A stretch of 55,715 bases of DNA, filler included, from Moniliella sp. 'wahieum' (taxonomy: Eukaryota), in the NCBI GenBank assembly GCA_003971905.1. It is 3 parts of 3 records of this genome, joined end to end, with 100 filler letters (N's around TTAATTAATTAA, not from the genome) between each part and the next. Parts side by side here need not be neighbours in the genome. Positions count along the whole stretch, not along the records: positions 15,018 to 29,017 come from RSEE01000204.1; 2 more parts are not named here. One strand, written 5' to 3'. The position numbers and the translations under genes were made by a program. Shown here in pieces: positions 1 through 55,715 of the stretch. Every line of letters begins with the position of its first letter. Position 1 is the first letter of the stretch. The notes under the pieces are model-generated. The model saw only the letters and a program-made list of their open reading frames with translations, was not told the origin of the DNA and ran no database searches.

Positions 1-87
1 GGTTGTTTTGCTTGATGGGCGTGGCGGAGCTTGGGGCCGCTGGCTCGCCCTCCATGGAACGATTCACGATAGACGGTTCTTTTGGCG

Positions 88-2957
88 TTACTCCCTCGTC
101 GGCGGTCGGGTCTCCGTAGAGGAAGATCCCGCACGCTGCCGGCGCGTCACGCGCAGCGTCGGCGATCGCAGTGGCCGTCAGGGAGTGGGTCGGGTCCGAT
201 GCGTAGCCCCGCGCGCCCTTGTCCGGCACAGCCCACCCGGCCGCAACCAGGTCGCGGTTGATGCTCTGAGCAGGGTCGAGGATGCGCTCGTCATTGGGAT
301 CAAGAGAACCACATGCAAAAGCCCCGAAGACGAAGCTGGCACCGCCGCCGCCTTGCCGCCCCACGCCTTCTTCGCAGGACCGCCTTCGCGATGGACAATG
401 CGCGCGAGCAATTGCGGTCCTCGACTGCCTGGCGGAACGCCCAAATCGCATCCGCCGCATCCTCCCCAGGCGTGTCCCACAGCTGGGCAAAGGCCAAGCG
501 CGCCTCGGATGCCTGGGCTGGGAAGACGGGTTCGGCCAAAGCGCGAGTCCAAAGCACGGATGGCCGAAGGGGAACCTCGGTCACCGTACCCGATCAGCCA
601 AGTGAACCTTCACCCCCTTTTGCCCCGGGCTCGGCTTCTGCACCACTGCCCGCACCCATTCGCCTCCCTGCTGCGCCGCCACCCAATCCCCTGGCCCGGC
701 TTGGGTGGCTACCACGGGGGGCAGCCTGGGTCGAAGCGAGGGACAACTCGGCAACCAGCTGTTCCAGTTCCGAGGCGGCTGACAAGAGCTGGACGCTGAA
801 GCAAATCGTTCTCTTCTCCCCCATCGCCTCGAATGTTGGTAACGCGTACCTCGGCGTACTCGGCCTGCGGCTTGGTGGGGGCGGGGCGGCAGCGGCGGCC
901 GCCGCGCTGCGCCTCTTCTTTCCAGATTCCCTTGCCCTCAGCCTTAGCTTCCTCTTCAGCAGCATACAGCTCATTGACAAAGTCCAAACGTCGCCGTGGA
1001 ATGCACTTCGGCGAACCTTGCCGGACAAGGTCAAGGGCATAGTTGTCATTGTGCGACAGGTAAAGAACACCAATAAACGCACCAGTCCGATCGGTAGCAT
1101 GGACCTCAAATGTAACATCCGCTGGGAGAGATGAAGTTGAGCATAATGCAATCCTCCGCTGCGCCGGGGGGTCCCGCTCACAGAGCCCTGGCGCGCAGTG
1201 CGAGGCGCACGGACACCAGCCAAAACGAGTGTCAAACGCAACATTTTCCCGAGGGACGTACACCCCACCCGGGTGGGCTAGCCACGTGCTCCACCACACC
1301 TTCCAGCTTACCAGCCCGCTTGAAGCCACTGAGGAAGGTGTTGGCCCGCGCGGCAGTCTCACTGGCTTCGGCCACACGGGGCTGGAGCTTGGCCTGGCCA
1401 GAGTGGAGGCCCTTATGTGCGGCGAGCGCGGTGGCCTCGGCCGTGACCAGATCCGTGTAACCCGCCGCCACATCCTCGTCGTCCTTGCGGTGCCGGTGGA
1501 TTAGCAGCAACCCCTGCGCCACCAACTGTTCCCCAGCGAGGCCGAGAACCTTTCTTCTGTTCAAGCTAAACACAGTACCGCACACTTTCTCCCCATACTC
1601 GCCATCTCGCGGTTTGATGTAGTCCACCACGACCCGCACAGGCTTGCAATCGTCTTGGAACGCAACCACTCCGCGCCCTGCGGCGTACCCTGCAGCTGCT
1701 CATCTTTAGCTTGCGGCGCACGAAGCGAAGCAAAAAAGATGCGCTGCTCGGCGCCCCCATCACTGGGCGCAATCAAAAGCGAATCGGGAGAAACAACACG
1801 AACGACGGTTCCTTCCAATACACTTCCTTTGCTCAGCACCCGGCCATTGATCTTGATCCCGGCCCCGGACGAAGTGTTGGTGGGTGCCGCACGAGAGGGA
1901 GGGAGTGGTCAGGTTGGCCCAAAGACCACGGCGTGCTCTTTAGCCACCCGTTTCGGCGGCACGGTACTGCTCCATCTTGCCTGGGAAGCCCGCATTAACG
2001 ACACCGGCATGCCAGTCGATGACCTTGCCAAGCCAGCGGCAAGGAGGAACTGAGCAATGTCGCCGGCAGGGTGAAGAACCGTTCCGATAAGGTGTGACGC
2101 CGCTTGCGGAGGTTCCTCCGCCGCCGTCTTTCCATTCCCAGCCAAGAGGGTGCTCATCGCAGGTGCAGCGGATGCGTTGGGCGGGAGCGAAAGAAGACGA
2201 ACTTTGACGGTCCGCTGGAGAAGCTTGTCCTCGACAAAGCGCGCGGCCTCTTTTCCCAAAGCCTCGTTCGTCGCATCGTCCGGTGAAGCGAGTTGTAGCG
2301 TGGCGCACGCGCACCAGCAAGTCCCAGGTTGAGCATCTGGTGTTCCTGCGGCGAGAGCAGCAGCCGCACACGCAGCATCGACCCGTCCTTGACCTGCTCA
2401 ACCACCGCATCGATCAACTCGTCCTTGTGAGCAGTAAAGAAAGGCAGCGTTGGCGCCGGCATGTCGCGCTGCCATTGGGACGGGGGAGGGATGGGCGCCC
2501 AGAGTCCGCGAGCAGCCTGCTGGGCCTGGCTCTGAGCATTGCGCAGCGGCTCGCGCCATGCATCTTCCGCGGAAGCGGCGGGCGTGCGACCTTCGTGAAC
2601 CCGGGCAGCTCCCTGCGTAATCAACTCAACAGCCACGTTGCGGTCCGGCTGTCCAGCCGCAACCGGCGGCAGAAACACATGCGCATACTCCCGCGGGCCC
2701 GAACCGTCGGGGCCGGCAGAGGGGACAGTGTAGGCGGGGCGCCAGCGCACAGGTTGCCCACCGCAAGGACACGGAGGGCCTCGCGGGCAGCATACGCGCC
2801 AGGCTCGTCGGGGGATCACGCGAACCGAGACGCGGTGCTTGGATGCCGGCGACGTGGAGCATAACGGGCGGAGTGTCGGGTGCCGCGCCGGCAGGAAGGA
2901 CAAGGAGCGTGTCGCCGCTAGGGACGCTGCGCACCGTCCCGGGAAGAGGGCAACCAT
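88..2957 (-). CDS. SND1: Staphylococcal nuclease domain-containing protein 1 (Tudor-SN), frameshifted by sequence errors
   Basis: Successive minus-strand fragments give SNase repeats (GTVRSVPSGDTL, AVVEQVKDGSMLRVRL, EAARFVEDKLLQRTVKVRL, GTVVRVVSPDSL, VRVVVDYIKPRDGEY, LPADVTFEVHATDRTGAFIGVL), then a Tudor/SN5 region ending GIFLYGDPTADE. ATG at 2957. Confidence 0.9.
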
Positions 2958-3216
2958 GATGGAAGATCTGGCGGTGGTGGTGAGAAGGGAGGGGGATGGA
3001 GGCGGGGGGGGAGGGGGAGAAGGAGTGAAGGAAGTGGTGGTGTGGGGGGGGGGCGGGCTGCATCTGGCGCTGGATGGATCAACCGTGGATCCATCCATCG
3101 CACCTGCTCCACCTACACTGGCCCCATGCCCCGGCGGCACCACACGACGCGGGTTCCGCGCCATTCCGCGCGGTGCCACGTGGGCGCTGCGCAGAGCAGC
3201 GGCAAGTGGGGCGACG

Positions 3217-3240
3217 TGACGCGTGACGCGTGAGATCTGA
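3217..3240. promoter_or_regulatory. TNA-palindrome array TGA-CGCG-TGA-CGCG-TGA-GATC-TGA upstream of SND1
   Basis: Read directly, about 260 bp 5' of the SND1 ATG. The regulatory role is inferred from position only. Confidence 0.5.
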
Positions 3241-3718
3241 GAAGAAATGGGATGGGGCGTGTGCTGGACAGGGCGAGCTATCATAGGTGTGGCAGCTATG
3301 GCTGCTACGTCCGCTTGGTTCCCTGTGGCGCAGATTGATCATTCGTGCGGTCCCGAACGCAGCATTCGACACGCTCCGTCCGACCCGCCTCCAGAGGCGG
3401 CGCGAGGCAATGCGCATGCTCTGCGAGAAGAAGTGGTGGTGGATCCTACCAGCAAGAAGTGCATTGGGCCATCCTGGTGCGCGCACAACACGCTATCCAC
3501 GGTGCAGGGGTGACCGGTGATGGCCCAGAGAGAAACGTGCGAAGAGTCTTCAGGGTTACAGAACAGATGGCCATCCCGTCGTCAGGCAATGGTGCCATAC
3601 TGTCGTTTCCAGTCAGCCATCCCGTCTCGCCACAGCAGCCCTTGCGAAGCGCTTCACTGTGTCCGCAGCAAGAGCAACAAACAGATCAAACAGAACAGAA
3701 AAAAGACATACCGTCGAG

Positions 3719-4100
3719 CTATTGCCCAATGTCGTCGTGACGGGCTTGCCGTTGGTCGTCGACGATGCAGGCGACGCAGGCGACGCGGTGAGACGAGTGG
3801 AGATGCTGGGTGCCGGCTGGAGCGCGGGCTGCCCATGCTGAGACGGGTGGAGCGCGGCGAACGCACAATTGTGGGCAACAACGGTTCATACTTGCCCCGG
3901 CGGTAGACAAAGCCGTGCGGGCCGTATCGCTCGCACGCCTGCGTGTAGAGCCAGACAACATAGAGCGCCCATACGTGGCCCACAAGGGGCACAATGCTGG
4001 CCAAGGTAGACCAGGTCCAGACGCCGCGCACCCAACCTACCCCCGCCGGGGGGCAGATAAGCGCAACCAAATAAAGCAGGACGGCTTGCCGCGTCACCAT
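3719..4100 (-). CDS. Pmp3/UPF0057-family small membrane proteolipid with C-terminal extension
   Basis: MVTRQAVLLYLVALICPPAGVGWVRG...PLVGHVWALYVV matches the Pmp3 pattern (AILxPPxGV...PGxIHAxY). Confidence 0.65.
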
Positions 4101-4674
4101 GACGGGTATGATGGCGATGCAGGGGCAGGGAAGCGGCGGTGGGGGTGGGGGTGGTGGGAGGGGAGAAGGATAAGCGGGAGGGGCAGGAGAGTTGGCCATC
4201 AATTACGCTTCACAGCCCCTTGGCTTTGATCGATCATACTGCGCCAACTCAGACTGCCCCCGCCGGGTGGCCGGCGGCCCATAGCCCCTGGCTCGCAATC
4301 AAGGCGTGTGCATTGCAGTGCTGTCAGGCTCACTCGTAGCCACCGGGCAACCTGGGTCGTCATGTAATGTCTTCCACGTAGCGAACCTGCTTTGGGGAGG
4401 GGATCGCTAGGCCTATGCTTGAAACTCAGATACACCCGCCACGGTTTGGCGCGAGGTCCCGTCTCACGAACACCTACACCCTTCCAGCCAAACAGGCCCC
4501 AGACCCCTCAGTGTGCTCGGCGGCACTTCATCTACCTCCCTTTCATACACAACCGGCTACCATATCGCAGCCATGTTCAGCATTTACCCTTCGTTGTGCA
4601 CTGGATATAAACGTTCGACAACAGATAAATACGTGTGCCCCGTTGATGATGCAGATCATGATTGACCGTTTTGG

Positions 4675-7080
4675 TCAAGCCGGTAAGGATGATGTAAAAT
4701 TATGTGCGTCGTACAGCGGTGGCGCGTTTGACGCTATAGCCGGCAGCGAGTGGTCGGGAACAAGCCTAGGGGCGGAGGCTTGCAGACTTGGCGAAGCACG
4801 CGCTTGATTGTTCTCCTCGCCCGTCAAACCCGGGTTGTTTTCCTCGGACGATAACCTGAGGCGATGCGCCCAGTCAGATGGCAACTCTCCCGGCTTGCCT
4901 TCGGAATAATCCTCGGCAATCACTGGAGTAGGAGTAAATAAAAGTGCTTGTTGCTGGGCCTTGAGCTCCTCGAGAGAAAGCCCACACACACACCGCGCAT
5001 GCTCATCTTTCCCATGCGGATTCAGTTGGGGTCGAGCCTCGACGCCCTCAAGAGGATCTGAGCGAGTGTAAAGAGGGAGAGTGACCGCGTTGTACGCCAC
5101 ACAACAGGAGGGGATCACCACAGCTTGCCGGAGCGCGAAAACCTTGATTTTGCCCTCGCCTTCGGCAAGTTCGGAAGGTGCGCCCTCAGCGCCCGTAGTC
5201 CCTTGGCGGCAATGGACGATTTCCACCAACAGGGAATGCGTGAACCGGATCGAAGCGCGCGACCCAGGCATGGTGGTCGGCCGGATCGCATTGTCATCGG
5301 GCAGGCGGACGGTGGCCTCAAGACCCCATGGCTGGTGGGAACCAGGCATGCGGATCGGGCCTTGGGCCTCGTCGCCCTCCTCGGGCTTGGTACTGCCCGG
5401 CTTGGGTGGGACCCCCTTGTTCAAAGAGGCGATGTCGCTGGACGGGTGCACGTTGCTTCCCCCTCCGTCGCGTCGTGAGATCAATTGTCGTTTCCAGTGT
5501 GACGCGACACAAGTAAACAGCGAGGTCAGGGGGGCTGAGGCGACTGGACCTCGATGTGCAGCACGCCTCCGACAGAGACTGAGGTGGAGGTGAGAGAGAA
5601 GATAGCAACCCCACAGTCGGGTGCAGGTCGTGGTACAAGATCGAGAGGGGTGTGGCGAAGAAATGCTCAGGGTTGGGAATGACAATGGGATACACCTCTG
5701 CCACATCTTCTACGTTCGATCGGGCCCGACCGCCACCGACAACAGTCGCCTTGATGGTCCACTTCACGCGACCAAACGGACTGCGTTCATAAGGTGGAGC
5801 GTCCGACGGCATAATAAACGAAAATTCAAAGCTACTCACGTCAAAAAAAGGTTAGAACCAGATGGAGAGGGAACATCAAGAGAGGGAATGGTAACGTACG
5901 CATGCTCCCCCTTAACGAGCAAGATTCCTTCACCTTCCTCGTCCGAGCCCGAGTCCGAAGTGTAATCATTCTCGCGCGTCATTGAATTGTCGCGTGCAAC
6001 CCACGTCAAATCGAGAGAAGGTCGAGGTAAAGACGAATGACGCACGCCCGACCGGCCTGTCTCACTCCGACCGCGCTGCGACAAAAACACGTTCGACCTC
6101 CCGTCTTCTCCACCACGGGGGAAGAAAGACCTCTGCGTAACCTGTTGATCGACAGCGACCGCACCCCTGCAGAAGCCGAACGGATGAGAGATGAAGGTGG
6201 GTCGGAGGGTGGATCCGACACCGGAACAGAGGGACGCTCAAGGGGAGGCTCAGGATTGGTAGGTGGTGTCAGCACAGCCGAAGGAGGGCGGGAAAATCGA
6301 GAGGAAGGGCTGCTTGTACGAGAGAAAGACAGTCCTGTTGTGGCAGGCCGCACAACCGCAGATCGGCCACGAGAACGGGAACGGGACCGGAGCTCAGGGT
6401 TATCATCGGGCGAGCGCGGGCGGGAACTATGCCCACTGCTGAGCGCTGACCGGCCGCGTGGCTCACCATCTGACTCGAGCTCGGCGACGTCGCCCAGCAC
6501 CACACCACGTGAGCGCGAGCGCGACGCATGGACAAGCGAACGGAAAGAGTTGCGGGGTCGGCGGTCGGTGCTGGAGCTGGGCCGCCCGCGGCCGGCCAGA
6601 GGCGGGGCAGATGGAGGGTGGAGGGAGAGTGCAAATCGGCGTAGGATGGCGTCTGGGAGCGGGAGCGGGAACGAGAGCGACGAGAGGACGCCGGGTGTGG
6701 GAGCGAGAGCGCCGTTGGTTTGGGGTGGACGACGCAAGCGCAGTGCCACTGCTGGTGGGGAAGGTGAGCACGCGATCAAAGGCCGCCGTCTGCTCCCAGC
6801 TGACCGCACTGTGGCTGCGGCCGAGTCGAGGATGACACGACCTGGTCCGCACGCAGACGCACGCGCACCTGCGCCACGATCCGGTCCGACGGCACGCTCA
6901 CCTCCACCACGCCACGCACCAGCTCGGCGTCGGACGCAGCGGGCGGGCTGCCGGTAAGATAGGCCCAGTCGGGCTCGTCGCCAGGGCCAGCTGGGTGGCG
7001 GCGGGAAGGGGGCTAAGGAAGATGGCGTTCTGGAGCACACGTACGCGCACGTCACATGCCTGCAGAAGCGCCGACAGCAT
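4675..7080 (-). CDS. Arrestin-like (ART) adaptor with Ser/Arg-rich insert, spliced and frameshifted
   Basis: N-terminus MLSALLQACDVRVRVLQNAIFLSP; FEFSFIMPSDAPPYERSPFGRVKWTIKATV; IRFTHSLLVEIV; PY-like motifs LPLY and PPLY near the C-terminus. Confidence 0.7.
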
Positions 7081-7213
7081 CGCCGCCGAGCGCAGCGCGG
7101 ATGCGGATGACGATGATGGGGGGGGGGGGGCGCGGGCTCTGTGTTGGTGGCGGCGGCAACGCCTGAAAACGGCGGGAGTGCGTAGGGATTTTGAAACCGA
7201 TATTCAGCACGAG

Positions 7214-7252
7214 TGACTAATGACCGGTGACCGGTGAGTGAGTACGTACTCA
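7214..7252. promoter_or_regulatory. TGA-CCGG-TGA-CCGG-TGA array plus 14-bp palindrome TGAGTACGTACTCA upstream of the arrestin gene
   Basis: Read directly, about 140 bp 5' of the ATG at 7080. Confidence 0.45.
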
Positions 7253-8475
7253 GGACGCGCTGCATCGATCCCCGACCAGATATCTGATCGACAGTGGCGG
7301 TGGACACCCTTCGCGGGCACCTGGCCTGTGCCCGCCATCGCTCACCCACCGGTGACGGTCCCTGTGGATGGCCAACCATTTTGACGGCGGGCAGAATTGC
7401 GTCATCGCTCCCAGTCCCCTCCCAGCCTTCTTGCCACACTTCCGCCAACGACGGCATCGCCGCGGTCCTGCCTCCGCTGCCCGACGGCAATGCACGCAAT
7501 GCGTCTTCGCGGCTGTTGATTCAATCGCTCTCACCTGAGCTGAACCTCCTTCCATCTCGCACTGCTGAGAAGAGCACATCAGTGCATCTCATCTGGGGGT
7601 CAGACCCCCCGCACCCGCACCTGCCCCCTGCGTGTTGGACCTGACATCACAGGGCTTCCCTGGTAACCGGTAACCGTCGACCTGGATTTCTAACCCGGGT
7701 CACCAGCATCTCTTTATAGACGAGAATCAATCATTGGGTTATTGGACGGGTTGAGCGCGTGGAGAAATACTCATTACACTCGTATGTCGTAACGAAAAAA
7801 GGTGTGGTCGTGGTAAAAGGGTGTGGGACACGCGTCTCAGTCGTGCACTAATCCCCCTTTGTGGCTGCGATGAATTTTCATGCCATTGACGATACATGAG
7901 AGGTGGTCGCCTGAGCGAGTCCGTCATTGTCCCACAGTTGTAGGCATTACCGATACACGCCTCTCATCATACGCGCAGAGCGGCCCTAGCGAAGACCGTT
8001 GTTTTTTCTACAGTGCGTGAAAGATGCTTTGAATATCATTCAGAGCTTTCCTTAAAGCGCCAACCACACTTCCGCGGGGCCTTTTCTCCCCTCATTCTAT
8101 TCACCTATCAATGAAGACCAGGATCTTGATCTAACCACGATAAGCACAGGATGGCAGTGTTGGCGTGATGGCAAAATACGCTGGTATGCCAGCTTTTCGT
8201 AATCTCTTGTCCGACTCTCTCCCCTCTGTATCCTTCCTCTGTCGAGAAGTGTCTTCTTGAAATAGAACAACCGCCTCTCCCTCATTTCCTTCGTCTTCCA
8301 CAGGCAGACAACAGAAATAGAGAGATGGACCCAAAAACGCGCTTCCTTCGCTGAATATATATAAGGATCTACGATTCATAACGTCGGTTACACTTCAAGC
8401 CGCAGTTACTCTTTAAGTAGCGCTTCATCTTCGCCAGTTAGGACTTAGGAATCAGTCTCAGTCCTGAGGACTACT

Positions 8476-8533
8476 GTAGTGACTAGTTATCGATTATCAC
8501 TGATGTAGTGACTAGTTATCGATTATCACTGAT
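8476..8533. repeat. Perfect 29-bp tandem duplication containing TGA-CTAG-TTA-TCGA-TTA
   Basis: GTAGTGACTAGTTATCGATTATCACTGAT at 8476-8504 and 8505-8533. Confidence 0.9.
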
Positions 8534-9366
8534 TAGTAGTGACTATATTAACTACTTAGTATATAACACGCAGGATGAACAGGTCGGTTTAGGCGCAGCG
8601 TTTCTTTGTCCCAGCCTTAAGCTCTGTCAATGATATAGGAGATGCAGTATGCTAACCAGTGACTAGTGACTATAGCCTTTCATAAGCGACTCATGAAAAA
8701 TGTGATTGGCTAACTTTGAACAGCTTGAAGCTTGAAGAGCTTGAAGGCACATGCATCACATGCAGTAGAACCAGAAAGAACGAATAGGGTGCAATCATGG
8801 GGGAGACACACGTTTCAAAAGCCTTAGGCCTTAAGCTTTAAAACATAAGGGAAAGATAAGACGAAATGGTGAGGACGCGGGCCGGAAAAAGTCATACATG
8901 CCCGGACCTGCTCCGATCCCCGGTTATACGTATGGGGAGCGATAGATAACAGTGACTAGTGACTAGTGACCTAGTAATAAGGATATTAGTAACTAGTAAA
9001 CAGTAAATAGGGGGGCAATCATGTTAATCACCACAGGCAACCGTAAAACTCCATGTTTGCTCATTATGCATTACGAGGGGACCACCGGGCCTAGTACGGC
9101 CCGCACTGGGTACCTTATTTTGAGGAGGTGATTTACCGGAGTCTGTTGTATTTTGCAGGTCTCCTGGGGCTTCGCCTGAACATGTCTCTCCATGTTGATC
9201 CGAAGGTCCCCGGCCATTTCTCCCCCTCGTCCACTGTCCCTAGTCAGATATTCACGTGAAGCACTGCATAACTCCGTCGATTTTCTCTATGAAAATGACG
9301 TTTTTCGTCTCAGAATTGCAGAGGTTGCAAAATGTCAGGCACCACAGTGTGTAAGTGCGAAAATGT

Positions 9367-9526
9367 GGCGCCTGACAGATGGTGACCTCTGACAGTTTGG
9401 GCGCGGGGCCTGTGTGCTGGAATGCATCAGAGTTTACGCTGGCCCGTCTGAAACGTGCGGAGGGCGAAGGGAGGTGCCTGACGGTTGGTGACCTCTGACA
9501 GTTTGGGTGCGGGGCCAGTGTCCTGG
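9367..9526. repeat. 54-bp imperfect direct repeat, copies offset by 106 bp
   Basis: 9367-9420 versus 9473-9526, sharing the core TGGTGACCTCTGACAGTTTGGG. Confidence 0.85.
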
Positions 9527-10467
9527 CGGTGCCAGCTCGAAAGGATCGGCATGGGGGCTACTTACTAATGAGCCCGCATGTGCCGCCCGCTAACACCGCA
9601 TGTGCCATGTGACATGTGACACACGCTAACGCCCCATGCGGCAACGGATGTGACAGGGTCCGAGGCGGGGAATGTTCCGTGCGGGGTGGAGCCAGAGTGC
9701 AACCGCGGTGGCATCATGCATCACCGGGATGGGGCATTGCATGTACGTGTGAGGGTGGGTTACAATGGGTGTGTGACATGCGACGCGCTGTGGACGCCGC
9801 GGTTTGGTGACGATGGTACGCCCGACAGGCGACCGCATCCACGTGCGTTACCGGGGAGCGTTGAATGTTGAACGCCGGGGCTGGCCTGGAGCTGCAAAAG
9901 CGTGACGCGCAATGCTTGCAGCTGCTGCCAAGATGCCGCGTGCCGGAGCGGGGTGGCGGCCTCCTGCGGAGGAGGACGCAGTGGCGCAGGGTGTGCGCTC
10001 AGGTACATCGTTGGCAGCGCGCTCCCGCACGTCCCTCAGGCCCCAGCGCTCAGTCTGAGCTGCCAGTGCTGAACGCCCAGCGCCCAGGCCTCAGGCCTTC
10101 AACGTTCAGGCCTTCGGTCCAGCTCGGTTGGGATTCACTGCAAAAGTGCGGCCCTGCTGTACTGCCGGGTGGGCCTGGGGGTGCAAATGCCAACTGTGTT
10201 TCGATGCATGCTGCAGATCAGGACAGTGCACACCAGTGCGCTGAGCTTGCCCTGAGCAAATATAGCCGGCCCTCCAACGCTGCTTGCGCCGTGTCCAGTC
10301 CCGACTCTGGGCTGTGGCCATCCGACCGCTGTCCACCGCTGTGCGCGCTGCCGGCGCAGCGCATCTGATGTTGGTGTGCGCAAACCATTAATCCAGCGCC
10401 GCCACCCCCCCCACCTCCACTCCCGCAGCCTGTCCCACCACCACCACCACTTCTTCCACCACCACTT

Positions 10468-11623
10468 TCACCCCACCACCACCCATGTCACCATGCATGG
10501 CCGTCTCGTGGTGAGCATCGTCCATATCCGTGCTTCAGTTGGCGCTAGCACACCTCTATGCGCGTTGCCCCTGATCGTGAGGCAGATGCAGCATCTGATG
10601 CATGCCTCCAACAGTGCTTGCTTACCGTTGGTAGCATGCCAAATGTGAGCCAGAACGGATGAGAGACGGCTGAGATATCGCCATTTTGGTCCCGCCGGCA
10701 TACGCCACCATCTCATCCCAGCATGCATCGATCCCAGCCGCTCCCGCTCAGGTGCACGCCTCATCCAAGCCTCCCGCCAGCGTACTCCCTCGCCTTCCAC
10801 CAGGGCAGGCCTACATCGACTACCATCTGCATCTGTCCACCAGCTGAAGCGATGGTGCACAGCAGGTCCAAACACGGGCAGGTGGGTGTTGATGGCGCCG
10901 CCGCTCCACCAGTTGTCGTCGGATGTCAGAGATCGTCGCGCCCCATCGTGCACTACAAGCAGGGCTTCCAGGGGAGGTAAGGCGCTCCAGGATTGGTCCA
11001 GCATTGAGGTCAGAACACGCCCCAACATCTGATGTTAGCTTGATTCGGATGAGGGTCTATGTTGACGGCGCCGGCACAGCACCAATCCTCATCAAACAAT
11101 AGATTGCATACATGCCCATCTTGCTTCAGAAGCAGGGCTTCCATGGGAGGTCGGGGGCACGCAGATTGGGCCCGGATTGGGGTCACACCACATGTGAACA
11201 TCAGAGGTTAGGTCCAAACAGCGGATGGTCGATGGTTGATGCTGCCGGCGTTCAACCAATTCTGGACGAATCAGGATCTGTAACGGTGTAGCGTAGCCCA
11301 GAATCAAGAGTTCAGAATGATGATGCGCTTTTGATTCGGTCCAGGATTGAGGTTACACCACATCCAATTACCTCAGGTGCGGTCCAGACGGCGCACGGTC
11401 CCAACAAACAGCGTCGGTGCCCCACCAATTTGGGACGAGTCAGAGCACGAGTGGTGGGGTAGCGTGCCCCAGGTAGTCCTCTTTCAGACGCGCACGCGTG
11501 GGGCGCAAGACGATGCACCACGATGGAGAACGGGCGTGTGGCGGTGGATGCGTTGGTGGTGGTGGCGGCTTGCTCGATTTGGTGGCGGCCGAGCCAATCT
11601 GACCGCGCAGGCTGCGCGTGCAT
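10468..11623 (-). CDS. Hypothetical protein with an internal repeat of about 55-60 aa (frameshifted)
   Basis: PPLEALLVVHDGARRSLTSDDNWWSGGAIN versus PPMEALLLKQDGHVCNLLFDEDWCCAGAVN; CGVTSILDRIKS / CGVTPIRAQS / RVLTSMLDQSWS. Confidence 0.4.
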
Positions 11624-12555
11624 CGGTGCAATTGCAAATGTTAATATTGTGAGCCAGCGGCGGATGAATGCACGGGCCAGGCGACGGATCTGGTTGGTTT
11701 CTTACCACGCCCCCCCCAACCCGGCTGGCTTTGCCCGCCCCCCAAGGTCTGTTGCCTCGTTTCACCCCTCGTTTTGAGCCTCCTTTCCCCCATTCGGTGC
11801 CTCCCGCGCCTCATCTGCCACACACCGGCCCTCTACTGACCCTCTCGCCTCTGTGTCTTCTGTCCAGCTTCTGGGTCTCTGCAGGTACTGCCCGCCACCC
11901 CGGCGCTCTTTCCCACGTCCCCCTGCCTCCCCACCCGTCCCAGCGCCGCGCTCCTGCCTCCCACCCCCGCCCAGGCCATCCCCGCCATTGACTCGGCCAC
12001 CACCGCCATTCATTCGGCCACCACCATCATTCATTCGGCCATCGCCACCGTCGGGTCGGGCAAGCGGAAGCATGGGATGGTGCAGGGGATGGTGCATGCC
12101 TGCTGGCCGTCCATGGTCACAGCCTCGCCTGCCCCCACCACTGCCGCGCTTGAGTTGGTTGTCTGGACGCTTGGCTTGGCCATCCGGATCCTCGTCTTGG
12201 CCATCTTCGTTCCAGGCTCGGCCATGCCAACGCATACCGTGCAGCGTGCCATGCCGTCCCGTTTGGACGCTCTGCCGGCCCATGTGCACTCGCTTGGCGA
12301 ACCTGCTGTCACCCTGCTTGGGATGCTCATCCCAACCGCCGTCTTGGCCATGTGCAACCTGAGCGCATCGGTACGCATCCCATCCCATTCCATCCCATGC
12401 CACCCTACCTCATTCTGACCCGCTCTTGCACCAGTGTTCTGCCTCTCATCCTTCCGCTCTCCCTCGTCATTGCCCCCATCCCAACGCTCGTCGGGCCATG
12501 CTCAAGCTCGAGTAGGCCATGTGCAAGTACCACGTCGTGCTCTGTCTGTTGCGTC

Positions 12556-12690
12556 CAAGCTTGCGCTCGCCATCAATCTTGTGCTCACCATGTCCAAGCC
12601 TGCGCTCTCTCCCCAAGCGTGTGCTCGCCACCAAGCCTGTGCTCATCATCTCCAAGCCTGTGCTCGCCATCTCCACGCCTCTGCTCCCCC
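12556..12690. repeat. Degenerate 18-21 bp minisatellite (CCAAGCCTGTGCTCGCCAT-like)
   Basis: About 6-7 recognisable copies in tandem. Confidence 0.7.
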
Positions 12691-14685
12691 GTCTTGAACA
12701 TCAAGCATGTATAGGAACATAGCAATGCATACCATCATCCAGCCTACCTCTCCATGCACTCTAGTACATGTACCACAGAAGCATCCGAGCACCTGTCATA
12801 GATGTTGAAGCGTACAATGACGACGACCGTCGTGGGTCTTTGAGGCGAGCATAACAACGACTGTCCCAGTTTGTCAAGCGCTTCATGGCATGCACTTGCA
12901 TAGATGATCAACAGGCGTACCAGAGCAAGTATCAACGGTGTTCCAACGAAACAACAGCATGACTTTCGGACGGTATCAATGCCATCTTTAATGCAATTGC
13001 GGACGCTGTTTGAGGAGCAAATGTACATTGTTCGGACATGCGAACTGGGTGTATACCAGCAACTTCTGCTCGTGTTTCCAAGCACCGTAGGACCAACGTT
13101 GGAGATGTTTGAACTGCCACCCACTTGGGTTTTGACGACAGATCTGCATACGTTTGAGAAGCAAATGTACATTGTTGAGGCATGCGAACTAGGACCATCA
13201 AATCGACGTGCGTACATGTTTCGATGCACCATCCAACGAACATTAGACAAGTTTGCGCTGGCAATCATATGACGTTTGACAGCTCTTCTCCAACGGTGTA
13301 ACAGCGAATCGTAATGATGTTTGCAAGCAAGTATGACCGACTTGGCAAGATGTTCAACGTACCAGCATGTTGCAAACGGTGTAGCGCACACTGTTCAGAT
13401 GTGTACCAGCATCGAACCGACATGTGTTATGGCAGACCGTGGGCGACTCTGACGGATGTATGCACTGCTACCAACGTGGTGTTTGGCACACAATCACTGC
13501 TGTTCCACCGTAACATCAAGCGATCATTGAGTGCACATGACACTGACGTTGTTCGTTGAGCAGACGGATCACAGCAGATGGTTTCGCACATGTGCAAGAG
13601 CAGTATGGCAATGCATCCCATCGCGTTGGTACATGCATGCTGTAGAAGGAACGGCATATCCGTTCGTCATTCGTACAAGCTATTACCAGCACCATTGCAA
13701 TCTGACGCCAACGTTCACTGCCATAGGCACAGGAGCTGACGGATAGCAATGCAGCCAACCGCATTCGTCCACATCAGTGTCTACTGCACAAACGCAACAG
13801 CATCAACAGCGTTGACATGCAGTCGAACAGGACCAGGATCGAGCAGACCGAACGACATGTACAGCAGGTGCAACGCATACTGTACTGACTTAAGAAGAGG
13901 TCATTGCCTACGACGTAGCATCACAACGGATGCAGGTGTACTGCACTGGTATTCAACTGAACAGGATGACCTGGTATACGCATCGACTGTATGACGCTGA
14001 CGAGCATTGAACGTTACTGCATGTGAACAAGGCGTTCAACCATTGCACATGGGAACAGACTAACGCGAACAGCATGAGGATCAGCAGACCAAGCATGGCT
14101 TTGATGTGCATTCAATGCTGTACTGCACCACGAACAGATGCTTGCATACGGCCTAGCATCAGCATGCATCCAATGCATTGGAACGCAGATGTACTGCAGG
14201 TGTTAAGGAACTGAACAGCACCCACTGGTATTGGCGTTGACGGTACACGATGAGATGCATTGAGCAATGCTGTACTTGCACAAGGCAATGGTACATTGGT
14301 CGTTGCATCAGGCAGACATGCCCCGCGAAGGCACAGTTGACGATGAACGACAGTGGCAGATGCAACGGTATGTCATGCGCACCACGCTAGCATACGGCAT
14401 AGGATGGGAGTATGTGCACGAGGAAGATGGGGAGAGGGCAGTGTGTACAAGCAGTACGGTCGACGGGTAACGGCTGGGAGTATGAACAGAGCAGTGTGCA
14501 TGATGAGATGGATGTGTACAGCAAGTGGAGCAGGATGGGGTAGGGAGCATGGATGACTGGTATTGGGAACGGTATGCTTGGTGTGTAGGGCAGTGGAGCG
14601 AAGGAGGAGAGCATGTAGAGGGAGTGCGTAAGGAGGAACGCTGTGTCGTATGGTAGAGGGTAGTATGGAATGGGTATGCATGTGT

Positions 14686-14917
14686 GGTAACCGCTAGTGG
14701 GTATTGAGATGTGAGTGAGGGTGGGTGAGTAGAATAGGAGTGTAAGGGGAGTGTAGGGTATGTGAGGGTGATGGTAGGAGTGATATGGGGTGGTAGGAGG
14801 GTGGGAGAGTGAGAGGGGAGGGGTGTTGAGTGGGTGTGGGAGAGGGAGGTAGCAGTAGTATAGGGTAGTGTAGATAAATAGTAGAGGGTGGGAGGGTGGG
14901 TAACCGCTTGTGGTATG
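14686..14917 (+). repeat. G-rich, C-depleted low-complexity tract at the contig end
   Basis: Only one C between 14695 and 14903. Bracketed by two GGTAACCGCT(A/T)GTGG copies starting at 14686 and 14899. Confidence 0.7.
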
Positions 14918-15017
14918 NNNNNNNNNNNNNNNNNNNNNNNNNNNNNNNNNNNNNNNNNNNNTTAATTAATTAANNNNNNNNNNNNNNNNNNNNNNNNNNN
15001 NNNNNNNNNNNNNNNNN
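14918..15017. other. Artificial contig-joining linker
   Basis: 44 N + TTAATTAATTAA (stops in all six frames) + 44 N. Confidence 0.97.
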
Positions 15018-16006
15018 CGATGCGGGATGAACCGTCGTGTGGTTAAGGAGCAGAGTACACGCTCATGAGACACCACAAAAGGTGTTGGTACATCTAGACA
15101 GTTGGACGGTGCCATGGAAGTCGGAATCCGCTAAGGAGTGTGTAACAACTCACCAACCGAATGTACTAGCCCTGAAAATGGATGGCGCTGAAGCGTGCTC
15201 CCATACCACACCTTTCGTGCCAGAGTTGTGCGAAAGAGTAGGCAGGCGCGGGGGTTTTGTGCCGAAGCGTTGGGCGTGAGCCTGCGTGGAACGGCCCCTG
15301 GTGCAGATCTTGGTGGCAGTAGCAAATATTCAAGCGAGTAACCTGAAGACTGAAGTGGAGAAAGGTTCCATGGTAACAGCAGTTGGACATGGGTGAGCCG
15401 ATCCTAACCGATAGGCTGATGCTGATCCATAGCACCTTTGGGGGTGTGGTTCGGGAAAGGGAAGACGGTTAAGATTCCGTCGCCGGGATGAGGATGATGT
15501 ATTGAGCGGTAACGCAAGCAAGCCAGGAGACGCTGGCGAGTACCCCAGGAAGAGTTTCTTTCTGCTTAACCATGCTGAGAATGCGCCGTGGAATCGAGTT
15601 ATCCGGAGAGACGGTGCAGGGCGTGGGAAGAGTGCTGGCGCTACGCTGGCATCTGGTGTGTGCTCGACGGCCGTGAAAATCCTGGTGCGTGTCTAGTCTC
15701 TCGCCCGGTCGTACTGATCACCGCAGCAGGTCTCCAAGGTGAAGAGCCCTAGTTGAAACGAGAACGTAGGTAAGGGAAGTCGGCAAATTGATCCGTAACT
15801 TTGGGAGAAGGATTGGCCAAGGCTTGGGTGCTGGCCGGGGCGATGCGTGGGGGTGGGCGGCTGGGGCGCAAGCTCTGGCGGGGGCGGCGCGCTGCGGCGC
15901 GGTCCGAAAGGTGCGCTGAACAAGCGACTTGGAACTGGTACGGACGCGGGGAATCGACTGTCTAATTAAAACATAGCATTGCGATGGCCATAACGTGGTG
16001 TTGACG

Positions 16007-16040
<34 letters not shown>

Positions 16041-16062
16041 AGTGAAGAGATTCAACCAAGCG

Positions 16063-16117
<55 letters not shown>

Positions 16118-16169
16118 TTAATTCGTGACGCGCATGAATGGATTAACGAGACTCCCACTGTCCCTATCT
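15018..16169 (+). rRNA. Partial 28S (LSU) rRNA, 5' end cut by the contig start, 3' end truncated at 16169
   Basis: Conserved LSU blocks: GAAGTCGGAATCCGCTAAGGAGTGTGTAACAACTCACC, GCAGATCTTGGTGG, GATCCGTAACTT, GACTGTCTAATTAAAACATAGCATTGCG, CTCTTAAGGTAGCCAAATGCCTCGTCAT, CGCGCATGAATGGATTAACGAG. Confidence 0.97.
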
Positions 16170-16499
16170 GATGGAGGATGGTCGCTGTCCTCATCGTCTC
16201 TGATTCCCCCTCTCTTCGGAGAGAGGGGGTCTTTGCGTCCCTGAAAGCCAACCCTACCGAACCATTCGACCAATTGACAAAGAAAAGAGTGGTAAAGAAA
16301 GTGGATTTGACGTTTGATCCCCTCTCCACCTTTCCCCTGTTGCGTCTTTGTTACTGATCCCCTGTAAGGTTCCGACCTGTGGGTATATTGACCCTCTTCG
16401 GCTTGTGCATGTACTGACCCCGCAGATACTGACTTGTGAATATACTGTTGAGGAAAGCCACCGGACACAGTGTCTTCCGGCCATCACCGGCGGAGTAGT

Positions 16500-19100
16500 T
16501 GTTCGATTACCCCTGTAGCCCCCCGCACGGGACTGCTCTCCGCCTTCCCCCCACAGACCAATGCATGCCCAATATCCCTTACTCTACTACTACATCATCC
16601 GCCGCCATAGAACTGTCAACGCACCATATCCTACCCGATCTGCGAAGGTCACCACACAGCATCACCCAGTCAGTACTATATACCGCGATGGAAGATGAGG
16701 CCCTCGTGGAATTCTCAACACCGCCATTCTTTCTGCACCCTCCTCATCTCCATCTTAGCCCACGCGCCTCGCGTTATGCCAACACCCAGTCCCCTTCCAG
16801 AGCTCCCATGCGTACTAAGCGACGCCGGCCCCAACGCCCACCAGTGAGCAACTATACACCCCATATAGTACTACCTCCCATAGCCTGCACCTTCGCCCCT
16901 GCCCAAACGACCGAGCCTCCAATTCCGCCCTCAATCTTTGACCAGTAGCATGCCTATCCACTCTCTTCTCTTATACTAATATCACTTGGATGGAGCACCA
17001 GCCATATTGGAGCTATGCCGTTCTTAGACGTTAATAGCGTGGCTGTCGACCCATTCCCAACCCTAGTGCCGTATAAGCCCGTGCACGTGCACGGTAGGGT
17101 TGGCATCACTATCGGTTTGGCCTGCAGCCGCCTGCTTCTTTGCACCTCCACCGCCACCACCACATATGCCAAGGCATTGTTCCGGCCAGCACTTTCAGCA
17201 TGTCTGTTTGTGCCATGCCTGCTAACTTTGGCAGTGTGGCCATGTGGGGCCTTTCGAGGGATCGTGGGTGCAACGCTCGGGGTCGATTCGCCGAAGCCGG
17301 TGCTCAATCCCCTGTCTCTCGAAACAAGCGGGGCGGAGGGATGCCCACGAAGATGTTCTTTGCGAGGGGCTGGTAAGCCCCCATCCTCCTCGCTACTTCG
17401 TTCAAAGTGGAAATCAGTTTTTGTCTCAACGCGGCGCCAAGCATCGAGACCAGTCTGTATTCCGTTCAGCCCCCCCCCGCGCACACGTCCAAAAAGGCAT
17501 GCCGAACGCCAGCTTATTCATAGGCTGCACAAAGTGCTTGCAGTATGTTCTTTTTAGCTCCTCATTGACCTTCACAAGTTACAATGTGCACCCCACTAGC
17601 TGGACCCACCTGCCGCCTAGTGGGATGGGAAGACAAGGGACCGCGCTGCAACTTGCGTTTGCTTCAAACCTTGTGGGGAAGAGGAATGGGCATGGTCATT
17701 CGGCAACACCATCACCACTGACCATGCCGGCTATCCCCTGTACTGTGCATTCCCCAGTCGCTGATAGACAAACGGATGAGCAATGTGGGCCTGCGCCTTG
17801 CTAGCACAGCGCCTGGTCCTCTTTGTTTCTTTGTCACCTCCAAAGGCCCATCGTTCTCCATACATGTTTTTCAACGTGGCCAGGGGCCACGTGCTAGTCT
17901 GGATGCTCTCAGGGGCATGCACATGTTGGCTCCTATCTTCAAACGTCGGAGAACGGAATGTTCGATGATCGTTGCTTCATCTTTGCTGTCTGCTCGCCCT
18001 TCGCCTACGCGCCCCTCGAAAGTGGATTGACTGTCTTTCGCTGGAACAGCACGACACAACGTTCGAGCACAACATCGAGCACAACTTTCGAGCACAACTT
18101 TCGAAGCGCCTCTCAGTGCTTCATCCCCTGCCGCCCATTCGATCGTCTCTAACAGCATACCCAGCAAGGCACGCACTTCCCTCACCCGTCCACCTCATGT
18201 CACCGTCATAACCTCTGGCACGGTGTGCAAGCGTGAATCGTGCCTCCCAATTCGACCGCTTCTGTTCAATGCGAGATATGCGAGGTGGGATGCAAAGACG
18301 TCAACGCCGCACACACATGGGGTACCGGCAACTGGGTTACGCGTGTGGAGTCAGTGGGGATGGCACTAGGAATTACCCACTCCCGTCGATGGTCGGCAGG
18401 ATGTGTACTTAATGCCTCTTAAAGCCAGCAGCGCCCCAACCAAAAGCAGCATAGCCTGTGAGAACTGCTACGCCCTTTGGCCAAGGATGACGCGCCCCAA
18501 CATGACCCCCCCACTCCCTGCCGGTTCGCTCGACAACACACCGCATTAGTCTTCAGTCGCCAAGACTGGTGGTGCTTGCCCCCACCCCCACCCCCCAAGG
18601 GTTAGCACTTGCCACAAACCGGCGGGTGGTAACTCTCGTGCCCGACACGAGTGGTCCAATTTCATCTCAACTGCGCTTGGCCGAACCCCGTGTGCTTGTC
18701 GTGCCAGTATTCCTGTACGCTCGGAGCGAACTCCTGCCAGATGTCGGACGGACTGGGAGCATTCAGGGATGGGCATGATCTTTGCCTTACCTAGCAACGC
18801 GGGTGCCAACAAGGATGCCATCCCGGTTGCTTCTGTCGGCGGTCCCACTGGTAAAGCGGGGTTGGACGGTAGCCGGCCAGGATGGCGAGCTGAGCCGAAT
18901 GCCCGCCAAGACGTGGGCTGGACGGGGTGCAGCGTCGGCTCGTTGTCTGCTGACCTCTGATGGCCTTGCTTGTAGGGCGTGTCCACTTGGTGCTTGAGTC
19001 TGGCTTGCGCCTCGAGTGATGGCACTAAAGGATAGCCTGCATGCTTCTTCGTAAGTCCATCCTCCCACGCACTCGTCGGCCGGCGCGTAATGCATGAGAA
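16500..19100 (+). CDS. Putative tandem DUF3505-like zinc-finger protein (fragmented; boundaries uncertain)
   Basis: Recurrent plus-strand Cys pairs: GLACS(A)CFF..MPRHCSGQH (~17114), FIGCTKCLQYV (~17526), FAVCSPFAYA (~17991), GTVCKRESC (~18226), IACENCYA (~18457), PVCLSCQYSC (~18693). They resemble the fingers at the N-terminus of the neighbouring minus-strand gene. Confidence 0.45.
18055..18104. repeat. Short tandem repeat of TCGAGCACAAC(A/TT), about 4 copies
   Basis: Read directly. Confidence 0.75.
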
Positions 19101-19384
19101 TCACACGCTACAAGGCTGCTTCTCTTCTGACCCACGCCAAGGGCCCGGGGGGCGAGTTGATGGTGTGTATTCGGATGTCCATCGAGTGTCGACTGGGACG
19201 GGATGGCGGCGGGATGGGGGACGCCAGGCGAGAGGAGGAGCTGGTGGCAGAGACGAGTTGAGTGTTGCGTCGGTCTTAGCCGCGCCGCTGCGCACGCGAT
19301 CATCGATCAGGCAGGCGATCATGTCGATCATCGATTATGGTAAGCACTGCAATATTGAAACGAGCTGCGGCTGGGCGCTGGCTG

Positions 19385-19419
19385 TCGATGATCGATGATC
19401 GATGATCGATGATCGATGA
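19385..19419. repeat. (TCGATGA)x5 perfect heptamer array
   Basis: Read directly. Related TCA-TCGA-TCA/TTA units at 19299-19338. Confidence 0.95.
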
Positions 19420-20213
19420 GGGCTAGCTAATAAGCCTTCGCACTCATCCCCGCTCAGCCTCCCGCACTCCCTCGCCCCTCGCCACCTCCTCCCGCCATGT
19501 CGCCTCAGTCCGTCTTGCGCGTTGTATGGGGCTTGGGGTGCAGCCGCAGCCGCTCGAATCTCCGTGACGCGCAGGCACGCGACGGGTGGGAGCACGCGTC
19601 GCAGGGCAAACGCATCCACGCTACGCCAGACCCAGACCGCCGCTAGGCTGCAACCGGGCCGTCGAAGCAGCTAAGCTGCAGTCCGACCCCAACTCAGTTC
19701 GAAGCCCAAGCACGCCTTTCCAACGTTGCGGCTTCGACGGGGGCGTACAGAAGGGGATGCGTGTCTCCACATTGAAGAGAAGTGTTGGCTAACTCGCCGC
19801 GCCCCGCGCCGCCTATCTTCCAACTCGAGCCAAGAGGAAACCCCGCGTGCACTCTCGTTTCCTTCATCTCCTCTCTTGGACCCTCCATTACTCACATGTT
19901 CTCAAATCAGGTTGAGCCGGTCGACGGCCGTCGCCATGTGGGGCAAACCTGAGAGTCGGGGGGGCATCCATCCGTAATACGCCCCGCCCCTCACCCATCC
20001 TGCGCCCCGTTGCCTTCAGGACATTTCTTCTACTAACCTTGCTTCATACCTAAATATTGCTGCCATTGCTATGCACCGTGTGCATACATGTTTAGTGCAG
20101 ATCAACTGGAGCCAATGGGCCACATGCATGGCATGGCATGGCACGACGCGGCACCCAGGCCGGATGAAGCTTGCAGCCTCGGGGGGCTCCCCGTTGTACG
20201 AAACCCGACTCTA

Positions 20214-23200
20214 TCATCGACCCCAGGACCCCTCCGAGGATGAACTTGGAGACAGAAATGAGGTGAACAAATCGTCTAACTGCTGCCGCTCCCTTGTGCG
20301 TCTCCGTGTGACCCGTTCGTCTCTGGGGGATGAGGGCCTTGGACGTTTGCGCCGCCTCGGCTGCTCGGTGGAGGTGGGCGGATCAAAGCGAGGAGCGGGT
20401 AGGGAAGGCGTCGCATCTACCTGGGCGGCAGCTGCGTTAGCCTCGGGCTGGATCTGGCGTTGGGGCTGCGGAAGCCTAGGCTGTGGAGGGGGCGAAGGGC
20501 TGGCAAGCGTCGCTGGCACTGGGGTAAGTAGAGGGCAAACACGGGCCTTGGAGCTGGCACGCAGTACATGGTTGGGCGCCATCCACGTTTTCACACCGCA
20601 TGGGACGCGCATAGAGGCAGGTGGTCACCGCCTCCATGAGGCAATGGGAGGTGTGCAGCCAATGCGCTACGTTGCCCACATAGATCCGATTTTCATTCGT
20701 ACTTGGATGCTGTAGCTCATGGCGCACCTGGTCTTTGGAGGCGAGAATGATCAGTTGGCCTCGTTCGCCTGCGCCTCTGGCTGCCAGGGCGGCCGCCTGG
20801 ATCAAGTCGAGACCAGTAAATGGGACACCCACCCAAATAACCTTGTCGCAGTCAGGCACGTCCACACATACGGAAAGCTCGCTGGTTCCCACAAGCACCA
20901 CTTCGTCACCGTGCACAAATTTTACCAGGTCCTCCGCCCCTTCTTCCACCTCGGCAGCATGGGTGTCGCCTACCCGGGACGATGCGGGAAGGGGGAGGAG
21001 GTAGTACTAACGAACGAGCAAAGGATGAATTAGAATTAGCAAACAATCGAATTGAGAACGAGTGAGAAAGACGCACTGGAACAGCAAGGTGGGATGCGAT
21101 TGTCTTTGCTTCGCTGCGCGAGTTGGCGATGATGATGGCGCGGCGAGTGCAGGTGGTCGACATGGGTTTTTGCGCCAAGCATTTCGGGCTTCAAGGTGCA
21201 CGGATAACAGACGAGACAATGTGGCATGCGCGCCAGTCGGGTCTGGCGCGTGGTATACATACTGCACTCGGGCCGAAGGACTGGCGGGTTAAAATGGGAA
21301 AACTTAACGAGGCGGTCTTTTGACAACATTAACTCCAGCTCCTCCACAATCCCGCGCGGCGCCGTGGCTGAGAGTGCAAGGAGGCGTGTATGGGCAAGAA
21401 AGGGGGGAAGGAAGGAAATGTTGTCCAACTCGCTTTGCAAGTGGCGTTGCAGAGGGATGAGATGTGCTTCTTCCAGTACAATCCGTTCGAGCCGCTTGTG
21501 CTGGGATAGGGAGCGGAGAAGGTCGGCGAAATTTCTGTGGACGAGGTGGCCAACGGTTGTGAGCAAAATGCGGGTCCCTTGTTTTAGCTGAAGAACTGGG
21601 GGTGGCATTAGCATGGGGGGGCTGCCAGCACTCAAACTTGATCCGGTGTTGGAGCAAGTGGCACTCAATGGCGGCAAGCATGCTGGGCAGGGGTACGAGG
21701 ATGACATGCACCATGTCAGGTGCAGCGGTGATGGCTGGGATGAGCCACAGGGCGGTGCGGCTTGTTCCGGGTGCCAAACTGATCATGGATGCAGCGCCAA
21801 CAGGATCAAAGAATACGCGCTCGAGACCTTCCTGTTGGGTCTCTGTCAGACCGCCAAGGCCAAAAAGGCGGTGACCGGCCTCACGCGCGGCTGCAAGGCG
21901 AGTCCAGGGAGATGCCTCTGGGACGTCAGGCAGTGGGGTCGGGGGAAAGGTAGGAAGGGGGGGGAGGGTGAGCTGAAGAACATTCTCTTGCCAGTCGCGG
22001 CTGACGAGGCGAGCAAGAGGCAATGGGGCCAAGTCGAGATATCCCAGCTGATCGACGCTTCGACCATAGGCCAAGGGGTTGGGGTTAGATGAACGGCCTG
22101 CTTGGGTCGCCTGGCCAGCCAGACGCGGTCGCGCTGTCTGCGCGTGTGCTGTGCTGAAGTGCCGGGAGACTGGGGTCGTCCTCGCGGTCTATCCAGATTG
22201 ACCGAATCCATCGAGGCCCTGCTGTTGGCCAAAGAGAGCGTAGGTGCGCTGGCCCTTGGATACGACCTAGAGTAGTGGAGCCACATACGCGACGTAATCG
22301 CCCTAGCCACGACCTCGTCGGGCCAATTGGCACGCAGAGCGTTGGTGATGTGCATGGCTGATAGCTTTTTGGAGCGGGCAGTAACGAAGAGTTGGGGTTG
22401 GCAAACAGGCACGCTGCTGGCTTAGTGCCAGGTTGTGACGCAGCAGATCGGTGTAGGGTCGGACAAGAAGCAAGTAGGCCTTGAGCACCTTGGCTGTCGT
22501 CGGATCGGGAAAGCGGGTAGAGTGGAGGGTAGCCTCGGGGCTGTCTTCCATGGCCGACATGCTGCGCCGCATGACAAGAAAGACCTCATCGCCAGCAACG
22601 TAGATGCTGCGGGTGTTGGACAATTCATTTAAACAGCGCACATCCACCGTGTCTGCAACCGAAGGCGAGACGCCCCGAGCAGACATGAATGGCCAAGGCG
22701 AGCTGGACCAGAAAGGACTCCTCTAGCTTGAGGATAAGCTTTTCGAGTATGAGCTGAGCCTTATCGTCGAGCCGCTCGTGATGAACAATGGACTCGAAAA
22801 CGTGGCGGAGGTCACGATCTTGGGCGAGACGAAGATTTGAGGCTCAGTGGCAAACGAGTAGCCGACTGCGTGATTGTTGAACATGTCTTTCAAATCATGA
22901 CGGTAAACTGGATGCTTGTCGAAGAGAGAGGCATACCGTTTAGTGCGCCCAATAGTAATCAGCTTGAGGAAGGCATCTTCGAGTCGGACAAGGATTGAAT
23001 TGGCAAACACGCAGAGATGGTGGTGAGGGATGATTAGGCCATTCGGCAAGGTTGTCTGGTCAGGTCGATAAACAAACGTGCCGATGTCATTCCCATGCAA
23101 GGCGCGGACACGACTAGCATACTGCAATACCTTTGCAATTTGGCCAGCGACACCGGCAGAGTTCAAGACCAAGTGGTTCTTCTGATAGTCAATCAATTCC

Positions 23201-25411
23201 TTCTGGACATGTACCGGATCTGGAAGGGTGGGCAGGTGCCTTGAACGATGATGCAATAAGGAAAAGACAGAAAGGCGAAGACACCACATCAGCCCGGCCA
23301 TAGTGGAAGAGACGTTCTTGGGTGCCTGGAAGACCAAAGAGCCTCCTCTGCCCTGTGTCTCTGCTTCAACTTCAGTGTGCGCCTCCCTGCGCTTCCAGGA
23401 ACTCGGGTTTTGTTCTGCCGTGTCTTGCACCTCGACGTCGTCAAGCTCGTCTTCCTCTAACTCATCCCCTCGAGGCCGCCGTCGCCATCCGGCACCTCCA
23501 AAATCCCCTCCACACGCACGAGGACCGCCGGAGACGGTGCATTGGCCAACGGCCCGTCGGGCTGGGCGGGTGCCAAATGGCAAGACACTGGCTGAAGGCA
23601 AAGAGCCACATGGGGCCAACCTCCTCCAGGAGGGGCATCCATGGCTGCGTCACTACCACATCAAGCCAAATACCAATGCGAGCAAAGAGCGGGTCAGAAC
23701 TCAGTCGGGTAGCGTCAGGGGCGTCCGGCGGCGGCGTCCACACCGAACCGGAGACGACATCTTCCAGCAAGTCCGCAAGCGGGGTCGAAGTCTCTTCATA
23801 TCCCTCCCGGGCCAGTGGCGGGCATAGGCCTGCTCATGCCTCGGCAAGACCCTCGCGGCTAGAGTGGCGAGCGGGTGCTGTTGCTGCGTGCCCAATGAGG
23901 CGCGAGCGTACAAAAGGAAGCGGGTGAAAACAAGGCAGTCAGCGAGCGTAGCAGTGTAGTTCCTCAGTGTGACAGCTTGGATCTGGAGGCCTGAATGAAA
24001 CTGGGAAGAGGTCGACTCGGCGCCGGGGGCGGGGAGCAAGTGTTGAAATGGATGAGCATAGTCCAATACCTCAGTGGCCCAGGTCACCAAGGTGGCTGCA
24101 GCTTGTTGTCGCTGCGGGCGCAAGCCTGGAAGCTGCCGCGCTTGGGCCAGCGCCATCAACGGCACGCCACCAAAGAGTCGGGAGACGTGCCAGATGCTCG
24201 CAAAAGAGCCCATCCGCTGCTCCTCGTCTGTGATTCGGGTCAAAGAATCAGCGCTTGACAACTGTGGCCCCATGACAGGCGCTACCTGATGTGCAACGTC
24301 GATGGCTCTCCTCAAAGGCCCTCGTTGATTCGGCCGCACGGCGTGGGTCGGGACCTGGCGCAACGTTGTGAAATCCGGCTCAGGGTTGGCGGACGGTTCA
24401 TTCCGGAAGGGGCTAGAAGAGCGATCCGCACGGCCCCTACGGACCTCTTCGTGCATGGCAGTTTCCTGGCCAGCCGAATCAGCGTTCCCTGCATCCTCTC
24501 GGGCCTGCACGCGGCTTCTGCTTCCAGCTTGCACATTCTGGACGGAGCCTGAGGGCCAATCAAGAGCATTCTGGCCTTGCTGGACAGCAGCGGGGAGGCG
24601 AGGCAAGCGACGCTGGGCTCCGGAGATTCTGTCAGATGGAACAATCGCACGCCTGATATGGAAAGTCAAGCGTTGAACCGGCAGGAGGACCATCCTGTAC
24701 TTGTGACCTGTTTTCGGGCATGTAAAGCTGGCGACTCCTTCATCACATGCAAACACTTGGCGCACACTGCCTCGAGTCCAATGGGAACCAGTTCAATAGG
24801 ATGGATAAGGGAAGGGGGAAACATATCTTCAGTCGGCACGAGCGGTTGGCACGACGGAGGCAAAGTACCCAGAGCACGTCTAGCGGCGCGACAACCCTGT
24901 TTATCAAAGGCGACATGAGTGCCACGTCGTGTGAACTACGGGTGTCAAGTGGGTTTCGGAGACAAAATACTGGCATTCGCGGCAGAAGAGCAGGCGAAGA
25001 CGAGGACAATACTCCATGTCGAGCTTGTCGAGGGCAATGCGGACGATAATGAATGGATCACGAAAATTCGAGGCGGCAACCTGGCCCTTGAGAAGGCTGC
25101 AGACGCGAGCGTGTCGGATGGCGGCAAGAGGGGTCGGGGAGGATGTCAAGCAGGCCGAGCAGGTGTAGCCGCCTGAGCAAGGCAGACAGGGGGTCAGGGC
25201 TGGTAAGGGGCCGTCAGGCGGGATTGGAAGGGCACGTACCAGACTCTGACGGCCGAATGGTGACATGGACGGGGGGCAAGTCGGGGCTCAGCTCGATATC
25301 GATTGAAATGATGTGCAGATGAGCGAATGTGGGAACCGGGGGCGTCGCTGGCGAGCCAGGCGAGGCTGAGTCGGCAGGCGGGGACAAGGGCGAGGCGCCG
25401 GGGAAAGACAT
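20214..25411 (-). CDS. DUF3505-like zinc fingers + tyrosine-recombinase-like region + RecQ-like SF2 helicase (telomere-linked-helicase-like), apparently catalytically degenerate
   Basis: Fingers: GYTCSAC..IRH, LLFCRECQY, PIELVPIGLEAVCAKC. Middle region: TLRNY, AGLMWCLRL, LALAIHVCSG, TRSIYV, TRFPDP..YLLLVRPY, QAVH..AYGRS, SRDW. Helicase: motif Ia VILVPL, II RIVLEEAH, III ALSATAP, IV RAIIIANS, V GTSELSVCVDVPD, Zn-binding C..C..CTAC. Probable GT-AG intron at ~21006-21076. Confidence 0.75.
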
Positions 25412-25655
25412 GGGGCCAGCTGCACGCCTGGAGCCCAAGGCGAGGCGGGCGGCGCGAGGAGGGCCGGGGCGGTAGCGAGGCAGAAGAGCAGGGCCTTCCC
25501 TTGTCCAATTCACCAGTGCTGCCACGACGGCCGAAAGCGCGGGCGACGAGACATGAGATGAGCCTGAGGTGGAGGAGGCCGGCGCGGCCGTGGAATGGCA
25601 TTGGTGGGTGAGCACGGCAGCACAGCACGGGGCGGCAACAAATGTTGTTCTCTCG

Positions 25656-25695
25656 TGACCGGGTGACCGGTGACCGCGTGACCGGTGACCGATGA
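25656..25695. promoter_or_regulatory. TGA-CCGG array upstream of the helicase-like gene
   Basis: Six TGA units spaced 7-8 bp apart, about 245 bp 5' of the likely ATG at 25411. Confidence 0.45.
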
Positions 25696-27364
25696 TCAGC
25701 ACTGAGGCTGAACGTCTGAACGCCCCACCTCTTGGTGTTAGTCGGGGCCATTTGCTTCAGCATGTCGGCTCGGCGAGGGACAAAAGGAAAGTGTCAAGGG
25801 CACGACCTGCCCGGGTTAAGTGGTACAATACCTTCTTCATAATAGAGGTCCAACGGTGACTCACGACGTTGACTTGCTTGAGCTGGCAGCGGGGGACATG
25901 GAAAGCCTGCCAGAGCTGGGACTGTGGACCATAGGACTTGATCCGATTTGGCTGGATAAGGATTAACGACGCGACTTGGCTGGGACTTGGCTGACGAGGA
26001 GAGAGAGGGCGGATAGAGAGAAGGCAGCTAATTGAAGGGGAGATGAGGCTGCCTGTACTGAATCAATTGGCGAGGACAGCAGGAGGGGAAGACGCCAAGG
26101 ACTAAAAGGAAACAACGCAGTAGAAGAAGAACGGGGGACAGAGGAGCACAGAGGGTAGAGGCGGTGAGGGCAACCGAACCGTGGAGGAGACGGCGGTATC
26201 GTTTGTCATTCGACCAACCTGGAGTGGGGATGAGGAGAAGACCAAAGCAGCGCGTATATATAGAGGGTGCGTGACAAATGGCATCTCAGCAGCACTTTAT
26301 AGCCGGATGAGAGGGGAGGGTTCACAGGGGTAAGCTGCCATGCCTGGTAGTGGGAGGTGGAATGGGACTTCTTCCAAGCTGCCTGGGCTGCCTGGCAGGA
26401 GCCTCGTTGCGGTGGGTGCCTGCGCCAGATCAGGCCATCGACGGACCGGACAATGTGGTTCGGCCGCTGCCCTCAGTGGGCGAAGGGGATGTGTGCGGGA
26501 TCTTGGTCGGGGAACGCTTGGTTCTACTGGTGAGCGCCGTTGCGGTGGAGATTCCGCGGCCGGAAGCGACGGCACGCAGCGTGTGTTTGACCGCCGCGCT
26601 GCATCCACCGCCCGAGCAGCTGGGCGCTGACGTCGGGGCCGTCCCGTCGAGCTGGCCTGGGATGGAGGGCCAGTGGGTTCACGCGCTTGCGGTGGCTTCC
26701 GGCGTGTCCGACGCGCCGGTCGCTTATTTCTTCGCAGTATATTCTTCTCCTAGCGGGTCATTTTGTACCCACATCTCCTTACGAATCCATTAATTGACCC
26801 ACCAAACAACACCCGCTTCACTTCCTATAGCTCATCAGCGTCCCACCGCGCCGCTTCAGTGACCACCTGTTGGTCTTCCCGAATCCTTCCGCCCAGACAC
26901 TCTTTTTCGTCGATCTCACTCCATGTTGTAGTCTAGTCCTCTGCACGGATCTCGGTGCGGGAACGGAGATTTGGCGACAAAACATGACGGGCCACACCTG
27001 TTTTGATACTAGAGAAACGCCAAATATCAGTCTTACAGGGTGTCTGCCGCCCGTCATCGTAGACATTCAGGGACCATACCGCTCAAGATCTCGTGCTGAA
27101 GGCTGGCAACGTGAACTGTGAGACTAGGAAGTGCAGGAACGGACACTGATTGAAAAAACAGACGCCGGTGCTGCTTTTGGAGGAGAAACGCCATATATAT
27201 AAGCTGGCTGCAGCCCGTCTTTGTGAGCGCTCAGGGCCAAGACCCTCAGGCCCTCGTCTTGGACGCCGGAAGAACGAGCTGGGGAGTGAGACAACCCAGC
27301 AAATTAGGCCAGCCGTTTCACAGTACGGCAACAGTGTTCATTTAAGGGTGCCACCTTCTAAGCT

Positions 27365-29017
27365 TCAACTGTCAGGCCTGATTCCGTGCTCTTCCGTGCC
27401 CTCCCGTGTTTCCGCGGCGGAGGAACATGTCTCTTCCAGCTTCCCTTCTCTCCCTGACACGACCACAGTGTTGGTCAAGTCATCGCCCAACAAGAAGCGC
27501 TTCCCACCCGGGCACCGTTTCCAGGATCAATGGTGAGAGCGCTGAGGATTTCTACTCGCCGAGTTAATGCGTGCTTTCTAGGTATCCAATCCAAGTCCAA
27601 CCGTGGCTGTCTTGTCGTGCTCGAGATGGATAGGTAAGGAAGCGCAACGGGCGCTGGCATTGATAGTCATCATTTCGCTGCACAGCGCGAGCTATGCCGG
27701 CTTCAATCCCATCAGCTCCTGCAAAGGATAGGCTGCGACCGGCAGATGGCGTTTCAACTGGGCGATGCACTGGGCCAGCACGGCATCTTCCACGTCCTCC
27801 ACCCGCGCCTGGAGCAACATCTTGCTGCCTTCCAACCTGAGGCGTGGACCGTGCCATACGCCCACTCAGACTGGACCTTGCACTTGGGACAAGGTGCGGT
27901 GAACGTATCCCGGGCCAGGTCGGCAAGTTCCTGCTCGTACAAAAGGGCACCATGATCCATCCGCCACAACCTTGTGGGCACAGCATACCGTCGCGCGGGT
28001 CGTGCCATAGCATCGTCCCGTCTTTGCCATGCAATGGCGCCGGGGTGCCCGCTTGCATCGCTGTTCGGATCGCGTGTACCGTCTGCCGACCCGCTCGGCA
28101 GATCGTACATCCACATTCAAATCCATACGTCTCGCGAAGCGTCTTGTCTCGCATATGGAGCGGAGTGGTGGGAGGAAGGTAGGAGGTGGTTACTTCCTTT
28201 CCGGGGGAGATGGGCTGGGTACACACCACGCTGAAACATGCGCCGCGCCCCGCTCCGCTGGGTACCCCCACACGGTGTTGGGCGCGCATGCGTGGTTCAT
28301 CAGAGCAGCCTCGGGCACCACAGCAGTTCCCAACGTGTTGCCCCGTCCATCGAGGAGGGCAAATGCGTTACCATGGTACGTGGCCACAAAGTCCAACAGG
28401 GCCGGGGCGGAAGAGAGAGCATAGTTGTCCAGCACATGGTGCAGGTCCTGCTTAGGGTCCCCGCAGTGCAGGTAGTAAGCCAGCTGACTCGCCGTCTTAC
28501 CCAGCTGGGCTTGTTCTGTGTCTGGCAGCTTGGCACGAGGGTTGGCCAGGTGCTCGATGGCCGCCCAGCGTCCCCGGGTACCCAGGCGGGACCGCTGGAA
28601 CAGCAGCCGCGCCATGCCCCGCACCGACTCGTTCGGCACCTGCGTCAGTCCTTCAGAGTCTCGGTGCTCCTCTCCAACGCCTCTTGTCTTCGCTTGGCAA
28701 ACACTTGGAGTGCGCCACACTCGGTCGCATGGGCATGATCACTCTCCTTGCACACGGTGCTGCAGTACACCATCACACCGCATCGACACTTGCGCGCCGG
28801 ACGGGCGTGTGAGAGACAGCCTCCACATACTTCGGGGAGCATGTTGGTCAGGAGCGAGACCGAGTCGGCTCAAGGCGCAGAATTTCATCTCCTGTTGACG
28901 GGTTAGATCGGCTGAAAAGGGGAAGCCAAGTCGAGGCGAGGGGGAAGACGTACCTTTTTGGAGCACGCGACCGTCGAGCGGAGCCCAGAACAGGCCGCGG
29001 CCCTTGCGTTTGGTCGC
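27365..29017 (-). CDS. SET and MYND domain lysine methyltransferase (SMYD-like), 5' end cut by the contig end
   Basis: KGRGLF; MYND finger CGGC..CRCGVMVYCSTVCKESDHAHATEC; ALMNHACAPN; GKEVTTSYL; post-SET YGFECGCTIC. Confidence 0.85.
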
Positions 29018-29117
29018 NNNNNNNNNNNNNNNNNNNNNNNNNNNNNNNNNNNNNNNNNNNNTTAATTAATTAANNNNNNNNNNNNNNNNNNNNNNNNNNN
29101 NNNNNNNNNNNNNNNNN
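29018..29117. other. Artificial contig-joining linker
   Basis: 44 N + TTAATTAATTAA + 44 N. Confidence 0.97.
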
Positions 29118-29345
29118 CTGATCTCGCTCCCATTTCCAATTTCTTCGTCTCGGGCGTCTCGCTCTTTCCCTGTTCCTCCACTTCGCACCGTGTCCTCTGC
29201 TCTTTCTTATCCCACGAATGATTGCTACACTACCCCCTGGCCTAGTCCCATTCTCGTCTCCCTCGCCTTAGCCCCCCGACTGTGACAATGTTGGGAGCAC
29301 AGCATAAAGTACCCTCGCCGCAACACCAAAATTCTCGTAGGATAC
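29118..29345 (+). repeat. Diverged direct duplicate of ~31744-32080
   Basis: Shared blocks in the same order: CCCATTTCCAA-TTCTTCGTCTCG, GATTGCTACA, CTAGTC, TTAGCCCC..GACTGTGACAA. Confidence 0.7.
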
Positions 29346-29788
29346 GTAAACCCTCTCTGCTGCAGCTCTCGCACTAATGCACTCACTCACTCTGTGTTAG
29401 AGCTTGCAGCACATACTAGTATGGCACACCTTCGACGTGTGTGCCAGCCACATCCGCGAAAGAACGCACTCCACGCCTCGCGAGACCACACGCACTTGCC
29501 CGGCGCCAAAAAGACCTTTGATTTCAGAGAGCCTTCAGGGCCGAGCTCAGCTGGAGCTATATACGACATCGACTGATATGGAGGGAGATCCGGGACTCTA
29601 GATTACAAGCGTTTACACTGGTCGCCTTTTCTGACTGAAAGAGCCAGCGTCTGTGCATGAAAAGAACTCTCAGATCATCGATAATCTATTAGGGCTTTAT
29701 AGCGTTGGTCGGTGATGCATGATGATCGATGACACGATGGGGCTTGAAGCTTGACGCGTGACAGTGTTGTGACACACAGAAGCCAAAC

Positions 29789-30035
29789 GCGTGTGACATG
29801 GACATGTGACAGCTGTGATAATGTGACAGGTACCGGTTACCGGTACCACTTAGCACTTAGCGCTTACGTGCTTACGAGTTCTTTTATTAAAAAAGCACAA
29901 GTTCCACATTAAGCGAGGTTATATACTAACCGGTAACCGGTAGGCACGCGTAAGCGCGTAAGCGCTAAGTGCTAAGTGGTACCGGTAACCGGTACCTGTC
30001 ACATTATCACAGCTGTCACATGTCATGTCACACGC
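29789..30035. mobile_element. Fold-back/MITE-like element: ~88-bp near-perfect inverted repeat with a 72-bp AT-rich spacer
   Basis: Arms 29789-29876 and 29949-30035 differ by one substitution and one indel. The inverted repeat is certain; no TSD is seen, so mobility is unproven. Confidence 0.55.
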
Positions 30036-31001
30036 TAACTCGTGCTCATGTCACCGTCACATGTGACACGAGGAAGTGCTATCGGATGACATTCTTAGTG
30101 CCTTCGCAGTCTTCGCTTGCTTCTGCTGGAGGGTAGTGCTGGGGTTCCTTTGCACGGCCCTCGGTGGATCGGTGACGCTCACTTAACCGGGCGGAAGTTC
30201 CGCTCAGGGCGCGCGCGCCCTGCTCGCTTCATCTCCCTTCTCTCTCTCCTCTCTCCTTCCCTTCAATTCAGATGTTGCTTGAAGACTTGTGGCTCACCAC
30301 TTTGCCTTCACGCCTTGTCTGAAGGCTGCATTGCAGCTGATCCATAGGATCGCGAGTGCTCCCAATTCGCACTCTATAGCAGCTTCGTCTGCTTCGCTCT
30401 GTCAACATCTATCCCAGTGCGATGGGGCTTAGACAGAAGGGGGTTACCAAAAAGGGGCCAACCAACAGTCAGCATCCTTGATTGGTGGGGATCCTTTATC
30501 CCACCCTCCGTCCTGTCCAACTCCTGAACGTTTCCAGCCAATTGATTCAGTAATACAGGCAACCTCTCGTCTCCACTTAGCTGCATCATCTTCATCATCC
30601 AACCTCGTCCTCCAGCTTTCCATCTGCCCAGTCGCGCAATCCTTCCGTCAGCCGCGTGGGTTCCTTTCACAGCCACTGCCATGCCTCAGTCCTGGCAGTG
30701 TCTGTCCGCTCCCCTGCATCTACCCGTCTCTCAGCCCCGGAGGCTATCAGACACGTTACTACCCTCCAGCCGGCGTATACGCAGCCTTTCCACGCGTGCA
30801 GCCGCCTCGGCTTCACGCCCAAAGGCTTCTCTTCCTCGCTCGGATCCACCAAGTAGACCAAGCCCGAAACTACCGTGAGTCGTCTTTCACCTAAGGGACT
30901 GTACCCCACCAACCTGAGTGAGCCCCCTGGCAGGGCCCGCCTGCGACAGGGTCGTCGTATTCACGTTACATGGATCGAGCCCACCACCTCTGGTCCACCG
31001 A

Positions 31002-31340
31002 TCATCCTTGCTCCATCCTTCCACCAATTCCCTTTGTCCCCCCTCTCCCTTGTCCTCCCCCCCTCTTCTTGTCCTCCCCCCCCTCTTCTTGTCCTCCCCC
31101 CCCTCTTCTTGTCCTCCCCCCCTCTTCTTGTCCTTGCCCCCCACCCCACCTTATTTTTGTCGCAAAGACCCCAATTGCTTTCCACATCTCCTCCTTGCTC
31201 CACCGCTCCGCGGCAGCCTTGTGGCCAGGTCGACGGCAGTGGGGGCACAACCGTGGGCGTGGATTGAGGGGGCACCTTGAAGCAGTGTGGTCGGTGGTGA
31301 CGCAAGGGGGGCACCGGCGGTGAGTACGGGTAGGGGGCAT
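31002..31340 (-). CDS. Small ORF with CCHC zinc knuckle(s), Gag/nucleocapsid-like
   Basis: CPPCVTTDHTASRC is a perfect Cx2Cx4Hx4C. It is followed by CPHCRRPGHKAAAE, which lacks the last Cys. Confidence 0.45.
   Translation of the reverse strand: MPPTRTHRRCPPCVTTDHTASRCPLNPRPRLCPHCRRPGHKAAAERWSKEEMWKAIGVFATKIRWGGGQGQEEGGRTRRGGGGQEEGGEDKKRGGGQGRGGTKGIGGRMEQG
31033..31133. repeat. Polypyrimidine minisatellite (TTGTCCTC(n)TCTTC), about 5 copies
   Basis: Read directly. C-run length varies between copies. Confidence 0.9.
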
Positions 31341-34300
31341 TTTAAGTGGGTGAGGGACGCGTCGACGCGACTCTGTCATATGCTCGATTATTGGCGAGCC
31401 AGCCCCCCCCCGTCAAGTGCGGATCGGGGAGCAGTAGTGTTCAGGTCGGGGAGCAGTAGGGTTGTTGGCGGATTTTGATGGGTACTCGCATATGGAACTA
31501 AAGGATGTGACCCTCGGTCCTTTCCCTGTCTGGACTCTGGTTGTCACACTCAGGCCACAGCGCCACATGGGCACACGCGTCACATGCATCTTGCCCCTTT
31601 CGTGCAACGCAGGCTTCAAGCTTCAAAAGCTTCAGCGGATCCAGAGCTCCAGCTTCAAGCTTCAGCGTCTGGGCAACCGACGGCCGACAACACCTATATA
31701 GCTCCCCTCGTTCGGGTACAAAAGGGTGGTGTATATGGTTTGGCTGATCTTTCACGCCCATTTCCAACTTCTTCGTCTCGAACGTTTCGCTCTCTTTATC
31801 TCTGTTCTTCCGCTATGCATCCATATCATTGACAAATAAAGCTTAAGAGAAACGCTACGCCTAAATCGACCGTTATATCCTCTGCCCTTGTTGTTGTTTA
31901 TTAGTTGTCCCCACAAACGATTGCTACATTCCTTGATCTAGTCTCGACTCAGGTCTCTTCCTTCGCATTTTATTAGCCCCGACTGTGACAACTGTGGTGT
32001 GGGTTCTTCGTAATTTCAACGATTTTGTTATGGGGCGCTCCGTGCATCTCCGGACACCGAACCCCCATTTCGTAGACCTTTCATGGAAGCACACGCCAGC
32101 CCCGCGACACTTGTGAGTAAGAGTCAGCACGAACAACTTGTCGCGGCTATTTTCCGCGAAGCGTCAGGAAAGGACCGGACTATATCCGCGGCGTACAGTC
32201 TTGGTAGAACCCCACATCTACTGCACCCAGAAGATCGCAGTACGGTCAGAACAGGCCGCCCTTTACCTCTTACTAAGATTCCCTTCCTTCTGTTAATGCC
32301 TGTTTTGATGTTACGGTATATAAGCAGTCCTGTCTGAGGCTTGCTGGCTGTGATCCTCACCGCCCAACCCATGTCTTCTTGCCCCCGCCTTCCCTCTCCA
32401 CTCTTCACCCTTACTTACGAATTTACGACTTGCGTCGACCATTCTCTGCAAGCTGCGGTTACTATCTATAGCGCTTGCTCTTCTTTACCACTCTGTCTGT
32501 TCCCGCCTACTACAGCGTACCGGGTGTGGTAACGCCGCGAGGAACAAGTAACTTCGGAGATCCTGGACCCCTTCAATTGGTCTTAAGACCTACGTACGCG
32601 GCTCCTACCTCGGAGGGTTTGAGCCGCGGCCTTTGCACGCAGGCAGCCACCCAAACTAGAGGGTCTCTCCCTTTTGCCTCTACACCCGCTCGACGGTTCA
32701 ACGTTCAACCAGGATCTGAAGCAGGACTAACGTGGTACGTATAATTCATCGAATGTGGAAAATGCACGACGGAAAAGGCTTCTATATGGATCTGATCCCT
32801 CGTCCCACTGTTGATTTTTGTCCATATATAGTGGAGATTAGAGTAGCGATTATAGGGGGTGAGAAGCTAGCCCTTTTGTCAGCGCCATCATGCATGCAGC
32901 TGATCACGCATCACGCATCGCGCTGTTCTATCCGACTCTCCCCTATGTTCTGCCTGCCCCTAATGGGCTCCTCTCTTGGAATAGATCCATCACCTCCTCT
33001 CTCTCTCTTCTTCTCTCCGTAGGCCTTTGCCCTCTTATTGACACCTTTTACTCCTGGACGGCACGCTTTCCAGCGTGCCTTCCCTTGCATAGACACGCTC
33101 TCCTCCCCCGCTGTGGTGCATTTGGCTGTATAGTATAGCGGTGGAGAACCTTGCCCTTTCCCACGCTACCGGGCTTATTCCCTCACATTTCCTTTGCTGG
33201 CAGTTCTAGAAAGCTAGGGCCACTCTCTCGGCATCGGGATAAATCGAGTCGCGCTCGATGTACTCCTCCTCCAACCAGGCACACTGTACGGGTACAACAA
33301 ACTCCACAGTATCGTGGGTGAATATGAATGGGCTGGCAAAGCGTTTAATTGTATAGTTGTCCGGGATGTGTTGGATAAAAACGCCTTAATTCTTAAACAC
33401 GCGTGATGCGGAGGGCGGGAGATGCGGTGCGGGGCACTGTGGCCACTGCAGCTTCTGTGGTCAGATTCAGACGTAACGCGTAACGCCGCGGACTCTTGCT
33501 TGCCCTGTGCAGCAAAATGAGCTGTTAATATTTAATGACGAGGGAGACGGAAGGCGGTACTGGGCACACGCGGGGCGGGTGCTTAACCAAGTACAACTAC
33601 CGTGCATTATGCCGCGGTCAGGCCACTGGGGGACGGAGGTGCAGTGTGTGTGTGGATTTTATAGTTGTTGCCGCTAATCTGCCAGTGCACTGCAAATAGC
33701 CCCAACTCAGCACCTGCTGCGCAACGCCAGGGACGAAACGCGGGGTCTGGCATGGTCTGGTATCAGACCATCAGGCCTCAGGGGAGGGGAGGGCTTATTT
33801 GGTCTGGACAGAGGGGGGCCGCTAAGAACGCAGTGGTCTGTGCTGGAGCGGGGATTACGCGGCACATCAGCGATGAAATGATGGGGATGGATGATGGATT
33901 ATGGCTTAGCATATGCTGGGGTAAATGAGTGCCCCACACTCTGACCGAAGTACCTGACGAGGCCTGGGCCTGACAAAATTGAGGACGGAATAGATGTACT
34001 GATGGGTCCGGGAGGGGATGTGCCTGTGGCGGGCGGGATGGGATGGCAGGGAAATAGCTGTCGAGCCATACGCATCAGCTCTGTGTGGGTGATAGCGTCG
34101 GCTACTACCGCATATATTACGCTGCCGAATATGACGGAGGACGCTTTCTGAGGGTGATCGTGGTTTGTGTGCCCTCTCCCTATATGCCCTCTCACCTCCG
34201 CACGATCGGAGCAGAATACGATTCATATGTTTATCCCCCCTGCTCCCCCCGCCTCCTAACCCCGCCCCCTTTATCGTTTAAGCCGATCCTCATATTCGTA

Positions 34301-34380
34301 TAAAACCCTCTCCCCCGCAAATGCAACCCCCCATCACCCCTCCTCCCCCGGCCGCCACCCCCCATCGTCCTCCTTCACAT

Positions 34381-36200
34381 ATGCCCCCGCTGGCTCCGTC
34401 ACTTGCATCTCGCTCCTGGGCCCAGTCCGTCGCCCACCAGCTGCGCCCGTCGCCCACCCCGCCCTCGGCGCCTACCCTCACCCTCCTCCTCGCCACCGCT
34501 GCCGGCACTACTGGCCTTGCCACCCTTCTTATCGGCCGTGCCTCTGCACCACGCCGTCTACGTCGTGTGCTGGCCACTCGCACCCGTGCCACGGACCTTC
34601 TGCACAGCAAACTTAATGCCGAACGAATGTTCCGTGCTCAAGCCGAAAACCAAGTCAAACGCGTCCAGCACGAAGCTAATCTCGCCGCTCGCCACTACAC
34701 ACCACTCCCTCCTCCAAGCCCAAACCAACACTCAGTCCGTATCTCTCTTTCCCTCTGCTGTAGGGTCAGCCGCAGCTGCCGACCCCACGCATCCAGCGCC
34801 TTCGCAACAATACGTTACCTCGCCTTCCAATTTACCCATTGCTGGTGATATCCAACTCTCTTCGCATTGTACTTATCCACCGCCTGCCCCCTAAGCATTG
34901 CTCAGAACTGACTTCATTTTGTATTTTCTCTACTATGCTCACACCTCCGCCTCAGGCTTGTATGGCCAACCCAAAGATTCGCCTCGGAGCCGTTTCTGCC
35001 TGGTTTCGCCTGATGGCTCGCCCTGCGTATCGGCATCGGTCGCGGTGGTCGATCGCCACGGCAATAAAGATAGGGTCACCCTTTTCCCCGTGTGTACGTT
35101 CATTACGACCCTTCCAGCTCTTCCAGACCTAAGCACTCACCCTGTTTGTGTTCCAGATAAACGGGTGACGGAGGAGAGTGTCACCAAACCTGTTGGACCT
35201 ACCATTGCGTTGCCCCCATCTGCTCCCATCGTGCTCAGTCGCAGGCACGAGATGAGGGACAAAGCCCAGACAGAGAAAGAGTCCGAGAAAGGCTCTGGAT
35301 CTGAACCAGATGTGGTGCCGCGACCCTTCTGTCCCCGCGTTCTCCTCGCCCCGTGACAGTTGCAGCGACCAATGCCAACAGAGCCAGCGGTACAACACTC
35401 CCTTTTGCACCCAGTCCTAGTCCGGCTGTGAAGAAGACAGGGACTAATGCCAATCAACCTTCTGTCACCATGTTTCAAGCCCTTACTACACCGCGTCCCA
35501 CCACGGCTATCCCACCGCAAACACCTGTTGTGATGCAAAGCGCGCGGGCCAAAGCCAATCCAGAGACATTCAGTCAACAAGTGGCATCCTGTCCCATTAT
35601 GGCGTTACCCCCACAGACCCCAATCGTGGTATCGCCTACGCAGGGGTCCAAAACAAATGCATCTACTCCGTGTGACGGCACATCAAGTTGCACCCTACCT
35701 CAGTCCACCGTGGTTAAAGCTGATTCCGTACCACGTCTAACTATTGCGCTGCCCCCACAAACTCCAATTGTGGTGCAAGCTGCACAAGGACTTGAGGGGG
35801 AGAATCGACCCTTGCCACTCCCCGACCAACCATGGCGATCCCCCCGCAGACGCCTATCGTGAAGCAGGCTGGGTCGCTTGCCAGTGGCACGGCGCAATCA
35901 GCCCCTTTTGGCACAGAAACTAACTCCCTGAAGAAGTTTGTACGCAATGGGCTTGTGCCCAACCGTCGACACGGACGTCGCGGCGGTTCTCGATCGTCCC
36001 GACTCCATTTTGTTGGGGTATGGTGGGATGAGGACCATGGGATTATGCCGTCTACAGTGCAAGACACGACCGTGCCCGTAGAACGGGATACGGCGCACGA
36101 CGCAATGGTGATGCTGGAAGAGTTGGTGCGGAAGCACCAAGACGAGGCGACGAAGAGTACGGCGGGCCGGCTCGGTGAAGAACAGACTGTCGAGCCCTAA
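34381..36200 (+). CDS. Hypothetical protein: N-terminal hydrophobic segment, short coiled coil, repeated ALPPQTPIV motif (spliced/frameshifted)
   Basis: TATAAAA at 34299; LTLLLATAAGTTGLATLLIG; six xA(L/I)PPQTP(I/V)V-like units between ~35200 and 35860. Confidence 0.5.
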
Positions 36201-37190
36201 GCGTGAATAGAGAAAGCGGCCTCTGGTTGAAGACCTCTGCTGTTGCGGACAAGAAGGAGAAGTGAGTGTGAGCCTTGGGAATTGTATACAAGCTGAATGT
36301 CCCGCCCCTTTTATTCGTTCTCTCGTTCCTTGTCCATCGGGGATATGGAAGCTGTACCAATACATTGTCTATACGTTTCGTGTGCTTTCCTCCGATTGAA
36401 CAGGAGAACCCCGGGGCTTTTGTCGTTATACAGTGCCAGCGTGCAGTGTGGCGCCCACACACACTCTCTTGCCGCTCCTTTTTTGTTTGTAGAGCAAGGA
36501 GAAGTATACTTACACAGAACCAAAAGGATTGTCTAAACGTCTGAACTGTGAACTGCTAACCGAGATTGGACAGGAATGAAAGCGAGTTTGCCTATTCTCC
36601 TTATCCACCCTCCGACGTCACAAACAAGATACTGCTTGAATGAGAGTCCAATGGTTGCGCTTGGATCAATTGATGACCCTCAACATTCGACTTCAGTCAA
36701 GAGACCAAGCCTTAAGTCCTGGAACGAGCCTATGTAGTATTGAGGGAAATGCACTCTCCACACCCCCCCGCATATATATTTCTTCCAAGGGTTGGCTTTT
36801 GCGTAGCGTCACATGTGTGCACAAACCGGACAGCGAAATTCAATGGGAAGCAGTAAAGGCCCCACCATATGGAACGAGGGAGAACGATCTGCATAATCAG
36901 CCAGCTGCCCCTTCTCGTTATTCCATCTCGTATCTACTGTGGAGCCTCCGCAGCCACTCCAAAATCCAATGGCGTGCAACGTTTCGCAACCCGGCCGGAT
37001 ACTATAACGGGGTCAAATTTGAAACTGTGCACGTTCGTTGCCTGCGTCAATTGATTATGATCATCCCATCTTTCCGGGGCAGTATTCGAGTTGTGAGTCA
37101 CAAGTGCACAAATCTCCAAGTCCCAAGCCGGGTTGCGCGCCAAAGGCAGCGACGCCCACACCACCGCCCCCCCTCTACTCGTCAGCCGCG

Positions 37191-39350
37191 ATGGGCTCTC
37201 TCTCCGCCAGCCCGTTTCCCACGACCCCCACACCTTCTGGTCCCCAGCACGTTCGCCTTCCGTCGCACCAGCCAAGTACACGGCCCAGTCTGCGCCCACC
37301 CAGATCTCTCCCACCCTCTCCTCGGTGCCCTTGGCGGAGCGCAGCGATGCCGAGCGCAATGTGCTCATCACCTCCGCCCTTCCCTATGTCAACAATGTGC
37401 CCCATCTCGGCAACATCATTGGATCGACGTTGAGTGCGGATGTGTATGCTCGTTACAGCCGCTCGCGCAACCGCAACACGTTGTACATTTGTGGCACGGA
37501 CGAGTACGGTACGGCGACCGAAACCAAAGCATTGGAAGATGGTGTGACGCCACAGGAGCTGGTGGATAAGTACCACGCCCTTCATAAGATTGCCTACGAC
37601 TGGTTTGATATTGGGTTTGACTATTTTGGCCGCACCACGACCGAGTGGCAAACGAAAATTGCCCAAGACATCTTTCTCAAGCTCCATGCCAATGGCTTTG
37701 TCGAGGAGCGCACCATCACCCAACTGTACTGCGACAAGGACCAGCGCTTCCTGGCGGACCGTTACGTGGAGGGAATTTGTCCCAAGTGTGGTTACGAAGA
37801 TGCACGTGGCGATCAGTGCGACAAGTGTGGCTCCTTGTACGATGCGATGGAGCTGAAGCATCCGCGGTGCAAGACGTGCAACTCGACCCCGCTCCCAAAG
37901 AGACCAAACATATCTTTCTCCGCATCGACTTGCTCCAACCAGCGACCGAGACGTGGGCGCGCCAAGCGGCCGTCGAAGGAGGCTGGAGCAGCAACTCTGT
38001 CCACATTACCGAGAGCTGGTTTAAGGAAGGCCTGCGACCGTTTAGTCTGACGCGTGATCTCAAGTGGGGGGTGAAGGTGCCATTGCCCGGGTACGAGGAC
38101 AAGGTATTTTACGTGTGGTACGATGCACCGATTGGCTATCCATCCATCACGGCCAACTATGCGCCGAGGGTATGGGAGGCGTGGTGGAAGAGCCCGGAGC
38201 AAGTGTCGCTGTACCAGTTTATGGGAAAGGACAATGTTCGCTTCCATACTGTCATCTTCCCCTCGACGTTGATTGGCACCAAGGACAAGTGGACCAAACT
38301 GCAACAGATCAGCACAACCGAGTACCTCCAGTACGAAGGAGGCAAGTTCAGCAAGAGCCGCAACGTTGGAGTATTTGGTGATAAGGCGGCCGAGACAGGG
38401 GTACCGGCCAGCGTATGGCGGTACTATCTCTTGGCCAACCGGCCTGAAACGGCGGATTCCCAGTTCTCCTGGGCCGAGTTTATTGCGCGCAACAAAATGA
38501 ACTCTTGGCCAATCTGGGCAACTTTGTCAACCGCGTTCTGACATTTGTTGCCAAGAACTACCAAGGGATCTTGCCTCCCGTTCCAGCCGAGCTTACCGAT
38601 GCCAAGACCGAAGGACACGCGCTCTACGCGGCGCTGGTCAAGGACGTCAATGTGCTACTGGGCCAGTATGCGGACCATATGGAGGCGGCCCGGTTGCGCG
38701 CTGGGCTTCAAACCGCAATGGCCATCTCGGCCCGGGGCAACCTGTTTTTAACCGAGTCCAAGCTGACCAAGGCGCTGTTTGTCGAGCATCCCACCACGTG
38801 CAACGCCGTGGTTCATGCGACAGTCAGCCTCATCTACCTTCTCAGTGCCGTCGTTGCGCCCTTTATGCCGTCGACCGCCAATGACATTTTGGTTCAGCTC
38901 AACGCACCACCGCGGGCTCTACCCCTTCCCCCAGAGGCCGGACAGAAGGGTGGTATCGGCCATTGGGCCCCGCCAGAGCTACTGGCCGATCACACGATCG
39001 GCAAGCCTAAGCACCTTTTCAAGCCCATCGATCCCAAAATGGAAGAGGTGTGGCGGACCCAGTTTGGCGGAGCTCAAGCCAAGGAGGAGACGGCCAAACC
39101 GGCTCTGAGTAAATCACAAGCAGCCAAGCTTGCGAAAAAGGCCAAAAAGGAAGCAGAGGCGGCGGCGGCGGCCAAGATCCCCAACACTCCCGAAGCCAAG
39201 GCGTTGCAGGCCAAGATTGAAGCACAGGGCGTGGCCGTGCGCGAGGCTAAGGCGGCAGCCAAAGCGGATGACTCCAAGCAGGCGGCTGTCGAGGCCAGCG
39301 TCCAAGAGTTGCTGCAGCTGAAGGAGCAGCTGGCTAAGCTCTCGGTTTGA
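37191..39350 (+). CDS. MES1: Cytosolic methionyl-tRNA synthetase with C-terminal WHEP-like domain
   Basis: [83 protein letters not shown]. Two or three frameshift errors. Confidence 0.96.
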
Positions 39351-39521
39351 CGTCGTGGTCCCACCGCTGTGGCTACTGGTTTAGTTTTTCCCTTCCTTCA
39401 TCCATCCTCCTTTCCCCAGTACATTGGACCAGGACAGGACAGACCTAGCAGATAGTCAAGGGTATCGTATATCATCGTTGCACAACAAGACGCAGCATGC
39501 GAGGGATCGTCGTCGCTGGGC

Positions 39522-39891
39522 TCACACCAGGCGCCAAACCAACCAGAGCAAGATGACGCTGGCCATGACGGTCAACGTGAGGCGCCAGCCCTGCAGATTG
39601 ACCACCTTTTGGGTAAGACTGGTCGAGGAGCGCTGCAGGCTGCGTCCGAGGCCATCGAGCGCGCGCTCGGCCCCAGGAAGGAGCGAGGTGCGCTGGGCCT
39701 CGGCATCGGCGTGGATGTCGACGGTGACCGCGTGCTGGAGCGAGGGTGGGGGCGGCGTGGTCAGGGAGCAGCGCCGCGCGGAGCAGCGCAGAGGAGTGGA
39801 GGATACGCACCAGATTGCGCACCTGGGAGTGGAGGGCGCCCAGGGCAGCGTCGTTCTGCTGCTCGTACGTGCGTGCAGCCGTCGAGGACAT
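39522..39891 (-). CDS. Bet1/Sft1-like Qc-SNARE; intron at 39735-39810
   Basis: MSSTAARTYEQQNDAALGALHSQVRNL|HAVTVDIHADAEAQ...C-terminal TM LTLTVMASVILLWLVW. GTGCGT...CAG intron. Confidence 0.8.
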
Positions 39892-40554
39892 GGCGGATGG
39901 CGGCGGCTGGGCGGCCTGAATGCGTATCGCCGCTGCCACCCATGACGCAACGTGGCAGCGGAATCTGCCCTCGCCGCCCTTCCGCCTCGCGACCCAGAAT
40001 GGGTGATCCAAGTTTTTTTCGTGGCGGTGAATGTTTCATCTCACGTTCTCCTCCCAGCGTTAGCTACCTACGGTTTGCCCCTGGGGCTAGAGAGTGTCCT
40101 ACGCGTGCCGGGCAATTGACGATGGGCCGTGGCTACCGCCTGGACTGTGCGCCCCTGGCGCAGGTAGCGCCGATACGTTTTGCACTATGCATGGACAGGT
40201 CCAAAACAGTATACGACCGTTCAAAACGTTAACAAACGTCAGACGCTGCGCAATAAGCCGAGCACTTGTCATTCCGTGATCTGCCCAAATAATGCAGCGC
40301 ACCACGTGGCTTTGGCCTGCTGCTGTGGCTTGTCCAGGTTCAAGCTCTAGAGAGTTCAAGCTGACGTTCAGGCCTTCAGGTCGACGTGACCCGCGTGTGA
40401 CCGACCAGGAGGCCTGCTCAGGCGGAGGCCGCCCCTAATGCGCCAAAACTGAGGACCCCTCAGTGCCTCAACGCCTCATCAGCCTCTTAGGTCTCAGGGT
40501 CTCGGGCTTCTGGCCGCAGTATGGCGGCTTCAGCCCCAGGAGGCCTCAGGGCTC

Positions 40555-40571
40555 TCAGATCTCAGATCTCA
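40555..40571. repeat. TCA-GATC-TCA-GATC-TCA array within a cluster of related units (40340-40660)
   Basis: Read directly, in the divergent intergenic region between the SNARE and the permease. Confidence 0.8.
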
Positions 40572-41973
40572 GACCGTAGGTATGTTGGAGGACGTTTCGT
40601 GTCTTGCTCCAACAAATGACGTGCTCGTTTTCTCCCCCAAAGTTGACTGACATGTGACACGTTGACCCCGCCCCCCAGTCCTGTGCTGCACACAAGACTG
40701 TACATTCGGTTGGTGTACCGATCACATCCCTCGGTGGGCATTTCGTACCTATGGGCAAACCTGCATCCACAGTTGATTATTGCTGTGGCTTTACACGAGT
40801 TTTAACCCTGTCTCCACAAAAGCTTCGTAAAAGTAGTAGGATGCGACTCGGTAAGAAATATATGGCCCCTTGAGTCTGAGGCACCGCGCTCCACACTACT
40901 TGGGATGAATTCGCCGCGCAAGATTCGTCCAGATGGCATGGCTGGCATCATGGCAGTAGTGGGTGTGGGTGTGGTCATATACCGCAGGGGGGCTATGGCG
41001 TTGGGTGCAGTAAGTATAGGATGGCGCGTGGTGGAGGGCTTGAAGCTGGAAGTTCAAGCGTCTGCCAGCAGCGCCGTCTCGGTGCCTTTGATTGATGCGC
41101 GGGGACATGGACAGTAGATCCATCGGCGCAGACACGCTCTAAGGCCGAAGGGGGGAAAGGCTTGGTGACTCTACTGTGTCGAGCGAAAAAGAGAAAACAA
41201 AAATTGATCATCGATGATTAATGATTGCGTGTCACCGGTCACCGTCTCACCACACTGGCCACACTCCTCCTCTCCCACAAGGCGCTGAACCTCCGGTCCA
41301 AGGCACGGCGCCTGTGCCCCCGCATCCAGCCTCGTATCCGTTTGTCCCGTGGTGCGAGCTATTTTGCCGAAGCGGCGGGACCAGGAACCACTAACCAGCA
41401 GCGCCCAGGCCTGCCAGGTGTCAGCACATGCCGTGAGGCACTCGTGAGGCCTGAGGCCCTGTTAGATCGTAGCGCTTACAGCCGGCATCTGCCTGCTGTG
41501 GTTTGGGTAAGATTGCGTGCGCGCTGCGTGAGACCGCCTTTTCATCCGTGCACTGTCCAGTCGCCTCCCTAATCCCACAGCCACACGCCAAAACTATAGT
41601 GCCTTCTGCCTCTTGCCTCCCTCTGTCTCTGAGCAGGAGTGTGCGTGGCGGGCCTCCCAAAATTCTCTCTGACGCGGGTTTATTTATAAGAGGCAACATC
41701 CCCCCGACTCCACACCTCTTTTTGTTCTTTCCCGCTTCAAACACCCGCACCCTACTCTCGTCCCTCTACCGCTTTGCCCGACCCAGCAAGCAGCCAATTC
41801 GCACAAGATCTTCACTTGGTGTGCCGTGTGCTTTCCTTCCGTGGCCCGACGCCCACCTCTCGAACCTTGAAGCTTCTCCCTAGCCCCCTTCGCACCAAGC
41901 TTCAACAAGAACCTTCGCCCATTTACCGTCCATATCACTCCATCTCGTGCACATTTCCGCCCACACTTTTCCC

Positions 41974-43569
41974 ATGTCGGTCTACAGTCCTCATTCGGAT
42001 AAGTTCTCCGGCGATCACAGCCCAAGCGCAGGCTACGATCAAACATCCATCTCAAGCAAGAACGGCTACAGCCACGCCAAGGGAGAAGGCCACCCGGACC
42101 AGACCATTGAGGAGGCCTTTTTTGACCCGAAAATGCTGATTCTGCCAAATACAAAAAGTTGTCCTGGTTTCAACTGGGCTTGCTCTTGCTCGTCGAGGCG
42201 GTTGCGCTTGGCAGTTTGTCCCTCCCAGCATCCTACGACACGGTCGGCATGGTAGCCGGTGTGATTATCACCTTTGTCGTTGGGCTCCTCACCCTCTACA
42301 CCGCCTATGTTGTGGGCGCGGCCAGCAACAAATATGCTGACCGTGTGGTCTCTTACAATGATCTGGTTGCCCTTATGTGGGGGCCTTGGGGCGGTGAGCT
42401 GTGCGGAATTGCCTTCGTCGTCTTCCTAACGCTCGCCAACGGTAGCCACGCTCTCACGGGCGCCATTGCATTGGAGACAATTTCCGATCAGCGGGGGTGC
42501 AACCTTCTCTGGTCTGGTGTCTCTGCCATCGTCTTGTTTATCCTCGCCCTGCCCCGATCCTTTTCTGAGCAATCCTGGCTTGGCGTGGCCGACTTTATCA
42601 GCATCATCACCAGCATCTTGATTACCATCATTGCTACTGGTACGTCTTTTCTTCCTCTCCCAAACTCATTCAGCGTCCTAGTGTATATCTCTTTACTGAT
42701 TCTCGTTTTTGCTCCACACCAGGTGTGTCTTCCCACGGTGGTAAGGGAATTGATATCTGGGTCGGCGCCCCGACCAACCCAAGCCCTCCATTTTCTGAAG
42801 TAATTGTGGGGTTGTCAACATCGCCTTTGCCTTCAGTTTTGTAGTCAACCAACCCTCGTTCCAAACCGAACTCAAGAACCGTAAAGACTACATGAAGGTA
42901 CATGAACATCCCCCCCCTGATTTGGCATTACCTCCATTAGCCACAGGATACTGACCCGGGTGCCTCTGCTAGTCGGTTTCGTTGCTGATGGCAGCGGAGT
43001 GGATCATCTACATTCTGACTGGCGCCTTGATTTACGCCTTCGTGGGCAAGGGGTGCCTTCCCCTGCGCTTCTGGCATCTAGCCACACTGTTCGTCGGTCG
43101 GATTTGGTATTGCTTTGGTCGTCATCTTTGTGTCGGGCTCGATCAACACGGTTGCAGCTGCCCGTTATGTGCATCACCGCATCTTCAAAAACACGCCTCA
43201 CAAGTACATCTCGACCCCTCTTGGAATTGGGGCGTGGGTGGCGATTGTATTTGGCTTGACCGTGATTGGCTGGTGGTTGCTGAGGCCATCCCGGCATTCA
43301 GCCTCATTCTTAGCATCATCTCTGCCATTTGTGTGTCCGGCTTCTCGTTCTATTTGCCAGGCTTCATTTGGTTCTACCTCTTGCGCGAAGGCGCCTGGAA
43401 CAGCTCGGCCAAGAACATCGCACTGAGCATCCTCAACACTTTCCTTATTCTTCTTGGATTCTTCTTCTTTGTCGGAGGGATGTATGGCTCGGTGGTTCAG
43501 CTGCGGGACACATACCGTCACAACGAGGCCAGTACGCCCTTCTCGTGCCAGTGGAACCACAGGTCATGA
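41974..43569 (+). CDS. AAAP-family (Mtr-like) neutral amino-acid permease, with two introns (~42640-42722, ~42898-42971)
   Basis: LSWFQLGLLLLVEAVALGSLSLPASYDTVGMVAG, GSHALTG, NIAFAFSF, ELKNRKDY, VPSPALL, VAEAIPAFS. Confidence 0.88.
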
Positions 43570-44366
43570 GAGGCGGCTCTTTTTTGCTGATGTGTGGAGA
43601 TGCTGCAACCCCATCTTTTTTTACCCACCTGGACCGGTCGCTATTACCCCCTCCTTTCTCTCTAGCGTTTACGTTGGTTGCGATGTTCATCACGACTTGA
43701 TCTTAATGCAGTGTGTGCGAAACAAAACGAACTCAAAGTGTATAGTAGCCATACCTGTTTTTATAGCAGGTTACAGCAGGTTGTAGTATATGTGACCCAT
43801 CTCTGTGGTCACGTGCAACGGGGCTGCATTAACGCCAGCGCTCTGTCTTGCAGTGGGAGGGTTGGGTGTGTTTTTGGGTTAAATTAGTATAGCCGCTGCT
43901 CGCGTTCGCTCTCGGCTGTTCTTGGCCACATCAGTTCCCACTTCCTCCTCGGTCGCTTGTGCGTCTGCCTTCGTCCTCCCACACCACCACACTCTCCGAG
44001 CCCCTGTGTGCTGGATCAGGTCCGATGCCCTCCCCTGTCCTGGTTTCGGCGGACCACGCCGACGCGGAGCACAGCCACTGTGCATCAAGCACTTGGGCAC
44101 CCCCCCTGGCAGTCGTATTGCCATCACCACGACCGTCCCATGCCAGGAGGCAGAATCCCCCCTTCCTTCTGACGTTACCGACGACACCCAGATTGGTGAT
44201 GGTACCCCCCTCGCTGTCTCCTCGTCGAGACCAATGAACGCACCCCTCGTCTTCACCCCCCGCCCCAATTCCTAATCAATTACCACTTCTGTCGCCTACC
44301 ATTAGCGTGGACGGTTCACGCGAAAATCCACACCATCAGCACAGCCTCACCACCGACGAAGGCAAT

Positions 44367-47300
44367 ATGGCTTCCAAGTTACCATTCACCCTTCCAGGCG
44401 TGATCGAAGGGGATAGTGGCACGCATACATTAGTGGTCGAGACGGGATTGTCTAACGTCCAACGCCAGCTTGTGGCCCAAGACTCTGAATCCTCTTCATC
44501 TCTCAACACTTTTACTCGTCCTAACGGCCGAGATCCCCCGAATGACAGTTCGCTGGATGAGTCCCAATGTCTGGACGCTCTTCGGCCTCACAAATCAACC
44601 AACGGTTTGAGTCTCAAGAGAACTGAGGGATACATCGAAGCCCTGAGGAATCAAAAGTGATCTGAAGCGCGAGGTTTTCCACTTGCGCAGCCAACTGAGC
44701 AACATAAAGAACAGCCGAAAGTGGTCATCCAGCTCATTGAGGCACAGAACATATTGCCAAGCTGCGCAATCAGAACGAGAAAATGAAAAAGAGTATATCA
44801 TTATGTGATCGTCAGATCAAGTGCCTTAAGACCGAACGCGATAAGCCGAAGGCCCACCAGTCCCCAACAACAGAGGTACGTGTTTCTCACTTCTTTCCCT
44901 GATTACTATCATATACTTTTCTCAGTTATTATATCTCTTTAATCAACCTGTTGGTTCTCGTTTGTTAATAATTCTCTCTCGTTGATTCTTATTCGCAGGA
45001 ATTGTTGGACCAACTCAAGAAAGAGCATGCCAAGGAGCTTTCCCAGATCAAGGCGGAGCGGGATCAACTCTCTCTCAAACTGGCTGACACGAATTGCCGC
45101 TTGGATAAGACAATCCTCATCAGACTTGACACGGCAACACAACCAGGAGATTGAAGAGGCCCCCCGTGCTCAAGTTGGGGAACTGGAACGTGAACTCGCG
45201 TTGGCGTTGCAGAGTCGGTGGGAGGAACAAGAGGACCTGTTGAACCAACAAAATAAAGAGTTGAAGGAACGACTTGCTGCCTTGGAGCTCAGAGCAACAG
45301 AACAGCGATCATCTGCTGATGTAATTCTCAAGCCCGTCCGTCTTTCCCAATTCGACGAAGCCTATGATCAATTGCGAACCGAGCTGAACGTTGCTCACAC
45401 ACTCCGGATCAAGGCGGAGGAACAAGTCAAGTGGGAGCATGACGAAGTCATAAGGTTACGTCGCCAATGCGAGCAGAAGGCCAGTACAGGATCAACTTTT
45501 GTTTTCTATCGAGGATAATCAACGCAAGGCCAACAATGACATTGAACTGGCGCGTGCCTTTCAACTTGCGCAAGAAGAAGAGTGAAGATGCTGGAAAAAT
45601 TGAGAAAATCAGAGACAGAGGCGGCTCACTGGGAAAACCAAGCCAAGCATCTGCAAGACCAGCTGGTCAACCGTGATATCGACCTTGATACGGCGAGCCG
45701 TCAAATGGCCGAGAGTCGGGGCAAGTGCAAAAACTGGAAATCTGGATTGAAGATCGTGATGCTCGCCTCCATGCTCAAGGGGAAGAGATCGAGCGACTGC
45801 AACATGAGTTGAGGGGGGCCCAGGCCAAGTTTCAATCAGCGGAGCTATTCAACGAATCGCTCCGAGCTAGACTCGCTACTGCCCAAGAGAACAATGCGAC
45901 CCTCGACAATCGCTTGGTCGAGAGCAACACAAGATTGAGATACATCAAGCCGAAGAGGAAGCCCAAGCTGAAACGGCCCAGAAGACGCGTGCCGAGTTGA
46001 GTACAGTCAAAGCTGATTTGGCCACTGCGATTGAGCGTCTCGGCAGTGAGCAGCGTGCCGCTGCCCAGAAGATGCAAGATACAAGGCCGAGTCGTAGGCA
46101 CGTGAGGACGAATATCGAGTCAAAGCAGTCGAAAAAGAGCATGAGTGCAGATTGCTGGACAAAGCGCTAGAGGAGCTCAAGTCACGGATGCAGCAACAGG
46201 TTCAGGACCAGCTTCAAGCCGAACTCGCAGTGCTGCAAGCACACAATGTAGAATCGTTTGCCGCCGAGAAGCACATGTTGGATCTTGAGATCGATCGCCT
46301 CCAGAGTAAAATTGCAGAGCTTGAGCGCGAGCTGGAGAAATGCACCAAGGAAGTGGAACGGAAGTCTGACTTGGTGGAGAAAGACCTAGGTTGGACCCAG
46401 CGGTACGCTTCTTTCTTCTCTCTCTTTTCTTTACTGGATCGGGGTGGCATCTCACTGATCTATTCTCTTTAACTCTCTTTGTGCGTGCAGAAGGCCAAGC
46501 TTTGTGAACTTGCAGGTAAATTGTCGGCGGAAGAGCAAGTGAGCAAAGGCTTCTCGGAACGGTTCGACGTGCAAAGCCGGGCCTTGTTGAAGGCACAAGA
46601 AGAATTCGGACGGGCTCAGGCCAAACTGGAAAGTGTGGAACAGTTCGGCAGATGAGACGCGTAACCAACGCCGATCAGTGAACAAGTTGCCCAGCAGCTC
46701 AAGGAACGCGATGTGTTGCTGATGCACATCTACCAGCAACTGGGTCGTGTCATGGGGCCCGCGGAATGGAGCCAGCATGCACACGAGGACGACGCATTTA
46801 CCAACTTCCCCTCTTAAATGAGCGCATCATGACTCTTCGAAGAGTGTGAGCGATACGTGTACAGTTCGAACAACGCATCAAGGGTATCGAGGATAATATC
46901 ACAGATCGTTTTAGGTAGGGCTCCCTCCCCCCCAAGGTATATACTCGGTCTCACCTGCTTACATTCGATTCTCACTCGTTTTCCTCTTTTTCGGTTCTCC
47001 ATACGGTACATCGGCAAAAAGACGCAAATACTGCACGGATCAACCAGCTAGAGACATCCATCGAGATGATTAAGGACAAACAGAGTCTGTGGCACACCGT
47101 ATCGCAGCCAAACAGGCTGAGCTGGACGCTCTCCGCTCGGCTAACAACGAGCTGCAGATCCAAATCGGGTCAATGAAGTCGGCCCAGAGAATGGCGACGA
47201 TGGGACGAGTGTTAAGCCCGAATACGAACTCATCGCCCACCACTCCAGCTAGTTTGGAAAGCATGTTGACCGTTGCAAAGCACCAGCTGGCTGAGACTGA

Positions 47301-47700
47301 AGACCGGATGAAGGACTCAGGTCCGTCACGAGCACGAAGAAGCCAAGTGGAAAAGCGGGTAAAGGAACTTGAGTCGCAAGTTGAGCAAAGCTCTTCCCGT
47401 CCTTCCTCTGGAGCAGCGCACAAAGGGACGGAAAAATGGCCTGACTACAAGAAGGAGCTTAAGCCCAGATTCGTCGAACACGCGAGGAGATGGAGCGAAC
47501 CAAGAAGCACTCCAAAATGTTGGACGATTTGTTGGCTGTCGAAGGTGGTGGTATACCGCCTCCCGACCACCAGAGCCGGAAGAGCCTACGGCATGATCAC
47601 ATTTCGTTGCCACCCACTCGGGATCACTGGACTAGGGTCTGTTGTTTCGGTTTGTATCGTGTAGGGTCGATACCTTTTGTATTAGTCTTGACTCTCGAAC
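44367..47700 (+). CDS. Long coiled-coil protein with N-terminal CM1-like motif (Mto1/ApsB/centrosomin-like), multi-exon
   Basis: SLKRTEGYIEALRNQK-DLKREVFHLRSQL resembles centrosomin motif 1. Extended heptad segments follow, plus LLMHIYQQLG...FTNF near the C-terminus. Confidence 0.6.
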
Positions 47701-47782
47701 AGTGTAGATGGGATGGTATAGCAGACACGCGTTCAGTAGATCTAGGCAAACGCGGTGGTCAGTACAGAGAGGAAGAGCCATG

Positions 47783-48687
47783 TCAGGGTGGAACGAACCT
47801 CCTCAAGGGCCGCGTGTCGTTAAAGCAACTTTGAAAGACATCATTCACAATTTCCTTGGCGTGGTCCTCGCCCTTGCACGCCGGATTTCCCATGATCGAC
47901 AGCACAGCGCGGCGACGTGCACATTCTTGGTGCTGTTTCATCACACCAAAGTGTAACCGACGCATTTCTCGGCCCCAACGACAGTCGCCCGACAAGGACG
48001 CCGCCCGTACTTCTGAGCAGGCATGCTGACGTAGATCGGACCAGTCCACCTTGAAGCGACAGTTGTCCCACCAGTGCACCATTTCGTGCGCCAGCGTGTC
48101 TTCGAGGTGTTTCTTCGTCTGAATCCGGTTGCTGCAGATCAAGATACCGCTCTCACTGGGGGGATGCCCCTCGGGGCGGGAGAAAAGCCACCGGCAATTG
48201 TGGGTGGGCACGGACCGACGGCAATCTTGGGCATGGCGATGGGGACACATCGGCTTCATCCAATGGGTTGCAACCAATCACGGCAAGATGCTTGGTCATG
48301 AAACGAATCATCGGGCTGGTTTCAGCGCAGTGCGGGGGGCGGGACGAGTCGGGAGCACCCATGCCGTCAAGTCAGAACGGATGAGACGAAAAACACAAAC
48401 ACAATCGGATACAAAGAACTACTATGGCCAAAAGGGACGCGCCCCACTTCTCTACCTGGATTCTTCGCTGAAACTCCTCTTCGGTTTCGACATGCTTGCT
48501 CCAGTCCTCGACCTCTTCCGGGTGGCCATGGTCGGCGCATCACTGGTGTTGGTTTCGACCACATCGGTGCGGGAGAGGATGGTGGGAGGGAGGTGATGGG
48601 TACTGAGATGGGCTTGGAGCGGCATGGGCGCTGTAATATACCGATACAGGCGTCCCGCCACGTGTCAAAGTTGGACGCCGAAGCCAT
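47783..48687 (-). CDS. ATP23: Mitochondrial inner-membrane metalloprotease Atp23
   Basis: GILICSN, LEDTLAHEMVH (HExxH), CRFKVDWSDLRQHACSEVRAASLSGDC, SCFNDTRP. N-terminus MASASNFDTWR. Confidence 0.92.
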
Positions 48688-49096
48688 GACCGTGATGGAA
48701 GTGAAGGTGGGGCTGCCGGTCAGAAGAACAAGACAATCCAATCCATCGGTAACCGGTAAGACAGTACGGGCTATTATGTAATGGTGCCGATGGGCCAGGG
48801 CTGTGTGCCCCTAGACGAGCTTCCTTCAAGCTGCACTAACACTCGCACTCAGCAAGTTACGTATGGGTCTATGGATGGGCACGAGAGAAGGGTGGCCAAC
48901 GCCCCTGAACAGCCAAGTCGGGACAATTTTGGGGGAGTGCAACATATGCATGTGCATGTGCTCAGGCCTTGATTATCGCCTCACCAGGGCCATGGGCATG
49001 TGCGCCAGCCGATCATCCAACAGACAAGGGAGGCACAGGTTGTCCCATCATTCCATGAGACACCCCACCACGAGCATCAATAGACCACGGGACTAT

Positions 49097-50201
49097 TTAA
49101 GGAGCGTGGAGGAACTCAAGGAACTTGGGTTGAGCGCCAGCTTGGCCGGCTTGGCAGCGGGCTTGTAGGTGCCAGCAGCCTTGGCGGCGCGGACGTCAGC
49201 CTCGATCTTGCGCTGCACCTTGGCGTACGGGTTAAGACGGTCCATGACGAACTTGTTGCGTAGCGGGTTCTTCTTCTGGTGAAGGGGCGCTTGGTCGCCT
49301 TGGGCCAGCCGGACGAAGCACAGCCTGGATCTCCTCCGAAGCTAGCAGACGCGACACGTCCGTGTTGGTATCTGGCGCGGGGAAGGACGAAGCCCTTCTT
49401 CTGCGCCGAGGCAGCATCGTAGGTGCCAAAGATCGAGTCGAGCTGCTTGAAGGCGGCCTCGGTCCAGATCACAAGCGGCCAAGGTGACCACCGGGCGCGA
49501 GCTGAGGAGGTTAAGGCGGTGAACCGACACGAGCTCCACACCGGGCAGTTGCGGAAAGCGCGGTAGATGCCCTTGTCCTCGTTGTACACAACGAGGGGGC
49601 CGCGGCGCTGCACGTGACGACGGTTGCGCATCTTGCCCTGGCCACGCGGATCTTGCGCGAGTTGGACACCTTGAGCACATCGTCGTAGGCGTTGAGCGCC
49701 TTGAGGAGGGCAACCGCCTCCTTGGTCTTCGAGTAGGACTCGACCTCGGTGGGACACGAGGGGGACCTCGGCAACCTGCTCACGCGGTGCCGCGGGCGAG
49801 AACGAGGGACGGCACGGCGGTCGCAGCCAGAGCCGAAGCATCGCAAACGCTTCTGGTTCTGGTTCGTCTTCACCCCCAGCGGCGCCACACCTTGGTGGGA
49901 GCGAACATGTGACCGCCACGGGCCATGTACCGAACGCAGCCTGGCCATCACGGTGGGTGCCCGAGCCGCCCACACGAGGGATACGGGCCAGAGCACGGCC
50001 GGTGCCCCACGACTCGGCCGAGGTCTGGTGGCCAGCCTTGGTGGAAACGGCTAGGTTGGCGCTTGTTCTTGGCCACCTGGGTGTAAGTATAACTGCACCA
50101 CGTAGGAGCGATCGGAGCGGTGAGAACGGCGGGCAGCGGCAGGCTTGCCCGCTGGCACTGCCGTCAGCAGCGCGGACACTGACAGTCGCACGCGAGGCCA
50201 T
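49097..50201 (-). CDS. RPL4: 60S ribosomal protein L4 (uL4)
   Basis: MASRATVSV, AGHQTSAESWGTGRALARIPRVGGSGTHR, GKMRNRRHVQRRGPLVVY, IWTEAAFKQLD. Many indel errors. Confidence 0.96.
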
Positions 50202-51248
50202 GATGTTTGGAGAAGGTGCTGCTTGGTGGCGAGCCGTCCCGACGCTGCCAGCTGCCACCCCCCCGGCCACCAGCGGCCGTTCGGCGGGGCAGCGGCACCA
50301 ACACAGGCGCAGTGCCTACACTGGAAAGCAACTGCGGCAGTGCTGGCGCTGCGGAAATCATTGCGCCGGGGGAACAACCCTAGTGAATATTGATGTCCCT
50401 CCGGGACCATGCTGGCTCGGTGATTACGCGCACGGTGATGTGCCATTGGCGCTCAATCACATGTCACAACCTCCACATGGTTGGCTTCCCCGCATGGGCA
50501 CCTCAGCCTGCTTCGCTAACTTTCGTTCCATAGGTGGCGTATGATTTGTAGCCTGGCACCTGTGGACGAGGTGGAGGGAAACCAGCTCGCTGCTCCCATT
50601 TCCCAGTGAATCCTCCAGTGGATGATGCAGCCAGCCGTCCCTGCTCCCAACGTCTCCTTCTGGCTCTTTTACCGTGGCTGTAACGGACGGATGCGGGGTA
50701 GATAGTGTTGTGCCTGATGTAGCTGGAGGTTCCGAAAAGCTCAAGACCCAACAAGCGTCGCATGCACTGGCTCATCTATTTCGCCTGTCAGGACCTCATT
50801 CTTATCTTTTTGGTGAGCACTGCTGCGTCAACGACGGATCTGTGGACCGGACGCGGAGGAGCTGTGGCTAGCAAAGGCGATGTTGGTTTAAAGCCCGTGA
50901 TGCATCATTTCCGTCGGCAGCACTGCGTGGACGCACCTGCGAGAAAGAGACGGTTGCGGGTGGATTGTCGCCTGGTGGAGAGGGCATGGCCTGGACATGG
51001 GGCAGGCATATATAGCGTGGTTTAGCTGAAGGGTGGCGCTGCTCTGGTGCAGCATGTGGAGCGTCCGGCAGGCACCGGGCGGGGGTAGCATGAGGCGAGT
51101 GTGGGGGAGCCGCGCAGACACTGCCGCGTGGCGCCGCTCTGCTGCGGCTGGAGCGCAGACGTGGCATGGCTGGCGTGCGGCCTGGCTGCGCCCGGTTGCC
51201 ACCGGCCACGGCGCCACCCGGAGCGGAAGCGCCGGCTGCAGGCTGCTG

Positions 51249-51265
51249 TGACATGTGACGCGTGA
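51249..51265. promoter_or_regulatory. TGA-CATG-TGA-CGCG-TGA array upstream of HMG-CoA reductase
   Basis: Read directly, about 220 bp 5' of the ATG at 51482. Confidence 0.5.
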
Positions 51266-51481
51266 CGCAGCACTGCAGCCCTCCGCCCTTACACTGCCCC
51301 CGAGCGGCCTGGTGATCGGCAGGCAGGGTGCACTAGCTAGCTACCGCTGCCCATCTGCATCCAACGCAGCCCACAGGCCCTCCATCGCCCATCTCCTTCG
51401 TCTTCGTTTGCGTCTTCATCGTCGTCTTCGTCGCGGTCTTCGCCTCCGCATCCACCGTCGCCCTCGAGCGCTTCGTCTCTC

Positions 51482-54400
51482 ATGCTGTCGCCGTGGTGCG
51501 TGTGACACGTGCCCTGCTCCGGCAGGCCACCCGCACGCCCATCGAGAGCATCGTCGTCGTTGCCATCGTCGCAACACTCGCCTACTTCTCCCTCCTCTTC
51601 GCCTTGTCGCGCTCCCATTGGATCGACGCCGTGGCTGCCTCCGCCGGCCTGCCCGCCCCCTCCTTCGCGCCACCCACTGTGTGGACACACTCGGCCTCTG
51701 GCTGGTCACGTGCTGGCGCCAGCGCCTCTGCGGACGCTGCGGTGCGTCCTGTCTTCTGGGTCGACACGATCGGCACCCTGCCCCAGCAGGCTCCAGCACC
51801 CAGCCTTCTTCACTCGCCCAGTCGTTCGCTGCCCAACATCCTTCCGTGCCTTCCCTGTCTACGCCCTATGTCCTGCCGGGTAGCCCCCCTGTGGTGGCTT
51901 GGACCCCTCGTTTGCCTCGGCCGACTCTGCTCAAGAGACGGAGCTTCTGCAGCAGCTCGCTACCCCGTCCAACGTATCACCCCTTCGACACCTGGCGCAT
52001 TGTCCCTGCAATGTCCCCTACTACATGGACACGCGCAGGGCGCGCCCTGCAGCAGCTTCGCTCATCGCCGCCGTAACAGTCCAGGCTGACTCGATTCGCT
52101 TGGGCTTACGCTTCTCGCGCTCTCTTCGCTCGCTTTGGCCACCTGATCCGAGCCGCCGATTCTGCCGATATCTTTCTCATGCTTTGTGTCTACATCTTTA
52201 TGCACGCCACCTTTGTCAATCTTTTCTATCGATGCGCCGCTTTGGCTTCCACTTCTGGCTTGGTACGTTGCCCTCTTCTCTGTCTCCGCCTCGTCGGCGA
52301 GCTGACTAACGTTCGGTATTGTTCAGGTGCATCGGTTTTGATTTCGTGCACTTGTGCGTTTATTTTGCTCTCGTCTCGGCCCACTACCTTGGTGTGCACA
52401 TCGACCCAGTCCCACTGAGCGAGCTCTCCCATTTTTGGTCGTGACTGTCGGGTTTGACAAACACTATAAATTGACCAAGGCTGTCTTCACTCACCCCGCT
52501 TTGCTCCATCGTCCCACCTGCACGAGGTCCCAACGTTCTTAGATGTTCTGAAGCCACCTTCGCGTTCGGTAGGAGCTAGCGAGGGAAAGCCGGCCTCAAT
52601 GGGAACTCCTCCGCCGATACACCCAAGTCGAATGAGGATGCCTTTGTTCGGGCCCTGACTGCCCGCTTGCGCGAAAATCCCGATCTCGATGGGAGCTTCC
52701 CCGTCCACTGGCTGCCCGTGACGTGTTGGTGGGTGCATATGACAGTGTTGGCCAAGAAATCGTCGTGACTATGCGATCGAGTTGGCCTTGCTGCTTGCGG
52801 GCTCATGCATTGCTCCTAGTGGCCTGCATGATTTTGCCAGCTCGCGGCACTGATCCTTTTTCGATGCCATTCTTCTCCACACGTTTTACACTGGCATCCT
52901 GACCGTTATTGTGAGGTACTGCGGATCCGGATCTTGCGTAAGCGCCGCCACGCTTCCCTCCCAGCCGCATCGGCCGTTAACAAGGAAGCCGCGCCACCAG
53001 CGGCGGCGTAGCAAGCGCTACGACGACCGGCTCGGTTACCCCTACAATCAGGGTGCGATAGCGCAGCAAGCAGTCGTGTATCTTCCATCTCGATCACTCC
53101 TTCAACTATGTCTGCCCCCCTTTGGCTGGGATGTCAGCCCAGCTGCGTCACCGGCAGCATTCTCGGTCCCGTCGGGTCCGTGGGCTCTGGCACCGCCTGG
53201 TTGGCTCCAACTCTAAAAATAACCCAGTGGGCCGGCTCAAAATCTTGTTGATTGCTTCCTTCATCACGCTACACAGCCTCAACCTTGGTACCATGACAAC
53301 ACAGGCTTCTCGCACTCGCTACTTGCGTGCTGCCACGTCCGAAGTTGCCTCTACCTTACGTCCCCGAGCGCTTCCGTGAACGATCCGTACCAGCTACTTC
53401 GTCAGCGACACAGTTCAACTTGTCCTTAACCCCTTCCTCGCCGGCACTTGCGCCAGCGCTCGAGCGCTTTGCTCGTTCCCATCCCACTGGCGCCCGCTTG
53501 CAGATCCATGACCCGGTTTTCCTTTCGGTGATCGATTACTCCCTCACCAACCAGGTGTCGGCGAGAAAGCTGAACTTGCCAAGACATTGCCGAGGCATAT
53601 GAGCAGCAATTCCCCTCCTGACAGTGTCGATCGCCTCATCGTCCTCGGCAACTCATTCAGTTCATCCTTCCTTCTCGACTAACAGCTCGCGCGGATCGAC
53701 AGGCTTGCTTTCGCGCCACCAGTCGCTAGAGGTCTTGGGCAGCCTGATGACGGAATGGACCTCAATTGTTGGTGACCCTCTTATTTCCAAGTGGCTTCGA
53801 TCGCGATGGCAGTGAGCATCTTTCTAACGCTACCTGCTCCGAGGCATTGCTCAAGGCAACGCAGCTATTGCCCGAGGTAACGCTATGGGTGCCGCTGCTT
53901 TTGCCGCTGCTCGATGCTGGGCGCTCATTTGGATGAAGCCGAGTCCCGCATCGCCAAATCGTCCCGTTCCAACTCATCCAATGCCAATCCTTCCCGCGCC
54001 TCCGCTCCCACGGTGACATTTATGCCGCCTCCCCCTGCGCTGATTGTGCCAGAGGAGAAGATCCTACACCTCCCACGGCGGGCGTGGACGCTTCGCAGAT
54101 CCGTTCGTTCGAGGAAGTATTGGTGTACGACAATGGCGCCGGTGTGCTCTCTTGCGGACGAGGAAGTAGTGTTACTTGCCAGCGGGGAAAGATTCCTGCT
54201 TACGCGTTGGAGAAGGTACTTCAAGACCCGAGCGTGCTGTTCGTGTCCGCCGCGCTTGTTTCGCGTGCCAGCTTGACCAAAACGCTGGAGACGGGCAAGT
54301 TGCCATTTAAGAACTATAACTATGCGCAAGTCATGGGTGCATGCTGTGAAATGTTGTGGGCTACCTTCCTTTGCCGCTCGGCATTGCGGGTCCTCTTCAC

Positions 54401-55492
54401 CATTGACGGCCAACTTACGCCAATCCCGATGGCCACGACGGAAGGTACGCTGGTTGCATCCACTTCGCGTGGGTGCAAGGCGCTGAATGCGGGGGGGGCG
54501 TGACAACCGTTTGACGCAAGACGCCATGACACGCGGCCCCGCCGTCGATTTCCCCACTGCGGCCGAAGCGGCGCAGGCTAAGAGATGGATCGATTCCACC
54601 ACTGGTGCGGCGACGATCAAGGCTGCCTTTGACTCGACTTCCCGCTTTGCCCGACTGGCCAGTTTGCGCACCGCGCTAGCGGGTCGAACCCTGTTTATTC
54701 GCTTTGCACCTCGACGGGGGATGCGATGGGCATGAACATGATTTCCAAGGGGTTGAGCGTGCGCTGACATTGATGGCCCCGAGCACTTCCCCTCCATGAA
54801 GGTTCTGGCCTATCGGGTAACTACTGTACGACAAGAAGCCCGCTGCGATCAATTGGATTGAAGGTCGGGGCAAATCGGTGGTGGCCGAAGCGGTGGTACC
54901 CAACAAAGTGGTGAGCTCGGTGCTCAAGACCTCGGTGCCGCTTTGGTGGATTTGAACCTGAAGAAGAACTTGATTGGCTCGGCCATGGCCGGCTCCATTG
55001 GCGGCTTCAATGCCCATGCCGCCAACATTCTTACTGCCATCTACCTTGCCACGGGGCAAGATCCTGCGCAGAACGTCGAGTCGAGCAACTGCATGACCTT
55101 GATGGAGGCCACGCCCGAGGGGACTTGCGCATCTCGGTTTCCATGCCCTCCATCGAAGTGGGAACGGTGGGCGGGGGGACGGTGCTGGACCCACAGAGGT
55201 CGATGCTCGAGCTGCTGGGCATTGCTGGGCCGCACCCTTCCACGCCAGGCGCCAACGCTCAACGGCTCGCCGCCATCATTGCCTCCGCGGTGATGGCAGG
55301 GAACTATCGCTCATGTCCGCCCTCGCGGCCGGACATCTGATCAAGGCCCACATGGCTCACAATCGCTCCGCCCCTGCTTCCGCTGCCCACCCGGGCCATG
55401 TAAGTCCCAACCCAGGTCGAATTGCGGCGACGATGACACCCTTGGTCGCGCCCAGTATTCGTATGACCAAGGCGAATGGATCGGGCCGGTAA
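51482..55492 (+). CDS. HMG1: HMG-CoA reductase (class I, with sterol-sensing domain)
   Basis: [113 protein letters not shown]. Confidence 0.96.
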
Positions 55493-55715
55493 ACTAGGTG
55501 CGCAACGTTCTGTTTCTATTGCGCCTCGCCTCCTGGGCGGCCGTCATCATTGCTCTTCGTACAAGCCCCTTTGTCTGCCCATTTGCCTGATACCGTCATG
55601 CCCGCTCTGTATGGGCGAGGCAGGGGCTCAAGCCATGCAATTCATCTCTGCATACTCCCATGGACCGTATCCTGCCACGGATCTGAGGCTACCGACCGTT
55701 TGCCTCTGCCATCTG

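What the first reader, a model, noticed from the sequence alone, without database searches (positions are those of the whole stretch)
3217..51265. Window-wide intergenic grammar: 7-bp-periodic TNA-[any 4-bp palindrome]-TNA arrays upstream of most genes
Seen: the same structure recurs on all three contigs with a changing central sequence. Examples: 3217 TGA-CGCG-TGA-CGCG-TGA-GATC-TGA; 3511 and 7221 TGA-CCGG-TGA; 7664 and 48750 TAA-CCGG-TAA; 8480 TGA-CTAG-TTA-TCGA-TTA; 8726 TGA-AGCT-TGA; 8824 TTA-GGCC-TTA-AGCT-TTA; 8953 (TGA-CTAG)n; 9610 and 40648 TGA-CATG-TGA; ~10100 TCA-ACGT-TCA; 19385 (TCGA-TGA)x5; 25656 (TGA-CCGG)n; 29713 TGA-TGCA-TGA; 29745 TGA-AGCT-TGA-CGCG-TGA; 31616 TCA-AGCT-TCA; 33474 TAA-CGCG-TAA; 40555 (TCA-GATC)n; 41208 TCA-TCGA-TGA-TTAA-TGA; 41232 TCA-CCGG-TCA; 41445 TGA-GGCC-TGA; 50457 TCA-CATG-TCA; 51249 TGA-CATG-TGA-CGCG-TGA. 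Twelve of the 16 possible 4-bp palindromes are used, and different ones are mixed in register within one array. The triplet is usually repeated directly rather than inverted, and the flanks often continue the unit xyTNAy'x'. Copies lie ~60-750 bp 5' of SND1, the arrestin, the helicase-like gene, the SNARE, the permease, ATP23, RPL4 and HMG1; I noticed none in the conserved coding regions. Inference: the conserved property is symmetry and phase, not a fixed sequence, which a simple transcription-factor consensus or microsatellite does not explain. Candidate causes are a structure-reading promoter/origin element, repeated insertion-excision footprints of a transposase with a palindromic 7-bp target, or local template-switch synthesis in open chromatin.
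Basis: partly seen in the sequence, partly recalled or inferred. Interest (0 to 1): 0.88.

Follow-up and report, generated by a model that had tools for sequence, protein, structure and literature searches.

The report
Seven-base transposon-like scars at TNA sites
The non-coding DNA of this smut-related fungus is dotted with one very regular 7-base insertion at T-any-A sites, part direct copy and part mirror copy of the neighbouring bases, which reads best as the repair scar of a cut-and-paste DNA element rather than as a promoter code.

Summary
TNA-[4-bp palindrome]-TNA occurs 68 times against 6.8 expected, and with the same TNA 55 times against 2.1. The excess exists only for TNA triplets, only at spacing 7 and only with palindromic spacers.

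The palindromes are not a free code. In 34 of 41 same-N chains, half of the palindrome is an inverted copy of the two bases next to the array. The minimal event is xyTNAcd -> xyTNA[y'x'xy]TNAcd or xyTNA[cdd'c']TNAcd, a gain of 7 bases.

My reading, as inference: a cut-and-paste element duplicates 7 bp centred on TNA. On excision it leaves hairpin-capped flanks. These are opened 2 nt off the tip, and one 4-nt palindromic overhang is ligated in.

No donor element lies in the window. No genome or reads were available. The promoter preference is only suggestive.

The assembly carries homopolymer frameshifts, so confirmation from accurate reads is still owed.

Earlier notes of this scan describe the same pattern in five other windows of this genome. 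I judge it a new variant of a known kind, with confidence about 0.6.

The parts
3217..3240 (.). chain cg-TGA.CGCG-TGA.CGCG-TGA.GATC-TGA-ga; left palindrome mirrors the left flank, right palindrome mirrors the right flank
3511..3520 (.). gg-TGA.CCGG-TGA-tg; left flank mirrored only
6440..6449 (.). gc-TGA.GCGC-TGA-cc; left flank mirrored; lies in an ORF-rich stretch, status unclear
7221..7237 (.). aa-TGA.CCGG-TGA.CCGG-TGA-gt; the one multi-unit chain with neither flank mirrored
7664..7673 (.). gg-TAA.CCGG-TAA-cc; both flanks mirrored
8480..8525 (.). two copies (8480-8496, 8509-8525) of ag-TGA.CTAG-TTA.TCGA-TTA-tc inside a 29-bp tandem duplication; fits the flank grammar
8660..8669 (.). ag-TGA.CTAG-TGA-ct; both flanks mirrored
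8726..8735 (.). ct-TGA.AGCT-TGA-ag; both flanks mirrored
8824..8840 (.). cc-TTA.GGCC-TTA.AGCT-TTA-aa; left mirrored, right off by one base
8953..8969 (.). ag-TGA.CTAG-TGA.CTAG-TGA-cc; fits the grammar
8990..8999 (.). ag-TAA.CTAG-TAA-ac; left mirrored
9064..9073 (.). ca-TTA.TGCA-TTA-cg; left mirrored
9610..9619 (.). tg-TGA.CATG-TGA-ca; both mirrored
9714..9723 (.). ca-TCA.TGCA-TCA-cc; left mirrored
10099..10108 (.). ct-TCA.ACGT-TCA-gg; neither flank fully mirrored
19300..19309 (.). ga-TCA.TCGA-TCA-gg; left mirrored
19389..19419 (.). ga-(TGA.TCGA)x4-TGA-gg; longest array, five TGA; fits the grammar; slippage may have added units
25664..25688 (.). two links (25664, 25679) of TGA.CCGG-TGA within an irregular array from 25656; single-base irregularities may be assembly errors
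29713..29761 (.). TGA.TGCA-TGA (29713), TGA.TCGA-TGA (29723), ct-TGA.AGCT-TGA.CGCG-TGA-ca (29745)
29801..30024 (.). inverted repeat with 79-nt arms (97%) that carries period-7 units as mirror images in both arms (29857, 29927, 29959, 30016 and others): these scars are older than the inverted duplication
31616..31664 (.). ct-TCA.AGCT-TCA (31616 and 31655); left mirrored
31837..31846 (.). aa-TAA.AGCT-TAA-ga; not mirrored
32698..32707 (.). gt-TCA.ACGT-TCA-ac; both mirrored
33474..33483 (.). cg-TAA.CGCG-TAA-cg; both mirrored
33525..33534 (.). tg-TTA.ATAT-TTA-at; right mirrored
33771..33780 (.). ca-TCA.GGCC-TCA-gg; right mirrored
38048..38057 (.). tc-TGA.CGCG-TGA-tc inside the MetRS coding region, no flank mirrored: probably a chance match, not a scar
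40555..40571 (.). tc-TCA.GATC-TCA.GATC-TCA-ga; fits the grammar
40648..40657 (.). ac-TGA.CATG-TGA-ca; right mirrored
41208..41241 (.). ga-TCA.TCGA-TGA.TTAA-TGA-tt (fits the grammar; first N differs) and tg-TCA.CCGG-TCA-cc (41232)
41445..41454 (.). cg-TGA.GGCC-TGA-gg; right mirrored
48750..48759 (.). gg-TAA.CCGG-TAA-ga; left mirrored; about 545 bp upstream of the Pfam-supported ATP23 (M76) coding stretch
50384..50466 (.). TGA.ATAT-TGA (50384) and TCA.CATG-TCA (50457), about 180 and 253 bp upstream of the likely RPL4 start near 50204
51249..51265 (.). tg-TGA.CATG-TGA.CGCG-TGA-cg; fits the grammar exactly; between RPL4 (-) and the HMG-CoA reductase gene (+)

Best explanation
These are repair scars of a DNA-cutting enzyme that acts at T-N-A. 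Most likely they are excision footprints of a low-copy cut-and-paste transposon that duplicates 7 bp centred on TNA (nnTNAnn) when it inserts.

Shown by the sequence:
- Each minimal event adds 7 bases to a site xyTNAcd.
- The product is xyTNA-y'x'xy-TNAcd or xyTNA-cdd'c'-TNAcd.
- That is a direct repeat of TNA plus two flank bases, and an inverted copy of those two bases.

Inferred mechanism:
1. On excision the two flanks are left as hairpin-capped ends, as with hAT, Transib, MULE and RAG.
2. A host nuclease of the Artemis/Pso2 kind nicks each hairpin 2 nt from the tip. This gives 4-nt palindromic 3' overhangs.
3. One overhang is ligated straight to the recessed 5' end of the other flank. The other overhang is lost as a flap.

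This yields exactly the two mirror-image products seen and no others. Every event creates a second TNA, so repeated hits build arrays. In these arrays the left palindromes mirror the left flank and the right palindromes mirror the right flank.

The clustering in some gene-upstream regions would follow from insertion into open chromatin and local hopping (inferred).
For: Specificity. The excess exists only for TNA, only at spacing 7 and only with a palindromic spacer (55 against 1.6). An unbiased scan for 5+2+5 repeats with an inverted filler finds T at position 3 and A at position 5 in 60 of 80 oriented hits. A relaxed 4+3+4 scan gives 65 hits with A against 1.2 expected, and 8 without A against 5.6 expected.

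Flank origin of the palindromes. The left flank is mirrored in 25 of 41 same-N chains and the right in 19 of 41. At least one is mirrored in 34 of 41, against 12% by chance (binomial P 3e-20 and 8e-13). Of two-TNA chains, 11 are left-only, 9 right-only, 7 both and 6 neither, so the two mirror products are about equally common.

Chain grammar. Eight of 11 chains with three or more TNA are exactly 'left-flank palindrome(s) then right-flank palindrome(s)'. Two more fail by one flank base.

Symmetry. The class that a symmetric 5-bp duplication would also produce (TNA at positions 1-3) has 8 of 80 hits, mostly other phases of one array. A 7-bp symmetric site explains both products with one target.

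Other footprint types are absent. The 3-bp TSD signatures TNATN'A (22 against 33.2) and TNATNA (32 against 32.9) show no excess. Exact 7-bp duplication appears once independently, and a 1-nt inverted filler once.

Target. Apart from T-N-A there is only a mild G before T and C after A (39 of 88 against 28% background). The flanks are therefore arbitrary, which explains 'any palindrome'.

Lineage specificity. The density is 1.09 per kb here against 0.018 per kb in 711 kb of other DNA.

Precedents read in papers:
- Artemis:DNA-PKcs opens hairpins mainly 2 nt 3' of the tip, and 4-nt inverted-repeat 3' overhangs dominate (PMC2175297, passages).
- hAT, Transib, MULE and RAG make flank hairpins that are joined by NHEJ with footprints (PMC5499845, passages).
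- Ac/Ds footprints in Candida carry P nucleotides, and Pso2 is implicated in yeast (PMC5873905, passages).
- hAT families with 7-bp duplications (hAT7) exist in basidiomycete rusts, and Kyakuja with 7-bp duplications in Agaricomycotina (PMC12730594, section 12 and passages).
- Hermes inserts in nucleosome-free regions and recognises NTNNNNAN (PMC13273895, passages).
Against: No donor element was found. There were 0 candidate elements with inverted ends and a 7-bp duplication in the window. No transposase family appeared among 82 ORFs of 150 aa or more and 150 of the 167 ORFs of 95-149 aa. Earlier notes on five other windows report none either (unchecked).

No before/after pair was seen: no empty site, no occupied site and no polymorphism.

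The outcome is far more uniform than published footprints:
- 28 different footprints among 128 Ac/Ds excisions in Candida (PMC5873905).
- Only 8 of 94 'perfect' excisions in rice, the rest with deletions or filler (PMC4423477).
- Here about 55 of some 60 non-chance same-TNA pairs are one type.

Classical hAT differs. It has an 8-bp duplication with T and A second from each end, and palindromes centred on the complement of the adjacent base. Here T and A are third from each end, and the palindrome is centred exactly on the junction.

A 5-bp duplication plus 2 inverted bases, or 4 plus 3, gives the same sequence. The 7-bp reading rests on a symmetry argument only.

The T-N-A requirement could belong to the hairpin-opening or ligation step rather than to insertion.

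The assembly has homopolymer indel errors, and no reads could be laid.
Confidence: 0.6

Rival explanations
1. An endogenous nuclease writes the scars without any mobile element moving. This could be a domesticated hairpin-forming transposase, or abortive attacks by a transposase. It would make staggered, hairpin-capped breaks at TNA in accessible chromatin, and the same stereotyped repair would follow.
For: No donor element was found in this window. The uniformity of the product is unusual for ordinary transposon excision. Perfect scar loci outnumber decayed ones: 37 perfect against about 15 one-mismatch loci above chance (25 seen; about 10.6 hits expected by chance), which suggests current activity.
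Against: A break with no inserted element does not by itself duplicate 5-7 bases in direct order. The duplication is the hallmark of a staggered insertion followed by removal. No candidate gene is in the window. 55 kb is a small sample of a genome, so a low-copy element would be missed anyway.
Confidence: 0.15
2. The arrays are selected promoter or origin elements. Their symmetry and 7-bp phase would be read by a protein or by DNA structure, as in the first reader's 'grammar'.
For: Under a crude annotation, 18 same-N chains lie in 8.7 kb of divergent (5'/5') gaps. Four lie in 9.9 kb of tandem gaps and none in 3.2 kb of convergent gaps. Chains sit 120-700 bp upstream of RPL4, HMG-CoA reductase, ATP23, the permease and SND1.
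Against: The palindrome is dictated by the neighbouring bases, not chosen. Thirteen to 14 different palindromes are used, with no shared consensus beyond TNA. Two-TNA units have essentially no predicted hairpin stability. One-mismatch relics exist above chance (25 loci, against about 10.6 one-mismatch hits expected by chance). Non-coding-looking stretches of 0.7-1.4 kb carry none. A preference for open promoter DNA is known for hAT insertion, so position alone does not argue for function.
Confidence: 0.08
3. The pattern comes from replication or repair template switching at short quasi-palindromes, such as snap-back synthesis or polymerase-theta-like templated insertion, without a site-specific enzyme.
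For: The inserted bases are templated from the flank, partly in inverted order. Snap-back synthesis can produce that.
Against: The strict T-N-A requirement (65 against 1.2 with A; 8 against 5.6 without) and the single size of +7 point to protein recognition. Template switching gives a spread of sizes and sites. A 1-nt loop for snap-back at TNA is sterically implausible (my inference).
Confidence: 0.07
4. The arrays are an assembly or base-calling artefact.
For: The assembly has homopolymer frameshifts in an essential gene. No reads could be laid.
Against: The errors seen are single-base homopolymer changes. A structured, flank-templated 7-base insertion at TNA that spares coding DNA (3 of 41 same-N chains touch the 29% of bases scored coding-like) is not a known error mode. 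Scars are copied faithfully in both arms of an inverted repeat and in both copies of a tandem duplication.
Confidence: 0.03

Closest known systems
Excision footprints with P nucleotides of flank-hairpin transposons (hAT such as Ac/Ds and Hermes; Transib; MULE), and V(D)J coding joints
   Same: A direct repeat of the target flanks the joint. Short inverted copies of the adjacent flank (P nucleotides) sit at the joint. The 2-nt arm equals the dominant +2 opening by Artemis (PMC2175297; PMC5499845; PMC5873905).
   Different: The period is 7, not 8, 9 or 5. T and A are third from each end of the inferred duplication. The palindrome is centred on the junction itself, not on the complement of the adjacent base. 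One outcome accounts for about 90% of detectable events, while published sets are heterogeneous. No donor element is known.
hAT7 families of rust fungi and Kyakuja of Agaricomycotina (7-bp target duplications; PMC12730594)
   Same: These are basidiomycete DNA transposons that duplicate 7 bp. hAT7 belongs to a superfamily known to make flank hairpins.
   Different: They are described from Pucciniales and Agaricomycotina; 'Ustilag' does not occur in that paper's main text. Their target consensus was not visible to me: Figure 1 is not held, and the supplement gave consensus sequences but no hAT7 duplications. No such element or transposase was found here.
PIF/Harbinger and IS5-type elements with 3-bp TNA/TWA duplications (recalled; 3-bp duplications for Harbinger are stated in PMC12730594)
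   Same: A T-N-A core is the preferred target.
   Different: The signatures expected from a 3-bp duplication (TNATNA, TNATN'A) are at or below chance. The event duplicates at least 5 bases.
Tc1/mariner-type footprints (duplication plus leftover transposon end bases; background in PMC4423477)
   Same: The layout duplication-palindrome-duplication looks alike, because inverted transposon ends also give a palindrome.
   Different: Such a palindrome would be constant per family and unrelated to the flank. Here it mirrors the flank in 34 of 41 chains, and 13 different palindromes occur.
Micro- and minisatellites made by slippage
   Same: Tandem 7-bp units. The five-unit array at 19389 may have grown partly by slippage.
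   Different: The unit is constrained to TNA plus a flank-mirroring palindrome. Period 7 stands out against periods 8 and 9 (34 against 3 and 3). Most loci have only two TNA.

Membership tests
Excision footprints of flank-hairpin cut-and-paste transposons | Direct duplication of the target on both sides of the joint | tested here: met
   Same-TNA pairs at distance 7 number 93 against 32.0 expected. The 12-base pattern with a 5-base direct repeat occurs 61 times against 0.27.
Excision footprints of flank-hairpin cut-and-paste transposons | Palindromic (P) nucleotides that are inverted copies of the adjacent flank | tested here: met
   At least one flank is mirrored in 34 of 41 same-N chains, against 12% by chance. 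Eight of 11 multi-unit chains fit the flank grammar.
Excision footprints of flank-hairpin cut-and-paste transposons | A donor element with a transposase and matching target duplications in the same genome | tested here: not met
   Tested in this 55.7-kb window only: 0 candidates with a 7-bp duplication, and no transposase family in 232 ORFs. The whole genome is not held, so the genome-wide test was not possible.
Excision footprints of flank-hairpin cut-and-paste transposons | Occupied, empty and footprint alleles at the same site in related strains | not testable with these tools
   No runs were listed. No look-alike windows exist in the scan.
Excision footprints of flank-hairpin cut-and-paste transposons | A spectrum of outcomes (deletions, variable P length, filler) | tested here: not met
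   Among same-TNA pairs only distance 7 with a 4-bp palindrome is enriched. The exact 7-bp duplication and the 1-nt class each appear once. Deletion outcomes would be invisible to me.
hAT superfamily (classical) | 8-bp target duplication with consensus nTnnnnAn | tested here: not met
   The period is 7. There is no excess at distance 8 (31 against 34.1). T and A are separated by one base.
hAT7 / Kyakuja (7-bp duplication) | 7-bp target duplication | tested here: inconclusive
   The period of 7 and the symmetry about N fit a 7-bp duplication with 2 bases replaced. The same sequence also fits 5+2 or 4+3. No intact 7-bp duplication around an element was seen.
PIF/Harbinger-type 3-bp TNA duplication | Footprint is a doubled TNA or a TNA/TN'A hexamer | tested here: not met
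   TNATNA 32 against 32.9; TNATN'A 22 against 33.2.
Sequence-specific promoter element or transcription-factor site array | A shared consensus beyond the spacing, independent of the local flank | tested here: not met
   Thirteen palindromes are used, each predicted by the flank. Positions outside T-N-A are near background.
Sequence-specific promoter element or transcription-factor site array | Conservation in orthologous promoters | not testable with these tools
   No related genome DNA was available.
Microsatellite or minisatellite | Any unit sequence, with copy number driven by slippage | tested here: not met
   Period-7 arrays of 13 bases or more are dominated by xyTNAy'x' units. Other triplets with a palindromic spacer are not enriched (68 against 56.8).

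The most novel reading that the evidence does not exclude
The scars are written by a resident, non-mobile hairpin-forming nuclease, such as a domesticated hAT- or RAG-like transposase, or by a hyperactive single-copy element. It repeatedly opens TNA sites in nucleosome-free promoter DNA. A fixed +2 hairpin opening and direct ligation make '+7 with a flank palindrome' the dominant insertion type in this lineage.

The fungus would then carry a promoter-directed, self-reinforcing mutator, because each hit doubles the target. That mutator would keep generating new palindromic promoter sequence.
Probability: 0.12. Interest if true: 0.85.

Novelty: new variant of a known kind. Interest (0 to 1): 0.6.

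Why it matters
If the reading holds, one enzyme-driven event type has left about one recognisable scar per kb in this window. About 5% of TNA sites (29 of 527) are marked in the scar-bearing ORF-poor stretches (the split was made after the fact).

By my rough inference, +7 insertions would be a few per cent as frequent as base substitutions in non-coding DNA. This assumes neutral decay and the lifetime of a 12-base pattern. That would make them a leading insertion class and a steady source of new palindromes in upstream regions.

The scars form a ready-made natural record of hairpin opening and end joining in a basidiomycete: position +2, with little trimming. They also point to a TNA-centred 7-bp target not described for hAT in the papers I read.

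The four literature searches aimed at a prior description found no description of such arrays in Ustilaginomycotina. That is a statement about those searches only.

Tried and rejected
- Whole genome: none is held.
- Sequencing runs: none was listed for window:3000-10500, and no RNA holder was listed. Read support, polymorphism and expression were therefore not examined.
- Metagenome scan with the MetRS C-terminal part: nothing related. The second scan, with the catalytic part, gave 80 loci at 75% identity or less. I used them only as a negative control.
- Earlier-findings look-ups for a transposase in this genome and for look-alike windows: nothing.
- Gene finding. Pfam on 82 and 150 ORFs gave few hits. 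Self-trained codon scoring first collapsed. It then covered only about 15.5 kb. The cause became clear later: homopolymer frameshifts break the ORFs. I prepared a third Pfam batch and did not send it, as its value was low.
- The 5' versus 3' count and the split of ORF-poor gaps rest on this weak annotation. The split was made after seeing where the chains lie.
- Models rejected:
  - Palindrome equals leftover transposon ends. The flank mirroring speaks against it.
  - A palindromic 7-bp target that is simply doubled. Only 7 of 33 chains have both flanks in register.
  - A 4-bp palindromic duplication plus a TNA remnant. It cannot explain the identical N in 55 of 68 links.
  - A 3-bp duplication with hairpins.
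  - Both overhangs kept (TNA-pal-pal-TNA): 0 cases.
  - A 6-bp palindromic spacer: 3 cases, 2 of them independent.
- The inverted repeat at 29801-30024 has no matching duplication at its ends by my reading. I do not call it a transposon.
- PMC3009821 (Hermes in yeast) is not held. I saw only its title in reference lists.

Full report
WHAT THE WINDOW IS. The 55,715 bases are three contigs (1-14917, 15018-29017, 29118-55715) joined by runs of N around an artificial TTAATTAATTAA. It is fungal nuclear DNA. Pfam finds SND1-type nuclease, methionyl-tRNA synthetase, an amino-acid permease, ATP23 (M76), ribosomal L4 and HMG-CoA reductase pieces. Over the C-terminal 283 residues of MetRS, the closest named relatives are Tilletiaria anomala (46%) and Malassezia species (43-49%). 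Two unnamed proteins reach 83% and 79%. This is a poorly sampled lineage of Ustilaginomycotina. No whole genome is held and no sequencing run was listed.

Every quoted string is at its quoted place. In the three contigs, 68 of 160 TNA-NNNN-TNA have a palindromic spacer, although only 6.0% of all 4-mers are palindromes. Three hundred dinucleotide-preserving shuffles give 6.8 +/- 2.9. With the same triplet on both sides the count is 55 of 93, against 2.06 +/- 1.44. The two N are identical in 55 links, complementary in 7 and otherwise different in 6. Thirteen palindromes occur in same-N links and 14 overall.

THE SIGNAL IS NARROW. Exact tandem duplications number 34 for period 7, but 3 each for periods 8 and 9. 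Same-TNA pairs are enriched only at distance 7 (93 against 32.0). All other distances from 3 to 14 lie at 0.8-1.3 of expectation. The whole excess is carried by palindromic spacers (55 against 1.6). The 60 non-TNA triplets with a palindromic spacer show 68 against 56.8. In 711,399 bases of 80 unrelated metagenome loci the minimal pattern occurs 13 times (0.018 per kb), against 61 times (1.09 per kb) here. It is a property of this genome, not of DNA in general.

WHAT THE UNIT REALLY IS. I grouped the links into 54 chains, 41 of them with one and the same N. The two bases left of the first TNA equal the second half of the first palindrome in 25 of 41. The two bases right of the last TNA equal the first half of the last palindrome in 19 of 41. 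At least one holds in 34 of 41, where chance gives 12%.

Among the 33 two-TNA chains, 11 are mirrored on the left only, 9 on the right only, 7 on both sides and 6 on neither. A palindromic 7-bp target that is simply doubled would need both sides. Leftover transposon ends would need neither. The commonest case is exactly one.

The minimal event is therefore xyTNAcd -> xyTNA y'x'xy TNAcd, or its mirror xyTNA cdd'c' TNAcd. That is 7 added bases: five repeat the site directly and two are an inverted copy of the flank. Earlier notes of this scan reached the same '5 + 2' description on other windows. I re-derived and tested it here.

UNBIASED CHECKS. A scan for any 5+2+5 repeat finds 252, of which 73 have a filler that is the inverted copy of the first or last two bases. 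Oriented alike, 60 of 80 have T at position 3 and A at position 5. Only 8 have TNA at positions 1-3, mostly other phases of the (TCGATGA)n array at 19385. A looser 4+3+4 scan gives 65 hits with A at the key position against 1.2 expected. Without A it gives 8 against 5.6, which is chance level. Sixty of the 65 are preceded by T. Both T and A are therefore required. Outside T-N-A the reconstructed sites show only a mild G before T and C after A (39 of 88 against 28% background). The central base follows the background.

CHAINS OBEY A GRAMMAR THAT THE EVENT PREDICTS. Each event creates a second TNA, so later events at either copy can only add the left-flank palindrome on the left or the right-flank palindrome on the right. 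Of 11 chains with three or more TNA, 8 are exactly of that form. Examples are cg-TGA.CGCG-TGA.CGCG-TGA.GATC-TGA-ga at 3217 and tg-TGA.CATG-TGA.CGCG-TGA-cg at 51249. Two fail by one flank base (8824, 29745) and one fails outright (7221). This explains why 'different palindromes are mixed in register'.

MECHANISM (INFERRED). A direct repeat of the target plus inverted copies of the flank at the joint is the signature of a cut-and-paste element whose excision leaves hairpin-capped flanks. This is known for hAT, Transib, MULE and RAG (PMC5499845; PMC5873905).

Read as a 5-bp duplication, the site would be asymmetric (xyTNA or TNAcd). The sister product that a symmetric enzyme should also give is missing. 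Read as a 7-bp duplication xyTNAcd, symmetric about N, one target gives both products. The steps would be:
1. Both hairpins are nicked 2 nt from the tip.
2. This gives the 4-nt palindromic 3' overhangs cdd'c' and y'x'xy.
3. One overhang is ligated to the recessed 5' end of the other flank.
4. The unused overhang is removed.

The +2 position and the 4-nt inverted-repeat overhang are the dominant products of Artemis:DNA-PKcs in vitro (PMC2175297). The related Pso2 is implicated for Ac/Ds in yeast (PMC5873905). Because T pairs with A, opening at +3 gives the same product.

Seven-base duplications have precedent in basidiomycetes: hAT7 in rusts and Kyakuja in Agaricomycotina (PMC12730594). I could not see their target sequences.

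WHAT SPEAKS AGAINST IT.
- No donor was found. No element with inverted ends and a 7-bp duplication is in the window. No transposase family appears in 232 ORFs.
- The product is much more uniform than published footprints. Candida gave 28 types in 128 Ac/Ds excisions. Rice gave 8 'perfect' cases in 94.
- Here, of 93 same-TNA pairs at distance 7, 55 are the palindromic type. One independent locus is an exact 7-bp duplication and one a 1-nt variant. Nine have one half matching a flank, at least some of them (8438, 9862) a single base away from a palindrome. Twenty-seven match nothing, which is about the chance number.
- Signatures of 3-bp duplications are absent, and no case keeps both overhangs.
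- Classical hAT features are not met: 8 bp, nTnnnnAn, and a palindrome centred on the complement of the adjacent base.
- The T-N-A rule might belong to the nicking or joining step rather than to insertion.
- A resident nuclease that never moves is therefore a live rival.

AGE. Perfect 12-base patterns fall into 37 loci. One-mismatch versions that do not touch them fall into 25 loci, against about 10.6 one-mismatch hits expected by chance. Two-mismatch versions are not above chance once overlaps are removed. Relics exist, so the pattern decays. But perfect copies predominate, which suggests recent or continuing activity, or loss of old copies by deletion. Some scars predate other rearrangements. 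They are copied as mirror images in both 79-nt arms of the inverted repeat 29801-30024 and in both copies of a 29-bp tandem duplication near 8472-8529.

WHERE THEY LIE. Three of 41 same-N chains touch the 29% of bases that score as coding-like (P 7e-4). One of these (38048, in MetRS) has no mirrored flank and is probably chance. This depletion is partly trivial, since a +7 insertion with TGA/TAA breaks a frame.

With a crude strand annotation, 18 chains lie in divergent gaps (8.7 kb), 4 in tandem gaps (9.9 kb) and 0 in convergent gaps (3.2 kb). Scars are patchy. ORF-poor stretches with scars hold 29 chains on 527 TNA sites. ORF-poor stretches without scars hold 355 TNA sites (the split was made after the fact). 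Of the latter, 43569-44943, 17804-18546 and 16170-16949 look non-coding by codon periodicity.

A bias to gene-upstream DNA is thus suggested but not shown. It would be expected anyway for a hAT-like element, since Hermes inserts in nucleosome-free regions (PMC13273895). Two-TNA units have no meaningful predicted hairpin (mean -0.87 kcal/mol). Together with the flank-derived sequence, this argues against a structure-reading element.

DATA QUALITY. Aligning the close relative P0001 to the window shows the MetRS gene as four abutting pieces in three frames, without intron-sized gaps. The junctions lie in T, C and A runs. The assembly therefore carries single-base homopolymer errors. This explains the fragmented ORFs and may break some arrays (25656, 8953). 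It cannot create flank-templated 7-base insertions at TNA, but confirmation from accurate reads is still missing.

VERDICT. The best reading is excision-type scars of a TNA-centred, 7-bp-staggering, hairpin-leaving enzyme, at confidence about 0.6. It is a new variant of a known kind. It is notable for its density, its uniformity and the missing donor. The scan has already flagged it in five other windows of the same genome.

Noticed in passing
window 37191-39347 (+): The MetRS gene aligns to a close relative as four abutting pieces in three frames with no intron-sized gaps. The frame changes near 37253, 37888-37903 and 38494 sit in T, C and A homopolymers. These are probably single-base assembly errors, about 3 in 2.1 kb of an essential gene.
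   Followed up: partly
window 15036-16169 (+): Contig 2 begins with a fragment of large-subunit rRNA (Rfam RF02543, model positions 1173-2350 of 3401, in three pieces). It stops at 16169 and runs into non-rDNA. This could be the edge of the rDNA array, a truncated copy or a chimeric join.
   Followed up: no
window 13395-14917: The end of contig 1 is unusual non-coding DNA. 14391-14917 is strongly C-depleted (C 7%, G 46%), and 13395-14390 is rich in CA/TG words. Neither carries any TNA scar. It may be a hypermutated repeat relic or chromosome-end-type sequence.
   Followed up: no
window 29760-30075: An inverted repeat with 79-nt arms (29801-29879 and 29946-30024, 97%) and a 66-nt centre, surrounded by many dispersed TGTGACA/TGTCACA heptamers. 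By eye the arms extend outward with one single-base indel, and no matching duplication flanks the ends. It could be a foldback-type relic or an inverted duplication of a scar-rich stretch.
   Followed up: partly
window 8472-8529: A 29-bp tandem duplication that contains the chain TGA.CTAG-TTA.TCGA-TTA in both copies.
   Followed up: no
window 31022-31142: Five copies of a roughly 20-bp C/T-rich repeat (CCCCCCTCTTCTTGTCCT-like).
   Followed up: no
proteins P0001 and P0002: Two unnamed public proteins are 83% and 79% identical to the C-terminal part of the window's MetRS. The nearest named species reach only 46-49%. Closer relatives of this fungus therefore exist in public assemblies and could serve for the orthologous-promoter test.
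   Followed up: no

Follow-up and report, generated by a model that had tools for sequence, protein, structure and literature searches.

Several fungi and one choanoflagellate carry telomere-linked helicase (TLH) genes at their chromosome ends, a finding that dates back to the late 1990s. In tyrosine recombinases, the catalytic residues follow a set order, Arg-Lys-His-x-x-Arg-His/Trp-Tyr. TLH proteins start with zinc fingers of the C2H2 type and end with a RecQ-type helicase, directly preceded by a domain of about 250 amino acids that is specific to the family, and the available text of the two works describing this order assigns no function to the 'TLH domain' (10.1101/2024.02.27.582403, 10.1101/2022.03.07.483234). 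In Colletotrichum, repeats with a helicase and DUF3505 are described at subtelomeres in the accessible part of PMC5576322. Our literature search found no paper tying TLH genes to tyrosine recombinases. The same order of parts is present in a dead gene within the 55.7-kb stretch of DNA from Moniliella sp. 'wahieum' analyzed here (the window), and the 250-aa domain of this TLH-type gene most likely, if by no means certainly, descends from the catalytic domain of a tyrosine recombinase.

The whole decayed gene occupies 20476..25215 on the minus strand, as delimited by a frameshift-aware alignment, collinear tblastn pieces and a weak Helicase_C match. It was compared with P0001, the one intact relative found, which has 1373 amino acids with a zinc-finger N-terminus, the domain of about 250 residues and a RecQ-type helicase, and which was found without using the recombinase idea. 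In the frameshift-aware alignment, residues 3-1372 of P0001 correspond to window positions 25215-21074 with 462 of 1280 aligned residues identical (36%), and the tblastn pieces of the window are collinear with P0001. Over about 4.1 kb, the best path of this alignment meets 2 stops and changes frame 13 times. The window gene is a fungal gene of the telomere-linked-helicase type that survives as a dead relic. Homology of the relic and P0001 to the named TLH proteins is inferred from their architecture, and residues 813-1069 of P0001 are equated with the 'TLH domain' by position and size, both of which fit. Relatives were scarce: a homologue search with two window pieces gave no match, and one with P0001 600-1100 returned P0001 itself as the sole match. 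When the region upstream of the recombinase-like stretch was searched with phmmer against 1.84 billion representatives, two proteins were obtained, P0001 (E 1.8e-10) and P0002 (E 4.1e-08). Scans of metagenomes (591 and 239 pattern matches), viral contigs (23) and prokaryote genome contigs (19) gave no confirmed match, and tblastn of the recombinase-like stretch against phages gave four chance matches (E=4), all antisense to tail genes.

The flanking parts of the relic were examined together with their counterparts in P0001. A weak N-terminal zinc-finger region, OrsD/DUF3505-like, lies at 24904..25215 (minus strand), where tblastn aligned P0001 7-90 (E 7e-4) and one of four N-terminal pieces matched OrsD (PF12013) with E=0.0089 and 16.9 bits against a cut-off of 26.6. 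The N-terminus of P0001 matched zf-C2H2_2 below its cut-off (E 0.021) and gave no OrsD match at E<=0.1. The DUF3505 label in the original prediction can be kept as a tentative one, on this sub-threshold PF12013 match. A helical region upstream of the recombinase-like part (22850..23310, minus strand) matches P0001 623-795 and P0002; its AF2 model was all-helical and, with a pLDDT of 35.6, unusable. On the same strand, a remnant of the helicase N-lobe (DEAD/RecQ-type) at 21036..21782 matched PF00270 (E 0.0018) and TIGR00614 recQ_fam (E 0.0041), both below curated cut-offs, and a remnant of the C-lobe at 20476..21006 matched PF00271 Helicase_C (E 0.0016, 19.1 bits, cut-off 23.5). The C-terminal helicase core of P0001 was recognized by Pfam as DEAD (E 1.2e-12) and has the RecQ-type core feature. 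All 34 of its PDB matches were named as RecQ-family or generic DNA helicases (best RECQ5, E 1.2e-11), and NCBIfam recQ and recQ_fam matched with E 1.9e-16 and 3.3e-14, below their cut-offs. This helicase starts at about residue 1092-1114, directly after the 813-1069 domain. The parts of the relic run from a putative zinc-finger N-terminus through the helical region and the 250-aa domain to the RecQ-type helicase.

The remnant of the 250-aa domain, at the 'TLH domain' position, spans 21979..22843 on the minus strand; it is split into four frame segments, which together align to P0001 813-1069. All the peptides on which the original prediction was built do occur; they fall within one decayed gene on the minus strand and are spread over three reading frames. 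Frame 2 (22673-22843) contains FLVQLALAIHVCSG; frame 0 (22423-22671) contains VSPSVADTVDVRCLN, TRSIYV, VMRRSMS, TRFPDP and YLLLVRPY; frame 1 (22191-22421) contains QLF and TSRMWLHYS; and frame 0 (21979-22188) contains LAYGRS and SRDW, so that 21980-22843 requires at least four frame changes. Since tblastn, MAFFT and the frameshift-aware alignment all place these pieces collinearly on P0001, their order is not a reading accident. Two of the frame changes, near 22672-22674 and at 22422, are clean: adjacent codons in different frames match adjacent P0001 residues, leaving no room for an intron. The peptide KQAV(H)LTPT belongs to frame 1 (22077-22103), whereas the collinear frame from about 22146-22188 onward is frame 0, which reads QAGRSSNPNPLAYGRS against QSGHSVQTAQLLYARS in P0001.

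By motif order, the 21979-22843 domain appears tyrosine-recombinase-like, and the catalytic positions were compared codon by codon on the minus strand. At the Arg I position (P0001 R843), the window has a Ser codon at 22660..22662 (GVSPS vs GVAPR), and at the catalytic Lys position (P0001 K879) a Met codon at 22558..22560 (RRSMS vs QRSKTS). The (H/Q)xxR box reads RMWL at 22278..22289 (ITSRMWLHYS vs LTLQIWRQYT), with Arg corresponding to Gln974 at His II and Leu (22278-22280) to R977 at Arg II; W and Y in this box are invariant in MAFFT alignments, and a gapped alignment offers an alternative to Leu at Arg II with a 4-residue insertion. An Arg codon stands at 22093..22095 in the His III position (P0001 H1027; QAGRSS vs QSGHSV in collinear frame 0), and a Tyr codon at 22066..22068 is kept in the preferred nucleophile position (P0001 Y1036; LAYGRS vs LLYARS). 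The proposal that Ser, Met and Leu are decayed Arg, Lys and Arg was borne out, as the aligned residues of P0001 are R843, K879 and R977, an outcome with a chance of about 1.5e-4 given the composition of P0001. The retained Tyr also stood. The 'retained His' did not: it had been read in frame 1, and since the collinear frame has Arg at this position, the window copy keeps one of six catalytic residues, Tyr, the others being replaced by Ser, Met, Arg, Leu and Arg. P0001 in the preferred register has R843, K879, Q974-x-x-R977, H1027 and Y1036, five of the six canonical residues.

The proposed R..K..HxxR..H/W..Y order thus holds for R/K/R in P0001, while the His reading fell and the C-terminal register is disputed. 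In the preferred register, His II is a Gln, and 27 residues, acidic in character, are inserted after Arg II and ahead of His III. Spacing favors this register, as does the best-conserved block between P0001 and the window, LRAxWPDxVVA...T...W..Y. MAFFT L-INS-i and HMMER instead put SPHELGH (P0001 1041-1045) on Box II, which leaves Gly at Arg II and no Tyr, and the G-INS-i register of MAFFT selects K891, H1045 and Y1052.

Conventional searches gave no recombinase match. Pfam found no recombinase family on the whole of P0001 (E<=0.1) and two unrelated weak matches on the recombinase-like stretch (E<=10). PF00589, PF11917, PF16787, PF16684 and PF12012 were absent from P0001 and from the stretch at these respective thresholds. 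The recombinase search of PHROGs and NCBIfam yielded no family, and neither a sequence query nor a profile query matched a PDB sequence at E<=10. Profile comparisons were made against 13 recombinase domains of E. coli K-12 using hhalign and HMMER. With default settings, hhalign gave a probability of 0.67% (P=0.084) and a score that 3 of 100 column-shuffled controls also reached; realignment left Box I as the aligned stretch, in register. With softer gap costs the score was reached by none of 100 shuffles, and the six catalytic columns of XerD fell on R31, K67, Q162, R165, H215 and Y224 of the stretch. These parameters were picked after the default result had been seen, the accompanying probability of 94% is uncalibrated and was not relied on, and the helicase segment of P0001 scored 50.3 against 52.4 for the real stretch. 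At least five identical catalytic residues occurred in 5 of 120 shuffles, and counting such identities is non-discriminating, as 3 to 5 of the 6 are commonly matched in shuffles. The HMMER profile of the 13 domains gave the stretch 2.2 bits, a score reached by 8 of 500 shuffles; among six real decoys, four scored between -1.0 and -1.7 and two were unreported. Overall, the profile tests give marginal evidence for a recombinase and place the C-terminal register differently.

Language-model neighbors were also compared. Five of the six named neighbors listed, out of 30, carry PF00589, NDC10_II (PF16787), DUF3435 (PF11917) or ResT-TelK_cat (PF16684), with PF00589 clusters at the top, while the remaining one has no common family; the listed scores of 0.84-0.86 lie below 0.9 and count as leads by the calibration of the tool. 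The top unnamed neighbors were Ascomycota clusters at 0.95-0.96. The AF2 model of the recombinase-like stretch, built on a four-row alignment, had a pLDDT of 39.1 and a pTM of 0.28 and was unusable, a low confidence that is due to the finding of two relatives only.

Compared with the Xer/Cre/lambda-Int recombinases (PF00589), P0001 resembles XerD around Arg I (PRGQEL vs LRVSEL), has a Lys in the following strand region, and continues with (H/Q)xxR, then GH and a Tyr nine residues later. It differs from them in having no significant HMM match, Gln at His II, the acidic insertion before His III, a fused helicase and an unsettled register in the C-terminal half. Among Starship 'captains' (DUF3435, PF11917), which are tyrosine recombinases of fungal mobile elements and appear as a neighbor at 0.84, we know of no helicase fusion; P0001 has no Pfam match to PF11917, and no element boundaries were seen at the relic. 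ResT and TelK (PF16684), also at 0.84, use recombinase-type chemistry and act at chromosome ends, but they come from bacteria or phages and generate hairpin telomeres, which fungal telomeres are not, and neither P0001 nor the window matches them in sequence. ATP-dependent unwinding by ResT is reported in the accessible part of PMC5388405. Crypton derivatives (DUF3504 genes and the central domains of Ndc10/Cbf2 and Gcr1) are eukaryotic domains of recombinase origin set within larger host proteins, as given in the available portion of PMC3212892; the P0001 domain would resemble them in this, and NDC10_II is a near neighbor of it at 0.86. The catalytic residues are gone from these derivatives, whereas most of them persist in P0001 in the preferred register; none of PF16787, PF12012 (Pfam) and the GCR1_C domain was detected in P0001.

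From the sequence evidence, a recombinase reading of the 250-aa domain is probable. It is quite unlikely that the domain is unrelated to tyrosine recombinases and that a family-specific helical domain shows the motif order by chance. Such a coincidence would agree with the lack of recombinase matches in Pfam, PHROGs, NCBIfam and PDB sequences, the marginal profile statistics, a real-protein decoy that scores nearly as high, the disagreement among aligners and the unusable AF2 model; against it, the R/K/R prediction held in an independently found protein, the only named families among the neighbors listed are four Pfam families of the recombinase type, and the stretch outscores 97 to 100 of 100 shuffles with hhalign and 492 of 500 with HMMER. 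That the gene is intact in the organism, its frame changes being assembly or sequencing errors or unrecognized introns, is very improbable. One frame change does coincide with a run of four C (22673-22676), but the density of frame changes and stops, the two junctions with no room for an intron, the substitution of five of six catalytic positions, and the strong, clean Pfam matches of the neighboring housekeeping genes (E 2.3e-71 for methionyl-tRNA synthetase) speak for decay.

If the domain does descend from a recombinase, it may have become non-catalytic throughout the family, as in domesticated Cryptons, and serve as a DNA- or protein-binding module that helps place the RecQ helicase on DNA. 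We regard this as unlikely, since P0001 keeps five of six catalytic residues in the preferred register, Lys and Tyr included, and shows R, K and R at the three predicted positions. The Gln at the first His position, the register of HMMER and MAFFT L-INS-i, in which Arg II is a Gly and a Tyr is missing, and NDC10_II among the nearest named neighbors listed would nevertheless suit a binding module, as would the history of Crypton recombinases, which were domesticated several times and lost the catalytic site, Cbf2 included (Kojima and Jurka 2011, available portion of PMC3212892). That intact family members combine a working tyrosine recombinase with a RecQ helicase in one active fusion, nicking and rejoining DNA while unwinding or branch-migrating their substrate, is possible, although we lean against it.

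The relic lies among housekeeping genes, and no telomere repeat, searched as (TTAGGG)3 with up to one mismatch, was present in the 55.7-kb window. In these respects the dead window copy differs from TLH genes; this is compatible with descent from the TLH family, because incomplete copies away from chromosome ends are on record (accessible part of PMC5576322). A search for flanking terminal repeats and target duplications gave only short, low-identity pairs, with no element boundaries and no further copies. Repeat-induced point mutation (RIP) was rejected as a cause of the decay: TpA/ApT was 0.51 and (CpA+TpG)/(ApC+GpT) 1.42, like the rest of the window. The family may derive from a mobile element, as the original prediction had it.

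On the probable recombinase reading, the zinc fingers of an intact protein would bind DNA, the Tyr would cut one strand through a 3'-phosphotyrosyl link with Arg, Lys, Arg and His activating the phosphate, and the strand would be rejoined as the RecQ motor of the fusion unwinds the substrate or branch-migrates it. The window copy is incapable of any of these steps, having its frame changes, its stops and replacements at five of six active-site positions. In the less likely active-fusion reading, such a protein could drive the transposition of an element that spreads itself among chromosome ends or, functioning much as RecQ does together with a topoisomerase, be a self-contained junction-dissolving machine for telomerase-free end repair. 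The dead copy among housekeeping genes would then be the remains of an insertion outside the chromosome ends.

Taken together, the window contributes a decayed copy with no telomere repeat anywhere near, and three catalytic positions that were predicted blind and are matched by the intact P0001. If the TLH domain is a tyrosine recombinase, the multiplication of these gene units among chromosome ends would gain a concrete and testable chemistry, in which the residues to mutate are already named, and the units would become candidates for either a domesticated telomere recombinase or a mobile element of a new eukaryotic class.

The segment flagged in the original prediction (21980-22760) is part of one long decayed gene on the minus strand, extending from about 25215 to 20476. 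The peptides quoted in that prediction were all found on this strand, distributed across three reading frames. When separate open pieces were scanned for domains, the flagged pieces themselves had no family match, and the flanks carried an OrsD/DUF3505-like zinc-finger remnant at 24904-25287 (-; E 0.0089, below the cut-off) and weak DEAD and Helicase_C remnants at 21036-21782 (-; E 0.0018) and 20476-21006 (-; E 0.0016), respectively. Two word-indexed protein searches gave no relatives of the window pieces. When 1.84 billion representatives were searched exhaustively by phmmer with the piece at 22723-23310, just upstream of the flagged segment, two proteins were returned, denoted as P0001 (intact, 1373 aa, E 1.8e-10) and P0002 (a 206-aa fragment, E 4.1e-08), and no others were found across all the protein, metagenome, viral and prokaryote collections searched. 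The N-terminus of P0001 carries zinc-finger-like motifs, and residues 1114-1276 form a DEAD domain (E 1.2e-12). Its helicase matched 34 PDB sequences, all named RecQ-family or generic DNA helicase, with RECQ5 the best (E 1.2e-11), and two recQ NCBIfam models (E 1.9e-16 and 3.3e-14, neither reaching its full-length cut-off). On these matches, the P0001 helicase is assigned to the RecQ type.

The window gene and P0001 are collinear. In a custom frameshift-aware alignment, residues 3-1372 of P0001 aligned on 25215-21074 with 462 of 1280 aligned residues identical (36%), and the path contained 13 frame changes and 2 stops. At 22672-22674 and 22422, neighbouring codons in different frames face neighbouring residues of P0001, so introns are ruled out as the cause of these two frame changes, which are therefore indels. 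The window copy is a pseudogene.

The pre-helicase domain of P0001 (residues 813-1069) allowed the proposed catalytic positions to be compared with an intact protein. The original prediction had read Ser (VSPS), Met (RRSMS) and Leu (MWLHYS) in the window at the sites expected to hold Arg, Lys and Arg in a tyrosine recombinase. By tblastn and MAFFT, these three face R843, K879 and R977 of P0001, and the chance of finding R, K and R at three named positions is 1.5e-4 from P0001 composition; for the third position, a cheap-gap alignment gives an alternative with a 4-residue insertion. We regard this agreement as the strongest evidence gathered for a putative recombinase origin. The Tyr described as retained is indeed kept in the window copy, facing Y1036. 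The supposedly retained His does not hold, as KQAVHLTPT lies in frame 1, whereas it is frame 0 that runs on into LAYGRS. The collinear frame 0 reads QAGRSSNPNPLAYGRS in the window against QSGHSVQTAQLLYARS in P0001, so a window Arg faces H1027, leaving the Tyr as the sole kept residue. Another window Arg faces Gln974, the site of the first His in HxxR. Apart from the one residue taken from the wrong frame, the original observation is real.

To compare the domain with known recombinases, we used 13 Phage_integrase domains of E. coli K-12 against an alignment of P0001 813-1069 and the window pieces. Default hhalign gave a probability of 0.67% (P 0.084), its score was equalled or exceeded in 3 of 100 column shuffles, and after realignment Box I was in register (PRGQELV against LRVSELV). 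With softer gap costs, picked after the fact, the score was 52.5, reached by none of 100 shuffles (mean 36.8, sd 5.0, maximum 51.4). This alignment placed the XerD catalytic residues R148, K172, H244, R247, H270 and Y279 on P0001 R843, K879, Q974, R977, H1027 and Y1036. Under the same costs, the helicase segment of P0001 reached 50.3, compared with 35.3-41.4 for the four other real segments and 38.2 for the reversed stretch. The helicase score counts against a recombinase origin, as does the finding that 5 of 120 shuffles also gave at least five identical catalytic residues. The HMMER profile of the 13 domains gave 2.2 bits for the stretch, reached by 8 of 500 shuffles, while four of six real decoys scored -1.0 to -1.7 bits and two were unreported.

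The aligners differ in the C-terminal half. Against the R843-Y1036 register, MAFFT L-INS-i and automatic mode put SPHELGH on Box II with two of six catalytic identities, the HMMER local alignment gave the SPHELGH register once more, and G-INS-i chose K891, H1045 and Y1052. The R843-Y1036 register is nevertheless the one we would prefer, because its spacings are closest to canonical and because Box II then coincides with the most strongly conserved block of the P0001-window comparison (LRAxWPDxVVA...T...W..Y). Right behind the preferred Tyr, residues 1037-1052 of P0001 (window 22018-22065) hold a second GH...Y-like motif, LGHLTSGTLY, which in the window reads LGYLDLAPLP. In some of the alignments this motif is taken as the His/Tyr box or as Box II. 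It might be left over from an internal duplication, or might itself be the true nucleophile region.

No recombinase family was found in Pfam for the whole of P0001 at E<=0.1, and residues 813-1069 gave just two weak unrelated Pfam matches at E<=10. PHROGs and NCBIfam gave no families, the PDB no matches at E<=10 by sequence or by profile, and tblastn against phages only matches of chance grade. In a protein-language-model atlas, the top neighbours were unnamed Ascomycota clusters (0.95-0.96). Considering six rows among the 30 named (0.84-0.86), five carry PF00589 Phage_integrase, PF16787 NDC10_II, PF11917 DUF3435 or PF16684 ResT-TelK_cat and the sixth has no common family; scores below 0.9 are leads, and one third of shuffled proteins also collect ten same-clan neighbours. 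PF00589, PF11917 and PF16684 are members of the recombinase-type clan. Ndc10/Cbf2 is described as recombinase-type in a passage of Kojima and Jurka 2011 (PMC3212892). What gives this lead its weight is that the same clan had been predicted in advance. The AF2 model of the domain runs helix, three strands, helices, like a recombinase catalytic domain, but is not evidence at its pLDDT of 39.1 (35.6 for the upstream region), with just two relatives to align.

No telomere repeat is present in the window, which carries housekeeping genes; the relic is therefore interstitial. A methionyl-tRNA synthetase gene lies at 37097-39350 (+; tRNA-synt_1g E 2.3e-71 and 4.4e-65, Anticodon_3 E 6.6e-13, and a WHEP-TRS remnant). 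It spans three overlapping frames. The frame switches near 37885-37928, and the overlap of the profiles there resembles a short fungal intron. A ribosomal protein L4-like open frame at 49116-50315 (-; Ribosomal_L4 E 7.5e-06, just over the cut-off) fits a housekeeping neighbourhood. Two staphylococcal-nuclease frames at 709-1500 and 2154-3338 (-; E 2.2e-07 and 4.6e-04) may form a Tudor-SN-like multi-SNase gene, and an amino-acid transporter is also encoded. The relic showed no RIP signature and no convincing flanking repeats. In the adjoining gene at 27564-28869 (-), Pfam gave a weak MYND-finger match (PF01753, E 0.0084, under the cut-off) and no SET match, although a SET-like cysteine motif is visible by eye at the C-terminus. 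The joins at 14918-15017 and 29018-29117 hold four N runs of 44 bases each, as two pairs with a 12-base gap. Just past the second lies a near-perfect inverted repeat (29801-30024; 79-nt arms, 97% complementary, 66-nt spacer), which may be a hairpin or small foldback element, and a C-rich array of five tandem copies, each of about 20 nt (CCCCCCTCTTCTTGTCCT-like), occupies 31022-31142.

The TLH domain was defined by Rehmeyer et al. 2009, as cited in two TLH-domain preprints (10.1101/2024.02.27.582403 and 10.1101/2022.03.07.483234). The word "recombinase" occurs in neither preprint, and "integrase" in neither the first of them nor PMC12857005. We found no paper joining TLH genes and tyrosine recombinases in a search thin on subscription journals, and among the matches listed for tyrosine recombinase, RecQ and telomere, none concerned fungal TLH genes by title and start of abstract.

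Taken together, the relic is a telomere-linked-helicase-type gene, dead and in an interstitial position. Descent of its pre-helicase domain from a tyrosine recombinase, which the best explanation and its first rival share, is quite probable but short of proof. With less assurance, we lean towards intact members of the family keeping a catalytic-type residue set, and mobility and catalysis may be properties of the TLH-type family.
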